Shown piece by piece: positions 1 through 64,000 of a DNA stretch of 64,000 nucleotides. The stretch is taken from assembly GCA_910584975.1 (NCBI GenBank), contig CAJUEA010000001.1, positions 127,127-191,126 of the forward strand, read 5' to 3'. This stretch comes from an uncultured Christensenella sp. (GTDB taxonomy: Bacteria > Bacillota > Clostridia > Christensenellales > UBA3700). Below the pieces are notes generated by a model. The model saw only the letters and a program-made list of their open reading frames with translations. It was not told the origin of the DNA and did no database searches. The position numbers and the translations under genes are program-made. Position 1 is the first letter of the stretch. The number at the start of each line of letters is the position of its first letter.

Positions 1-1
1 T

Positions 2-1756
2 GTCATAAAGCTTGCAGATAGATTGCATAATATGAGAACGCTACTTTTCAAATCGGCGGACAGACAAAAGGAAATTTCAAGGGAAACTTTGGATATTTAT
101 GCACCTATTGCCGAAAGGCTTGGTATGGGTACAATCAAGGGAGAACTTGAAGACCTTGCAATGAGGTATCTTAACCCAGATGATTACTACGCGTTGGTGC
201 AAAAGATTTCTGCCAAAAAGGTGGAAAGACAAGAATTTGTGCAAAATGTCGTAAAAGATATAAAAGCAAAACTTGCTGAAATGAAAATTGATGGCGATGT
301 AAACGGCAGACCAAAGCATTTTTATAGTATTTACAAAAAAATGCAAAATGGCAAAGAATTTGAGCAAATTTATGATTTGATTGCCGTGAGAATTATTGTG
401 GATACAATCAAAGATTGCTATGCAGTTTTGGGTGCAATTCATACAATGTGGAAACCATTACCGGGCAGATTTAAAGACTACATTGCAATGCCCAAAACAA
501 ACAACTATCAATCTTTGCACACAACGGTCATTTCTCAATATGGCTCTCCGTTTGAAATTCAAATCAGAACACACGAAATGCACGATATTGCAGAGTTTGG
601 TATCGCTGCGCACTGGAAATATAAAGAAGGCAGACTTGGTCAAGAACAAAGCATAATGGACAATCGTATGCAATGGATACGCAGCATTATGGAAGTGCAA
701 AAAGATTTGCGTGACAATGCAGAGTTTTTGCAGTCGCTTAAGGTGGATTTGTATCCGGATGAGGTGTTTGTAATCACTCCAAAAGGCAAGGTTGTCAGCC
801 TGCCAAAAGGTGCAACAGGCATAGATTTTGCTTATGCAGTGCACACAGAGGTAGGCAATAAGTGTGTTGGCATTAAAGTGGATGGAAAAATTGTGCCAAT
901 CAACACTCGTCTTACAAACAACTCTATTGTGGAGGTTATCACTTCTAATGCCTCAAAAGGTCCAAGCCGTGACTGGCTTAAGTTTGTGGCAACTGCCAGC
1001 GCAAGAAACAAAATAAGAGCTTATTTCAAAAAAGAAATGAGGGAAGAAAACATCAAGCGTGGCAGAGAAATGCTGGAGCGTGAGGCAAAACACAGAAATT
1101 ACAATTTGTCATCATTGCTTAACAATGAAGAGTGGCTTAAATACTTCAAAAATCGTTATGGTGCAAATGGCAATATGGACGATATTTATGCAGAAATCGG
1201 CTATGGCAACCTAACAACAAACAAAGTCATTTTAAAATTGATTGACTGCTTTAAAAAGTCTGGGGCAGAAATGCCACCAATAATCAGCAGTGCAAAAAAT
1301 GTAAAATCATCCAACAAAAAAGGTACAGGGGTGCTTATCAGAGGATATGATGACTTTTTAATTAGGCTTGCACATTGTTGTAATCCAGTGCCAGGCGATA
1401 AGATTGTGGGTTATATCAGCCGTGGCAGAGGTGTTTCCATTCACAGAGCAGATTGCCCAAATATGAAAAACATTGAAGAGGAAAGAATTATTGAGGCAAA
1501 CTGGTCGCAAAATATGTCCTCTCAATTCACAGCAACTTTGGAAGTTATTTGTGTCAACAAATCTAAGCTTTTGGTTGATGTAACCACATTTTTTGCAAAC
1601 AGAAAGCAAACGCTCAATGCAGTCAACCTTAAAACAAGAGAGGATTTGAAGGCGGTAATCACAATAAGTGTGGAAATTACCAATATTCAAGAGCTTGATG
1701 AAATGATAAATAAATTGCAAAGTATAGAAGGAGTTTTTGATGTACACAGAATATGA
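2..1756 (+). CDS. relA: Bifunctional (p)ppGpp synthetase/hydrolase (RelA/SpoT, RSH family), 5'-truncated by window edge
   Basis: Frame open from nt 2 (VIKLADRLHNMRTLL = end of HD hydrolase domain); synthetase motifs YIAMPKTNNYQSLHTTV and EIQIRTHEMH; TGS-like VFVITPKGKVVSLPKGATGIDFAYAVHTEVG; ACT-like C-terminus. Confidence 0.92.
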   Translation, partial: VIKLADRLHNMRTLLFKSADRQKEISRETLDIYAPIAERLGMGTIKGELEDLAMRYLNPDDYYALVQKISAKKVERQEFVQNVVKDIKAKLAEMKIDGDVNGRPKHFYSIYKKMQNGKEFEQIYDLIAVRIIVDTIKDCYAVLGAIHTMWKPLPGRFKDYIAMPKTNNYQSLHTTVISQYGSPFEIQIRTHEMHDIAEFGIAAHWKYKEGRLGQEQSIMDNRMQWIRSIMEVQKDLRDNAEFLQSLKVDLYPDEVFVITPKGKVVSLPKGATGIDFAYAVHTEVGNKCVGIKVDGKIVPINTRLTNNSIVEVITSNASKGPSRDWLKFVATASARNKIRAYFKKEMREENIKRGREMLEREAKHRNYNLSSLLNNEEWLKYFKNRYGANGNMDDIYAEIGYGNLTTNKVILKLIDCFKKSGAEMPPIISSAKNVKSSNKKGTGVLIRGYDDFLIRLAHCCNPVPGDKIVGYISRGRGVSIHRADCPNMKNIEEERIIEANWSQNMSSQFTATLEVICVNKSKLLVDVTTFFANRKQTLNAVNLKTREDLKAVITISVEITNIQELDEMINKLQSIEGVFDVHRI

Positions 1757-2366
1757 TGGCTTTAGCGTAAAAAAAATTGTAAATGGTGGATTGCAAAATA
1801 ACAGTTATATTGTAAAATGTGGCAATAAATGCGTGATTATTGACCCAGCATCAAAAATTGTGAAAGCACAAGTCGAGGAAGAAGGACTTGAAGTTATGGC
1901 AGTGCTTTTGACTCACGGACATTTTGATCATATCAAAGGCGTTGCTCCTTTTATGCAAGAAAATGTACCTGTATATATTCACAAGCTGGACAACCCTAAA
2001 TGTACAGGTGAAATTATGCTTGATTGGCTAAAAAGGTTCAGAATAGAGCCGTTTAGTTGTGATAATTTTATTGAGGACGGGGATGTTTTGCAGTTTGACG
2101 GGCTTGAAATTAAAGTGATTCACACTCCTGGGCATTCTTCTGGTGGAGTAAGCTTTGTTGTGAAAAATGTTGTTTTTTCAGGAGACACTTTGTTTTTGGA
2201 TAGTTATGGCAGATATGATTTTGAGGATAGTTCTTTTGAGGCACTAAAAAATTCTATCAAAGTTAAGCTGTTTGGTCTGCCGGGAGATTATGTTGTTCTT
2301 CCAGGACATGGAGACTCCACAACAATGCAGTACGAAAGAGAAAGGAATATGATTTTATGGAGCTGA
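1740..2366 (+). CDS. MBL-fold metallo-hydrolase (hydroxyacylglutathione hydrolase-like)
   Basis: THGHFDH metal-binding motif, HTPGHSSG, LPGHG; ATG 1740 lies 6 nt after GAAGGAG; overlaps relA stop. Confidence 0.85.
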   Translation: MYTEYDGFSVKKIVNGGLQNNSYIVKCGNKCVIIDPASKIVKAQVEEEGLEVMAVLLTHGHFDHIKGVAPFMQENVPVYIHKLDNPKCTGEIMLDWLKRFRIEPFSCDNFIEDGDVLQFDGLEIKVIHTPGHSSGGVSFVVKNVVFSGDTLFLDSYGRYDFEDSSFEALKNSIKVKLFGLPGDYVVLPGHGDSTTMQYERERNMILWS

Positions 2367-3766
2367 AAATTGTTACGAACAGCGAGTTTCTTCCCGATTT
2401 TATGGATGTGGTAAGAGCCTTTTCTCCGAATATAATTTTTGATGAAAATCAAACGGAAAATGTGATTTCAATCAACTTGAAAAAAGATGACAAAAGTGAC
2501 ATTATTCAACTTGATTTTAAGCAAAAACATTTTGAAAATCGGGGTTATTTTGGAGATTTGCCACAAATCAAACAAAAAAGCGAGCTTAAAAGGCTTGCTA
2601 AAATTATGCTTTATGATATTTTGTCCGACATCACAAAAACGACATTGCCTTATGGTTCGCTAACAGGCATACGCCCAACAAAATTGTACCACGAGCTTTT
2701 GGAGAGTGGCAAGGATGCCTATGAGTATTTTACTAAGCATTTGAGAGTGCCTGAAGAAGGTGCAAATTGGATAAAGCGAATTTGTGGCAATCAGCAAAAG
2801 ATATATTCGCACAATGATAACGAGGTCGATTTTTTTGTTAACATCCCAATTTGTCTTTCAAGGTGCAGCTATTGTTCTTTTATTTCTGCAGAGTATGGCA
2901 AAATTAAAAAATGGATAACTCCTTATGTTGTGCAGTTAGTACGAGAAATTGAGTTTTCTGCAAAATTGATTGAGGAGCTTGGCGTAAAAGTCAGAGCTAT
3001 TTATGTGGGTGGTGGTACTCCAACAAGTTTATGCGAGGATGACTTTGCAAAGGTAATTGGTGCAATCAGCAAGATTGATTGTGACGAGTTTACTGTTGAG
3101 GCAGGCAGACCTGATACAATCACTGTGGATAAGCTTAAAATTATGGCAGATAACAAAGTTAGCAGAATAAGCATAAATCCACAAACTTTCAATGATAAAA
3201 CTCTTGCTTTGATTGGGCGAAATCATTCAAGTGAAGACATTTTTAAAGTTTATGGCGAGGCAAGAAAATTTGATTTTGATATAAATATGGATTTAATTGC
3301 AATGTTGCCACAAGAGAGTTTTGAGGATTTTTGTTATTCTGTTGACAAGGCAATTGTACTTGCTCCAGATAATATTACGGTACATACCTTGGCAATAAAA
3401 AAAGGTAGTAATCTAAAACTTGCCGATTATGACAATAAAATAGAAATTTTGCCAAAACAAATGATTGATTATTCAAAAAAAACTATTATCTCAAGTGGTT
3501 TTGAGCCATACTATATGTACAGACAAAAATATATGAGTGGTAATTTGGATAATACAGGATACGCAAAGCCTGGCAAAGCATGTGTGTACAATGTGGATAT
3601 TATGGAGGAAACTCACAGCATAATTGCTTGTGGAGCAGGAGCAATCAGTAAAAGAGTTTGGAACGCTGAAAATCGTTTGGAAAGACTAGCAAATCCCAAA
3701 GGCATTGATGTTTATTTACAAAGAGAGGCAAAATTGCTCGCTGATAAAAAAATCTTTTTTGGATAA
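2357..3766 (+). CDS. hemZ: Radical SAM protein of the HemN/HemZ (oxygen-independent coproporphyrinogen oxidase-like) family
   Basis: CLSRCSYCSF (CxxxCxxC radical-SAM cluster motif), GGGTPT, long N-terminal extension as in HemZ; start overlaps upstream stop. Confidence 0.7.
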   Translation: MELKIVTNSEFLPDFMDVVRAFSPNIIFDENQTENVISINLKKDDKSDIIQLDFKQKHFENRGYFGDLPQIKQKSELKRLAKIMLYDILSDITKTTLPYGSLTGIRPTKLYHELLESGKDAYEYFTKHLRVPEEGANWIKRICGNQQKIYSHNDNEVDFFVNIPICLSRCSYCSFISAEYGKIKKWITPYVVQLVREIEFSAKLIEELGVKVRAIYVGGGTPTSLCEDDFAKVIGAISKIDCDEFTVEAGRPDTITVDKLKIMADNKVSRISINPQTFNDKTLALIGRNHSSEDIFKVYGEARKFDFDINMDLIAMLPQESFEDFCYSVDKAIVLAPDNITVHTLAIKKGSNLKLADYDNKIEILPKQMIDYSKKTIISSGFEPYYMYRQKYMSGNLDNTGYAKPGKACVYNVDIMEETHSIIACGAGAISKRVWNAENRLERLANPKGIDVYLQREAKLLADKKIFFG

Positions 3767-4027
3767 ATTGCTGTTAATTTGCAGATTTATTATTATATTT
3801 AAGTTAAAACATATTTTAAATATAAAAATATAGTAGTATTTTGTCTAAATTTATTAAATAGTTAGCAAAATCTAGAATATAAATGCTGATTTTGCAAAAA
3901 AATACCAAAATTTAGTTTACACATAAAAGATTTTGTGTTATTATTGAATAGTACCTTTGACTATGTTTATCAAAACTCCGATGATTTACTTGGTCATATG
4001 GAATAAATTATTATTAGGAGATTAAAA

Positions 4028-4300
4028 ATGGAAAATCTAACACTACTTACTAAACAAGAGATTATTGAGAAATTTGGTCAAGCTGAGGGCGACACTGGTT
4101 CTCCAGAAGTTCAAATCGCTTTGCTTACTGCAAGAATTGAGAGCTTGAAAGCTCACTTCGCTGTGCATAAGAAGGATCATCACAGCCGTCGTGGCTTGTT
4201 GCAAATGGTAGGTAAAAGAAAAAATTTGCTTTCTTATTTGAAAAATAAGGATATCGAAAGATACAGAGCAATTATCGCAAAACTTAACCTAAGAAAGTAA
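4028..4300 (+). CDS. rpsO: 30S ribosomal protein S15
   Basis: 90 aa, typical S15 sequence ([14 protein letters not shown]...[25 protein letters not shown]); RBS AGGAGA upstream; followed by pnp as in most bacteria. Confidence 0.95.
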
Positions 4301-4309
4301 TAAGAATAG

Positions 4310-4339
4310 CCCGAATAGTAAGTGTTCGGGTAATTTTTA
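4310..4339 (+). terminator. Rho-independent terminator after rpsO
   Basis: Stem CCCGAA (4310-4315) / TTCGGG (4325-4330) followed by TAATTTTT. Confidence 0.6.
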
Positions 4340-4536
4340 TATTTAAAGGATTAGTGCTGTCAAGTGTAGCAGAAGCAAATTTGCAAATTAAAACGCTATG
4401 TTTGAAGATAAAAACAGCATTTTTAAAATTTAAGATTATGTTTTAAAAATGCCAAAATTGGTTGTAATAACAATTTATATAAATTTTTCAACTTGAGGTT
4501 GATAGTCTTTGGATGACCAAGGATGGAGGAGGAGAA

Positions 4537-6621
4537 ATGATAGACAGAAAAATTTACAAAACTACAATAGGTGGCAGAGAGGTTGAAGTTGAAACAGGCG
4601 CATATTGTGGCATGACAAATGGTACTTGCTTTGTTAAGTGCGAGGAAACTGTGGTTATGGTTAATGCCACAATGTCAAAAGAGCCAAGAGACGGCGTTGA
4701 CTTTTTTCCATTGAATGTTGACTATGAAGAAAAAATGTATTCAGTTGGCAAAATTCCAGGTGGCTTTAAAAAGAGAGAGGGACGCCCAAGCGACAAAGGT
4801 ATTCTTGTTTGCCGTTTGATTGACAGACCTTTAAGACCACTTTTCCCAAAAGGATTTTACAATGATGTTTCAGTTGTGGCAACTTGCTTGTCAGTTAACC
4901 CTGATGTTCCACCTGAAATTTATGCAATGATTGGAAGTTCAGTTGCACTTTCAATTTCTGATATTCCGTTTGCTGGACCAACTGGTTCAGTTGTAGTTGG
5001 TTATGTTGATGGCGAATATGTTATCAACCCAAGTGCAGAGCAAAGAGAAAAGAGCAGACTTCACTTGAGCTTGAGTGGTACTAAAGATGCCATTTTGATG
5101 GTTGAGGCAGGTGCAAACGAACTGACTGAGGAAGAAATGATTGGTGCAATCTTGTTCGGACACGAAGAGATTAAAAAGATTGTTGCTTTCATTGAGGGCA
5201 TTCAAGCTGAAATCGGCAAAGAAAAAATTATTCCAAACATTTATCACGCTGAAACAGCTATTGAAGAGCAAGTTAGAGCTTATGCAAATGATATGATGGA
5301 CAAGGCTTTGGAAGAGTTTAACAGACAAGCTCGTGAAAAACTTGAAGAGGCTTTGGAACAAGATGTTTTTGCTCATTTTGCTGAAATTTTCCCTGATGGC
5401 AAAAAAGACATTGCAGAAGTTTTGTACAATATGAAAAAAGAAAAAGTTCGTGCTAAGATTTTGGAAAAAGGTATTCGTCCAGACGGCAGAACTTTGAAGG
5501 AAATCAGACCAATTTGGTGTGAGCATGGCATTTTGCCAAGAGTTCACGGCAGTGGTGTTTTCACTCGTGGTCAAACACAAGTTTTGACAACTGCAACTTT
5601 GGGCACAATCAGTGAGGTTCAAAAGCTTGAAGGCTTGGATGATGAAGTTTTCAAAAGATATATTCATCACTATAATTTCCCAGGTTACAGCGTAGGCGAG
5701 GCAAAGCCTGCTAAGAGCCCAGGTCGTCGTGAAATCGGACATGGTGCACTTGCAGAAAGAGCTTTGGAGCCAGTTTTGCCAAGTGAGGAAGTTTTCCCTT
5801 ATGCAATTCGCACAGTAAGTGAAGTTTTAAGCTCAAATGGTTCAACTTCACAAGCAAGTGTTTGCGGCAGCACTTTGGCACTTATGGATGCAGGTGTTCC
5901 AATCAAAGCTCCAGTTGCGGGCGTTGCAATGGGACTTATCAGCACTCCAGACAAGAGCAATGTTAAAATTTTGACAGATATTCAAGGACTAGAAGATTTC
6001 CTTGGCGATATGGACTTTAAGGTTGCTGGTACTGAGGCTGGTATCACTGCAATTCAAATGGATATCAAAATCAAAGGTATCAATGAGCAAATTTTGCGTA
6101 CTGCTTTGGCTCAAGCAAGAGAGGGCAGATTGGAAATTTTGGGCAAAATGCTTGCTGTTCTTCCAAAAGCAAATGAAAAACTTTCAAAATATGCTCCAAA
6201 GATTATCACTTTTGATATCGACCCTGACAAAATCCGTGAGGTTATCGGCAGTGGTGGAAAAGTTATCAACAAGATTATCGAAGATACTGGTGTAAAAATT
6301 GATATCAGCGATACAGGCACAGTGTTTATTGCAAGCAGCAATGAGGAAATGGCAGAAAAAGCTAAAAAAATCATTATGAGCATTGCAAAAGACCCTGAAG
6401 TTGGCGACGAAATTGAAGGTGCTGTTGTAAGAATTATGGATTTTGGTGCGTTTGTTGAAATTGCTCCTGGCAAAGACGGAATGATTCACATCAGCAAACT
6501 TTCAAAAGACAGAGTTGAAAAAGTTACCGATGTTGTTAATATCGATGACCAAGTTTTGGTTAAAGTTATCAAAATTGACGAAAAAGGCAGAATTGATTTA
6601 AAACTTATCAAAAAACTTTAA
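4537..6621 (+). CDS. pnp: Polyribonucleotide nucleotidyltransferase (PNPase)
   Basis: Two RNase PH-like halves, KH ([17 protein letters not shown]) and S1 ([15 protein letters not shown]) domains; ATG 4537 preferred over 4513 because it follows GGAGGAGGAG. Confidence 0.95.
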
Positions 6622-6710
6622 TATTATAGTTTGTAATTTAAAACAACTTTAATTAAAAGTTAAGCTTTGTATTAATCTAACTTCAAAATTTAATTGGAAA
6701 TAAAACAAAA

Positions 6711-6745
6711 AATAATGCACTTTATCGGTGCATTATTTTTGTTTT
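6711..6745 (+). terminator. Rho-independent terminator after pnp
   Basis: Perfect 10-bp stem AATAATGCAC (6711-6720) / GTGCATTATT (6728-6737), then T-rich run. Confidence 0.8.
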
Positions 6746-6816
6746 AAATTTTAAAAATTAATATGGTATTAATAAAAATATGATAAACAATTTGTGTAAA
6801 AATTTTTAATTTAGCA

Positions 6817-6845
6817 TTGACATTTTGTGTAATTTCCCGTATAAT
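6817..6845 (+). promoter_or_regulatory. Sigma-70-type promoter for the lipoprotein / giant-protein pair
   Basis: TTGACA (6817-6822), 17-nt spacer, TATAAT (6840-6845). Confidence 0.6.
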
Positions 6846-6931
6846 AAAATAAAGGAGGTTATTATAAAAAAGTGTAGCAATAGTAGCAACAATTACAATA
6901 AAAAATTTAAAATTGATAGGGAAGGGAAAAT

Positions 6932-7411
6932 ATGAACAAAAAGAAATTGATTTTAACATTACTATTGGTAATAATTTTGAGTATAGGACTTATATTTACA
7001 TTTGTTGGGTGTGATAAAACACCAGTAGAGCCAGTTTATGAGATCCGATTGTATGATGACGATTGGGTGGAGTTGGAGAAGAATGTTGTAGGAAATTATG
7101 TGCATGAGTATGTTTTTGAATATGATGGTCAATTAAAAGGATTTAATGCAAAGTGTTTTATTGACGGTGAAGAATTTTATGTTTATGAATATGGTAATCC
7201 AAAAAAACCAAATCCTTTATCAGTATCTTATTTAAATTATGATGATAGTCTTAGAAATCCTTTTCCAAGAGAAAAGGGCAAATATGTGATTCGTTATGAT
7301 TTTGATATATTTAAAGAAGAAACTTATTATTATACTCAATCTGGAAGGCGTGTTCGTCAAAGTGATTTACCAGAAAAAATACAACATCAAATGTATGTAA
7401 CAATAAAATAA
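6932..7411 (+). CDS. Small lipoprotein of unknown function
   Basis: Signal peptide with lipobox-like FVGC (MNKKKLILTLLLVIILSIGLIFTFVGC|DK); no recognisable domain; 17 nt upstream of the giant ORF. Confidence 0.6.
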   Translation: MNKKKLILTLLLVIILSIGLIFTFVGCDKTPVEPVYEIRLYDDDWVELEKNVVGNYVHEYVFEYDGQLKGFNAKCFIDGEEFYVYEYGNPKKPNPLSVSYLNYDDSLRNPFPREKGKYVIRYDFDIFKEETYYYTQSGRRVRQSDLPEKIQHQMYVTIK

Positions 7412-7428
7412 ACTGAGGAGGAAAACAA

Positions 7429-10400
7429 ATGGAAAAATCAAAAAATAAAATATTATCATTTATGTTAGCAATATGTATTGTTTTGTGTAGCATAATTTCA
7501 ATTTGCACTTTTAATTGGCATAATGTATTTGCAGAACAAAATTATTCTATCACAGATTACACTGATGATGACATGTTGCTAAATAGTAAACATAATATTG
7601 TTGATTACGCAAATTCAACTTATTATGAAAAAAATGGATATATGGTTGTTGATCTTGCAGATCAATATAGTAATAATGGGTTGTATTCAAGCACAGTTAA
7701 ATATACAGAAGATACTGATAGAATTAAAAAACTACATGCAAATGGAGATGACCCAATTGTACAAATTGTGCCAAAAGAACTATTTAAAACTGCAAATGAT
7801 GGAATTGTTGAAATAGGTAAGGAATATGGCTTCTTCATAAAAACAGATGAAGTTGTTGATGGGGTATATGTGTCAACAATTTCAGTGTTTGATATCACAA
7901 ATAAGGTTAAGGATGAGGAGGTGAAAGACAGTGCAATTTTTTCTTTAAAGCATTTGTTTCAAAGAGAATTTGTTTATGTTGCAAAAAGTGTTTACGCAAT
8001 ACCAATACGAAGCGTACGACTTCAAAGGCCATATTCTCAAGCTAATGACAAAATGGAATTAGTTATTTCTGTAACAGATAGTGTTGTTGGTAATGTTTTG
8101 CCTGTGCCATACATGGTGGCAAATGATCATTATATTTTCGTTGACATTCAAAATTATTATATGACTAACATATATAATATGATAGCGGTAATGAATGAAC
8201 AGCATTTGAATGAAGGAGATGATGGATATGATCCAATAAAAGATAAGGGAAGATATATTATACAAAAAGATACAGAGTATAAATCAAAAATACATAATGT
8301 AAAGAAAAAGGAAGACATTGCTGCTGAACATATAGATATATGTTTAGGTGTAGCAATGGATGTTTTGGATGGAGTTGTGGGGCATTTTGTGCCGGGATAT
8401 TCAATAGTTAAGCCAATTCTTGATATTGCTAATGATTTTTTGTCAACTGAACGAGAGTGGACTGAAGATTATGAAAAACAATTTTCTTATAAGCCTGAAT
8501 ATGTGACATCACAAGGTATGATAAAAGAAAAAGGTGGTTTATCAAGAATGGCACAAACTTCTCTTGAAATCAATAAGGAGAAATATGGAGATGGAAGCTT
8601 TATGTTTTATGATAGAGATGACTTTTTCTCAAGCAAGTACATATTACCATACACTCCAGTTGAAACAAGTGATGGGGCATATAAAACTCCATGGGATGCA
8701 AGAATAAGAAGAGGGTTTGTTGTTGAATTTACAAATGCTAGCAATTCATCACAAATAGTTGTTGGTTGTAATGTTCATGATTTTATAAAAAAGGGCGAAG
8801 AAGAAGGAGAATACAAAGATTTAGCCGATGATGATATAGTTTCTATATTGCCAAATGGTGAAAACTTGTTTAAATATACACCAGAGAGAAGTGGAAATTA
8901 TGATATAAAAACTATTGGAGCAAATAAGTCAATAGTTTTAGAGCAAATTAATACTTCTTTTGAAAGTCAATCAAGTAAAAATACTACTGGATTTGATAAA
9001 GTGTTGAATGTTGATATGGAAAAAGGAAAAACATATTACTTTAAAATAAGTTGTGTAAATAAATTTGATAATAACAAATTTAAAATTAATATTGATTTTG
9101 CTCCACAAAAAGTTATTCTAGGAAACAACCAAATTGATTTAAAATATAATGATAATTATTTTCAATTTTTGCCAAATAAAAATATTTATTATAAATTTAT
9201 AAATGACAACGATAAATTCGATTATACGATATTTGATAAAAATTTTAATTTAATTTCAGAAAATACTGATATAAATGATTTGTTTGAGTTGACTGAAAAT
9301 GAAGTATATTATATATTAATTGACAAAACAAATATTGATGAAGTTCAAAAAGTAAATCTTTTTATTAAGGACGAAATTCATATTACATTTGAAAATATTG
9401 ATAAAGTGACTGATTTAGACAAGTTATTTATTTATAGTTTTGTTGATAAAACAAAGTTGCCAAATATAAATTTGGTAGGATATAATTTTGAAGGTTTTTG
9501 GACAAGCTTTCAACCATATGGAGTTTTGGTAAACGATGAAAACATCAAACAAATTATCAACCAACCTGAAATAACATTATATGTAAAATTAGTTCCGATT
9601 GAGTATGATGTTGTGTATATAGTAAATGGTGGTAGTGAAATAGAAAATGGCAAATATATTATTGAACATATATACGAATTAAGACAAGATACCAATAAAG
9701 ATGGATATGTGTTTTATGGTTGGTATGATAACCCAGAGTTTTATGGTGAAAAAATAGAAAGAATTGATAAAGGGAACATTGGAAATCGAACTTTTTATGC
9801 AAAATGGATACAAGACAAATTTGATATTAAATTAAATGTCAATAGCGAATTTACGGATGACATATCGGCGTATATTGCAACAAATCAAATTGAGGTAAAT
9901 TATAAGCAAAACTATATTTTGCCTATACCAGAAATAAAAGGGTTTGTATTTAAAGGATGGGCAGATATAAACAATGATAAAAACATGTTTACAAATGCAA
10001 ATGGTGAGAGTTTAAATATTTATTTGCAAGAGAATGATATCGAATTGATTGCAATATGGAAAAGAGAAGAATACTTTATTGGAATAGATAATAATGGTGT
10101 GCTAAGTTGGTTGACACAAGCTGGGGATAGATTTGAAATATCCGATGAAAAAGTTAGTATTGATTATAATCCTAATTTGTGCCCAAATTGCAATATTTTG
10201 ACATATCTTTCTAGTAATCCGTTATACCCTCAATACATCGATAAAAATTTCTTTGAAGAAGGACATGTTTTTACAAATATGTTAACAAATAAAAATGACC
10301 AAACAAGCATTGCGTGCTGGCATAACACTGCTCAGAGTTTAGAAGATGGTCAAACAATTATGCTTTATGCTGGACATAGGCAAGAAACAAATTTTAAATT

Positions 10401-12201
10401 ATATTTATTAAACGATGTTGAGCAAAATGGTGAGTTTGTATATAAAAAAATCTTTGAAGGAAATTATGGGGACGAAATCATTTTTAATGGAAATGAATTT
10501 AAAGATAAAGCTGGATATAAATTAGTGGCATTGCGAGTGCATAATAATACAGAGGAGAATTATAATGGGAAATTTATTGGTACTAGTTTGGCACCAGGAA
10601 ATTACTTCTATGACTTTAATTCTAATAAAATCCAGAAAATGCCAGACTTATCAATAGGAATTCAATTGGATGGGACAGATATATATTTGGAGGCAGTTTA
10701 TGAAGGACTAGAATATCAAGTTAGTTTGTCAGTTGATGATGAAATTTTATATAAAATTGTGGTGTTTGGTATGCCATATAATACTAGCAATGATAATGCT
10801 TTTCCAGTTCCACAAAAATTAGGGTATGATTTTAATGGATGGTGGACAGAAGAAAATGGTAGTGGTTCAAGGATAGTAGATGGAAATGGCAATCTAGAAA
10901 ATGATGTATGGAATATATCGTATAACCTTACATTATATGCCGACTTTGAATTATTAATTTATTCAATAACATATGATACAAATGGTGGAACAGATTTGGT
11001 AGATCCACCAATAAGATATAGTGTGCTAAGTGCTTTTGAGTTGCCAACAACAGACAAGTTTGGTGATGTGTTGGCGGGCTGGGAGTGCGAAGGAGAAATA
11101 ATTCAAGAAATAAAAAAAGGAACAATAGGAAATTTGGAGCTAAAAGCAAAATGGAAGGCTAAATATGTTGGTCTTGGTGGTAGTGGTTCCATAACTCTTA
11201 AAGATGAAGTTGTTATTTTTAATGCCGCCGATGTTTTTGGAAGTGCTAAGCAGAATATAAGTATTTCACAGTATGTAAGTGAAGTAACATTTATTGGAAA
11301 ACAAAGTTTATTAACGCCCCAAAGAAGTATTTATGTCCAATCAAGAAAAACTCCGTTAATACTTAGGTTTAAAAATGTTGCTATTAAAGGGCAGGACGGG
11401 GATTATGCTTTAGATGCAAGTGGTTGTGAAGATTTGATATTGGAGGCGTATGGGGTTTCTTTTTATTCAGGCAAACACGGTAAAGCTGCTATATTATGCA
11501 AAAATATACATATTAAAGGTGAATCGTTAGGTGCTTTTGGGCACGATTCATATAGTTCGCAAAATTCAGGTGCATCTGGAATTCAGTCTGTAGGAGGATA
11601 TAAAATTGAAATATCAGCGCAATCAGTAACTTGTAAAGGTGGTTCTGGAGCACAAGGATCAACAGGTAGTGACGCAAAAGCAATGAATCAATTTCCACCA
11701 AAGGCAGCCGCAGGAAAAGTAGGGGCAACTGGTTATACAGGTTACACTGGAGGTGCTGGTGGAAAAGGTAGTAATGGTGGTTATGGTATTTGTAATTTTG
11801 ACTCAGTTGTAATTCATAGCAATTCTATAGTAAATTTGCAAGGCGGCGATGGTGGCGCTGGAGGAACTGGCGGAAGAGGTGGAACTGGCGGAAGAGGCGG
11901 AGCTGGTGGAGATGCTAAATTTCCATTAACTGGAAAGGCTGGTGGCACTGGTGGTACAGGTGGAACTGGCGGAGCTGGTGGAGCTGGTGGCAATAAGGGG
12001 CACGGAATTATTGCAAATAGTATTATTGGAAATTATACAGCCACAAATGGACAAGTCGGCAAAGGTGGACAAGGTGGTCTTGGTGGCACTGGTGGTGCAG
12101 GAGGAGTTGGTGGATTTTATTTAAATAGTAATAAAACGCATGATCAAGGCAAATCAGGTGCTAGAGGTAGTAATGGCCCACAAGGAGCAGATGGAGTCTA
12201 A
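7429..12201 (+). CDS. 1590-aa secreted repeat protein: signal peptide, unknown ~500-aa N-terminal region, PPC-like segment, several Listeria-Bacteroides (Flg_new-type) repeats, beta-helix-like segment, C-terminal Gly-X-Y/GGX glycine-rich tip
   Basis: N-terminal signal (…CTFNWHNVFA|EQ); repeats of the type GYxFxGW…G…; e.g. GYVFYGWYDNPEFYGEKI, GFVFKGWADINNDKN, GYDFNGWWTEENGSG, LAGWECEGEII…LKAKW; C-terminus GGDGGAGGTGGRGGTGGRGGAGGD…GGTGGTGGTGGAGGAGGN…GKSGARGSNGPQGADGV; no LPXTG or C-terminal TM anchor seen. Confidence 0.8.
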   Translation: MEKSKNKILSFMLAICIVLCSIISICTFNWHNVFAEQNYSITDYTDDDMLLNSKHNIVDYANSTYYEKNGYMVVDLADQYSNNGLYSSTVKYTEDTDRIKKLHANGDDPIVQIVPKELFKTANDGIVEIGKEYGFFIKTDEVVDGVYVSTISVFDITNKVKDEEVKDSAIFSLKHLFQREFVYVAKSVYAIPIRSVRLQRPYSQANDKMELVISVTDSVVGNVLPVPYMVANDHYIFVDIQNYYMTNIYNMIAVMNEQHLNEGDDGYDPIKDKGRYIIQKDTEYKSKIHNVKKKEDIAAEHIDICLGVAMDVLDGVVGHFVPGYSIVKPILDIANDFLSTEREWTEDYEKQFSYKPEYVTSQGMIKEKGGLSRMAQTSLEINKEKYGDGSFMFYDRDDFFSSKYILPYTPVETSDGAYKTPWDARIRRGFVVEFTNASNSSQIVVGCNVHDFIKKGEEEGEYKDLADDDIVSILPNGENLFKYTPERSGNYDIKTIGANKSIVLEQINTSFESQSSKNTTGFDKVLNVDMEKGKTYYFKISCVNKFDNNKFKINIDFAPQKVILGNNQIDLKYNDNYFQFLPNKNIYYKFINDNDKFDYTIFDKNFNLISENTDINDLFELTENEVYYILIDKTNIDEVQKVNLFIKDEIHITFENIDKVTDLDKLFIYSFVDKTKLPNINLVGYNFEGFWTSFQPYGVLVNDENIKQIINQPEITLYVKLVPIEYDVVYIVNGGSEIENGKYIIEHIYELRQDTNKDGYVFYGWYDNPEFYGEKIERIDKGNIGNRTFYAKWIQDKFDIKLNVNSEFTDDISAYIATNQIEVNYKQNYILPIPEIKGFVFKGWADINNDKNMFTNANGESLNIYLQENDIELIAIWKREEYFIGIDNNGVLSWLTQAGDRFEISDEKVSIDYNPNLCPNCNILTYLSSNPLYPQYIDKNFFEEGHVFTNMLTNKNDQTSIACWHNTAQSLEDGQTIMLYAGHRQETNFKLYLLNDVEQNGEFVYKKIFEGNYGDEIIFNGNEFKDKAGYKLVALRVHNNTEENYNGKFIGTSLAPGNYFYDFNSNKIQKMPDLSIGIQLDGTDIYLEAVYEGLEYQVSLSVDDEILYKIVVFGMPYNTSNDNAFPVPQKLGYDFNGWWTEENGSGSRIVDGNGNLENDVWNISYNLTLYADFELLIYSITYDTNGGTDLVDPPIRYSVLSAFELPTTDKFGDVLAGWECEGEIIQEIKKGTIGNLELKAKWKAKYVGLGGSGSITLKDEVVIFNAADVFGSAKQNISISQYVSEVTFIGKQSLLTPQRSIYVQSRKTPLILRFKNVAIKGQDGDYALDASGCEDLILEAYGVSFYSGKHGKAAILCKNIHIKGESLGAFGHDSYSSQNSGASGIQSVGGYKIEISAQSVTCKGGSGAQGSTGSDAKAMNQFPPKAAAGKVGATGYTGYTGGAGGKGSNGGYGICNFDSVVIHSNSIVNLQGGDGGAGGTGGRGGTGGRGGAGGDAKFPLTGKAGGTGGTGGTGGAGGAGGNKGHGIIANSIIGNYTATNGQVGKGGQGGLGGTGGAGGVGGFYLNSNKTHDQGKSGARGSNGPQGADGV

Positions 12202-12219
12202 CTTTTAAGTGGATTAATT

Positions 12220-12258
12220 AATAACACATCAAAAGAGAAATTCTTTTGATGTGTTATT
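12220..12258. terminator. Bidirectional terminator hairpin between convergent genes
   Basis: 16-bp perfect stem AATAACACATCAAAAG (12220-12235) / CTTTTGATGTGTTATT (12243-12258), A-run before and T-run after. Confidence 0.8.
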
Positions 12259-12367
12259 TTAGTATCGATTTTTGAATGTTTTATGCAATAAAAAGCAAAG
12301 TTTTGATTGTTATTTTGTTTGCATATATGTGTATGTGGTTGCATTTAAAATGAATGCGATAATTATT

Positions 12368-13081
12368 TTATGCACCTATTACATTGCTGACTTTGTCGGC
12401 TTTAATGCCTTTTTGTTTGTAAAACTCAAGTATTTTTGGAAGTGCCTCTGCAGTGCATTTTGTTGGATGCATAAGCACTAAATCGCCGTATGCAATTTTT
12501 TTGGTTGCACGCTCAAAAATAAGTTCGGTGTTTTTATCTCGCCAGTCAATGGTATCTTTTGACCACATTATTGTTTGATAGCCCAAATTGTTTGCAGCTT
12601 TGAGTGTATCGGCAGAAAAAGCCCCAGAAGGTGGTGCAAACAAATTCATTTTGTAACCAATAGTTTTTTCCACAATGTTGTGACACATTGAAATTTCACG
12701 CAAGTTTGCCTCCATATCCAGTTTGTCTTGGTCTTTATGCAAATATCCGTGATTTGCAATTTCGTGTCCACGACTCAAAATTTCTTTTAGCATAGCATCA
12801 TTTTTCGCAACCCAAGAGCCACCAACAAAAAAAGTTGTTTTAACTTCATATTTGTCAAAGGTATCCAGCATATCAGGCAAAAACTCTTCTCCCCAGTAGA
12901 CATTTACCATAAGCGAAACGCTACTGTTTAGTCCATTGCCCTTGTAAATAGGTTTTGGAGTGGCACTTGCAGTTATTGCAAGTGGAGTAAAACACATAGT
13001 AAGCACGGCAAGGCTCACCAATACAATCGCGATAATGCTGTTGGTTAAAAGTTCTTTATGTTTCATATTATCTCCTAACAC
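12368..13081 (-). CDS. Polysaccharide deacetylase (NodB homology domain), PdaB-like
   Basis: N-terminal TM/signal; VNVYWGEEFLPDMLD…TFFVGGSWV…GHEIANHGYLH…LFAPPSG pattern resembles sporulation-type PdaB deacetylases (from memory). Confidence 0.75.
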   Translation of the reverse strand: MLGDNMKHKELLTNSIIAIVLVSLAVLTMCFTPLAITASATPKPIYKGNGLNSSVSLMVNVYWGEEFLPDMLDTFDKYEVKTTFFVGGSWVAKNDAMLKEILSRGHEIANHGYLHKDQDKLDMEANLREISMCHNIVEKTIGYKMNLFAPPSGAFSADTLKAANNLGYQTIMWSKDTIDWRDKNTELIFERATKKIAYGDLVLMHPTKCTAEALPKILEFYKQKGIKADKVSNVIGA

Positions 13082-13083
13082 CT

Positions 13084-13112
13084 AAAATGCTTTTTGTGGG
13101 TATCCCGTAACT
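13084..13112 (-). repeat. Partial copy of the interspersed intergenic repeat family (D-type unit) in the 5' UTR of the deacetylase gene
   Basis: Minus-strand read AGTTACGGGATACCCACAAAAAGCATTTT parallels GATTACGGGGTCCCCACAAAATAGCTTTTT (revcomp of 57.4 kb copy) and GTAATTGGACTCCCACAGAATAGTTTTTT (37.5 kb). Confidence 0.45.
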
Positions 13113-13514
13113 AATTATATGTGTGATAGGATAAAATTAGACTAAAAAGAGAATACTTTTAATTAAAGTGAATTACGGATAAAAATTTTACTTTTGTGTA
13201 TGCATTAAAATAATTTGCATTTTTTGAAATTTGCTTTTTGTTGGCGTTTGTAAAAAAATATTTTTTTATCCAAAAACTTTACTTTATAATAAAAATAATG
13301 TATAATTATATCGTATAAACTGGCAGACTTTTTTTGTGATTAACTTGAGATTTTTTGAGTTAATTGAGGGATGTTGCAAGTAAAATAGCATTAAACGCTT
13401 AAAATATCTTGCTTTATTGATTAGTTTGTCTGTTTTGCAACAATAATTGTGTATTAAAAGCAAATTGTTTAAGGCAGGCTAGACTATTGGCATATTGTCG
13501 CAATTTGCCATAAA

Positions 13515-14834
13515 TTGCAGAATTTGGAATTTGCAAAAGATAAGAAATTTGTTGGGGATATTGGAGATTTAATTTTGGATAATAAAATTATTTATTTTGA
13601 CAGTGGACTTAAGTTGATTCACAAACAAATGCAAGGCGTAAGGTCTGTGGCAATTGGCGTGATGGTTGCTGTTGGCAGCGTGAGTGAAAACGAGCAAAAC
13701 AATGGTATTTCTCACTTTATTGAACACATGATGTTCAAAGGCACAAGCAAGCGTTCTGCTTTTGATATTGTGTGTGAAATTGATGGGCTTGGTGCACAAG
13801 TGAATGCCTACACATCAAAGCAATCAACCTGTTACTACACAATCAGTGTGGATGAATATGCAGAAAATTGCATGGAAATTATGAGTGATTTTTTGTTTAA
13901 TTCCACATTTGACCAAGTGGAAATGGACAAGGAAAAGGGGGTTGTGCTTGAGGAAATTGCAATGAGCGAGGACACTCCTGATGACCTATGTTTGGAGAAT
14001 TTGGCAAGTGCTTACTACAAAGGTAGCAACTTGGGCTATACAATTCTTGGAAATGCTGAAAATATCCGTAATTTTAAAACAGCTGATTTGAAAGATTACA
14101 TCAACAGCAGATATAGTGCAGGCAATATGGTTGTTTCTGTTGTGGGAAATATTTCCGAACAAAAAGCAACAGAGTTGGTATCTAATTATTTTGATAAAAA
14201 TGTGTTTAAAGGTGGCTATAAAATGCAAAAGCAAAGCCACACACCAAAATGCGATAGCGTGGTTACAGTCAAACCACTTGAGCAATCCAACATTGCCATT
14301 GCTTTTCCAAGTTTGGAGTTTGGTGCGCAAAACTATATGTCTTTGCTTGCCTTGAATTCTGCGTTTGGTGGTGGAATGAGCTCTCGACTATTTCAAGAGG
14401 TTAGGGAAAAGAGTGGGCTTGCCTACAATGTCTATTCTTATCCTTCTGCATATTATGGCGATGGAGTGTTTTCAATTTATCTTGGCACAAACCCAAAAAC
14501 AACTGAACAAGCACTTCGCAGCATAAAGCAGGAAATAATCAAGTTGAAAAATAATGGCTTGGGCGAAGATGAACTTGCAAGAGTCAAAAAGCAGTTGAAA
14601 GGCAACTATGCTTTGTCGCAAGAAAGCTCTGCAGCTTTGATGAGAGTGTATGGCAGAAATGCATTGTTTTTGGATGAATATTTTGATTTTGACCAAAAAA
14701 TTGCAGAAATTGACCAAATAACTCAAGATAGTGTGATGGATATTATCAATTACATTTTTGATTTTGACAAAGTTGTAACAAGTTATGTGGGCAAGGAAAT
14801 CAATTTTGACCCATTAAAAATTATTAAAGATTAA
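13515..14834 (+). CDS. M16 family (pitrilysin/insulinase-like) zinc peptidase
   Basis: HFIEHMMFKG = HxxEH zinc motif; two-lobed M16 length; start is TTG with no clear RBS, so the 5' end is uncertain. Confidence 0.85.
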   Translation: MQNLEFAKDKKFVGDIGDLILDNKIIYFDSGLKLIHKQMQGVRSVAIGVMVAVGSVSENEQNNGISHFIEHMMFKGTSKRSAFDIVCEIDGLGAQVNAYTSKQSTCYYTISVDEYAENCMEIMSDFLFNSTFDQVEMDKEKGVVLEEIAMSEDTPDDLCLENLASAYYKGSNLGYTILGNAENIRNFKTADLKDYINSRYSAGNMVVSVVGNISEQKATELVSNYFDKNVFKGGYKMQKQSHTPKCDSVVTVKPLEQSNIAIAFPSLEFGAQNYMSLLALNSAFGGGMSSRLFQEVREKSGLAYNVYSYPSAYYGDGVFSIYLGTNPKTTEQALRSIKQEIIKLKNNGLGEDELARVKKQLKGNYALSQESSAALMRVYGRNALFLDEYFDFDQKIAEIDQITQDSVMDIINYIFDFDKVVTSYVGKEINFDPLKIIKD

Positions 14835-14853
14835 CTATAAAAACAGGTGTGAT

Positions 14854-15228
14854 ATGGATAAATTGGATGAGATTTTTATGATGCAAAAGGCTTTTCAAGA
14901 TGACTTGATTAAAAACAGACATCTTGAGAATATCAAGCCAAATGAATGGATTCAAAAGCAAACTCTTGCAATGATAAGTGAGCTTGCAGAAGTGCTTGAT
15001 GAGGTCAATTTTAAATGGTGGAAAAACGAAAAGCCTATTAACGAGGATGCCGTGAAAGAGGAACTTGTGGATATTTTGCATTTTTTTGTTAGTATGTGCT
15101 TGAGTTATGGTATGACAGCTGAAGAATTGCACGCAATTTATCTTAAGAAAAACAAAGAAAATTTTGATAGACAATACGGAAAATCTGCAAAACAAGGTTA
15201 CGATTTAGGGCAAAATAAAAATAATTGA
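14854..15228 (+). CDS. All-alpha NTP pyrophosphohydrolase, dimeric dUTPase-like (dUTPase_2/MazG-like)
   Basis: 124 aa; pattern …QKQTLAMISELAEVLDEVNFKWWK…VKEELVDILHFFVSM… resembles dimeric dUTPase family from memory. Confidence 0.55.
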   Translation: MDKLDEIFMMQKAFQDDLIKNRHLENIKPNEWIQKQTLAMISELAEVLDEVNFKWWKNEKPINEDAVKEELVDILHFFVSMCLSYGMTAEELHAIYLKKNKENFDRQYGKSAKQGYDLGQNKNN

Positions 15229-15419
15229 TATTAGTATTAATTCAATTATAATTGATATTGGTGAAATTATTTTGGCAAGTTTAGTAAGAAATAAACACTT
15301 TCATTTTAAATTATTTGTCAAACAATATATTTTTCAATGAAGAATCATTAAAAAAATTGCATTTTCAAAAATGGCAACAAACAAAAAATGTTTGAAGTAA
15401 AAACTCTTAGTGAGGGGTT

Positions 15420-18400
15420 ATGGCTAGGAATAACAAAGAAAAAGGAAGAAATGACCATATAATAGAAGGTAGTATAATGCTTGGTATCGGTATAGTTTTT
15501 ATGTTGATACTAGTTGGTGCGTTCGGCAAGGCAGGCAAAGCTGTAACTGACTTTTTTGTCGGCACTTTTGGCTATGCTGTTTATGCTTATTTTTTGGCAT
15601 TGATTATAATAGGGATTTTAACAATTTGCAAGGTTAAAAGACCAAAAATAAAATTGTTGAGACTTTTGTCATTGCTTATGTTTTTTGCAATGGTAATTGC
15701 ACTTTTACATTGCGTTTCATCCTCACAAATTGCAGATAATGGCTATGGAAAATATTTGAGTGATTGTTATAATCTGCACAACACTGCTGGTGGCGTGCTT
15801 GCAGGATTGTTTTTGTATCCACTTTTGCTTGTAGACTTTATGGGTGTGGTGCTTTGTGGAATAATTGCAATGATTTTTGGTGCAATATTTGTGTTTTATG
15901 ATACAATTATTGCAAATTTGAATGTCAAAAACAAAGAGCAATCTGCAAAAATGGTTGATTTTGGTGGAGAGTATGGCATTGTTGAGGAGGAGATTGTCGG
16001 AAACAATCTTCTTGTGGAAGAAGTTGATGTTAAAGACAAGAAAAAACAAAACAACAATGAGGAATATGTTTCATTAGAAGAGGAAAATACAAGCAAAATT
16101 GACCTAGGACTATTTGACAATTACACAATAAATTCAGCAACAAGCCTAAGCGATAGAGAAACTGTTTTGTCTGAAAAAGACAAAAAGAACAGGCGTGATA
16201 CTGCTTTTGAAATTTTGTATGGCGACAGCAGTAAAAAGCAAACAGAGGAGATTGCTCAGGAAAAGCCTGTGCTTGACATTGGCAACAATTCGGAATATCA
16301 AAGCTATACAAATGACTATCGTAAGCGCCAAGTTATTGATGGCTTGCACTCAACTGAAAATGAGTTGTTTTCTGCCAATAAAAATGAAATTGCAAACAAA
16401 GATAACAAAAATGATTCTTCAGCTAAAAAAAATGATTTGAAAGATACTTTTGGCGCAATAAATAATGCTCAAAATGCTGAAAAAGACATGGCTGAAAACA
16501 AAGTGGATGTGCAAGAGAGCAAGCAAGAAAATAAACTTTCTGCTTATGAAGAGTTTATTCGCAAAAACAATCAATCTGCCTTTGGTGGGGAGCAAAAAGA
16601 AGAGCAAAATAGTGCTCAGAAAAAATCCGTTCAAAAACCTGCCGAAAAGCCTGTGTTTGAAACAAAGTATGAGAGAATTGAACCAGTAGTTAATAAAGAG
16701 GTTGAGCAAATCAAAGAGGAGAAAATTGATATTGTCTCTGGCAAGTTTGACGATATGCCTGTTGAAGACAAAACTGCAACTCACAATGAAATTGACGGCT
16801 TTGAATATCTTTTGAAACATCAAAGGGAAGAGCGAGATAGAAAAGATAATGAAATTTTTGAAAGACGCCATAATTTGAGAAACAGCGAAATTGCAGAAAA
16901 TACAGACGAGACTGAAAACAAGTTTGCAGAAATCGAAAGAAAACGCAAAGAAAGAAGTGACAAAGGCGGAGTTCATAATTCATCAAGCAAGCAGTTTGAT
17001 AAGGATGTATTGGAGGATCTTTCTGCAAAGGTGGAGGAAAAGCAAATTCAAACTAACTTGGTAGAGCAAACTGCCACAAAAGAAATCGAGCAGAGTAAAC
17101 CTATTTTTGAGCAAAAGGTTGCACCACAACCTAAGCCAGTAGAGGTGGAAAAAGTTAGCGAAGAGGTGAAAAAACAGAAAACAAGAGTGAAACTTGCACC
17201 TTACAAATTCCCTCCAATTGAGCTTTTGAAAGATTATGACAGCAAACCATCTGCAAGCGAAAACTTTGACGACAAAATTGAAATTTTGGAAACAACATTG
17301 TCAGAGTTTGGTATTGATGCAAAAGTCAACAATGTTGTAACAGGTCCAACTTTTTCAAGATTGGAGCTTGTTATGCCAAAAGGTATTCCTGTAAAAAGAG
17401 TGCTTAGCTATGTTGATGACATTGCAATGTGTCTTGAGGTAAAAAGTGTAAGATGTCAAATCCCAATTCCGGGCAAAAACGCTTTTGGTGTGGAAATTCC
17501 AAATAGTGTAAGGGGTAAGGTTGGACTTAAATCTGTCATTCAATCAGAAAAATTTGCTCACAACAAACATAAACTTGCTTTTGCCGTAGGACAAAACTGC
17601 GACGGCGAAAACTTTGTGGCAGATCTTGCTGCAATGCCTCATTTGCTGATTGCAGGTGCAACAGGTGCTGGTAAGTCTGTTTGCTTAAATTCTTTGATTG
17701 TCTCATTAATTTACAAGTACACCCCAGAGGAAATGAAAATTCTTTTGGTTGACCCTAAGCAAGTTGAACTTAATATGTACAACAGAATTCCACATATGCT
17801 TATCCCTGAGGCAGTGAGTGATAAGGATAAAACTTTGAATTTGCTGGATTGGGCTATTGAGGAAATGGAGTTGCGTTACACAATGTTTAAAGATAGAAGG
17901 GTGCAAAAAATCACTGACTACAACGCAACAATTGATCCTAAAAAAGAAGACAAATTGCCATATATCGTCATTATTATTGATGAGGTAGGCGACTTTATGA
18001 TGGTTATGAAAAAAGAGCTTGAGGAAAGAATTGTTCGTCTTACTCAAAAAGCAAGAGCAGCAGGTATTCACTTGATTCTTGCCACTCAAAGACCATCCGT
18101 GGATGTTATCACTGGTGTCATCAAAGCGAATTTGCCTGCAAGAATTGCGTTTGCAGTTGCAAGTTTCCCTGACAGTAAGACTATTCTTGACCAAGGTGGT
18201 GCAGAAAAACTTTTAAGATACGGCGATATGATTTTCTCTGACGGCGTAAACGACCCTGAAAGATTGCAAGGCACTTTGATTGAAGGAGAGGAAGTTAACG
18301 CAATTTGCGATTATGTTCGTGCAAACAATGAGTGCTATTTTGATAAGGATATTGAAGAATTTATTCTTAACACAAACACAAATACAACTGCAAATGCTGC

Positions 18401-18659
18401 GCAAACAACCTTTGGCGAAAGCTCAGGCGAGCAAGATGATTTGTTTGTTCGTGCACTTTTCAATGTAATCAGTACAGGTGCAGTAAGCATTTCAAAATTG
18501 CAAAGGAAGTTTGGTATTGGGTTCCCAAGAGCTGCAAGATTGGTTGATACAATGGAAGAACTTGGCTATATTGGTGCTGCAAAAGATAACAAACAAAGAG
18601 AAATTTTGATTGATATGCCAACATTCTTGTCAAAGTATGGCGATGTTAGCTTGGAGTAA
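15420..18659 (+). CDS. ftsK: DNA translocase FtsK/SpoIIIE
   Basis: N-terminal 4-5 TM helices, long K/E/N-rich linker, motor domain with Walker A GATGAGKS, Walker B IIIDE, LILATQRPSVDVITG, C-terminal winged-helix gamma domain (ISKLQRKFGIGFPRAARLVDTMEELG). Confidence 0.95.
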   Translation: MARNNKEKGRNDHIIEGSIMLGIGIVFMLILVGAFGKAGKAVTDFFVGTFGYAVYAYFLALIIIGILTICKVKRPKIKLLRLLSLLMFFAMVIALLHCVSSSQIADNGYGKYLSDCYNLHNTAGGVLAGLFLYPLLLVDFMGVVLCGIIAMIFGAIFVFYDTIIANLNVKNKEQSAKMVDFGGEYGIVEEEIVGNNLLVEEVDVKDKKKQNNNEEYVSLEEENTSKIDLGLFDNYTINSATSLSDRETVLSEKDKKNRRDTAFEILYGDSSKKQTEEIAQEKPVLDIGNNSEYQSYTNDYRKRQVIDGLHSTENELFSANKNEIANKDNKNDSSAKKNDLKDTFGAINNAQNAEKDMAENKVDVQESKQENKLSAYEEFIRKNNQSAFGGEQKEEQNSAQKKSVQKPAEKPVFETKYERIEPVVNKEVEQIKEEKIDIVSGKFDDMPVEDKTATHNEIDGFEYLLKHQREERDRKDNEIFERRHNLRNSEIAENTDETENKFAEIERKRKERSDKGGVHNSSSKQFDKDVLEDLSAKVEEKQIQTNLVEQTATKEIEQSKPIFEQKVAPQPKPVEVEKVSEEVKKQKTRVKLAPYKFPPIELLKDYDSKPSASENFDDKIEILETTLSEFGIDAKVNNVVTGPTFSRLELVMPKGIPVKRVLSYVDDIAMCLEVKSVRCQIPIPGKNAFGVEIPNSVRGKVGLKSVIQSEKFAHNKHKLAFAVGQNCDGENFVADLAAMPHLLIAGATGAGKSVCLNSLIVSLIYKYTPEEMKILLVDPKQVELNMYNRIPHMLIPEAVSDKDKTLNLLDWAIEEMELRYTMFKDRRVQKITDYNATIDPKKEDKLPYIVIIIDEVGDFMMVMKKELEERIVRLTQKARAAGIHLILATQRPSVDVITGVIKANLPARIAFAVASFPDSKTILDQGGAEKLLRYGDMIFSDGVNDPERLQGTLIEGEEVNAICDYVRANNECYFDKDIEEFILNTNTNTTANAAQTTFGESSGEQDDLFVRALFNVISTGAVSISKLQRKFGIGFPRAARLVDTMEELGYIGAAKDNKQREILIDMPTFLSKYGDVSLE

Positions 18660-18740
18660 TATTGCATAAGCAAAAAAATGTTGCAATAAATTTGCTTTAA
18701 CAGAAAATTAAATTTTATTTCAAAATACGAGAGGAAAAGA

Positions 18741-20066
18741 TTGAAAAAGATAGGTGTAATTTCGCTTGGTTGCGATAAAAACAGAATAGATACGGAAAAT
18801 ATGCTTGCTTTTTTGGAAGAAGAAGGATATGTTTTTACAGGCGACCCAAAAGACAGCGACATTATTATTGTAAACACTTGCGCATTCATTGACAGCGCAA
18901 AGCAAGAGTCTATAGATACCATTTTGGAGATGAGTGATTTCAAACAAAATGGCAAATGCAAATGTCTTGTTGTCAGTGGATGTTTGAGCCAAAGGTATAT
19001 GGATAGTTTGGTGGAGGAGCTGCCTGAGGTTGATATTTTTGTTGGAACTGCAAATTATCGTGAATTGCCAGAACTTATTAAAGATTTTATGAATAATCAT
19101 TCAAAAATCGCTATTAAAAACGAAATTAACAAAAGAGATTTTACAAAAAAGAGAGTTTTGACAACACCTTATCACTATGCATATCTTAAAATTGCTGAAG
19201 GTTGCAACAATAATTGTACATATTGCGCCATACCAAAAATTCGTGGAAAATTTACCTCAAGACCAATGGAGGAAATAACCTCTGAGGCAAAAGATATTAT
19301 TGAAAAATATGGCGTAAAAGAGCTTAATCTTGTTGCTCAAGATATCACAAGATATGGCAAGGACTTGTATGGAGAGCTTAAACTTGTTGAACTTATCGGC
19401 GAACTTGAAAAGCTAGATTGCAGTTGGATTAGGCTTTTGTACTGCTATCCAGAGCTTGTAACGGACGAGCTTATTAGCAAAATCAAAAACAGCCAAAAGG
19501 TTGTTAAATATATAGATATCCCAATGCAACACGCATCTGACAATATCTTAAAAAGAATGAACAGGCATGTGAGACAACAATTTTTGCAAGACTTAATTGA
19601 CAAATTGCGTGCACAAATTCCAGATATCGTTATTCGAACAACATTTATTGTTGGATTCCCAGGAGAAACAGAGCAAGATTTTGAAATTTTGTATAACTTT
19701 GTTCAAAAAAATGCCTTTGACAAATGTGGATTTTTTGCTTATTCAAGGGAGGATGGCACTCCTGCATATGATTTTGAAAATCAAGTGGATGAGGATATAA
19801 AGCAACAAAGAGTTTCTATGCTTTATGAATTGCAAGAAGAAATTATGGCTGAAAAATCAAACGCCATGATTGGCAAAATTGTGGATGTTATGTATGAACA
19901 GGTGGATTTTGACAGCCAATGTTTTGTTGGCAGAATGGCAGAAGATGCGCCTGAAATTGACAGAGTTGTTTACTTTACTTCAACTGAACCTGTGGATATC
20001 GGAGGAATGTACAAAATAAAGATTACGGAAAAAATAGGCTTGGATTTAAAAGGAGAATTAGTATGA
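18741..20066 (+). CDS. rimO: Ribosomal protein S12 methylthiotransferase RimO (MiaB family radical SAM)
   Basis: N-terminal UPF0004 cysteines (LGCDKN…VNTCAF…GCL), radical SAM CNNNCTYCAIP, C-terminal TRAM; TTG start after GAGAGGAAAAGA. Confidence 0.85.
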   Translation: MKKIGVISLGCDKNRIDTENMLAFLEEEGYVFTGDPKDSDIIIVNTCAFIDSAKQESIDTILEMSDFKQNGKCKCLVVSGCLSQRYMDSLVEELPEVDIFVGTANYRELPELIKDFMNNHSKIAIKNEINKRDFTKKRVLTTPYHYAYLKIAEGCNNNCTYCAIPKIRGKFTSRPMEEITSEAKDIIEKYGVKELNLVAQDITRYGKDLYGELKLVELIGELEKLDCSWIRLLYCYPELVTDELISKIKNSQKVVKYIDIPMQHASDNILKRMNRHVRQQFLQDLIDKLRAQIPDIVIRTTFIVGFPGETEQDFEILYNFVQKNAFDKCGFFAYSREDGTPAYDFENQVDEDIKQQRVSMLYELQEEIMAEKSNAMIGKIVDVMYEQVDFDSQCFVGRMAEDAPEIDRVVYFTSTEPVDIGGMYKIKITEKIGLDLKGELV

Positions 20067-20851
20067 ATTTACCTACTCGAATAACGGTTGCAAGAATAGC
20101 ATTAATTCCATTGTTTGTGTTGCTGTTTTGCTTAAATGCAGTGTTTCAGCAATACTATATTCCAATGACAATTGTGTTTATTGTTGCATCTTGCACTGAT
20201 TTTGTGGACGGACATTTGGCAAGAAAACATAATCTTGTTACTGATTTAGGCAAATTCCTTGACCCAATTGCGGACAAAATACTTGTTGTTGCAGGAATGA
20301 TAGTTTTGCTTAGAATGAATTTTGTCACTTCAACAGGTGTTGTGTATCCTGTGCTTGCGCCATACTTTGGAGAGATATGTGTCACTTTGATTTTGGCAAG
20401 AGAGTTTATTATTGGCGTATTCAGACAACTTGCTGCATCAAAAGGTGTGGTTATGGCAGCAGACAAACTGGGCAAAGCAAAAACAATTGTTACTTTGATA
20501 GCATTGCCTGTTCTTATGTTGGTGCCTTTAATCAATGAACCTTGGCATAAAGCAGTAAACTGGGTTGGCGTTGTTTTCTTGTTTGCAGGTTGGATTTTGT
20601 TTGGTGTGGCAACAATTCTTACTGTTGTATCGGGCTTTAATTATATTTGGAAAAACAGACACGCTTTGAAAACTGAACAAGAGCAAAGCAAGTCTAGTGA
20701 AAATGAAAAATGTGAATGTAATTGTATGAACGCAAATGAAAACAATGACAATGCTCAAAGTTTAAACTTGAATGTGATTGGTGTTGAAGTTGCTACATTG
20801 CAAGAGGAAGAGAAAACAGAGGCACAAGAAGAGGAGGCAAACAATGACTGA
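20063..20851 (+). CDS. pgsA: CDP-diacylglycerol--glycerol-3-phosphate 3-phosphatidyltransferase with ~60-aa acidic/Cys-containing C-terminal tail
   Basis: CDP-alcohol phosphotransferase motif DFVDGHLAR…G…DPIADK; multiple TM helices; start overlaps rimO stop. Confidence 0.88.
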   Translation: MNLPTRITVARIALIPLFVLLFCLNAVFQQYYIPMTIVFIVASCTDFVDGHLARKHNLVTDLGKFLDPIADKILVVAGMIVLLRMNFVTSTGVVYPVLAPYFGEICVTLILAREFIIGVFRQLAASKGVVMAADKLGKAKTIVTLIALPVLMLVPLINEPWHKAVNWVGVVFLFAGWILFGVATILTVVSGFNYIWKNRHALKTEQEQSKSSENEKCECNCMNANENNDNAQSLNLNVIGVEVATLQEEEKTEAQEEEANND

Positions 20852-21557
20852 TAAGGAATATGTTTATCAATGTGTGCTTAGAACATATGGTTTGGATAGT
20901 GCAAGATTTGAAAAAATTTGTGGAGATTTGAGAACCAATGAAATTAGCATAAGCTTTGAGGAAAATTGTTTGGACGGGGTGATTACAATTTCTAAAAATA
21001 ATGTTGATGCTTTTGCATTGGAAAGTATTCTTGGCAAAATCAATGTGAGACTTGAAGATTATATTTATGCAGATAAGGATATGGACTTAAATGAATGTCT
21101 TGTAAAGCTACTTACAAAAAAAGGCGAAATGCTTGGTGTGGCAGAGTCAATCACTGGTGGACTTATAAGCTCTACATTGTGCGATGTGGATGGCGCAAGC
21201 AAAGTGCTTTATGAAGGAATTGTTACTTACAACAATGGTGCAAAAGTAAGGCGTTTGCATGTTCCTGCAACAACTCTTGAGGAGTATTCAGCTGTCAGCA
21301 AACAAACTTGTGAAGCAATGCTAAAAGGCTTGCTTGCAAACAAGGAAATTGTTTATGGCTTGGCAACAACTGGCTATGCTAATCACCAAGATGATGCTTT
21401 GTCTGGTCTTGTTTATATTGGTTATGGCAGTCTTGCAAACTTTAGAATTGAAGAAGTTATGTTTAAAGGCAGCAGAAATGAGGTAAGAAAAAAAGCTTGT
21501 AATTATGCAATGTTTAGATTAATAAAGCTTATTGACAGCGTGGAAAGAATTTATTAA
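20844..21557 (+). CDS. cinA: CinA-family protein (PncC-type nicotinamide-nucleotide amidohydrolase domain), short form lacking the N-terminal MoCF-like domain
   Basis: VAESITGGL… motif of CinA C-terminal domain; ATG 20844 follows GAGGAGG and overlaps pgsA stop; the longer tracked ORF (20778) is an in-frame read-through of the pgsA 3' end. Confidence 0.8.
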   Translation: MTDKEYVYQCVLRTYGLDSARFEKICGDLRTNEISISFEENCLDGVITISKNNVDAFALESILGKINVRLEDYIYADKDMDLNECLVKLLTKKGEMLGVAESITGGLISSTLCDVDGASKVLYEGIVTYNNGAKVRRLHVPATTLEEYSAVSKQTCEAMLKGLLANKEIVYGLATTGYANHQDDALSGLVYIGYGSLANFRIEEVMFKGSRNEVRKKACNYAMFRLIKLIDSVERIY

Positions 21558-21661
21558 GAATTTGTTATCTGTAGTGAATAAAAAAGTCTGAAAAGTTAAA
21601 AAATACAATAGAAAAATCAAATAACCTTTCGAAAATCGGGGTTAAATAAAGAGGAGAATGT

Positions 21662-22699
21662 ATGGCAGAGAAAAAATCAAAGGTAATGAATATACCTACA
21701 AACGAAAGCGACAAGGCTAAGTACATAGATGAGGCAATCAAAAAGATTACTGATGTTTATGGCGAAGGTAGCATAATGAAATTGGGCGAGCATGACATTG
21801 TGCCTATTGAAGTAATTCCAACAGGTTGCTTGACATTGGATGTTGCACTTGGAACAGGTGGTATGCCTCGTGGTAGAATTGTGGAAATCTATGGACCTGA
21901 GTCTTCAGGTAAAACAACCGTGGCATTGCATGTTATTGCAAGTGCACAAAAAACAGGTGGCATTTGTGCGTTTGTGGATGCAGAGCACGCACTTGACCCA
22001 ATCTATGCAGAAAAACTTGGCGTTAAGCTTAAAGATTTGTATATTGCACAACCAGACAACGGGGAACAAGCTCTTGATATCGTTGAAACTCTTGTTAGAT
22101 CAGGCAGTATGGATGTTATTGTTGTGGACTCTGTTGCTGCACTAACTCCAAAGGCAGAAATTGATGGCGATATGGGTGATTCTGTTGTTGGTTTGCAAGC
22201 AAGATTGATGTCTCAAGCATTAAGAAAACTTACAGCTATTATCAACAAGTCAAAAACTGTTGTTATATTTATCAACCAACTTCGTGAAAAAGTAGGCGTT
22301 ATTTATGGCTCACCAGAGGTTACTGCAGGTGGTAAAGCACTTAAGTTTTATGCAAGTGTAAGAATTGATGTAAGAAAAGGCGAGGCTTTGAAGGCATCTG
22401 CTGATGATATTAGAGGAAACAAAACAAAAGCTAAAATTGTTAAAAACAAACTGGCTCCTCCATTCAAAACTGCTGATTTTGAGATTATGTACGGAAAAGG
22501 CATCTCCAAAAATGGCTGTTTGATTGATGTTGCAGTTGATTACGATGTTGTTAAAAAAGGTGGCAGCTGGTATAGCTACAATGACCAAAAGATTGGACAA
22601 GGCAAGGAAAAAGCAGTTGATTATTTGGATAGCAATCCACAAGTTTCAGACGAAATTTATGAAAAAGTTATGGAACTTATGAAAGCTGGTAAAAAATAA
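21662..22699 (+). CDS. recA: Recombinase RecA
   Basis: GPESSGKTT Walker [19 protein letters not shown], typical RecA throughout; RBS GAGGAG. Confidence 0.98.
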
Positions 22700-22907
22700 A
22701 TATTTTGAAAAAGCAGGTTAAACACAATTTTTTGATGGTATCAAAATTATGTTTTGCATTATGGATGTTGTATTGTTTTTGCAATTTATCAAAAATTGCA
22801 AATGCGTGTATTTTTTTGATATAAAACTAATTTCAATTTGTTTTTTATTGTTTAATAAATAAAATTTGGCTTTTGATTTGCAAAAAAATAAAATACAACA
22901 AAAGGTA

Positions 22908-22936
22908 TTGACATTATTGCTATTTTGCAGTATTAT
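22908..22936 (+). promoter_or_regulatory. Sigma-70-type promoter upstream of rny
   Basis: TTGACA (22908-22913), 17-nt spacer, TATTAT (22931-22936). Confidence 0.55.
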
Positions 22937-23011
22937 TATATTATGGTAGATATGTTTGCGAACGAATATCTGCCAATTGTAACTTGAAAATTAAATAGGA
23001 GGTATAAACTT

Positions 23012-24613
23012 ATGTTAAGCAACAGTATTTCTACTTTGCTTTTAAGTGCTGTTGAGGGAGGTATCGTTGCTGTTATTGCAATTGTTACCGCTATTGCAGG
23101 AATAGGTTTGGGTGTTTTGGCATACTATTTGGTGTTTGTCAAAAAAGTCAAATCTGCTAAGGCTGCTGCGGATAAAATTGTTGAAGACGGCAAGGCAGAG
23201 GCCAAAACTTTAAGAAAAGAGGCACTTCAAGAGGCAAAGGAAGAACAAAGAAGGTTGCGTAACGAGTTTGAAAGAGAATCCAAAGAAAGGCGTGCGGAAA
23301 TCCAAAAGTCAGAACAAAGACTTTTGCAAAGGGAAGATTTATTGACCAAAAAAGAACTTTTAATTGACAAAAAAATGGACTCTTGCGATGAGTATAAAAA
23401 ATCATTGGAGGCAAGAGAAAAGGAAATCGAGAACTTAGAGGTTGAGATTAGTCAATCACATTCAAAAATGGTTGAAGAACTTGAAAAAGTAGCAAATATG
23501 ACCGTAGACGAGGCCAGAACAACTCTTATGGATGAGTTGCTTGAAGGCGTTAAAAAAGAAGCGGGCATTATGGCAAAGGAAATTGAAAACAATGCCAAGG
23601 AAGAAGCAGAAAAAAAAGCTAAAAATATCATTGGTATGGCTGTGCAAAAATGTGCTGCCGATCATGCCCAAGAGCTTACTGTGTCAGTTGTTTCACTGCC
23701 AAATGACGATATGAAAGGCAGATTGATAGGAAGAGTGGGAAGAAATATTCGTGCTTTGGAAAATGCAACTGGTATTGATTTGATTATAGATGATACTCCT
23801 GATGTGGTAACATTATCAGGGTTCGACCCGCTGAGAAGGGAAATCGCACGAATTACTATCGAAAGATTGGTAAATGACGGAAGAATTCATCCTGCAAGAA
23901 TTGAGGAGATGGTGGAAAAAGTTAAGCGTGAGCTTGCCGTTCAAATCAAGGAAATTGGTGAAAATGCTGTGTTTGATGCAAATGTTTACAATGTTCATCC
24001 AGAACTTGTCAAATTGCTTGGCAGATTAAAATTCCGTACAAGTTATGGTCAAAATGTTTTGAACCACAGCTTGGAAGTATCATATCTTGCGGGAGTAATG
24101 GCGGCTGAACTTGGTGCGGATATTAAAATCGCAAAAAGAGCAGGATTGTTGCACGATATTGGTAAGGCTGTTGACCACGAAGTGGAAGGCACTCATATCC
24201 AAATCGGTGTAGAGCTTGCTAAAAAATATAAGGAAAACAGAGCTGTTATTCATGCTATTGAGGCACACCACAATGATGTTGAGCCACAAACATTGGAGGC
24301 AATTATTGTACAGGCGGCAGACGCAATATCTGGTTCAAGACCGGGTGCAAGGCGTGAGTCGTTGGAAAATTATGTAAAACGCTTGGAAAAATTGGAAGGA
24401 ATCGCAAACTCGTTCGCAGGAGTAGAGCAATCATATGCAATTCAAGCAGGCAGAGAAGTTCGTGTTATTGTCAAGCCAGAACAGGTTGACGATTCATCAA
24501 CAATCTTCCTTGCAAAAGATATTGCAGCAAAGGTAGAGTCAGAACTTGAGTACCCAGGACAAATTAAAGTTAATGTCATCAGGGAAACAAGATCAGTCGA
24601 ATATGCAAAATAA
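23012..24613 (+). CDS. rny: Ribonuclease Y
   Basis: N-terminal TM helix, long coiled coil, KH domain ([19 protein letters not shown]), HD domain ([12 protein letters not shown]…HH). Confidence 0.95.
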
Positions 24614-24616
24614 CTT

Positions 24617-24648
24617 AAAAGACAGAGCATTGCGCCCTGTCTTTTTTA
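24617..24648 (+). terminator. Rho-independent terminator after rny
   Basis: Stem AAAAGACAG (24617-24625) / CTGTCTTTT (24637-24645) with T-run; a second hairpin AAAAGGCGAAC/GTTCGCCTTTT lies at 24684-24708. Confidence 0.75.
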
Positions 24649-24890
24649 ATGCAAAAATTATGTTTAGCGTTAATGTTTTGATAAAAAGGCGAACATTGTT
24701 CGCCTTTTTGACATTTAAGATAATTTTATTATCACTTAATATTTTAAATTAAAAAACATACAAGTTTATTTTTTTAATTCTAAAATTAATAAATACAATC
24801 AAATTGAAAAAACACATTAGCGTTTTAGTGCCGATTTTTGAATTGTTTTTGACAAAATTTCTATTCATTAAGAATTTATTGTTTAAAAAA

Positions 24891-25745
24891 TTATTCATTC
24901 AAATTTGATTCTACTTCGTGAAAATAATTCAAATATGACTTTTTGCAATAATCACAAATTTCTTCGTCTTTTGCAGGGGTGCTATGGAAATTATATGCAC
25001 CATTCACACGCCAACCATTAAGCAAGGATGTGCGTATTGCATCTTTTGGACAATCAAATGCACACCCCATACATCCAACGCAATCTTTTCCAAAAACAGG
25101 TTTGCCGTCTTTCATTTTGATATTTTGGGTAGGGCATATTTTTTCGCAAATTCCACAACCAATACAAGCATCTGTAGCTTTGTAGTGTTTGCCCATTGCG
25201 GGCATAGCAATGTGTTCTGCACGACACACAAAGGAAACAATTCGATTGAAAATTCCGTTTTTACACAATTTGCCGTTGTCTGCAATTATGTCTGCAACAT
25301 CTTTTTTTGCTTTTATTTTAGCTGCATTTTCCATCCTTGTTGCCATATTGTCAGTGTGATGAAAAATAATGTTGTAAGGCATAATGTACATTGATTCGCC
25401 TTTAACACAGTAACCCTTTTTGCGAAGAATTCGTTTTGGAACTATTCCAGCTGCATTGTTTAGTTTTAGTGGTTCGCCGGATATACGCATAATATAAACG
25501 CTTTTGTTGTTTTCGCACTTTGGCAAACTTTTCAAAAAATTCAACATTGGCATAGGTGTGTTAAAGCCGTGTACAGGATAGGCAATTATAAGCTTGTCAT
25601 AATTTTCTTGAATGTTAGCATCTTTAACATTTTTCAACAAATTGAGTTCGCTTTCAACGCCATTTACAGAAAGTTCACTTGCCAATATGTTGCAAACTCT
25701 CAAAGTGTTGCCTGTGCCAGTAAAGGCAAAAAATCCTATTTTCAT
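24891..25745 (-). CDS. Flavodoxin-like / 2x[4Fe-4S] ferredoxin fusion (EFR1-family ferredoxin-like)
   Basis: N-terminal flavodoxin-like FTGTGNT; two CxxCxxCxxxCP motifs (CIGCGICEKICP, CVGCMGCAFDCP). Confidence 0.7.
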   Translation of the reverse strand: MKIGFFAFTGTGNTLRVCNILASELSVNGVESELNLLKNVKDANIQENYDKLIIAYPVHGFNTPMPMLNFLKSLPKCENNKSVYIMRISGEPLKLNNAAGIVPKRILRKKGYCVKGESMYIMPYNIIFHHTDNMATRMENAAKIKAKKDVADIIADNGKLCKNGIFNRIVSFVCRAEHIAMPAMGKHYKATDACIGCGICEKICPTQNIKMKDGKPVFGKDCVGCMGCAFDCPKDAIRTSLLNGWRVNGAYNFHSTPAKDEEICDYCKKSYLNYFHEVESNLNE

Positions 25746-27286
25746 AGCTCTTCCTTTTTAATACATTGACAACCTTGCTCATCAATGTAATAAATTATAT
25801 CTTCATCTGAATCGTGTGAGTCATACCAAAGCTGAGCAAAAAATGGACTTTTCTTTGCAAGGTAATCAAATCTCCAATAAGTTTGCTTTTCAGGCATTGT
25901 ACATTCAGGACACCAATGTCCTGCTCCAAGTATAGTGTAAACAGAACTTTCAAAAATATGACCTTCAGAACATTGCCATTTTATTTTTACATATTCATTT
26001 TCAGGTGCTTTCTCAGCCAGACATTTTCCACCACGGAACTCTGCGGCTTTTTGCAAATCTTCAAGTGTAAGGTCACTTAAGGTTTTGTTTTCGTCATAGC
26101 CGTGAGACAACAAGTTGTAGTTTGTGTTTGCTCTTAGTTCATCAAAATTGCCAAACGCATTTTTTGTCAAAAGCAACACTTTATCCCACTCTGTAGGGCG
26201 ATTGTTTGCAAATTGTTCCCCACCAAAATATGCTTGCACTTTAGGAATATCCTTGCTTTTCAGCCAAGTATGAGGAGAGTTGCTGTCATTTAGCAAACGA
26301 TTAAAAAGGAAAGTGTTCAATATAAATTTTGGAACAATTTTACCTAAAGAAAAAATTGGATGTGCTTTTGCAAGGTCTTGCCAAAATTGCAAAAAGCTAC
26401 CGCGTTGGTAATGGAACATATCATTTAGGCTATCGCCGTCTGCAATCCATATTCCGTGAAAATTCCTTGAAGAAAAATAGTTTGGCTTAAAATATTTGTT
26501 TATTGTTGCACCAATAATGGAAAATCCTACATCAATAGTGTCGTAACCGGTCACGCGTCCACCCAAGCCTGCGCCAATATTGTAAATGCGTTTCCAAAAA
26601 TGTGGAACTTCGTTTGCACTATCTCTTTTTAGTATATTTTTTATAAGTAGCCCACTATCTTCTGAATTTATCCATTCAAGTGGAGCGTTTAGTGCTGTGT
26701 GAAACATAAGTCCGTCAGACAAATTATCTTTGTAAATGTTTGGATGTAACATTGCAGTTTGTCTTAAAATCACCCAGTTTTCAAGTTCTGATTCAAGCAA
26801 ATATCTTTCTGCAAACAATTTGTCTTTTGCGTAAGCATCAAATGGGCTAATAAGCAATGGGTCGCCAACTCTTCCAAAAGGATGTTTTTCGTTGCGATTG
26901 CCATAAACTGCTATTGTGGAGATATGTATCAGCTTAGGCTGAGAATTTTGTTTTTTGATTGCATTTACCAAAGTAATAGCACCTTCTCGGTTGCAATCAT
27001 AGCTTTGTTGTGGGTAGTTATCTGATTTAGGTGGGATAACTGCTGCCATATGCACAACATAATCCATATCTTTTACAAGGTTTTCACATGCTTGTTGGCT
27101 ATTTATTGAATCAAAAATAATTTCAATTTTTGTTTTATATTGTTTTACAAGTTTTTGAGCTAAAATTTTGTTTTTGTCTGAGTTCCTCAATATAATGCGT
27201 ATCAGTTCAACATTGGTTAATTCAAAAGTTTGCTTTAATGCTTCGCGCCCCATATTGCCACTGACACCTGTCATTGCAATTTTCAT
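25742..27286 (-). CDS. NAD(P)-dependent epimerase/dehydratase-family (extended SDR) protein with C-terminal treble-clef zinc-ribbon region
   Basis: TGVSGNMG Rossmann motif, YAKDK (YxxxK); C-terminal KWQCSEGHIFESSVYTILGAGHWCPEC resembles DUF4379-type zinc ribbon; stop overlaps start of downstream ferredoxin gene (ATGA). Confidence 0.65.
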   Translation of the reverse strand: MKIAMTGVSGNMGREALKQTFELTNVELIRIILRNSDKNKILAQKLVKQYKTKIEIIFDSINSQQACENLVKDMDYVVHMAAVIPPKSDNYPQQSYDCNREGAITLVNAIKKQNSQPKLIHISTIAVYGNRNEKHPFGRVGDPLLISPFDAYAKDKLFAERYLLESELENWVILRQTAMLHPNIYKDNLSDGLMFHTALNAPLEWINSEDSGLLIKNILKRDSANEVPHFWKRIYNIGAGLGGRVTGYDTIDVGFSIIGATINKYFKPNYFSSRNFHGIWIADGDSLNDMFHYQRGSFLQFWQDLAKAHPIFSLGKIVPKFILNTFLFNRLLNDSNSPHTWLKSKDIPKVQAYFGGEQFANNRPTEWDKVLLLTKNAFGNFDELRANTNYNLLSHGYDENKTLSDLTLEDLQKAAEFRGGKCLAEKAPENEYVKIKWQCSEGHIFESSVYTILGAGHWCPECTMPEKQTYWRFDYLAKKSPFFAQLWYDSHDSDEDIIYYIDEQGCQCIKKEEL

Positions 27287-27319
27287 TGTTCCTCCTTTGC
27301 AAAATTTTTAGTTTTGACT

Positions 27320-27348
27320 TTGACTTTTTTATAAAAAAGTGTTATAAT
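27320..27348 (+). promoter_or_regulatory. Sigma-70-type promoter for the TetR gene in the divergent intergenic region
   Basis: TTGACT (27320-27325, itself duplicated TTGACTTTGACT), 17-nt spacer containing palindrome TTTTTTATAAAAAA, TATAAT (27343-27348). Confidence 0.55.
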
Positions 27349-27454
27349 ATAACATATTACTACTAATATATAATACCATAATATAGATTTTTCAGTCAAT
27401 AAAAAGTTTTTTATTAGCAGAAATATGCGACACTTAACGGGAGAATGTTGCAAA

Positions 27455-28024
27455 ATGAGTACAACAAATTTTTCAAAAGAATGTTTTTATGATGCGTTGA
27501 TTTCTTTGTGCAAAACAGAGAATTTTAATGATATCAATATAAAGCAAATATGCAAAAAAGCTGGTTATAACCGTAGCACTTTTTATCGACACTTTAATTG
27601 TAAGGAAGATATAATCAGGGATAAAGCAAGAGATTTAATTGCAAACTGGAATAGTACATTGAAATTTGAATTAGGCTATAGTTTTGAAAACTTCGTAAGT
27701 TTGTTTGAGTATCTTCGTGGTAATGATTATCTGTTTTTATTGATGCAAAAATTGAATATGCAAGAAGATTTATTTCGTTTGAGCTACGAATACTTGCATT
27801 ACAACTACGATGTGAATGAGTATGATTTAGTTTTTGTAAACAACGGAATTCTTGCAGTTGTGGTAAGATGGATTAACAACGGCTTGAAAGAAAACAATGA
27901 ATATATGGCAAAATTGCTGTCAAAATATGTCAAACTTGATTTAATGCAGAAAAAGAATAACAATTTGGAAAATGATACAAATATAAATGAAAGCAAAAAT
28001 ATCAAAGCAAAAGAAACTGATTAA
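27455..28024 (+). CDS. TetR/AcrR family transcriptional regulator
   Basis: N-terminal HTH …INIKQICKKAGYNRSTFYRHFNCKEDII…; ATG 27455 preferred (GGGAGA upstream). Confidence 0.8.
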   Translation: MSTTNFSKECFYDALISLCKTENFNDINIKQICKKAGYNRSTFYRHFNCKEDIIRDKARDLIANWNSTLKFELGYSFENFVSLFEYLRGNDYLFLLMQKLNMQEDLFRLSYEYLHYNYDVNEYDLVFVNNGILAVVVRWINNGLKENNEYMAKLLSKYVKLDLMQKKNNNLENDTNINESKNIKAKETD

Positions 28025-28156
28025 ATATAAAATGCTTATTTAAATTAATTGTAAATAAAACGGGGAAATTTTTCTCGTTTTATTTTTGCTAAAAAATTGT
28101 TAAATTTTGTATAATATTGAAAAGCATATATATACTAACCTAAAAGAGAGGTGTAT

Positions 28157-28873
28157 ATGCAAGCTGTTATTATGGCGGGAGGCTACGGCACAAGGCTCAG
28201 ACCGCTTACAAATGTTATTCCAAAACCAATGGTGCCGATAATTGATCAACCATTAATTGAATATATTGTGCAACATTTAAAAAAATATGACTTTGACGAC
28301 ATTATTATCACTTTGGGTTACAGGCCACAAGATATTATTTCTTATCTTGGCGATGGAAGTCGTTATGGTGTGAAAATAAGATATAATGTGGAAAACACTC
28401 CTTTAGGCACGGCAGGCAGCGTTAAAGCCGTAAGTGACATGTTGAACAAAACTTTTTTGGTTATCAGTGGAGATAGTTTTACCAATATCAATTTGTATGA
28501 TGTTGCAAAGTTTCACGGCTCTCATCCAAAGGGCATTACAATGGTTGTTAAAGAGCTTGAAGATGTAAAAGGCTTTGGCGTTGTAAAATTTGATGAGGAA
28601 GGGGATATTTCCAGCTTTGTGGAAAAACCTGAAAAGAGCAATGGCAAATTTGTCAATACAGGTATGTATATGATTGAAAAAAAACTTTTGCAAAACATTC
28701 CAAACGGTAAATTTGATTTTTCAAGAGATTTTTTCCCGTTTGTGCTTGACGAAATGAAAGCTTATGTGATGAAAGAGTATTGGTCAGATATTGGCACACT
28801 ATCTTCATATTACCTTACAAACAATGAGGTAGCACTAAATCCCGATGTCTTTGGCATAACAATAAATGCATAA
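28157..28873 (+). CDS. Sugar-phosphate nucleotidyltransferase (glucose/mannose-1-phosphate NTP-transferase family)
   Basis: MAGGYGTRLRPLT signature at N-terminus; RBS AGAGAGG. Confidence 0.8.
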   Translation: MQAVIMAGGYGTRLRPLTNVIPKPMVPIIDQPLIEYIVQHLKKYDFDDIIITLGYRPQDIISYLGDGSRYGVKIRYNVENTPLGTAGSVKAVSDMLNKTFLVISGDSFTNINLYDVAKFHGSHPKGITMVVKELEDVKGFGVVKFDEEGDISSFVEKPEKSNGKFVNTGMYMIEKKLLQNIPNGKFDFSRDFFPFVLDEMKAYVMKEYWSDIGTLSSYYLTNNEVALNPDVFGITINA

Positions 28874-28888
28874 TAATATAATCCAAAT

Positions 28889-28923
28889 AAAAAATAACCG
28901 CTTATTTTGCGGTTATTTTTTTA
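28889..28923. terminator. Bidirectional terminator between convergent genes
   Basis: AAAAAATAACCGC…GCGGTTATTTTTTT hairpin flanked by A- and T-runs. Confidence 0.8.
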
Positions 28924-28948
28924 TTTAAATATAGTTTTTATTTATTAC

Positions 28949-29899
28949 TTATTTCTTTCTGCTTACTGCCTCTTTTGCTTTCTCAATAATGTCTTGTTCT
29001 GTCAAATGCATAACTTCTGCCAAATATGCCTCTTTTCCAACTTCGCCATATCTGTCGCCAATACCAACTCTTGTCATTGGAATTAGCACATCATTTTGCA
29101 TAAGCAGTGCAGCAACTTCCGAGCCAAGTCCACCAATAAGGTGATGATTTTCACAAGTAACAACAGCACCTGTTTCACGGCAAGCATTAAGAATTGTTTC
29201 TGTGTCAAGTGGCTTGTATGTGTGAAGGGCAATAACTCTTGCGCTGATTCCTTGTTGTTTTAAAAGTGCTGCGGCAGTCCTTGCACGATGAACCATAATT
29301 CCACAAGCAATAATTGTAACATCACTACCTTCAACAATAGTGTTTGCTTTGAACAAGTCAATTTTTGCATTATCGTCATAAATAGCAGGTGTCTTTTTTC
29401 TTTGCAAACGGATATACATAGGCTTGTCGCAGTTTAAAATTTGAGGGAAAAGTTTGTCAAGACAAACGCAATCACATGGCTCAACAACAATCATATCAGG
29501 CACTTGTGTCATAAGAGCAACATCCTCAAAGCTCATATGTGTTCCACCATTTACTTGTGCCATAATTCCCGGGTCAGTGCCTACGATTTTAACATTTTGT
29601 TTTGTGTAGCCAACGCTAACAGCAATTTGGTCATAGCATCTTCTTGTTGCAAATGGACTGAAAGAAGAGCAGAATGGCACTTTGCCACAGCTAGCAAGTC
29701 CTGCTGCCACGCCAATCATATTTGCCTCTGCAATACCACAGTTAATAAAACGCCTTGGAAAAGTATCTCTGAATTTGCCTGTGCCTATGCAGTTCATAAG
29801 GTCTGCCTCAAGCACCACAATTCTTCTGTCAAGCTTTGAATATTTAATAAGATTGTCAACATAAACTTGACGCATCTCTTTATTTTGAATATCGCTCAT
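28949..29899 (-). CDS. Transketolase, C-terminal (pyrimidine-binding) subunit
   Basis: Split-transketolase subunit B pattern (…GIAEANMIGVAAGLA…GGTHMSFEDVALM…); ATG 29899 follows GGAGGT and overlaps the upstream stop as ATGA. Confidence 0.9.
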   Translation of the reverse strand: MSDIQNKEMRQVYVDNLIKYSKLDRRIVVLEADLMNCIGTGKFRDTFPRRFINCGIAEANMIGVAAGLASCGKVPFCSSFSPFATRRCYDQIAVSVGYTKQNVKIVGTDPGIMAQVNGGTHMSFEDVALMTQVPDMIVVEPCDCVCLDKLFPQILNCDKPMYIRLQRKKTPAIYDDNAKIDLFKANTIVEGSDVTIIACGIMVHRARTAAALLKQQGISARVIALHTYKPLDTETILNACRETGAVVTCENHHLIGGLGSEVAALLMQNDVLIPMTRVGIGDRYGEVGKEAYLAEVMHLTEQDIIEKAKEAVSRKK

Positions 29900-30717
29900 T
29901 TCAGTACCTCCCCAGTGCATTCGTTAGCAAGCATTTCTGGTGTAAAGCTTACGCTGTGTGATTTGTAATGTCCTTCGCAACATTTAATGCCTTTGCCTTT
30001 GATTGTGTTAAGCACAATTGCTGTTGTCATACGAGACCTGTTACATTTTTCAATTGTTTCAATGATTTCCTCAATATTGTGTCCATCAACTGTGTAAACT
30101 TTAAAACCAAAAGCACGCAACTTTGACTCAAAAGGTTCAACTTTGCAAACTTCGTCAGTAGTGCCGTCAATTTGCATTTTGTTGTTGTCAATGATAACAG
30201 TAAAGCGAGTTAAGCGTTTAGCACCTGCAAGCATAAGAGCTTCCCAAACTTGTCCTTCTTGACTTTCTCCATCTCCAACAATAGCATAAGTGCGATATTT
30301 TTTGCCTGAAATTTTGCCGTTCAATGCCATACCTACAGCAGCAGAAATACCTTGACCTAAGGAGCCAGCTGTAAAGTCAACGCCAGGAACTTTAAGCATA
30401 TCTGCGTGTGATGGCAATGATGTACCATTTTGATTTAGAGTAAGCAACAATTTTTTGTCAAAATATCCTCTTGCTGCAAGGGCAGAATAAAGTCCCGGAG
30501 CAGCGTGACCTTTGGAAAGAACAATTCTGTCTCTGTTTGGGTCGTTTGGATTTTGTGGGTCGATATTGGCACACTTAAAGTAAAGTGCAGTCAAAAGTTC
30601 AATTATGCTTGATGAGCCGCCGATATGACCAACGCCAAAGTTTGCGATGCACTCAATGCACATTTTGCGAATTAAATCAGCCTTTTGGTAAAGGCTTTCA
30701 ATAGTGCTTGTTTCCAT
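29896..30717 (-). CDS. Transketolase, N-terminal (TPP-binding) subunit
   Basis: GHIGGSSS, SKGHAAPGLY, GSLGQGIS, VGDGESQEG motifs. Confidence 0.9.
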   Translation of the reverse strand: METSTIESLYQKADLIRKMCIECIANFGVGHIGGSSSIIELLTALYFKCANIDPQNPNDPNRDRIVLSKGHAAPGLYSALAARGYFDKKLLLTLNQNGTSLPSHADMLKVPGVDFTAGSLGQGISAAVGMALNGKISGKKYRTYAIVGDGESQEGQVWEALMLAGAKRLTRFTVIIDNNKMQIDGTTDEVCKVEPFESKLRAFGFKVYTVDGHNIEEIIETIEKCNRSRMTTAIVLNTIKGKGIKCCEGHYKSHSVSFTPEMLANECTGEVLK

Positions 30718-31058
30718 TTTAAACTCCTGAAATAAGTAAATAGTAGTTTTAATTTTTTTGTATTGCTTGTTTTCTCAAACATTTACAATAACTACGCCAT
30801 TATTATAATATAAAATAATTATTATTTCAAGTCATTTGAGGCTGTTTTTGCAAAATATTATTCTTTTTATTTTTTTGTCACAAAAAGACGAATTAAAGTA
30901 AACTTTATCATAATTTTAAAGGAATTTTTTGGGAATATAAATGCAAAAATCTTTTTTTAATTTTAAAATCTGCATTAATCAAGCATTAAAAAATAATAGT
31001 GTGCAATAAAACAAATAATTTTGCAAAAATTTCTTATACTAACACAAAGGAGGTGCAT

Positions 31059-32015
31059 ATGGCAAAAAATAATGGTAAATTTACTTTCTTTTTAATACTT
31101 TGCATTTTGGTTGTAGCAGTAATTTTGATTATGGGCGTTAGTGAAAATAACAAAATCAGCAAGGCAAGCAGTTTTGGCATATCCAATAACAACAATGCAA
31201 ACAAACAGGCTTGTGCGTCAAGTGAGCTGTCAAAAACAAATAATAACGCAAACAAAAGCTCAAAACAAGAAAATTCTATTGAATTATTATGCCTTATGTA
31301 TCACAATGTGGTGGCAGACAATCAAAAACAAGGCAGTTACGAGATAAGAGTTTCTGCGTTGGAAAAAGATTTTGTTGAATTAAAAAAAATGGGTTATCAA
31401 TGTGTGGATAGGAAAAATCTTTTGAGCATAACTGACAAAAAAAGATATGGCAAATATGTTATGATTACTTTTGATGATGGTTTTTATGGTGTATACAAAT
31501 ACCTGCCAAAACTTTTGGAAAAGTATGATATGAGTTGTATTGTTTCCGTGGTTGGGGAGTTTATGGATATTGCCGACAAACAAAATTATAAATCAAGATG
31601 TAGCTATATGAACACAAAAGAAGTGAAAGAACTTGCAAAAAATCAAAGGATAGAAATTGCTCATCACTCCTACAATATGCATCACTTTGACAAAGATAGG
31701 CAAGGTGTAAAAATCAAACAAAATGAAAATGCAGAAGAATACGAAAGCAAACTGATGGATGACACCAAAAATCTAAACAACAAACTTCGTGGCATTGGGA
31801 TTAGTGCAAAAACTTATTGCTATCCTTTTGGTGCTTATTGCAAGGAAAGTGAAAGATTGTTTAAAGAGCTCAATTATCAAATGACAATGACCTGCAATGA
31901 AAAGATAAATTATATTAAGGACAGAAATTCATTGTATTTGATTGGCAGAATAAATCGTTCGGCAAATTATGAAAATATCAGCAATATGCTTTTGAAAACT
32001 TGCAATAAAAAATAA
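31059..32015 (+). CDS. Membrane-anchored polysaccharide deacetylase (NodB family)
   Basis: N-terminal TM helix, MITFDDGF (TFDD motif), IAHHSYNMH; ATG 31059 follows AAGGAGG. Confidence 0.75.
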   Translation: MAKNNGKFTFFLILCILVVAVILIMGVSENNKISKASSFGISNNNNANKQACASSELSKTNNNANKSSKQENSIELLCLMYHNVVADNQKQGSYEIRVSALEKDFVELKKMGYQCVDRKNLLSITDKKRYGKYVMITFDDGFYGVYKYLPKLLEKYDMSCIVSVVGEFMDIADKQNYKSRCSYMNTKEVKELAKNQRIEIAHHSYNMHHFDKDRQGVKIKQNENAEEYESKLMDDTKNLNNKLRGIGISAKTYCYPFGAYCKESERLFKELNYQMTMTCNEKINYIKDRNSLYLIGRINRSANYENISNMLLKTCNKK

Positions 32016-32034
32016 AATATGTTATTGTTGTGGT

Positions 32035-32931
32035 ATGGAAAGGATTTTGGAGTATATAGCTAACGATAATTGCACTGTGGAAAAATTGCTTAAAAGCAAA
32101 GGTTATTCCAGCAGAATATGCAATTTATTAAAAAAAGAACTGGGCTTGGTGTGTGTGAATGACAAGCCTGTTTTTGTTACTGCAAAGGTGGAAAGTGGAG
32201 ATAAAATTAAAGTAATTTTAAAAGAAAACCCTTCGAAAATCGACCCATTTGATTGTTTTGTGGATATAATTTATGAGGATGAAGATATTGCAATAATAAA
32301 CAAGAATGCAGGAATTGCTGTTATTGCAACCAATGCTCATTATGGCAAAAGTCTTATGAATGCACTTGCCAATGTGTGGGGAGATTTTGTTTTTCATCCT
32401 GTAAATAGGTTGGATAAAGGCACAAGTGGAGTTATGATTGTAGCAAAAAATGCTCTTTCGCATAGTATATTATCAGCGAGAATTGCAGAGGATAAGCAAA
32501 AGATACAAAAAAATGTGCAAAGAGAATATCTTGCATTGGTGCATAACTTTGGCGATATTTTAACAGGTGAGGGAGAAATTGTTGCAGATATTGGCATACC
32601 TTTTGGCAATAGCCTTGTAAGAGGAGTTGTGAGAGAAGGTGGCAAATATGCAAAAACATATTACAAAGTTTTGCAAAGTTGTGAGCAGTTCAGTTTGGTA
32701 AGACTTGTGCTTGCAACAGGCAGAACACATCAAATAAGGGTGCATATGTCGCACATTGGACACCCACTTTTGGGAGATGATTTGTATGGAGGCAAGCTAG
32801 ATTTGATTGAACGCCCAGCATTGCACAGTGAAAAAATTTCTTTTTGCCATCCAATAACAGGAGAAAAAATGGAGTTTATCGCACCACTTCCTGATGATAT
32901 GCGTGATATTGTAGATAAAATATTAAAATGA
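32035..32931 (+). CDS. RluA-family 23S rRNA pseudouridine synthase with N-terminal S4-like domain
   Basis: NRLDKGTSGVMIVAK catalytic Asp motif, GRTHQIRVHM. Confidence 0.85.
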   Translation: MERILEYIANDNCTVEKLLKSKGYSSRICNLLKKELGLVCVNDKPVFVTAKVESGDKIKVILKENPSKIDPFDCFVDIIYEDEDIAIINKNAGIAVIATNAHYGKSLMNALANVWGDFVFHPVNRLDKGTSGVMIVAKNALSHSILSARIAEDKQKIQKNVQREYLALVHNFGDILTGEGEIVADIGIPFGNSLVRGVVREGGKYAKTYYKVLQSCEQFSLVRLVLATGRTHQIRVHMSHIGHPLLGDDLYGGKLDLIERPALHSEKISFCHPITGEKMEFIAPLPDDMRDIVDKILK

Positions 32932-33044
32932 CTATAAAAAGATAAACATATAAAATATTTTTAATATTGTAAGAGATTAGACAAAAAAAGCAGATATATG
33001 TTGCTAAAATATTGTAAAATCAGTTGACAAACAAAAAATAAAAT

Positions 33045-33073
33045 GTTAGTATACTAACTGTTAGTATGCTAAC
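33045..33073 (+). promoter_or_regulatory. Two tandem palindromic operator-like sites upstream of the MarR gene
   Basis: GTTAGTATACTAAC (33045-33058, perfect 14-bp palindrome) and GTTAGTATGCTAAC (33060-33073), just downstream of TTGACA (33024-33029). Confidence 0.55.
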
Positions 33074-33100
33074 AAATTTTTATAATCGGGAATTAAATCA

Positions 33101-33550
33101 ATGTTAAATTATTTTCAAGACGATATTTTACAAGTGGTAAATTTGATAAGGCACAAAATTAATGAATCTGAAAAATTGAATGTAATTGACAAAGAAATAT
33201 CACGCAGGCAAGCGGCTGTTATCGGCATTATTGACGAGAGTCAAGGCAAGCCTGTTTTTCAAAAAGACATAAGCTGTCGATTGAGAATTAGGCGTTCCAC
33301 AGCCACAAGTATGTTGCAAGATATGGAAAAAGATGGGCTTATTATCAGAGAACCAGTTGGAAATGATTTGAGATTGAAAAAATTGGTTTTGACCGAAAAA
33401 TCTATGCGATATGCATTGATGATAAGAGAAGAGTTTACATTAATTGAAGATAGTATTATTAGAGGTTTTTCCGAAGAAGAAAAACTTCAATTGCGTAAAT
33501 ATTTGGAAAGAATAAAAGAAAATTTGACTGAAGAAAGGAGGCAGAGATGA
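33101..33550 (+). CDS. MarR family transcriptional regulator
   Basis: Winged-helix region …RRQAAVIGIIDES…ISCRLRIRRSTATSMLQDMEKDGLIIREP…; stop overlaps ABC gene start. Confidence 0.8.
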   Translation: MLNYFQDDILQVVNLIRHKINESEKLNVIDKEISRRQAAVIGIIDESQGKPVFQKDISCRLRIRRSTATSMLQDMEKDGLIIREPVGNDLRLKKLVLTEKSMRYALMIREEFTLIEDSIIRGFSEEEKLQLRKYLERIKENLTEERRQR

Positions 33551-35286
33551 TAAAAGAATTACTAAAACATGCACGATCTTCATTGAAATATACTTTAATT
33601 ACACCTTGCCTTGTGGCATTGGAAGTTGTGGTTGAAGTTATGATACCATATGTGACAAGTGCATTAATAGACAACGGAATACAAAAAGGAAATATGCGAT
33701 ATGTTGGCATTGCAAGTGTAATTTTGTTGGCACTTGCTGCAACAGGAATGTTGCTGGGCATTTTATCCGGCTGGTCGGCAACAAAAGGCAGCACAGGTTT
33801 TGCAAAAAATTTGATGGATGATATGTATGCTAATATTCAAAACTTTTCATTCAGTAATATTGATAAGTTTTCAACATCCAGCCTAATCACAAGGCTTACA
33901 ACAGATGTAATGAATGTTAGGCAGTCATATCAAATGACATCAAGGCTTGCAACTAGATGTCCAATAATGCTTATTATGTCAGTTATAATGGCGTTTACAA
34001 TAAGCCCAAAAATAGCTTGGATATATCTTGCTGTTGCACCTGTGTTGATGATTGGATTGTTGTTGATTATCAAATTCGCATTCCCACTATTTGAAAAAGT
34101 ATTCAAAAATTATGACAAAATGAATTTGGTAGTGCGCGAGAATGTTAAAGGTGTGAGAGTCGTAAAATCTTTCAACTCTCAAGAAAAAGAAATTGACAAA
34201 TTTAAAGGTGCATCTGGTGATATCTTTAAAAACTATAGTAGGGCAGAAAGATTGCTTGCATTAAACTCTCCACTTATGCAAATTTGTGTCTACACTTGTA
34301 TGATACTAATATCTTGGTTCTGTGCAAAATACATAGTTGCTGGAGATTTGGAGGTTGGTGCATTAACAGCTCTTATTTCATACACAATGTCAATACTAAT
34401 CAGTTTGATGATGTTTTCAATGGTATTTGTAATGATTACAATATCAAAAGCAAGTGCAGAGCGTATTGTTGAGGTGTTGCGTGAAGAACCTAGCATTGTC
34501 AATCCAGAAAATCCTGTTTATGATGTGGAAAACGGAGATATAGAGTTTAAAAATGTTGGGTTCAGCTATGTTGGCGATTGCAACAAAGAGTGTATGTCAA
34601 ACATCAATTTGTCAATTAAAAGTGGCGAAATGATTGGTATTTTGGGTGGAACAGGCAGTGGTAAAACAACTTTGGTAAGTATGTTGCCAAGGCTTTACGA
34701 CGCAACCAGTGGTGAGGTTATTGTTGGTGGACACAATGTTAAGGAATATGACATAAAAGCATTGCGTGATAGCGTAAGCGTGGTGTTGCAAAAGAATGTG
34801 CTGTTCAGTGGTACTCTTCGTGACAATATGAAATGGGGTAACCCAGATGTTACTGACGAGCAGATTGCAGAGGCACTTGAAATTGCATCGGCAACAGATT
34901 TTGTAAACGGCTTTGCAGATGGCTATGACCATTACATTGAGCAAGGTGGCAGCAATTTGTCCGGTGGTCAAAAGCAAAGACTTTGCATTGCAAGAGCTCT
35001 TATCAAAAACCCTAAAATCTTGATTCTTGATGACTCAACAAGTGCTGTTGACACTGCAACTGACAGAAAAATCAAACAAGGATTAAGAGAAACAAAGGCA
35101 AGCACAACAAAACTGATTATTGCACAAAGAATTTCTTCTGTGCAAGATGCAGACAAAATTATCGTTATTGATAACGGCAAGATAAATGGTGTGGGAACTC
35201 ATGATGAACTTATGAAAACAAACACAATTTATCAAGAGGTATATCAATCTCAAGTTAAAGGAGGGGACGACAATGAAAACGACTAA
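33547..35286 (+). CDS. ABC exporter, fused permease/ATPase (multidrug-type), subunit 1
   Basis: 6-TM N-terminal domain; Walker A GGTGSGKTT, signature LSGGQKQR, Walker B ILILDD. Confidence 0.9.
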   Translation: MIKELLKHARSSLKYTLITPCLVALEVVVEVMIPYVTSALIDNGIQKGNMRYVGIASVILLALAATGMLLGILSGWSATKGSTGFAKNLMDDMYANIQNFSFSNIDKFSTSSLITRLTTDVMNVRQSYQMTSRLATRCPIMLIMSVIMAFTISPKIAWIYLAVAPVLMIGLLLIIKFAFPLFEKVFKNYDKMNLVVRENVKGVRVVKSFNSQEKEIDKFKGASGDIFKNYSRAERLLALNSPLMQICVYTCMILISWFCAKYIVAGDLEVGALTALISYTMSILISLMMFSMVFVMITISKASAERIVEVLREEPSIVNPENPVYDVENGDIEFKNVGFSYVGDCNKECMSNINLSIKSGEMIGILGGTGSGKTTLVSMLPRLYDATSGEVIVGGHNVKEYDIKALRDSVSVVLQKNVLFSGTLRDNMKWGNPDVTDEQIAEALEIASATDFVNGFADGYDHYIEQGGSNLSGGQKQRLCIARALIKNPKILILDDSTSAVDTATDRKIKQGLRETKASTTKLIIAQRISSVQDADKIIVIDNGKINGVGTHDELMKTNTIYQEVYQSQVKGGDDNEND

Positions 35287-37174
35287 AACCCTTCAAAAAT
35301 CGGAACTAAAAAACAAAAAAGATAAACAACCAAACACAATAGGCTTGATTTTTAAGGCTGTGTTCAAAAAATATAAAGGCTTATTCACAGTGGTTGTAAT
35401 CGGCATAGTTTTATCTGCTTTGGCAGGTGTTATTGGCTCAATGTTTATTCAAACTTTGATTGCAGATTACATTGAACCACTAAAAGTTATGGAAAATCCT
35501 GATTTCAGTGGTTTGATAACAGCATTGCTTTACATGGCAGGAATTTATCTTGCAGGTGCATTATGCGCGTTGCTTTACAATCAACTTATGATTGTTATTT
35601 CACAAAACACAATGCGCAATATTCGTAATGATATGTTTATCAAAATGCAAAAACTGCCTGTTAAGTATTTTGACACAAAAAATAACGGCGATATAATGAG
35701 TTATTTTTCCAACGATACCGATACAATGCAACAGCTTTTGTCACAAGGTATTCCACAACTTATCAACCTTATCACAACAATGATTGCAGTAATGGTTTCA
35801 ATGTTCATTTTAAGCCCTATTTTGGCAGGTTGCACAATAGTTTATGGCGTAATAATGATGTTTGTTGCAAAAACTATTGGTGGCAAGTCAGTCAAATACT
35901 TTGCAGGACAACAAAAGTCAATCAGTGAAGTAAACAGCTATGTTGAGGAAATGATTGGTGGACAAAGAGTTGTTAAAGTGTTCAATCACGAGGAAGTTTG
36001 TAAAAATGAATTTGCACAAATAAATGACAGATGGCGTGATGCAAGTTTCAGAGCAGTTAAGCTTGCTTGCACAATAATGCCTATCATGAGTGGTATGGGA
36101 CATTTGCTTTATGTGCTTATTGCTTTGATTGGTGGTTCTCTTGTCATATTCGGTGTTGCAGGAACAAGCTTGGCAGCAGTTGTGGCATTTTTGCCAATTT
36201 CAAGGTCATTCATAATGCCAATCAACCAGTTTGCAGAGCAAATAAACAACTTTGCAATGGCAACAGCAGGCTCACGCCGTATATTCCAGATGCTTTCAGA
36301 GGAAGAGGAAGTTGACAAAGGCTATGTAACACTTGTTAAAGGCAAGGAAGTAAATGGCGAGTTTGTGGAGTGCGAGGATGGCGATTGGGCTTGGAAACAC
36401 CCTCACGGCGACGGCACTTTGACATATTCATTGCTACAAGGAAATGTGGAACTTGATCATGTTGACTTTGGCTACACTGAGGATAAGCTTGTTTTAAAAG
36501 ACATCACGATAAATGCAAAAGCTGGCGAAAAAATTGCTTTGGTTGGCTCAACTGGTGCAGGAAAAACAACAATTACAAACTTAATCAACAGATTTTATGA
36601 CATTGACGACGGAAAAATCAGATATGACGGAATTAATATCAACAAAATCAAAAAAGAGGATTTGCGAAAATCTTTAGGTATTGTTTTGCAGGATGTAAAC
36701 TTGTTTAGTGGCACTATTGCAGAAAATATTCGTTATGGCAGGTTTGATGCCACTGACGAAGAGGTTGTAAATGCTTGTAAGCGTGGTGGTGCCCACGAGT
36801 TTATTGAAATGTTGCCTGACAAATACGACACAGTTATTGATGGCGATGGTTCTTCACTTTCTCAAGGACAAAGGCAATTGCTTTCAATCAGCCGTGCGAT
36901 ATTGGCAGACACTCCACTTATGATTTTGGACGAGGCAACCAGCAGTATTGATACAAGAACAGAAGTTTTGGTTCAAAAAGGTATGGATAGTTTGATGCAA
37001 GGCAGAACTTGTTTTGTTATTGCACACAGATTGTCAACCATTCAAAACTCCGATTGCATTATGGTGTTGGAGCATGGCGAGATTATTGAGCGTGGCAATC
37101 ACGAGCAGCTTATTGCAAAGCGTGGCAGATATTATGAGCTTTACAATGGTAAAAAAGCTGAGGAATTGGCTTAA
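35273..37174 (+). CDS. ABC exporter, fused permease/ATPase (multidrug-type), subunit 2
   Basis: 6-TM domain; Walker A GSTGAGKTT, LSQGQRQL, Walker B LMILDE; overlaps subunit 1. Confidence 0.9.
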   Translation: MKTTKTLQKSELKNKKDKQPNTIGLIFKAVFKKYKGLFTVVVIGIVLSALAGVIGSMFIQTLIADYIEPLKVMENPDFSGLITALLYMAGIYLAGALCALLYNQLMIVISQNTMRNIRNDMFIKMQKLPVKYFDTKNNGDIMSYFSNDTDTMQQLLSQGIPQLINLITTMIAVMVSMFILSPILAGCTIVYGVIMMFVAKTIGGKSVKYFAGQQKSISEVNSYVEEMIGGQRVVKVFNHEEVCKNEFAQINDRWRDASFRAVKLACTIMPIMSGMGHLLYVLIALIGGSLVIFGVAGTSLAAVVAFLPISRSFIMPINQFAEQINNFAMATAGSRRIFQMLSEEEEVDKGYVTLVKGKEVNGEFVECEDGDWAWKHPHGDGTLTYSLLQGNVELDHVDFGYTEDKLVLKDITINAKAGEKIALVGSTGAGKTTITNLINRFYDIDDGKIRYDGININKIKKEDLRKSLGIVLQDVNLFSGTIAENIRYGRFDATDEEVVNACKRGGAHEFIEMLPDKYDTVIDGDGSSLSQGQRQLLSISRAILADTPLMILDEATSSIDTRTEVLVQKGMDSLMQGRTCFVIAHRLSTIQNSDCIMVLEHGEIIERGNHEQLIAKRGRYYELYNGKKAEELA

Positions 37175-37176
37175 AC

Positions 37177-37204
37177 AAAAAGCAAGCATTTCGCTTGCTT
37201 TTTG
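37177..37204 (+). terminator. Rho-independent terminator after the ABC operon
   Basis: Stem AAGCAAGC (37180-37187) / GCTTGCTT (37193-37200) then TTT. Confidence 0.75.
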
Positions 37205-37210
37205 CATATG

Positions 37211-37690
37211 TTTTTGTCATCTCAAGCGTAGTCGAGGGATCTCAAACAATGCTTATGTTATTGTCATTTCGAGCTTGTCGAGAAATCTCAAACTATCGCT
37301 CATTGCGACTTTTATAGCGATTTTCTTTTCAGAAAATCAGCTCACTTGCAGTCGAATTCGCTTTTCCCGACCAAACGCAAAGTTCAACTTCGTTGCTCTT
37401 TGGTCGGACTTTATAAGGTTATTTTTATTCTGTATTAATAAGCACAATCCGAGATTCTTCGATTTCGCTATCGCTCCACTCAGAATGACATAATCAATGT
37501 CATCCCGAGCATATGTTTTTGTCATCCCGAGTGTAATTGGACTCCCACAGAATAGTTTTTTGTGGGGGGGTAATGGAGGACTCTGTGATTATGCCTTTGC
37601 TCTTGTCATTTCGAGCTTGTTGAGAAATCTCAAACTTTGCGTATGTTCTTTCATAAGGCTAGTCAAAGAAACTCAAACTTTGAATATTTG
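37211..37690. repeat. Cluster of short interspersed hairpin-forming intergenic repeats (TTGTCATyyyGAG … GAGAAATCTCAAAC family), mixed orientation
   Basis: Units at 37214-37247, 37261-37293, 37499-37510, 37519-37600 (long D-type unit), 37603-37635, degenerate 37647-37678, plus one inverted unit 37449-37490; 37261-37293 and 37603-37635 differ at 1 of 33 nt. Confidence 0.85.
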
Positions 37691-37836
37691 AGTGATTACT
37701 ACAAATTAGGAAAACAATATTAGCAAAAATTTTAAATTGATATTGAAATTTTGTAAAAAATGTTGTATAATAGGTAAAAATAAAAGTATTAATGATAATT
37801 TTGAATAAAAAATTATTGCAATATATGAGGTAAAAT

Positions 37837-38940
37837 ATGTTGATGGATAAAAGAATTGAAAAATTGGCACATGGATTGGTAGATTTTTCCTGCGATGTGC
37901 AAAAAGGCGAAAATGTGCTTATCGAGGCGATTGGCATTGATTATCAGTTGGTGGCTCAACTTGTAAAAGAGGTGTATGCAAAGGGTGCTTATCCTTTTGT
38001 GAACATCACAGATTTGCGAATTAAGCGAGAGTGGATGAAAGGAATGAGCGAGGAGCTTGCAAAAAAATATGCCGATATGGAAATGTACAGAATGAAAGAT
38101 ATGCAAGCATACATTGCAATAAGAGGTGGTTCAAACAATCAAGAGTTGTCTGATGTGGATATGGCAATGTACAACAGAATTATGCGTCCTGTGCTAAATC
38201 AAAGGGTGGATCACACAAAATGGGTGGTGCTTAGATATCCAACTGAATCAATGAGTCAGCAAGCAGGTATGAGTACAGAGGCTTTTGAAGATTTTTATTT
38301 TGATGTGTGCACACTTGACTATAGCAAAATGGATAAGGCAATGACCCCACTTGTGGAACTTATGAACAAAACTGACAAAGTCAGAATTGTTGCAAAAGAT
38401 ACTGATTTGACATTTTCAATCAAAGACATTCCAGCAATCAAGTGCAGTGGTTTGCGAAATATTCCTGACGGAGAAGTTTACACAGCACCAGTTAAAAACA
38501 GCGTAAATGGTGTGATAACTTACAATGTACCGTCTGTGGAAGAGGGCATTAAGTTTGAAAATGTTCGTTTGGAGTTTAAGGACGGGAAGATTATCAAAGC
38601 AACTGCAAACAATACAGAGGCAGTAAACAAGATTTTTGATACTGATGAGGGGGCAAGATATGTGGGCGAGTTTGCATTGGGCGTAAATCCTTACATCACA
38701 AAGGCAATGGGAGATATCTTGTTTGACGAAAAAATAAGTGGTTCAATTCATTTCACACCAGGTCAAAGCTATGAAGATGCACCAAACGGAAACAAATCGG
38801 CTATTCATTGGGATTTGGTTCAAGTTCAAACACCTGAATATGGTGGTGGAGAAATTTATTTTGACGATGTGCTGATAAGAAAAGACGGCTTGTTTGTTCT
38901 TGAAGAATTAAAATGTCTTAACCCAGAAAATTTGAAATAA
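37837..38940 (+). CDS. M29 family aminopeptidase (AmpS/PepS-like)
   Basis: 367 aa; N-terminus …RIEKLAHGLVDFSCDVQKGENVLIEA… and C-terminal …GEFALGVNP…SIHFTPGQSY… match remembered M29 pattern. Confidence 0.75.
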   Translation: MLMDKRIEKLAHGLVDFSCDVQKGENVLIEAIGIDYQLVAQLVKEVYAKGAYPFVNITDLRIKREWMKGMSEELAKKYADMEMYRMKDMQAYIAIRGGSNNQELSDVDMAMYNRIMRPVLNQRVDHTKWVVLRYPTESMSQQAGMSTEAFEDFYFDVCTLDYSKMDKAMTPLVELMNKTDKVRIVAKDTDLTFSIKDIPAIKCSGLRNIPDGEVYTAPVKNSVNGVITYNVPSVEEGIKFENVRLEFKDGKIIKATANNTEAVNKIFDTDEGARYVGEFALGVNPYITKAMGDILFDEKISGSIHFTPGQSYEDAPNGNKSAIHWDLVQVQTPEYGGGEIYFDDVLIRKDGLFVLEELKCLNPENLK

Positions 38941-39111
38941 AAAACGAGTAATTTATCTTTAGTTTTAGATATTCCGACTTTTTGAGAATTTTATTGATAA
39001 AATATTATTTAAAATCTTATAAAAGACTAGACAAATAAACTAATTTTTGGTAAAATAAAAACAATCAATAAAAATTATGCCTATTCTTAGGCGATTTGGA
39101 GGATAAATATA

Positions 39112-40128
39112 ATGGCAAATGTAAAAGTAGCTATCAACGGCTTTGGCCGTATTGGTCGTCTTGCATTCAGACAAATGTTCGGTGCTGACGGTTTTGATGT
39201 AGTAGCAATCAACGATTTGACAAGCCCTAAAATGCTTGCACACCTTTTGAAGTATGACTCTTCTCAAGGCAGATATGCTTTGGCTGACAAAGTTTCAGCA
39301 ACAGAGGATTCTATCATTGTTGATGGCAAAGAGATTAAAATTTATGCAAAAGCTAACGCTGCTGAGCTTCCTTGGGGCGAAATTGGTGTTGATGTAGTTC
39401 TTGAGTGTACTGGTTTCTACACTTCAAAAGCAAAAGCTCAAGCTCATGTTGACGCTGGTGCTAAATATGTTGTTATTTCAGCTCCTGCTGGTAATGACCT
39501 ACCAACAATCGTTTACAATGTAAACCACGACAAACTAACTGCAAGTGATCGCATCATTTCTGCTGCATCTTGCACAACAAACTGCTTGGCTCCAATGGCT
39601 AAGGCTTTGAATGATAACTGGGCTGTTCAATCTGGTATCATGAGCACTATCCACGCTTACACTGGCGATCAAATGACTTTGGATGGTCCTCAAAGAAAGG
39701 GCGACCTTCGTCGTTCAAGAGCAGCTGCTGTAAACATCGTTCCAAACTCAACTGGTGCTGCTAAAGCTATCGGTTTGGTTATTCCTGAGTTAAATGGCAA
39801 ACTTATCGGTTCTGCTCAAAGAGTTCCAACTCCTACTGGTTCAACAACAATCCTTGTTGCAGTTGTAAAAGGTGCTCCTACTAAGGAAGAAATCAATGCA
39901 GCTATGAAAGCTCAATCAAATGAGTCTTTCGGTTACACTGAGGACGAAATCGTTTCAAGCGATGTTATTGGTATGAGATTTGGTAGCTTGTTTGATGCAA
40001 CTCAAACAATGGTTATGGATATGGGCAATGGTTATTCTCAAGTACAAGTTGTTTCTTGGTATGACAATGAAAACTCATATACAAGCCAAATGGTTAGAAC
40101 AATTAAGCACTTCGCTAAATTCTTCTAA
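39112..40128 (+). CDS. gap: Glyceraldehyde-3-phosphate dehydrogenase
   Basis: [12 protein letters not shown] motif; active-site [10 protein letters not shown]. Confidence 0.97.
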
Positions 40129-40177
40129 GATAATAGCTTAACTGATTTTTAATTTAAAATGAAATAAAACAAATTCA

Positions 40178-40204
40178 AGGCTGTCCGTGGACAGCCTTTT
40201 ATTG
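40178..40204 (+). terminator. Rho-independent terminator after gap
   Basis: AAGGCTGTCC GT GGACAGCCTT followed by TTT. Confidence 0.8.
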
Positions 40205-40261
40205 TTATATGGGATGTTTAAATATTTGCATTTTAAATATCAGATTGTATAAGTGCAAAAT

Positions 40262-40288
40262 AAAAAAGTGGAGAATATCCACTTTTTT
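40262..40288 (-). terminator. Terminator hairpin downstream of the XRE-family gene
   Basis: AAAAAGTGGA GAATA TCCACTTTTTT, A/T runs on both sides. Confidence 0.65.
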
Positions 40289-40299
40289 GTTTATTTTGT

Positions 40300-40614
40300 T
40301 TAATTTGATTGATAGCTAAGCAACATTTGTTTGACTGCCTGTTTTTGTTTATCGGATAAATTCATCCAAAGTTCAACAATTTCTTTGAGTTCAGGTGTGG
40401 CAGGAATAAGTTGAGTGTCTATTGCAAAAAATTCTACAAGACTAATTTCCAACCCCTTTTCACAAATAACTTGCAAAGAATCCAAGGTTGGTGTGTAATT
40501 TTTTGAGTACCACCTATAAATTGTGTTTTTTGAAATACCACTCTTTTGTGCCAGTTCATAAACTGACATTCCTTTTGCAGTTCTAATTTCGCTTATTCTT
40601 TGTAAAATATCCAT
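40300..40614 (-). CDS. XRE-family helix-turn-helix transcriptional regulator
   Basis: N-terminal HTH_3 pattern IRTAKGMSVYELAQKSGISKNTIYRW. Confidence 0.75.
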   Translation of the reverse strand: MDILQRISEIRTAKGMSVYELAQKSGISKNTIYRWYSKNYTPTLDSLQVICEKGLEISLVEFFAIDTQLIPATPELKEIVELWMNLSDKQKQAVKQMLLSYQSN

Positions 40615-40888
40615 TTTTCCTCTTCTAGTCCACTTTTATTACATATCTTTGGTGTGAAAATTGTTAATATGTGAATGTTATATTAATTATACAATAATAA
40701 GCAATGCATGTCAATTTTTTGAGTGTTTTGAATTTACTATTATTTTGAAAGAGACTATTTTACATGTGAAAAATAAATTATTTTGTGTTAAAATTGTCAA
40801 GGTTGATAACAGAACATAAAATAATAGCAATATCATTTTTATTATAGTTAATAGTTATAACATTCAAAAACTTGCTTATACTAAGGAT

Positions 40889-42187
40889 ATGGAAAAGAGT
40901 ATATGGAAAGAATTTTCTGAAAAGAAAAATTTTGAAAAATTGAATGATAATTTAGAGTGTGATGTGCTGGTTATTGGTGGTGGTATGGCAGGTATTTTGA
41001 CTGCCTACTATTTGCAAAAAGTTGGCAGAAATGTTGTGCTTGTGGAGGCACATACCATTGGCAGTGGAATGACTGCAAACACAACTGCAGTAATCACTGC
41101 ACAGCACGATACAATGTATAAGGATATGATTGCAAACAATGGTTTTGATGTGGCAAAAGATTATCTTTATGCAAATTTGCAAGCTGTTGAAAATTTCAAG
41201 CAACTTGTTGAAGATGAGCAAATTGATTGTGATTTTGAAATTACTCCGTCTTATTTGTATTCTCACAAACATAGTTTGGAGGATGAAGTTAAGGCATTGC
41301 ACAAACTTGGCTATGAGGCAGAGCTGGTGCAGGATATTGATTTGCCATTTGAAATTAAAAATGCAGTTAAGTTTAAGGATATGGCACAATTTCATCCACT
41401 TAAGTTTTTGTACGCAATGGCAGAAAAACTGACAATTTATGAGCACACAATGGTTAAAAAAATTGATGACCACACTGCATATTTTGATGGTGGAAACATT
41501 AAGTTCAAACAAGCAGTGGTTGCAAGTCATTTTCCATTTGTCAACAAACACGGAATGTTTTTTATCAAAATGTATCAAGCAAGGTCATATGTAATGGCTA
41601 TTGAAAACGCCGATGCAATTGGAGGCACATATATTGACGATAGGGAAGAAGGCTTTTATTTCAGACAATATGGCGACTTGTTACTTGTGGGCAAAGGCGA
41701 GCATCGCACAGGTATGAAAACAAGAGCAATAAATGAATTGAAGGCTTTTAAGGAAAGATATTATCCCGATGCAAAAATGAGATGTATGTGGGCAAATCAA
41801 GATTGCATTACTTTGGATGACATACCATATATTGGGGAGTATGGAAATATGCCTGATGTTTATGTGGCAACAGGATTTAATTTGTGGGGAATGTCTGGGT
41901 CAATGGTAAGTGCAAATATTTTGTGTGAAAAATTGTGTGGAATGGAAAACATTTATGAAAAAACTTTTGCAACAAAAAGGTGTATTTTCAAGCCACAACT
42001 TTTTGCAAATCTTGGTATGGCACTATTGAATATGGTATATCCTTCAGTCAAAAGATGTCCACATTTGGGGTGTGCGTTAAAGTATAATAAGCTTGAACAC
42101 AGCTGGGATTGCAGTTGCCACGGCTCACGCTTTGAGGAAAATGGCAAGTTGATTAACAACCCAGCACTCAAAGACAAAAGTCTTTAA
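40889..42187 (+). CDS. FAD-dependent oxidoreductase fused to a C-terminal Rieske [2Fe-2S] domain (YhfW-like)
   Basis: VLVIGGGMAGILTAYYL dinucleotide-binding motif; C-terminal CPHLGC…CSCHGSRF Rieske motifs. Confidence 0.8.
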   Translation: MEKSIWKEFSEKKNFEKLNDNLECDVLVIGGGMAGILTAYYLQKVGRNVVLVEAHTIGSGMTANTTAVITAQHDTMYKDMIANNGFDVAKDYLYANLQAVENFKQLVEDEQIDCDFEITPSYLYSHKHSLEDEVKALHKLGYEAELVQDIDLPFEIKNAVKFKDMAQFHPLKFLYAMAEKLTIYEHTMVKKIDDHTAYFDGGNIKFKQAVVASHFPFVNKHGMFFIKMYQARSYVMAIENADAIGGTYIDDREEGFYFRQYGDLLLVGKGEHRTGMKTRAINELKAFKERYYPDAKMRCMWANQDCITLDDIPYIGEYGNMPDVYVATGFNLWGMSGSMVSANILCEKLCGMENIYEKTFATKRCIFKPQLFANLGMALLNMVYPSVKRCPHLGCALKYNKLEHSWDCSCHGSRFEENGKLINNPALKDKSL

Positions 42188-42218
42188 AATTTCAAATTAT
42201 CCGTCGAAAATCGGCATT

Positions 42219-42256
42219 AAAATACCTGTGTTTAGCAAAAGCACAGGTATTTTGCT
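42219..42256 (+). terminator. Rho-independent terminator
   Basis: AAATACCTGTG (42220-42230) / CACAGGTATTT (42242-42252) then T-run. Confidence 0.8.
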
Positions 42257-42396
42257 ATGTTTTGCAGCTAACTTTTGAATTACTATGAATGTAAATTTTT
42301 GGCAAATCGCAAAAATGATATTGAAAAAATCTGCTTATTATGTTAAAATAAATATATATTATTTTTAAGCTAAGTTATGGCATTAAGGAGAGTTTT

Positions 42397-44019
42397 ATGT
42401 TAAAAGTTATTCCATTGAGTTCACTTGTGAAAGTTTTTTCTGACGAAGAACCAAAAAGTGGACCCTTCAATAAATTGAGCTGTTTGCGTAATGAAAGAGT
42501 GCAGTTGCAAGTAGCTTTTTGTGCAGATAACGATTGTGATATTGATGTTAAAGTGCAAAGCAAGCTTGAGCAAATAAAAGTTTATTGGGTGCAGGAAATC
42601 TATTCAAAAAATCCTGTACATAAGTTGCAAGATAGCTTTACATTGAGGAACAAATCAGGCTATTTCCCAGAGTTGTTGCGTCCATTGGATGGCACTTTTA
42701 AGGCGCAAGCAGGCAAGTGGAACAGCATTTGGCTTGAGGTTATTCCAAAAACAGACTTTGCAGCTGGCGAGCATTCAATCAATGTGAGCTTTGCGTGTGG
42801 TGAGGAGAATCAAGCTGTTGAGTTTACACTTGATGTTATCGATGCAAAATTGCCTGAGCAAACTTTGATAAACACAAACTGGTTGCACACTGATTGCATT
42901 GCAACACATTACAAGCTTGATGTTTTTTCTGAGCAATATTGGGAGTATGTCCAAAACTTTTTGCAAACTGCCTTTGAGCATGGCATGAATATGGTGTTGA
43001 CACCATTGTTTACACCTCCACTTGACACAAAAGTTGGTGCAGAAAGACCAACGGTACAGCTTGTTGGCGTAAAAGTTACAAACGGGGAATATTCATTTGA
43101 TTTTTCAGCCTTAGACAGGTGGATTGAAATGTGTGATAAAATTGGAATTAAGTATTTTGAACTATCTCATTTGTTCACTCAATGGGGTGCAAAAAAATGT
43201 CCTAAAATTATGGCTGAGGTTGATGGAGAGTGCAAACGCATTTTTGGTTGGGACACAAAGGCATCAGGCAAGCCGTATCGCAAATTCTTGGCAGATTTTG
43301 CAGCAGCATTCAAGCCTTATTTGAAGGCTAAAGGCATTGAGGATAGAGTTTATTTCCATGTGTCTGACGAGCCGTTTGCAGCAGTTGCAAGACATTATCG
43401 CAAAGCAAGCAATATTGTAAGTGAGTTGTTTGGCGAGTACAAAATTATGGATGCTTTAAGCAATATCAAGTTTTACAAAAAAGGGCTTGTCAAATTGCCA
43501 ATCCCTGCAAATGACCACATTGAGCCATTCATTGGCAGTGTGCCTGAGCTTTGGACATATTATTGTTGCGTGCAAGTGAAAGGCGTTTCAAACAAATTTT
43601 TCTCAATGCCTTCACAGCGTAACAGAGTGCTTGGCTATCAAATGTACAAGTATGACATAAAAGGCTTTTTGCATTGGGGCTACAATTTTTGGTATAAGCA
43701 GTTTTCTGTTGGTCCTGTTGACCCGTTCACTGAGACTGATGCAGGTGGAAATTTCCCTTCTGGCGATTCTTTTGTGGTATATCCGGGCGAAGGTGGAACT
43801 CCGTTGGTGTCTTTGAGATATAAAGTATTTTACGATGCTTTTCAAGATATGCGTGCTTTGCAGTTGCTTGAAAGCCTTATCGGAAAAGAAAAAACAATGA
43901 GTATTTTGGAAGAGGACATTGAGCCAATCACATTTGCAAAATATCCGCATAGTGATGAGTGGCAGTTGCAAACTCGTGAAAAAATCAACAATGCCATCAA
44001 AAATGCAATTTCAAAATAA
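42397..44019 (+). CDS. DUF4091-type (GH123-like) putative glycoside hydrolase
   Basis: 540 aa cytoplasmic protein; overall pattern (…TNWLHTDC…MVLTPLFTPPLD…HVSDEP…GFLHWGYNFW…) recalls DUF4091/GH123 family; assignment from memory only. Confidence 0.45.
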   Translation: MLKVIPLSSLVKVFSDEEPKSGPFNKLSCLRNERVQLQVAFCADNDCDIDVKVQSKLEQIKVYWVQEIYSKNPVHKLQDSFTLRNKSGYFPELLRPLDGTFKAQAGKWNSIWLEVIPKTDFAAGEHSINVSFACGEENQAVEFTLDVIDAKLPEQTLINTNWLHTDCIATHYKLDVFSEQYWEYVQNFLQTAFEHGMNMVLTPLFTPPLDTKVGAERPTVQLVGVKVTNGEYSFDFSALDRWIEMCDKIGIKYFELSHLFTQWGAKKCPKIMAEVDGECKRIFGWDTKASGKPYRKFLADFAAAFKPYLKAKGIEDRVYFHVSDEPFAAVARHYRKASNIVSELFGEYKIMDALSNIKFYKKGLVKLPIPANDHIEPFIGSVPELWTYYCCVQVKGVSNKFFSMPSQRNRVLGYQMYKYDIKGFLHWGYNFWYKQFSVGPVDPFTETDAGGNFPSGDSFVVYPGEGGTPLVSLRYKVFYDAFQDMRALQLLESLIGKEKTMSILEEDIEPITFAKYPHSDEWQLQTREKINNAIKNAISK

Positions 44020-44206
44020 ATTTATGGTAATGCAATTTTGTAAGAACAAACAATAAGTGATTAAAATAGCATTTCGCTTTTGGAAATAAGAAATTATTTA
44101 AAATGTTAATTTGGTTTTAGATTTACAAATTCGATTGAAATGACAAAATTTGCATTAAATATTTGTTTGTATTAGCAAAAAACTGGTGCTACAAAGGGGA
44201 GAGATT

Positions 44207-45778
44207 ATGTTTAAAGAAAAACTCAAAAAATTTTTTGATACAAAATGCAGAATAGCAGCGTTTGTTTGCAGTTTAATATGGTTTGTGCTGTATTTTGCTT
44301 TGGGCAGTGCGATTTTTAAAAATATGTGGAATACTTCTCCTGCAATGCCAATAGTGGGTGGGATAATTGCGATTATTCCAATTTTGGCAGAATGTATGAA
44401 CATTTTGTTTTTCAAAAACAAATGGCTGGATATCGGAATGATTGTTGTGTCATTATTGTTTTGCTTGTTATTCTTTTTTATGTTTGCTTTTGTTTTGTCA
44501 AAGCTTAACTATTTTTTGATAACAGGAGTGCCATATTTTATCACAATTGGCTTGCTTGCAATCATTGTATTCTTTGCAGTTTTTTATCCTAAACTGCACA
44601 AGGATTTGAAAAAAGTTACAGCAGTGGGGCTTGCTTTAATCATATTTATCATTTGCTTAACCTGTTTGTTTAATGTAACACCTTTTTATATCAGTGGTGG
44701 AGCAACGGTATTTGCAGTTGAGGATGAGTACCAAATTGCATTTTCAACTTCACACAACTCGATTGGTGCAATTGAAATTGACGGAACAACTTATTATGAC
44801 CAAACAGATGGTGAAAATAATGTTTCAAAATTGCATAAAATCAGTGTGCCTTCAGAGGTGCTTGACGCAAAAAGGAATTATTCAATAAAAACTCAAAGTG
44901 TGATTATAAATTCGGCTTATTTACCGTCTAAGGGTAGAGTGATAACAAATAACTATACATTTAGACCAATTGACGAGAGTGACGGAATTCAAATTTACAA
45001 TCTTTCAGACACTCACGAATGTGTGGCAGGACCAAGTAAAGCAGCATCTTATTTTGGGGATAAGCTTGACCTTCTTATTTTAAACGGAGATATTGTCAAC
45101 GATATTTCAAGCGAATATCAAATTTCTTTGATATACAAACTTGCAAATAGGATTACAAATGGTAGTGTGCCTGTAATATTTACAAGAGGCAATCACGAGT
45201 GCAATGGAAAGTTGGCTGCCGACCTTTCAAAATATGTAGGTTCAACAGAAAATGGTATGTACTACACTTATAATATCGGAAGTTCTGTTTCAATGTTGGT
45301 GCTTGATACAAACAATGATATGAGCGATGACCACACTTTGATAAGTCCACTTGCAAATTTTGATCAAGTGCGCAAGGCACAAAGTGAATGGATAAAACAA
45401 AATGCAGATTGGAACCAAGGCTTCACACATAGTTTTGTTATTGCGCATATGGCATATCCATTGTCAGGTTACCAAGAGGAAAGTTGTGGATGGCATGACT
45501 GGGCAAAGGAATTGGTCGACCTTACAAATGGTAAAACTGACCTTGCAATTTGTGGACATTCCCACAAGACAGATTTTATTGCACCAGGCACAGAGGATAA
45601 CAAAATTGCAGATTTTCCAGTGCTTAGAGGTTCATTGAGAAGTAATAAGTTTGGTGACAGAGAGGGCGTTTCTCCAAATGAATTTACTGGAACGGCTATT
45701 GAAATTGTTGGAGATAAAATAAACATTAAGTATACAAACAGCAAAAATGTTGTAATGCAAGAGTTCACTTTAAAGTGA
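44207..45778 (+). CDS. Membrane-anchored metallophosphoesterase (calcineurin-like)
   Basis: ~5 N-terminal TM helices; motifs LSDTHE, NGDIVND, RGNHE, IAHM, CGHSH; ATG 44207 follows AGGGGAGAG. Confidence 0.75.
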   Translation: MFKEKLKKFFDTKCRIAAFVCSLIWFVLYFALGSAIFKNMWNTSPAMPIVGGIIAIIPILAECMNILFFKNKWLDIGMIVVSLLFCLLFFFMFAFVLSKLNYFLITGVPYFITIGLLAIIVFFAVFYPKLHKDLKKVTAVGLALIIFIICLTCLFNVTPFYISGGATVFAVEDEYQIAFSTSHNSIGAIEIDGTTYYDQTDGENNVSKLHKISVPSEVLDAKRNYSIKTQSVIINSAYLPSKGRVITNNYTFRPIDESDGIQIYNLSDTHECVAGPSKAASYFGDKLDLLILNGDIVNDISSEYQISLIYKLANRITNGSVPVIFTRGNHECNGKLAADLSKYVGSTENGMYYTYNIGSSVSMLVLDTNNDMSDDHTLISPLANFDQVRKAQSEWIKQNADWNQGFTHSFVIAHMAYPLSGYQEESCGWHDWAKELVDLTNGKTDLAICGHSHKTDFIAPGTEDNKIADFPVLRGSLRSNKFGDREGVSPNEFTGTAIEIVGDKINIKYTNSKNVVMQEFTLK

Positions 45779-45795
45779 GTTGAATAAAGATAAAT

Positions 45796-45832
45796 AAAAA
45801 CAGGTATTGCGTATGTCATACCTGTTTTTTGT
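45796..45832 (+). terminator. Rho-independent terminator
   Basis: AAAAACAGGTAT…ATACCTGTTTTTT. Confidence 0.8.
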
Positions 45833-46055
45833 TTATCAGCTAAACAGAAAAAGCGAGATTATAAAATACTTGGTGTCAACTTAACTCGCTAATTAATAAT
45901 TTCACTACTTTTAAATTAGTGCTTAACAAAAAAATTTAAATTTTTGTCTAAATATTAAATAATATCGATTTTTGAATGGTTATTTTGTTGTTTTTACAAC
46001 TTTAGATTGCACATAACTTCATTTTTGTTCGTAAAAATCAAATTGTTAAATTGCA

Positions 46056-47093
46056 TTATTGCTTTTTTGTTAGCTTTTCAAAATTTGCAATAGCAGAGTC
46101 TTTTACAATGCCTTTGGCTAAGTTTATGTGCAAAACGCTGTTGCTTTTTTCCAAGTCACTACCAACAAAATCTCGCATAATAATATTTATTTTTTGCAAA
46201 TTTGTTTGGTTGTTTTCTATCTCACGCACATAACCACTCATACTTTGGTTGTGACCGTCCTCAAGTTTTTTCAAGTTTCCTATGCTTGGAGATGTCAGTT
46301 GCCCTTGCAAAACTGTCAATCCTTTTTCTTTTTGGACAATGTGCTCCATATATTTTGGCAATGTTTCGCTAATAAATTTGTCACTTGCTTTTTTATTGTC
46401 GCTACTGATATAAAGTGAGTCCAACACTGCCTTGTCTATCGTGCATGAATCGTTGTTTCGTCTGAACAAAAACGGATAATCTTCGCTGTAAGCCTCATTG
46501 CTACCCCAAACAATAATAACTTTGCCACGCATATCGGAAAGCGTAAGACTGCTTACAAAGTCAATATCCTCTGCTTGTGAATTGTTTTGTATTGCATAAT
46601 TTGCAATCCCCGTTGTTTTTAATGCATCAATCACATCTTTTTGTGAGTTGTTTTTGAAATGCTGAAAATCTAGCACTAAAAATTCACTTGTATTTGTTTT
46701 AATAAAGTTTACTATATCATTAGCAATTTCAAAAAAATTTACACCAGAAGTGTCTATATCATGAAAAATATTAAGTTCGCCATTTTTCTTTTTGTTCACT
46801 CTTATATCAAAATATCTGCAGCCATATTTAAGTTGTTCGCCTATTGTTAGCGATTGAGTGGATGTCATTTGCTTTATCACACTTGTCATTTGAGATGTGC
46901 CACTGTCATGTGAGCCAAGTATTGAAATTTTATTTATTGGGGTGTCATCTTTTATGTTTTGTAGCCAGCTATTATAAAACACTGCTTGTTCTTCACTCAG
47001 CTCAAGTGGAGCAGGTTTGCTACAAGCAACCAAGGTAAAAGTCAAAATTGCTAGTGTGCAAAATGCAAAAAAGCTTATGCATAATTTCTTCAT
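46056..47093 (-). CDS. Lipoprotein with PI-PLC X-domain-like (phosphatidylinositol-specific phospholipase C-like) phosphodiesterase fold
   Basis: Lipobox LVAC|SK; ILGSHDSGT and RYFDIRV motifs resembling bacterial PI-PLC catalytic His/Arg contexts; ATG 47093 follows GGAGGAAGTT. Confidence 0.6.
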   Translation of the reverse strand: MKKLCISFFAFCTLAILTFTLVACSKPAPLELSEEQAVFYNSWLQNIKDDTPINKISILGSHDSGTSQMTSVIKQMTSTQSLTIGEQLKYGCRYFDIRVNKKKNGELNIFHDIDTSGVNFFEIANDIVNFIKTNTSEFLVLDFQHFKNNSQKDVIDALKTTGIANYAIQNNSQAEDIDFVSSLTLSDMRGKVIIVWGSNEAYSEDYPFLFRRNNDSCTIDKAVLDSLYISSDNKKASDKFISETLPKYMEHIVQKEKGLTVLQGQLTSPSIGNLKKLEDGHNQSMSGYVREIENNQTNLQKINIIMRDFVGSDLEKSNSVLHINLAKGIVKDSAIANFEKLTKKQ

Positions 47094-47373
47094 AACTTCC
47101 TCCAAAAAGCATTTTTTGAGAAAAATTTTCTATAATTTCATTATACAACATAAAAATTTAAAAGTAAACACAATTTTTTGTATATTATTTGTTAAAAAAT
47201 CCTATCAAAAATGTGTTGTTTTTCCCTTAGACTAAAATTTAAGTAAATAATATATAATTATCATAATAAAATATTCTAAAAATGTAAACTAAATGCAAAA
47301 AATTGTCCGTTTGTGAACTATAATAAAAGTATCACTTTTAAAGTGAAATACTTTTTTTATGGAGGACCATATT

Positions 47374-48300
47374 ATGGTTTATAAACAATGGTGCAGTGAG
47401 TGGCTTAACTGCTATGTAAAGCCACAAGTAAAGGAGAGGACATACGCTAAGTATTGTCAATTGGCAAATAGTCATATTTTGCCTGAGCTTGGAGATTATC
47501 ATTTGGATGAATTATCAACAAATGTACTTCAACATTTTGTCAACAAAATGCAAAACATCGGTTATGCAAGCACGACAATTCACGGGTTTATTTCCCTTAT
47601 CAAGTTGTCGCTTGTAAAAGCAGTTGAGCTTAACATCGTGGACAAAGAATATTCCAACTATTTATCTCGCCCAAAAACAAAAATTAAGCGTGTGGAATGC
47701 TTTTCTCTTCAAGAGCAACGCAAGATAGAAGACTATGTTGTTGATTACGGCAATCCAAAAAGCTTTGGTGTGCTTTTGACATTGTATACTGGCATTCGCA
47801 TTGGAGAATTGCTTGCCTTGAAATGGGTGGATTGCGATATGAAACGCGGAATAATCAAAGTGTCAAAATCTTGTCACGACAGCTGGAATGAAAATGGGTA
47901 TTTGAAGATAATTGATACACCTAAAACATTAAATTCTGTGCGTGTTATTCCAATGCCAAAGCAACTGGTGCCTTATCTGAAGATGATGCGTCGCAATGCA
48001 AAAAATGAATTTGTTGTTCCGGGTAGGAGCAGGTATGGTGCAGAGGTAAGAACTTATCAAAGATATTTTGAAAATTTGCTTGCAGAACTGAAAATCAACC
48101 ACAAGGGGTTTCACTCTTTGAGGCACACTTTTGCAACCAGAGCACTGGAGTGTGGTATGGATGTCAAAACTTTGTCGGAAATTCTAGGACACGCAAATCC
48201 AACAGTTACATTAAACAGATATGCGCATTCTATGTTCGACCACAAAACTTCTATGATGAATAGGGTAGGCAAATTGTTAAGAGATAAGGGGCAAGGATAA
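47374..48300 (+). CDS. Tyrosine recombinase / phage-type integrase (lone)
   Basis: N-terminal SAM-like core-binding domain; catalytic-type motifs TGIRIGELLAL, HSLRHTFATR, GHANPTVTLNRYAH; ATG 47374 follows GGAGGA (alt. 47359). Confidence 0.85.
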   Translation: MVYKQWCSEWLNCYVKPQVKERTYAKYCQLANSHILPELGDYHLDELSTNVLQHFVNKMQNIGYASTTIHGFISLIKLSLVKAVELNIVDKEYSNYLSRPKTKIKRVECFSLQEQRKIEDYVVDYGNPKSFGVLLTLYTGIRIGELLALKWVDCDMKRGIIKVSKSCHDSWNENGYLKIIDTPKTLNSVRVIPMPKQLVPYLKMMRRNAKNEFVVPGRSRYGAEVRTYQRYFENLLAELKINHKGFHSLRHTFATRALECGMDVKTLSEILGHANPTVTLNRYAHSMFDHKTSMMNRVGKLLRDKGQG

Positions 48301-48395
48301 ATATACAGTACAAAATCTTAATATCTTTATTGATTTAACTATTTGCAAATTAAGGCGAATAGTATTTTTTTCTTTTTTAGGGCGAAATTCCCCCC

Positions 48396-48424
48396 TTGAC
48401 TTTTACAATCTTATAGGCTATTAT
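48396..48424 (+). promoter_or_regulatory. Sigma-70-type promoter upstream of the second metallophosphoesterase
   Basis: TTGACT (48396-48401), 17-nt spacer, TATTAT (48419-48424). Confidence 0.5.
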
Positions 48425-48536
48425 AGATGTGTAATAAAATTTATGTTTAAGTTTATTTGTGCATTTGGAAGTTAGCTTTTTGCACGATAAATGTTGTTTT
48501 TAACATGTGAAATTTTATGTTTGACTTGGAGGGAAA

Positions 48537-49871
48537 ATGCTTACAGAAAAAAATAAAAAGTTAATTTACATAATAAGTGGTATTTTAAGCGTGTTGTTGC
48601 TTGCAATAATTGTGACAGCTTGCGTTTTGTTTATACCACTTAAAGGTAAAAAATATGAGGATATTTGGGCTGGACCACAACAAGAATATGTCCTTGCAGA
48701 GGATAGTGTGATTGTTGAGAAACAGGCAGATAAAGATTTTGTAATTTTGCAACTTACTGATATGCAACTTTGGACGAGCAGTAAAGATAATAATGCAGCG
48801 TTTGAAATTGCAGAGCAAACAATCAAAAAAACAAATCCTGATTTGGTTGTTTTTACAGGCGACAATGTGTCAGGTGTGGGTGTCCCTGAACTTTTAAAAG
48901 TGTTTATCAAACAAATTGAGGAGCTAGCTCAAAAATACAACTTTTTGTGGGCACCTATTTTTGGTAATCACGACAATGAAATGAGGGCTACACCAAACTG
49001 GTCAGGCGACCAATATCTGAAAGTGTCAAGAGAGAATGGGGGACATTGCTTATTTCGCAAAGGTCCAACAAACTTAGGCGATAAGTATGGAAATTTGCTG
49101 GGTAATTATGTTATCAATGTTAAAGAAGGCGAACAAATTGTTCAATCTTTGTATATGCTTGACAACAGTGCTTATGCAAAATATGAAAAAAGTGTTGTGG
49201 ATGCAGCAAAAGAAAGCGAAGGCAGAAGCAATGCAGAACGCCCATTCCCTTACGCTCAGATAGAATGGTGCAAATGGCAAGCAAACAATATAAATGCGAT
49301 TGCAAACAAGCAAGTTCCAAGCATATTTTTCACTCATTGTGCACCTTATGAAATGGGCGATGTGATAAGGAAATATGTTGCAGGTGCAAATGGCAAAGTT
49401 GATGGTCAGCCAAGTGAAAATGCTAACTCTGACGATTTGGTAATGCAAGATCCAGAAGGCTATTGGACATTGCCGGGTGGTTATATAAGCAGTGAAGGAA
49501 ATGATCAGCCAAGCTTTAAGCCTGCAAGCGATGTTCAGTTGGATTATCCTGTTATTGATGGCAAGCAGTTGAAAGGTATTGCAGGAAGAATAAAATATGT
49601 GCCAGGACACGCATTGTACAATACAGGAATGGTTGACGCAATGAAATCATTGGGCTTGAAAGGTTGGTTTGTTGGCCACGACCACGAAAATGATATTATT
49701 TTTGAATATGATGATGTGATTTATGGTTATGGCTTGAAAGCAGGACCATCCCCAAAACCTTGGAATGGCAGTTATTTCTTTGGTGGAACAACTATTGTTA
49801 TGGATAGCAATGGCAATATAACTCCAAAACATGTGCAATTTATAAAAGCCGAGGATTATTGGAAAAAATAA
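48537..49871 (+). CDS. Membrane-anchored/secreted metallophosphoesterase
   Basis: N-terminal TM helix; motifs LTDMQ, TGDNVSG, GNHDNE, FTHCAP, GHDHEND. Confidence 0.75.
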   Translation: MLTEKNKKLIYIISGILSVLLLAIIVTACVLFIPLKGKKYEDIWAGPQQEYVLAEDSVIVEKQADKDFVILQLTDMQLWTSSKDNNAAFEIAEQTIKKTNPDLVVFTGDNVSGVGVPELLKVFIKQIEELAQKYNFLWAPIFGNHDNEMRATPNWSGDQYLKVSRENGGHCLFRKGPTNLGDKYGNLLGNYVINVKEGEQIVQSLYMLDNSAYAKYEKSVVDAAKESEGRSNAERPFPYAQIEWCKWQANNINAIANKQVPSIFFTHCAPYEMGDVIRKYVAGANGKVDGQPSENANSDDLVMQDPEGYWTLPGGYISSEGNDQPSFKPASDVQLDYPVIDGKQLKGIAGRIKYVPGHALYNTGMVDAMKSLGLKGWFVGHDHENDIIFEYDDVIYGYGLKAGPSPKPWNGSYFFGGTTIVMDSNGNITPKHVQFIKAEDYWKK

Positions 49872-49885
49872 TTTGCAAAACAATT

Positions 49886-49928
49886 AAAAAACAAGCACCA
49901 CAATTTAATTTGAGGTGCTTATTTTTAT
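49886..49928. terminator. Hairpin between convergent genes (probable bidirectional terminator)
   Basis: AAGCACC (49893-49899) / GGTGCTT (49914-49920) flanked by A- and T-runs. Confidence 0.55.
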
Positions 49929-49937
49929 TTAATGTTT

Positions 49938-50699
49938 TTATTTGCTCTGTTCAGTGGTGACTGCTTGTAAATTTTCGCTTATTTCTGCAATTTCAGTCTC
50001 ATTTTGTTGTTTGTCGATGTTGGTTGAAGAAGTTTCGTTTTTCACAGGCATAGAATTATTTTGTTTGTTTTCGATATAATTAATTTGATTATCCAATGCC
50101 AAATTTTGTTTAGTTTGCTCATTTAATTGCTCAATGTCTTTATCAGTTGTGGTTTTGCTATCCATTTTGTCAAACACAAATTTTTTCAAAGGATAATAAA
50201 GTATAAACAGCAAGACGGCATTGATTGCAACCACAATTGGTTGTGAAGTTAAGCGTGTCAGCCAAAATGCTGCAAAAGTTTTGCTGCTGCCACCTGCTGA
50301 AGCAATAAGCCAAGTGCCAAGAGTTGACAAGCCCATTGTACAAATAAACAAGCTTAACACAATTGATATTGCTAGTTTGATAAAAGGATGAATTTTTTTT
50401 ATCATAAAAATTAATCCTGGGATAACACCAATCAGCATACATGATATCAAGATAACAGGCGATGGCGAATATCCTTTTGTGATAGCACCCAGCAAATCTC
50501 CACATAATCCAACAATTCCACCAGAAATCGGACCTAAAAACATTCCTGCGACAAAACAAGGGATATAGGTAAATGCTATTGAAAGATAGCCAATATCCAG
50601 TGCAACAGTGTTAAGCACCATATCCAGTGCAATAAGAATCGCCGTATAGGCAATAATAAGTGAGCGGCGTTTGTTAAGCTTAAAATTATACTTTGTCAT
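49938..50699 (-). CDS. folT: ECF-transporter S component, folate-family (FolT-like), with ~70-aa polar C-terminal tail
   Basis: Six hydrophobic helices; directly preceded by a THF riboswitch; ATG 50699 follows AGGAGGT. The tracked ORF start (50861) reads through the riboswitch and is rejected. Confidence 0.7.
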   Translation of the reverse strand: MTKYNFKLNKRRSLIIAYTAILIALDMVLNTVALDIGYLSIAFTYIPCFVAGMFLGPISGGIVGLCGDLLGAITKGYSPSPVILISCMLIGVIPGLIFMIKKIHPFIKLAISIVLSLFICTMGLSTLGTWLIASAGGSSKTFAAFWLTRLTSQPIVVAINAVLLFILYYPLKKFVFDKMDSKTTTDKDIEQLNEQTKQNLALDNQINYIENKQNNSMPVKNETSSTNIDKQQNETEIAEISENLQAVTTEQSK

Positions 50700-50754
50700 A
50701 AAAAAAGTACCTCCTAAATTGTTGGAGAGTACCGAGAAAATTATTGTGCAATAA

Positions 50755-50856
50755 CTTGCCTCGGATGTGAAATACAACCGCAGAGGGAAAATCCTCTTTC
50801 GTCCATAGTCAACATCCCGTTCTATGGCACTTAACGCTGCATTTCTACTCAGCAAA
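50755..50856 (-). promoter_or_regulatory. THF (tetrahydrofolate) riboswitch, THF-I class
   Basis: Minus-strand read GCUGAGUAGAAAUGCAGCGUUAAGUGCCAUAGAACGGGAUGUUGACUAUGGACGAAAGAGGAUUUUCCCUCUGCGGUUGUAUUUCACAUCCGAGGCA aligns block-for-block with the remembered Eubacterium siraeum folT aptamer (GAGUAG…GCGUUAAGUG…GGGAUGU…ACGAA…GCGGU…CAUCCG), with compensatory pairing (AAAUGCA/UGUAUUU, CCAUAG/CUAUGG, AGAGG/CCUCU). Confidence 0.85.
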
Positions 50857-51064
50857 AACATTGTAGCATATAAAAACTAATTATGGCAAGTGTTTTGAGA
50901 GATAATTGCACAAAAAGCACTCACAAATCTTGCTAGGGGGGTTAAGATATTGCTATTACCACATGTTTTAAATGCCTTTGTTGACAACTTTGCGTTTTTA
51001 TTATATAATAAATATAATTCAAAGTTTTTATTAAGATAATTTGCATATTTAAATAAGGATAAAA

Positions 51065-51388
51065 ATGAACGATTTTGATAAAAAAGTTTATGAGGTTGTA
51101 AAAAGTATTCCTGTGGGATATGTTATGAATTATGCAATGGTGGCAGAACTTGCAGGCTATCCAAGATGTGCAAGGCATGTGGGCAGAGCATTGCATAATA
51201 ATCCCGACCCTGCCAATATCCCTTGTCATAGGGTGGTTATGAAAGACGGCAGTCTTACCCCTGCATTTGCCTTTGGTGGAGAGGGAGAGCACAGAAGAAG
51301 ACTGGAAAATGAAGGTATTACTTTTGTCCACGACAAAGTCGATATGAAGGTGCATTTGTTTGATATAGTGCAACTTTTGCAAAAATAA
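51065..51388 (+). CDS. MGMT-family protein (methylated-DNA-protein-cysteine methyltransferase DNA-binding/active-site domain only)
   Basis: 107 aa; IPCHRVV active-site-type motif. Confidence 0.8.
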   Translation: MNDFDKKVYEVVKSIPVGYVMNYAMVAELAGYPRCARHVGRALHNNPDPANIPCHRVVMKDGSLTPAFAFGGEGEHRRRLENEGITFVHDKVDMKVHLFDIVQLLQK

Positions 51389-51393
51389 GGCTA

Positions 51394-51441
51394 TTGTCAT
51401 TATGAGAGTTGAGGTGTATAAGGAAGAATCTTCGACTTGGC
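51394..51441 (+). repeat. Single copy of the interspersed intergenic repeat family
   Basis: TTGTCATTATGAGAGTTGAGGTGTATAAGGAAGAATCTTCGACTTGGC parallels 54932-54980 and the 37.2-37.7 kb units. Confidence 0.7.
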
Positions 51442-51627
51442 TTGTTAGGTATGATAAAGACAAACATTGTTTTTAAATTATTGTGTAAATTTTGATTTAA
51501 TTGGTAATTAAATGTCTAAAAAGCGAAGATTAGTTATTTGTTTTGCTACATTGCAAACAAATTTTATTTGGAGATAAAAATTCATTTGCTAAAGATAAAA
51601 ATTTTTAAGGATAGTATGGTTTGAGGT

Positions 51628-52518
51628 ATGAAAAAACACATTTTGCTAACGACTGCTGTTTTAATGATTTCTGCATCAATTGTTTTAAGTGGATGTAGCA
51701 GCAACAAAATTATGAAAAGTTTGATGGAAAAAGGCTATTTTTCAAATAGCTATGATAATGCAATATCTCAAACAGATATTGCAGGGATGATTTCTTCTCA
51801 TTTTGAAAGTTCAACCAGTAAAAGTGTAAAAAAGAAAAAGGCAATTTTGATTACTATTGATGGTATGAGAGCAGAAGGGTTAACTCACATTATGGAAAGT
51901 GACCTTGGAATGTCTCAGATTTCAAAAGACGGAGGATTGTATTGGACAAAGCCAGCAAATCTAAATAGTAAGGCAAAAGTTGATGAGGGTGTCAATTTTT
52001 TGAGTATCGTAACTGGCACAGAGCCTTCTGAGTTTGGTGTTTTGAAAAGCACTGATGTAAAAAGAGAGTTGCCATATTCTATAATGACAAAAGTTGCAGA
52101 AAAATATAATGTTAAATTTTTGACAGACAATAAAAACTATGCAAACAAACATCTTGCAGAGGAGTTTGTTGCAAAGCAATCACAAAAACTTTCGGTGGTT
52201 ACAAACAATGAACTTAATCAGTTGAGGGCAGATTGCTTGAAAAGTTTGGATAACAATGATTTTATTATGGTGGCAATTTCAAATCCTTACGATGTTGCAG
52301 CAGGAAATTTCAAACTTAGCAACGAAAGTTATCTTTCTGCAATCATACATTTAAACTATTATATTTCAGAGCTTTATGAACAAGTGAAATTGCGTGCAAC
52401 TGAAGATTGGCTTTTTGTTGCCACAACAACTTGTGGTGGAAATTCAAAGCTTGCAGCAAACAATGAAGAAGGCAATATTTTGACATTTATGTTTACTAAT
52501 AAGGCTATTGAAGATTAA
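51628..52518 (+). CDS. Lipoprotein with degenerate alkaline-phosphatase/NPP-superfamily fold
   Basis: Lipobox LSGC|SS; ILITIDGMRAEG resembles the first metal-binding Asp motif of type I phosphodiesterase/NPP enzymes, but nucleophile and His motifs appear replaced (NFLSIVTGTEPSEFGV; TTTCGGN). Confidence 0.45.
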   Translation: MKKHILLTTAVLMISASIVLSGCSSNKIMKSLMEKGYFSNSYDNAISQTDIAGMISSHFESSTSKSVKKKKAILITIDGMRAEGLTHIMESDLGMSQISKDGGLYWTKPANLNSKAKVDEGVNFLSIVTGTEPSEFGVLKSTDVKRELPYSIMTKVAEKYNVKFLTDNKNYANKHLAEEFVAKQSQKLSVVTNNELNQLRADCLKSLDNNDFIMVAISNPYDVAAGNFKLSNESYLSAIIHLNYYISELYEQVKLRATEDWLFVATTTCGGNSKLAANNEEGNILTFMFTNKAIED

Positions 52519-52579
52519 TATTTTGCATAATATTTTTATTAGTCAAAAACATAATATCAATAATTAAAAAGAGGAAAAA

Positions 52580-54064
52580 ATGAAGAAAAACGCATCGAAA
52601 ATCGGTATATTTGAAAAATTTTCATTTGCAGTGGGAGAAATTTATGGCTCTGGTGGTGTGGCAATTTTGTCATTGCTGTACCTTTGGTTTTTAATAAACA
52701 TAATCAAAATACCTGCTGGAATGGCAGGTACTATTATAATGCTTGCAAGGTTTTGGGATGCATTTACTGACCCAATAATGGGCAGTGTTTCGGACAACAC
52801 AAGAACAAAATGGGGCAGACGAATTCCTTATATTTTCGCCTCTGGAATTTTGATTGTGATTGCGCTTTTTGTGCTTTTTATGCCAATTCAAGGTTGGACA
52901 AGTCTTGCTGGCAAAGTGGCTTATGTGGTGTTTGCACATTTATTTTACAGCACGGTGTCAACAATTTTTAATGTGCCATATTTGTCTTTATCGTCAGAGA
53001 TAAGTGAAAACTTGAAAGAGAGAAACTCAATGAATTTTGTGAGACTTGCAATGGGTATGCTTTCCACTGCAATTTGCTATCTTGTGATTTCTGCATTAAA
53101 AGATATGTTGATTGTGGATGAGGCGACAGGCGTTGCAAAACTTACCGAAACACAATTTGCTTTGATTGTGGCAGGAATTTTTGCAGTTATGTTTGCAGTG
53201 CCAATTTTGCTTACTGCTTTATTCTGTAAGGAAAGAACACCTCTTCCAAATGAAAAATTAAAGTTTTCTTTCAAAAACATATTGGAAACTTTCAAATTAA
53301 AGTGTTTCAGACGCCTTTTGCTAATGTATGTTTTTTCTTTTGTTTGCAACGAAATAATTGCCAATGTAATTATGATGTATGTGTTTAATGTTACAGGTGG
53401 CTCAAGCATTAAAATTGCAGGTTTTTCTTTGTCTGCAATTGCAAATATGTCAATGTTGCTTGGTGCAGCTGTTATAATGCCTGTTTCTTTCACGATGTTG
53501 CAAAAAAAGGTGGCAAAGCCAGTGATTTTTATGTGTGGTATCCCTATGTTTGTGATTGGTGCGATAGGGTTGGCAGCTTTTCCAACCAACACAACTATGC
53601 CTGCATTGATAATTCTTCCACTTGCTATTGCAGGGCTTGGCTTTGGTATGGCACAAATGATTCCGTGGCTTGTTTTCCCTGATGTTTGTGATGTGGCAGA
53701 GCTTAAGTCAAATGACAGAAATCCGGGTGCGTACAACAGCACAATGACTTTCTTCAAAAAGTTTGCTTCAGGTGTTGCAGTGTTGATTGTTGGTTGGGTA
53801 TTGCAAGGTTTTGGCTATGACGAGCAACTTGGCACAAACGCTTTGCAACCTCAAAGTGCAGTTTTAGGAATGAGGTTGATTTTGGGCGTAAGCATTCCAT
53901 TGTGCTTGATTGTTGCATTTGTCGGTGCATTTATGATAAAAATTACCACTAAAAAGAGTGAAAGAGTAAGATATTTTGTGGAAAAACAACGCAAAAATGA
54001 ATTGGAAAACTTGTGTGAGGAAGAAAAAATGGAACTAGAGACTTTGAAAAAGGAGTTGTTTTAA
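52580..54064 (+). CDS. MFS transporter of the glycoside-pentoside-hexuronide (GPH):cation symporter family
   Basis: 12 predicted TM helices; GPH-type motif RFWDAFTDPIMGSVSDNTRTKWGRRIPY. Confidence 0.8.
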   Translation: MKKNASKIGIFEKFSFAVGEIYGSGGVAILSLLYLWFLINIIKIPAGMAGTIIMLARFWDAFTDPIMGSVSDNTRTKWGRRIPYIFASGILIVIALFVLFMPIQGWTSLAGKVAYVVFAHLFYSTVSTIFNVPYLSLSSEISENLKERNSMNFVRLAMGMLSTAICYLVISALKDMLIVDEATGVAKLTETQFALIVAGIFAVMFAVPILLTALFCKERTPLPNEKLKFSFKNILETFKLKCFRRLLLMYVFSFVCNEIIANVIMMYVFNVTGGSSIKIAGFSLSAIANMSMLLGAAVIMPVSFTMLQKKVAKPVIFMCGIPMFVIGAIGLAAFPTNTTMPALIILPLAIAGLGFGMAQMIPWLVFPDVCDVAELKSNDRNPGAYNSTMTFFKKFASGVAVLIVGWVLQGFGYDEQLGTNALQPQSAVLGMRLILGVSIPLCLIVAFVGAFMIKITTKKSERVRYFVEKQRKNELENLCEEEKMELETLKKELF

Positions 54065-54852
54065 TGGAAAGATTTTTGCTTACTGACATAACCAAATCTT
54101 TGTGCAATGCAATAAAAATTCAACCACCAATGTATGCGACAAACAGCATTGAGGTTTTGGACGATTTTGTAGAGGGAAAAACTGGTGGTTTAGGCGTTGA
54201 TAGAATTGTTGTTTTCAACCCCGATGCTATTGGGGAGTGGATTGCACAAAAATATAAAGATTTATTGAAAGATATTTGGAATGCAGATTTAAAAGTGCCA
54301 ATGCGTTCGGTTATCCCTCCAAAAACTCCTGTTTGTTTTGCCAGTATTTATACAGGTGCAGCACCACAGCAACACGGAATTCAGCACTATGAAAAGAAAA
54401 AAATAGAGCTAGATAGCTTTTTTGATGCATTGGTAAGAGCGAACAAAAAAGGTTGTATAGTCACTGTTGCAAATCAAAGTATGGATATTTTGTTTAGAGA
54501 AAGAAATATTGACTATTACGCTTTAAAAAATGATAAAGATGTTATTGCAAAGGCTGTGCAGTTGATAAATGAAAAACAATATGACATTATTTGTGTGTAT
54601 AATCAAGAGTATGATGACATTATGCATCGCACACATCCAAAATCTTTGCTTGCAAAAAGAGCATTAAGGCATTACAATCAAAATTATAAGTTGTTATTAA
54701 ACGCTATTAATCAATCTTATAAAAATGAAAAAACATTGTTTGCAACAATCACTGACCATGGCGTGCATAGGGAGTGGTATTTGCTAGGCAGTCACGGAAA
54801 AGATATTGATAAAGATATGAATATATTGCATTTTTATAATATAATAGGATAA
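54064..54852 (+). CDS. Cytoplasmic alkaline-phosphatase-superfamily enzyme (type I phosphodiesterase/nucleotide pyrophosphatase-like)
   Basis: FNPDAIG, KTPVCFASIYTGAAPQQHGI, YDDIMHRTHP, ITDHGVH motifs match the NPP/AlkP metal-ligand and nucleophile layout as I remember it; ATG overlaps upstream stop (TAATG). Confidence 0.6.
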   Translation: MERFLLTDITKSLCNAIKIQPPMYATNSIEVLDDFVEGKTGGLGVDRIVVFNPDAIGEWIAQKYKDLLKDIWNADLKVPMRSVIPPKTPVCFASIYTGAAPQQHGIQHYEKKKIELDSFFDALVRANKKGCIVTVANQSMDILFRERNIDYYALKNDKDVIAKAVQLINEKQYDIICVYNQEYDDIMHRTHPKSLLAKRALRHYNQNYKLLLNAINQSYKNEKTLFATITDHGVHREWYLLGSHGKDIDKDMNILHFYNIIG

Positions 54853-54860
54853 AATCAAAA

Positions 54861-54974
54861 TGCCATTCTGAGCTTTTAATCATCTGGAGCGAATTTGAGA
54901 GATGTCCGACTTTGGCTTATGCTTATTGTTATTGTCATTTCGAACGGACGCAGTGCAGTTGAGAAATCTCAAAC
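54861..54974 (+). repeat. Two units of the interspersed repeat family, + orientation, immediately 5' of the TIR-LRR gene
   Basis: TGCCATTCTGAGCTTTTAATCATCTGGAGCGAATTTGAGAGATG (54861-54904) and TTGTCATTTCGAACGGACGCAGTGCAGTTGAGAAATCTCAAAC (54932-54974). Confidence 0.8.
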
Positions 54975-55083
54975 TTGGCTTAATATAATTATAGAAATAA
55001 AATAAATCATTATTATAGTCGGACTGAAAGCTTTTGAAAAAAGCTTTCACGCTTGGTTCGAATGAAATACAAAAGGAATAATT

Positions 55084-57312
55084 ATGTCAAATTTGCAAAG
55101 TTTTAAGTGTAAAAATTGTGGCGCATTATTTCAAGCAGCCACAAATGAAAATGGTGTGCTTAAATGTGAGTATTGTGACAGCATATTTACTATCCCCAAA
55201 AAGGATAGTAACAACGAAGTTTTGCAATTTTTGCAAATTGGTGAACATAATTTGGATGCTTGCCATTTTGATGAGGCTTACACAGCTTTTGAAAAAGCAA
55301 GTCAGTTGAATGATAAAGAACCAGAGGCATATTGGGGTATGGCACTTGCAGAGTTTAAAGTGCAGTATATAAAAGATGCTGTAAACAATCGTTTGCAACC
55401 AATTTGTCATGAGTTCAATGATAAAGAGTTTCAAGCAAACAAAAACTACTTAAAAGCATTGAAATGTGCAGGTGCAGAGCAAAAAAGTGAGTATTTTAGC
55501 AAAGCACAAGATATTGACTATATCCGTGAGGAGTTTTTGAAATTGCAACAATCTGGTTTGGATTATGATTGCTTTATATGCGTTAAAGTGTCACAAACGG
55601 GTGTGGAACAAGCAGACATTTCAAAAAAGAATTGGACAAATGATGCATACAATGCAGATTCCATTTATGATTTGCTAAAAAGACATGATTTTCGACCATT
55701 TTTCTCCGAGCGAGAGATAAAAGGCAGAAGTGGAGCAAACTACGAGGCAATGATATTGTATGCGTTGTACACAGCAGAAACAATGCTTGTTGTGTGTAGC
55801 GACGAGGAGTATTTGAGAACACCTTGGGTAAAAAATGAATACACAAGATTTAAGTCACTAATTAAAAATGAGGAAAAGGAAAATGACTCCCTTACAATAG
55901 TTTATAATGGTAAGCCAATTGATAGATTGCCAGGAGATAACAATGGCAGAATACAGGGTATTGACTATTCAAGGAGAGAGGCAGACTTTGAAATTGTGAA
56001 GTTTGTGGAGAATCACACTCCATTGGCACGAGCAAAAAGAGAGGAAGAGACACACAGAAAACAAGAAGAAGAGTTAAGACGAGCACAAGAGACGCTAGAT
56101 TTGAAACGCCAACTTGATGAAATGAAATATCTTGTTCAAAACAAAGATTTAACTACTGATATTGCTAAGAACAAAAGACAATATAAAACAATCTTAGACG
56201 ATTTTGAAATTGAGTCAAATGTAATATTAAAATATAAAGGCGATAAACAGCAAGTTGAAATACCAGAAGGGATAACAACTATAGGAGCGAAAGCTTTTGC
56301 TGATAGCATTACTTTAAATATTGTAAAAATTCCAAACACTGTTAAAAATATTGATCATCAAGCTTTTTATAATTGTTATGGACTGCTAGTTGTAATGTTG
56401 CCTTATAGTATAATGCAAATTGGTAGTTATGCATTTGCTGGTTGTCGAGTTTTGACTAAGATAGAAATTCCAAATAGTGTAGTAAGCATAGGCGACGGGG
56501 CTTTTGAGTTTTGTGCAAGATTTAAAAGTGTTGTTGTGCCAGAAAGTGTAAAAAGCATTGGAGCAAAAGCATTTTCTCGTTGCTCACATTTGAGTAATAT
56601 TGTAATACAAAATGGCGTTGAAAGTATTGGAACAGCAGCTTTTTATGGTTGCGAAAGTTTAGAATGTGTGACCATTCCTCAAAGTGTAAAAAGTATTGGA
56701 GCAGCAGCTTTTTCTCATTGTTCTCACTTGAGCGAAATAGATTTGCCGAAAGGCTTAAAAACAATTGCTCATGACCTTTTTGCTGATTGTAATATTTGTT
56801 TGTGTGAAGTGATTATTCCTTACGGGGTAACAATTATTGAATATAATGCTTTTTCAAAATGCGAGTTATTATTTAAAGTTGAAATCCCAGAGAGTGTTAT
56901 GATTATTGAATATAATGCTTTTAAAAATTGTACTAATTTGAAAGAAATTCATATCCCACAAGGGATTAAAAGCATCAATTATGGAACTTTTTACAAATGC
57001 ACTTCGTTAAAAGTTGTGAACATTCCATCTAGTGTGGATACAATTTGTCATGAAGCCTTTTTTGGATGTAAAAGTTTGGCTGAACTAAAAATTTCAAATG
57101 GTGTAATGGCCATCGAGGAGGGAGCTTTTGCCGGTTGCAAAAGTTTGGTTGATATTTATATTCCAAGCAGTGTAATGGTTATCGAGGAGAGTGCTTTTGA
57201 ACAATGCATTAGTTTGAGAAATGTTACAATGCCGAAAAGATTTAAAAAGCAAAGACGAAAAATTTTCAAGCATTGCTCACTAAGGAAAATTAAATTTACA
57301 TATACAAAATAA
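55084..57312 (+). CDS. Cytoplasmic Zn-ribbon - helical - TIR - coiled-coil - BspA-type leucine-rich-repeat protein
   Basis: No signal peptide or TM; CKNC-x15-CEYC (aa 9-31); TIR-like aa ~160-300 (DYDCFICVKV…AETMLVVCSDEEYLRTPWVKNEYTRF…); charged coiled coil aa ~310-350; ~14 tandem 23-aa repeats IPxSVxxIGxxAFxxCxxLxxV (aa ~378-740). Confidence 0.75.
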   Translation: MSNLQSFKCKNCGALFQAATNENGVLKCEYCDSIFTIPKKDSNNEVLQFLQIGEHNLDACHFDEAYTAFEKASQLNDKEPEAYWGMALAEFKVQYIKDAVNNRLQPICHEFNDKEFQANKNYLKALKCAGAEQKSEYFSKAQDIDYIREEFLKLQQSGLDYDCFICVKVSQTGVEQADISKKNWTNDAYNADSIYDLLKRHDFRPFFSEREIKGRSGANYEAMILYALYTAETMLVVCSDEEYLRTPWVKNEYTRFKSLIKNEEKENDSLTIVYNGKPIDRLPGDNNGRIQGIDYSRREADFEIVKFVENHTPLARAKREEETHRKQEEELRRAQETLDLKRQLDEMKYLVQNKDLTTDIAKNKRQYKTILDDFEIESNVILKYKGDKQQVEIPEGITTIGAKAFADSITLNIVKIPNTVKNIDHQAFYNCYGLLVVMLPYSIMQIGSYAFAGCRVLTKIEIPNSVVSIGDGAFEFCARFKSVVVPESVKSIGAKAFSRCSHLSNIVIQNGVESIGTAAFYGCESLECVTIPQSVKSIGAAAFSHCSHLSEIDLPKGLKTIAHDLFADCNICLCEVIIPYGVTIIEYNAFSKCELLFKVEIPESVMIIEYNAFKNCTNLKEIHIPQGIKSINYGTFYKCTSLKVVNIPSSVDTICHEAFFGCKSLAELKISNGVMAIEEGAFAGCKSLVDIYIPSSVMVIEESAFEQCISLRNVTMPKRFKKQRRKIFKHCSLRKIKFTYTK

Positions 57313-57362
57313 AAAAATAAATATTTAATTTATTATTATAATCAATATATTAATGACCATAA

Positions 57363-57491
57363 GCAAAGTTTGAGCTCTCTCCTTATACCCCCAAAAAGCT
57401 ATTTTGTGGGGACCCCGTAATCACTCGAGATGACAATTCAAGCTTTTGATGTTAAGGCGAGTTTGTTTGACAAATTGAGCTCAGGATGACA
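57363..57491 (-). repeat. Two units of the interspersed repeat family, inverted orientation, immediately 3' of the TIR-LRR gene
   Basis: Revcomp of 57363-57436 = TTGTCATCTCGAGTGATTACGGGGTCCCCACAAAATAGCTTTTTGGGGGTATAAGGAGAGAGCTCAAACTTTGC (parallels D-type unit 37519-37600); revcomp of 57461-57491 = TGTCATCCTGAGCTCAATTTGTCAAACAAAC. Confidence 0.8.

Positions 57492-64000: not shown

Follow-up and report, generated by a model that had tools for sequence, protein, structure and literature searches.

Introduction

The closest described counterparts of the motif studied here are short sequences dispersed over bacterial genomes. The DNA uptake sequences of the Neisseriaceae (DUS) and Pasteurellaceae (USS) have a 10-mer core with weaker AT-rich flanks, about 30 bp in total, and are strongly over-represented as lineage-specific ‘dialects’ that are shared by relatives and absent from outgroups and foreign DNA. 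They are enriched between genes and near terminators, their intragenic copies fall in tolerant protein segments, and copies adjoin recA and recN. Known uptake sequences show an orientation bias within genes but none genome-wide (PMC2346458). A second group, the Noc-binding NBS, the SlmA-binding SBS, MatP matS and ParB parS, comprises dispersed, conserved sites in coding and non-coding DNA that are independent of transcription direction; they are palindromic, number tens per genome and mark chromosome-scale territories. REP/BIME elements and cyanobacterial HIP1 are short, highly iterated and lineage-specific, and REPs are imperfect palindromes in inverted pairs associated with RAYT transposases.

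The motif described here was analysed in a 64-kb window (the whole stretch of DNA under study) and in related contigs. It shares with DUS and USS each of the features listed above, including both orientations genome-wide together with an orientation and frame bias in genes. It differs from them in density (about 1 per 6 kb, against the classical 1 per kb or so) and in its host, a Gram-positive-type anaerobe, a group not known for sequence-specific uptake. Similar to NBS, SBS, matS and parS, it is dispersed, conserved and indifferent to transcription direction, but it is asymmetric and would number hundreds per genome. Similar to REP/BIME, it prefers gene 3' ends and convergent or same-direction spacers and avoids divergent promoter regions; unlike REPs, it is asymmetric and single, with no linked transposase seen.

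Results

An over-represented element of about 27 nt

We counted 10 copies of the core TCRAAAATCG in the window (7 plus, 3 minus) versus 0.39 expected, with a maximum of 2 in 100 dinucleotide shuffles, which bears out the original estimate of fewer than one chance occurrence in 64 kb. We confirmed all nine core sites listed there, with their strands; a tenth exact copy, at 1146-1155(+) in relA, had been missed. When up to one mismatch was allowed, the 12-mer had 12 matches in the window versus 2.63 expected. A position matrix of 30 columns, derived from 130 unique sites in the window and related contigs, found 11 window sites at ≥12 bits versus about 0.4 per shuffled window, and seven copies scored 25-34 bits.

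In full, the element spans about 27 nt and reads (W)AAAAA[C/A]C-NN-TCAAAAATCG-R-TAYTAAA. All 130 sites yield one consensus, in which graded flanks surround the strongly conserved 10-bp core TCAAAAATCG, the dominant variant in the clade. The flank similarity that had been described holds overall, with weak 3' flanks in the copies at 32233 and 52595. Two AAAAAYC direct repeats occupy positions -9..-3 and 2..8 (1 being the first base of the core), a spacing of 11 bp; the core overlaps the second repeat and is followed by the TAYTAAA tail, and the three A-tracts are roughly in helical phase. The sites in the window are as follows.

1146..1155, plus strand: exact core without motif flanks, in relA/spoT; <12 bits
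2523..2549, plus strand: variant of the core (TTGAAAATCG) whose 5' flank is good, in a radical-SAM gene, sense; 18.2 bits
12258..12284 (core 12266-12275), minus strand: motif copy in the spacer of two convergent genes, for a 1590-aa surface protein and a polysaccharide deacetylase; 31.7 bits
19092..19118, plus strand: motif copy in rimO, sense, encoding NNHSKIAIKN in a variable linker; 29.6 bits
21620..21646, plus strand: motif copy in the cinA-recA spacer, immediately 5' of the recA ribosome-binding site; 30.3 bits
24824..24850, minus strand: motif copy in the spacer separating rny from a convergent EFR1-type ferredoxin gene; 31.4 bits
32224..32250, plus strand: motif copy in an RluA-family pseudouridine synthase gene, sense, with a degenerate 3' flank; 15.0 bits
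35284..35310, plus strand: motif copy that overlaps the stop of the first ABC exporter gene and lies in codons 5-13 of the second; 34.1 bits, the highest score
42195..42221, plus strand: motif copy 17 nt past the stop codon of a gene for an FAD oxidoreductase; 25.6 bits
45958..45984, minus strand: motif copy in the spacer of two convergent genes, for a metallophosphoesterase and a PI-PLC-X domain protein; 29.6 bits
52586..52612, plus strand: motif copy in a gene for an MFS_2/GPH sugar transporter (codons 5-10), sense, with a weak 3' flank; 16.7 bits

The site at 2523..2549 is probably a weak member of the family. The one in relA/spoT is probably a chance match, since 0.39 expected per window permits one. 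A one-mismatch relative had also been noted in the S10 region; it exists, at 57928-57939 and not at 57938-57949, but the copy (57929) scores <12 bits and is probably not a member. Spacing of the motif in the window is even (coefficient of variation 0.45-0.51, P about 0.01-0.02), and even spacing has also been reported for the Haemophilus USS.

The consensus is asymmetric, with no terminal inverted repeats, palindrome or complementary positions. The motif is not a piece of a longer repeat or insertion-sequence end, as similarity between copies ends at about 27 nt. No consistent target duplication and no Rfam family were found at the motif sites. The consensus was also compared with the generally known CodY, cre, LexA and 0A boxes. 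Letters are partly shared with the CodY box (TTC-GAAAAT) and with the 0A box in reverse complement (TTCGA). The CodY box, a 15-bp palindrome (AATTTTCWGAAAATT), was rejected as the 130-site consensus is asymmetric and has no central W position; nor does the motif contain the TG...CA of cre, the GAAC-N4-GTTC of LexA or the C that the 0A box, bound by Spo0A, has in reverse complement (TTCGNCA). The earlier rejection of CodY, cre and LexA boxes was therefore sound.

Placement relative to genes

The motif is 13-fold denser between genes than in coding sequence (0.81 versus 0.06 copies/kb), and in the window and related contigs 17 copies lie in convergent spacers versus 2 in divergent ones. Several spacers are barely more than the motif itself. 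Copies upstream of recA, recN, dxs, nadB and a transporter gene lie 15-50 nt from the start codon and are conserved in several species. Genes next to motif copies share no functional theme and are ordinary enzymes, with no transposases among them.

One explanation is that the motif is an operator read by a global transcription factor, such as a winged-helix protein or response regulator that binds in tandem to the AAAAAYC repeats and controls the adjacent genes. The direct-repeat architecture and the conserved copies shortly before start codons would suit such a factor. However, the 17 to 2 excess of convergent over divergent spacers is the reverse of what promoters, which lie in divergent spacers, would lead one to expect, many copies are intragenic or sit between a stop and the next ribosome-binding site inside operons, the adjacent genes lack a common function, and at about 1 copy per 6 kb a genome would hold several hundred sites. 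We consider an operator unlikely.

Co-orientation with genes would follow naturally if the motif were a promoter, served by the main or an alternative sigma factor; sigma-70-type promoters have -35 and -10 hexamers 16-18 nt apart, upstream of transcription units. The motif's AAC-containing 5' block and TAAAWW 3' block are about 17 nt apart, and several copies lie upstream of genes. Nevertheless, the spacer would then be the best-conserved part, the TAAAWW block does not end in the T that is invariant in a -10 box, and at recA and nadB transcription would start in or past the ribosome-binding site. Copies are moreover common in convergent spacers and also right before terminators, and a promoter scanner gave no site at the copies examined; this explanation is very improbable.

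Hairpins next to motif copies

At three intergenic copies, the TAAAA tail had been proposed to form the 5' arm of an intrinsic terminator. This held at 42218-42254, a scanner-positive terminator whose stem begins with the tail. It did not hold at 12220-12258, where the hairpin after the 12258..12284 copy has a 17-bp stem and no T tail, or at 24832, where the hairpin beside the 24824..24850 copy has 7 bp only and the real, strong terminator is at 24617-24645. No terminator-like site was found near the 45958..45984 copy. Overall, 65% of copies in convergent spacers have a hairpin 14-43 nt to the 3' side, while co-oriented copies in same-direction spacers have one upstream in 30% and downstream in 12% of cases. 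These hairpins all differ in sequence, and their side depends on context. The link to terminators is one of adjacency to unrelated hairpins and not a composite element; unlike Neisseria and Haemophilus uptake sequences, motif copies are single at each site, with no inverted pairs forming terminator hairpins.

Orientation of motif copies

The original inference was that every copy follows the direction of transcription. In the window, each copy does match an adjacent gene, and for the three minus-strand copies this is automatic because all of them sit between convergent genes. Co-orientation did not extend to intergenic copies in related contigs. In same-direction spacers, we counted 33 co-oriented and 26 anti-oriented copies among the 130 unique sites (window and related contigs), with genes in related contigs called by a crude ORF caller and at least one site scored as anti-oriented (in L224) actually co-oriented with an rRNA operon. 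Restricting the count to sites not used for fetching contigs gave 10 co-oriented and 13 anti-oriented copies. At least 11 anti-oriented copies lie in short operon-internal spacers that are too small for another transcript. Anti-oriented copies are conserved across species in position and orientation, and both orientations are kept at matching cross-species positions with divergent flanks, for example upstream of plsX and in the L197/L199 spacers; a convergent site is common to L148, L156, L174 and L197. Between genes, the motif is orientation-neutral. Intergenic copies are also split about 50:50 between the G-rich and C-rich strands as judged by GC skew, unlike replication-oriented motifs such as Chi and KOPS/SRS, which are strongly skewed to the leading strand.

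Within genes, the picture differs. Intragenic copies are sense-biased by 37:1 for core sites (46:2 at ≥20 bits), versus 5-7:1 predicted by a codon model and 1-3:1 for weaker matrix matches. Coding constraints account for part of this bias. Because it exceeds the model predictions, a constraint linked to transcription or translation may persist in intragenic copies. The reading frames reported earlier (SKI, QKS, ENR/KNR) were right, and the proposed selection at the nucleic-acid rather than the peptide level is upheld by the use of several frames in unrelated proteins and by the rimO copy, which arose in a variable linker.

These data bear on the proposal of an RNA-level cis element, either a terminator-upstream element or a transcript-borne site bound by a protein or an RNase, which would have to follow transcription. 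The sense orientation of every informative window copy, the excess intragenic bias, the hairpins 3' of copies in convergent spacers and two sense-oriented copies after 5S rRNA speak for it. Outside genes, however, the proposal fails: orientation is close to even in same-direction spacers, operon-internal and cross-species-conserved anti-oriented copies exist, no base-pair covariation or conserved fold was found, and hairpins stand at variable distance, more often upstream than downstream of co-oriented copies, and so bear no fixed terminator relation to the motif. We regard an RNA element as somewhat less probable still than an operator. The other option offered originally, an oriented DNA-binding site, fits as regards DNA binding but not as regards being oriented.

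A putative double-stranded DNA tag

We propose, with a probability of roughly 50%, that the motif is read in double-stranded DNA by a putative lineage-specific protein or protein machine, as a recognition sequence kept genome-wide. The motif would act as a genome-wide tag and not as a signal for single genes. Copies would settle where they do least harm (after stops, beside terminators, within operons and in tolerant hydrophilic protein stretches) and would then be maintained, in either orientation, through selection or a drive from biased recombination. Its three roughly phased A-tracts would suit a protein that touches one face of bent DNA.

In its genomic behaviour, the motif appears nearest to DNA uptake sequences, which mark self-DNA in competence and promote uptake or transformation through a receptor of the competence machinery, the other option being a site for a nucleoid-architectural protein. 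As in uptake sequences, a specific oligomer of about 10-12 nt is over-represented far above composition, both in the window and in same-genus loci fetched via recA. More tentatively, and on balance we think it doubtful, the motif could be the first self-recognition tag of the DNA-uptake type outside the Proteobacteria. A competent Clostridia lineage would then prefer DNA with TCAAAAATCG and phased A-tract flanks for uptake or recombination, and this preference would have driven the build-up of copies at harmless genome positions. No Gram-positive bacterium is known to take up DNA in a sequence-specific manner, and our literature search on the subject found nothing.

A 27-bp sequence retained hundreds of times per genome would point to an abundant, undescribed sequence-specific reader in gut Clostridia. 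If this reader were a competence receptor, sequence-biased uptake would reach Gram-positive-type bacteria and the motif would be a marker of gene flow in gut metagenomes; if it were an architectural or insulating protein, the motif would be a new chromosome-organisation signal. Either way, it would be useful as a taxonomic and core-genome marker.

Conservation and distribution among relatives

Same-genus relatives (RecA 90-95% identical; L041, L259-L262) carry about 1 copy per 3-7 kb, often at matching positions despite diverged flanks, which answers the suggested check of orthologous positions; the density holds for same-genus loci that were fetched via recA regardless of the motif. In the sister lineages L255-L258 (RecA 79-84%), there were 0 copies in 84 kb of the same region, and viral contigs gave 0 matches in 2.9 million. 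The motif is restricted to one low-GC Clostridia lineage.

The rimO copy is conserved in L041, L224 and L259-L262; rimO of L255-L258 lacks it and has a linker 2 codons shorter. The copy evolved in place through point changes and a 2-codon insertion within the variable linker. The cinA-recA copy is also present in L259 and L262 and degenerate in L260, and this spacer is only 10-20 nt long in relatives without the motif. In L259, it amounts to the 12-nt spacer of motif-less relatives with about 22 nt cleanly added, and these extra nucleotides, which look like an insertion, are the motif.

An alternative explanation is that the motif is a miniature mobile or REP-like insertion, a block of about 22-27 nt that a transposase or recombinase would copy into positions between genes. 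The L259 spacer would fit, as would the spacers with little beyond the motif and one copy exactly at the junction of a strain-specific 4.8-kb indel: strain homology to the window restarts at 12260, the 3' end of the 12258..12284 copy. However, terminal inverted repeats, a palindrome and a consistent target duplication are absent, the rimO copy is the product of point mutation and not of insertion, the other strain indel (an Abi_2 gene, 30866/30967) lacks the motif, and motif-flanked genes are not transposases. The consensus is also identical across species, and viral contigs are free of the motif. We judge insertion to be improbable, a little more so than an RNA element.

Two further copies recur in relatives, the 12258..12284 copy being kept in strains L001-L006 and the RluA-family gene copy (32224..32250) occupying the same site in L001 and L184. 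The host group consists of widespread, largely uncultured gut Clostridia, and the close relatives carry the NCBI label ‘uncultured Christensenella sp.’.

Abundance and consensus of the motif

The core TCRAAAATCG occurred ten times in the 64-kb window (seven plus-strand and three minus-strand copies), compared with a mean of 0.39 and a maximum of two cores in 100 dinucleotide-preserving shuffles. This confirmed the over-representation proposed in the original prediction, and the shuffle mean agreed with its estimate of fewer than one chance copy per 64 kb. All nine core copies that it had listed were correct in coordinate and strand; a tenth was found at 1146, inside relA, and a one-mismatch relative in the S10 region, placed by the prediction at 57938-57949, in fact lies at 57928-57939.

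We then extended the motif to 130 unique sites pooled from the window and motif-carrying contigs, namely eight ‘uncultured Christensenella sp.’ loci and 105 metagenome loci (750 kb), the latter retrieved with the long motif pattern. Their consensus is (W)AAAAA[C/A]C-NN-TCAAAAATCG-R-T-A-Y-T-A-A-A, with information at background level beyond ~27 nt; sites found by their flanks alone also carry A, G or C as the first core base. With a 30-column matrix derived from the 130 sites, 11 window copies scored at least 12 bits, seven of them 25-34 bits, compared to ~0.4 matches in composition-shuffled windows. No motif flanks surround the copies at 1146 and 57929, which, judged by their sequence, are probably chance matches. 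An Rfam search at the gathering threshold over 57.6-58.0 kb, which the prediction had taken for an S10 leader, gave no match.

The element consists of two AAAAAYC direct repeats with 11 bp spacing (-9 to -3 and 2 to 8, counted from the first core base), completed by a TAYTAAA tail, and its three A-tracts follow one another at intervals of about one helical turn. A mutual-information analysis of the columns revealed nearest-neighbour dependence only and therefore no conserved pairing or hairpin within the element. No Rfam family was found at any motif copy (only the THF riboswitch and rRNA were recovered), an association with tRNA was sought and not found, and a literature search by motif sequence returned only primers and unrelated matches, with no paper mentioning the motif. 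We conclude that this dispersed DNA motif is real, conserved and previously undescribed. The reading best supported by the sequence comparisons is that it would serve as a double-stranded-DNA recognition motif kept genome-wide in one Clostridia lineage.

Among the matches listed in a 19-mer scan of the genome collection, 8 of 119 loci were ‘uncultured Christensenella sp.’ and the remainder were mostly chance matches spread across phyla. The window has a G+C content of 32-38% and a positive GC skew throughout, and its genes (including relA, an FtsK/SpoIIIE-family gene, rimO, pgsA, cinA, recA, rny, ABC exporters, glycosidases and ribosomal proteins) indicate a low-GC Clostridia organism. The species is a common one, as its RecA was matched in 1551 blocks of public assemblies.

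Window copies are spaced more evenly than random (coefficient of variation of the gaps 0.45-0.51, P ~0.01-0.02), the smallest gap being 2.1-2.5 kb. This spacing of at least 2 kb contrasts with a tandem pair of high scorers in the related locus L114, at 569(-) and 666(-) (34 and 37 bits, 97 nt apart), within 1.3 kb devoid of any ORF of at least 80 aa. In the copy upstream of recA, the third core position varies within the species (TCG at window 21629, TCA at L001 9967); TCG was present in five of ten copies of the window species, TCA in 120 of the 130 sites of the wider clade.

Orientation between genes

The original prediction had described a transcription-co-oriented motif that could be an RNA-level element or an oriented DNA-binding site. 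Each window copy does point the same way as some neighbouring gene. The three minus-strand copies, however, all lie in convergent spacers, where either direction matches one neighbour, and only two intergenic copies, 21629 and 42204, are informative. Orientation was therefore scored in the larger set, with genes called by a simple ORF caller (80-aa minimum), and in a non-ascertained subset of 47 sites of at least 18 bits, none of which had been used to fetch loci; both gave the same picture.

Orientation of motif copies by context (larger set; non-ascertained subset)
Same-direction spacers: 33 co-oriented, 26 anti-oriented; 10 co-oriented, 13 anti-oriented
Intragenic: 37 sense, 1 antisense; 9 sense, 1 antisense
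Convergent spacers: 17; 6
Divergent spacers: 2; 2

At least 11 anti-oriented copies sit in short stop-codon-to-RBS spacers with no space for another transcript, and intergenic copies are split about evenly between the G-rich and C-rich strands. When sites were grouped by flanking orthologous proteins, the motif proved conserved at orthologous positions in relatives, with copies of both orientations keeping their place and direction from species to species as the flanks around them diverge. Conserved co-oriented copies precede recA, recN, dxs, nadB and a transporter gene; conserved anti-oriented ones are located upstream of plsX, in two spacers shared by loci L197 and L199, and in an mtaB-like/HIT-family spacer. 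Since both orientations are conserved, a function linked to the sense transcript is not supported, and the proposed RNA element found no support outside coding regions. The motif would be independent of direction between genes and sited for least harm.

Two other readings concern transcription. An operator for a global regulator is less likely, as convergent spacers are favoured over divergent ones, and operon-internal or intragenic positions are favoured as well. A promoter is unlikely: transcription would be predicted to start within or past the RBS at both recA and nadB, and this geometry, together with promoter scans at the copies examined, led us to reject it. In two species (L157 12392(-) and L224 12416(-)), a copy lies 350-500 nt downstream of 5S rRNA, in the same direction as the rRNA operon.

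Sense bias inside genes

Composition was rejected as the cause of the intragenic sense bias, because composition-matched 10-mers gave a ratio of 0.98:1; words with one or two mismatches gave ~1.1:1. A codon-usage model of the full 26-nt pattern predicted 5-7:1 in favour of sense, because the reverse complement has stops (TGA and TAR) in two frames out of three and also needs rare YCG and NGG codons. Coding constraint would thus explain the bias in part. Among matrix matches in coding sequence, weak ones were 1-3:1 sense and those of at least 20 bits 46:2. The peptides specified by the sense frames are hydrophilic and rich in lysine (xSKIxxK or QKSxLK) and are located at N-termini, at C-termini and in linkers, while the single antisense frame that is open yields a hydrophobic stretch; we infer that tolerance at the protein level contributes to the bias. 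A residual transcription-linked constraint may act on intragenic copies. Known uptake sequences show orientation bias within genes and none genome-wide (PMC2346458).

An antisense motif-like sequence is conserved in pgsA of four relatives (L260 8529(-), L259 6599(-), L262 5610(-) and L041 5188(+)). Its 3' flank is good and its core reads ACAAAAATCG, ATAAAAATCG or ATGAAAATCG; the window pgsA has no counterpart at 12 bits or more. It may reflect a conserved hydrophobic peptide.

Placement beside terminators

Cores occur at 0.81 per kb between genes, compared to 0.06 per kb within coding sequence. Strong hairpins are located 14-43 nt 3' of the motif in 65% of convergent and 38% of anti-oriented contexts, and in co-oriented same-direction spacers hairpins are more frequent upstream (30%) than downstream (12%). 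As the hairpin sequences are all different, they are ordinary terminators beside the motif and not parts of it. The TAAAA tail had been predicted to form part of a terminator at three window copies, which was borne out at one of them, the copy at 42204:

12220-12258: hairpin without a T tail
24617-24645: strong terminator near the copy at 24832, which itself adjoins a weak hairpin
42218-42254: scanner-confirmed terminator that incorporates the TAAAA tail

In two related loci (L170 ~4380-4400 and L246 ~3730-3750), a TTGCAA-N7-TTGCAA palindrome adjoins the 5' end of the motif and could be the operator of an unrelated regulator.

Distribution and origin of copies

Loci anchored on recA were retrieved irrespective of motif content. 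Four lineages (L255-L258; RecA 79-84% identical, 84 kb, same gene order) contained no motif copy, and relatives with 90-95% identical RecA (L041, L259-L262) carried one copy per 3-7 kb. The rimO copy lies within a variable linker, where motif-bearing species have two additional codons and other residues; its 3' part (GCTATTAAAAAC) is homologous to motif-less sequence, which together with the small linker changes indicates that this copy arose in place.

Length of the cinA-recA spacer
L255-L258, motif-less: 10-20 nt
L259: 34 nt, the same RBS plus a ~22-nt block (motif)
L262 and window: 93-106 nt
L260: degenerate hairpin version

The L259 block looks, from this alignment, like an insertion, and the 12266 copy lies exactly where strain homology resumes past a 4.8-kb indel. 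We therefore keep a mobile-element reading alive, although the element has no inverted termini, copies flank ordinary genes, the full motif is absent from viral contigs and another strain indel, carrying Abi_2, is motif-free. Transposase/RAYT linkage was rejected, as copies bracket glycosidases, transporters and similar genes, and so was phage origin (24 viral matches to the short pattern, all without the 5' flank; none to the long pattern).

The strain-variable gene at the 4.8-kb indel (7429-12201 (+)) encodes a 1590-aa protein with a Listeria-Bacteroides repeat domain; in L001-L005 it is reduced to its first five codons, after which comes a different terminator, and the right breakpoint, 12260, coincides with the motif copy at its 3' end. 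The Abi_2 (abortive infection) insertion of ~1.4 kb, present in some strains (L004 19334-20314, L006, L184), has the transketolase genes on one side and a gene for polysaccharide deacetylase on the other, and no motif copy was found at its junction (window 30866/30967). The idea of a recombination junction or cassette, suggested by the 12260 breakpoint, is thus not general.

Likeness to DNA uptake sequences

Among known systems, the motif appears by analogy to behave most like DNA uptake sequences, with which it shares a 10-mer core between phased AT-rich flanks, a dialect particular to the lineage, occurrence in both orientations across the genome, enrichment between genes and beside terminators, the use of tolerant frames by intragenic copies, even spacing and origin in place. 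Unlike them, it has no inverted pairs and a lower density. We know of no sequence-specific uptake in the host group. The motif would fit just as well as a site bound by an architectural or insulating protein. A literature search on uptake sequences in Clostridia returned nothing relevant apart from PMC2346458.

The THF (tetrahydrofolate) riboswitch aptamer lies at 50757-50854 (-) (66.5 bits) and overlaps ORF 49938-50861, as mechanically listed, at its 5' end; the real gene start must therefore be downstream of the aptamer.
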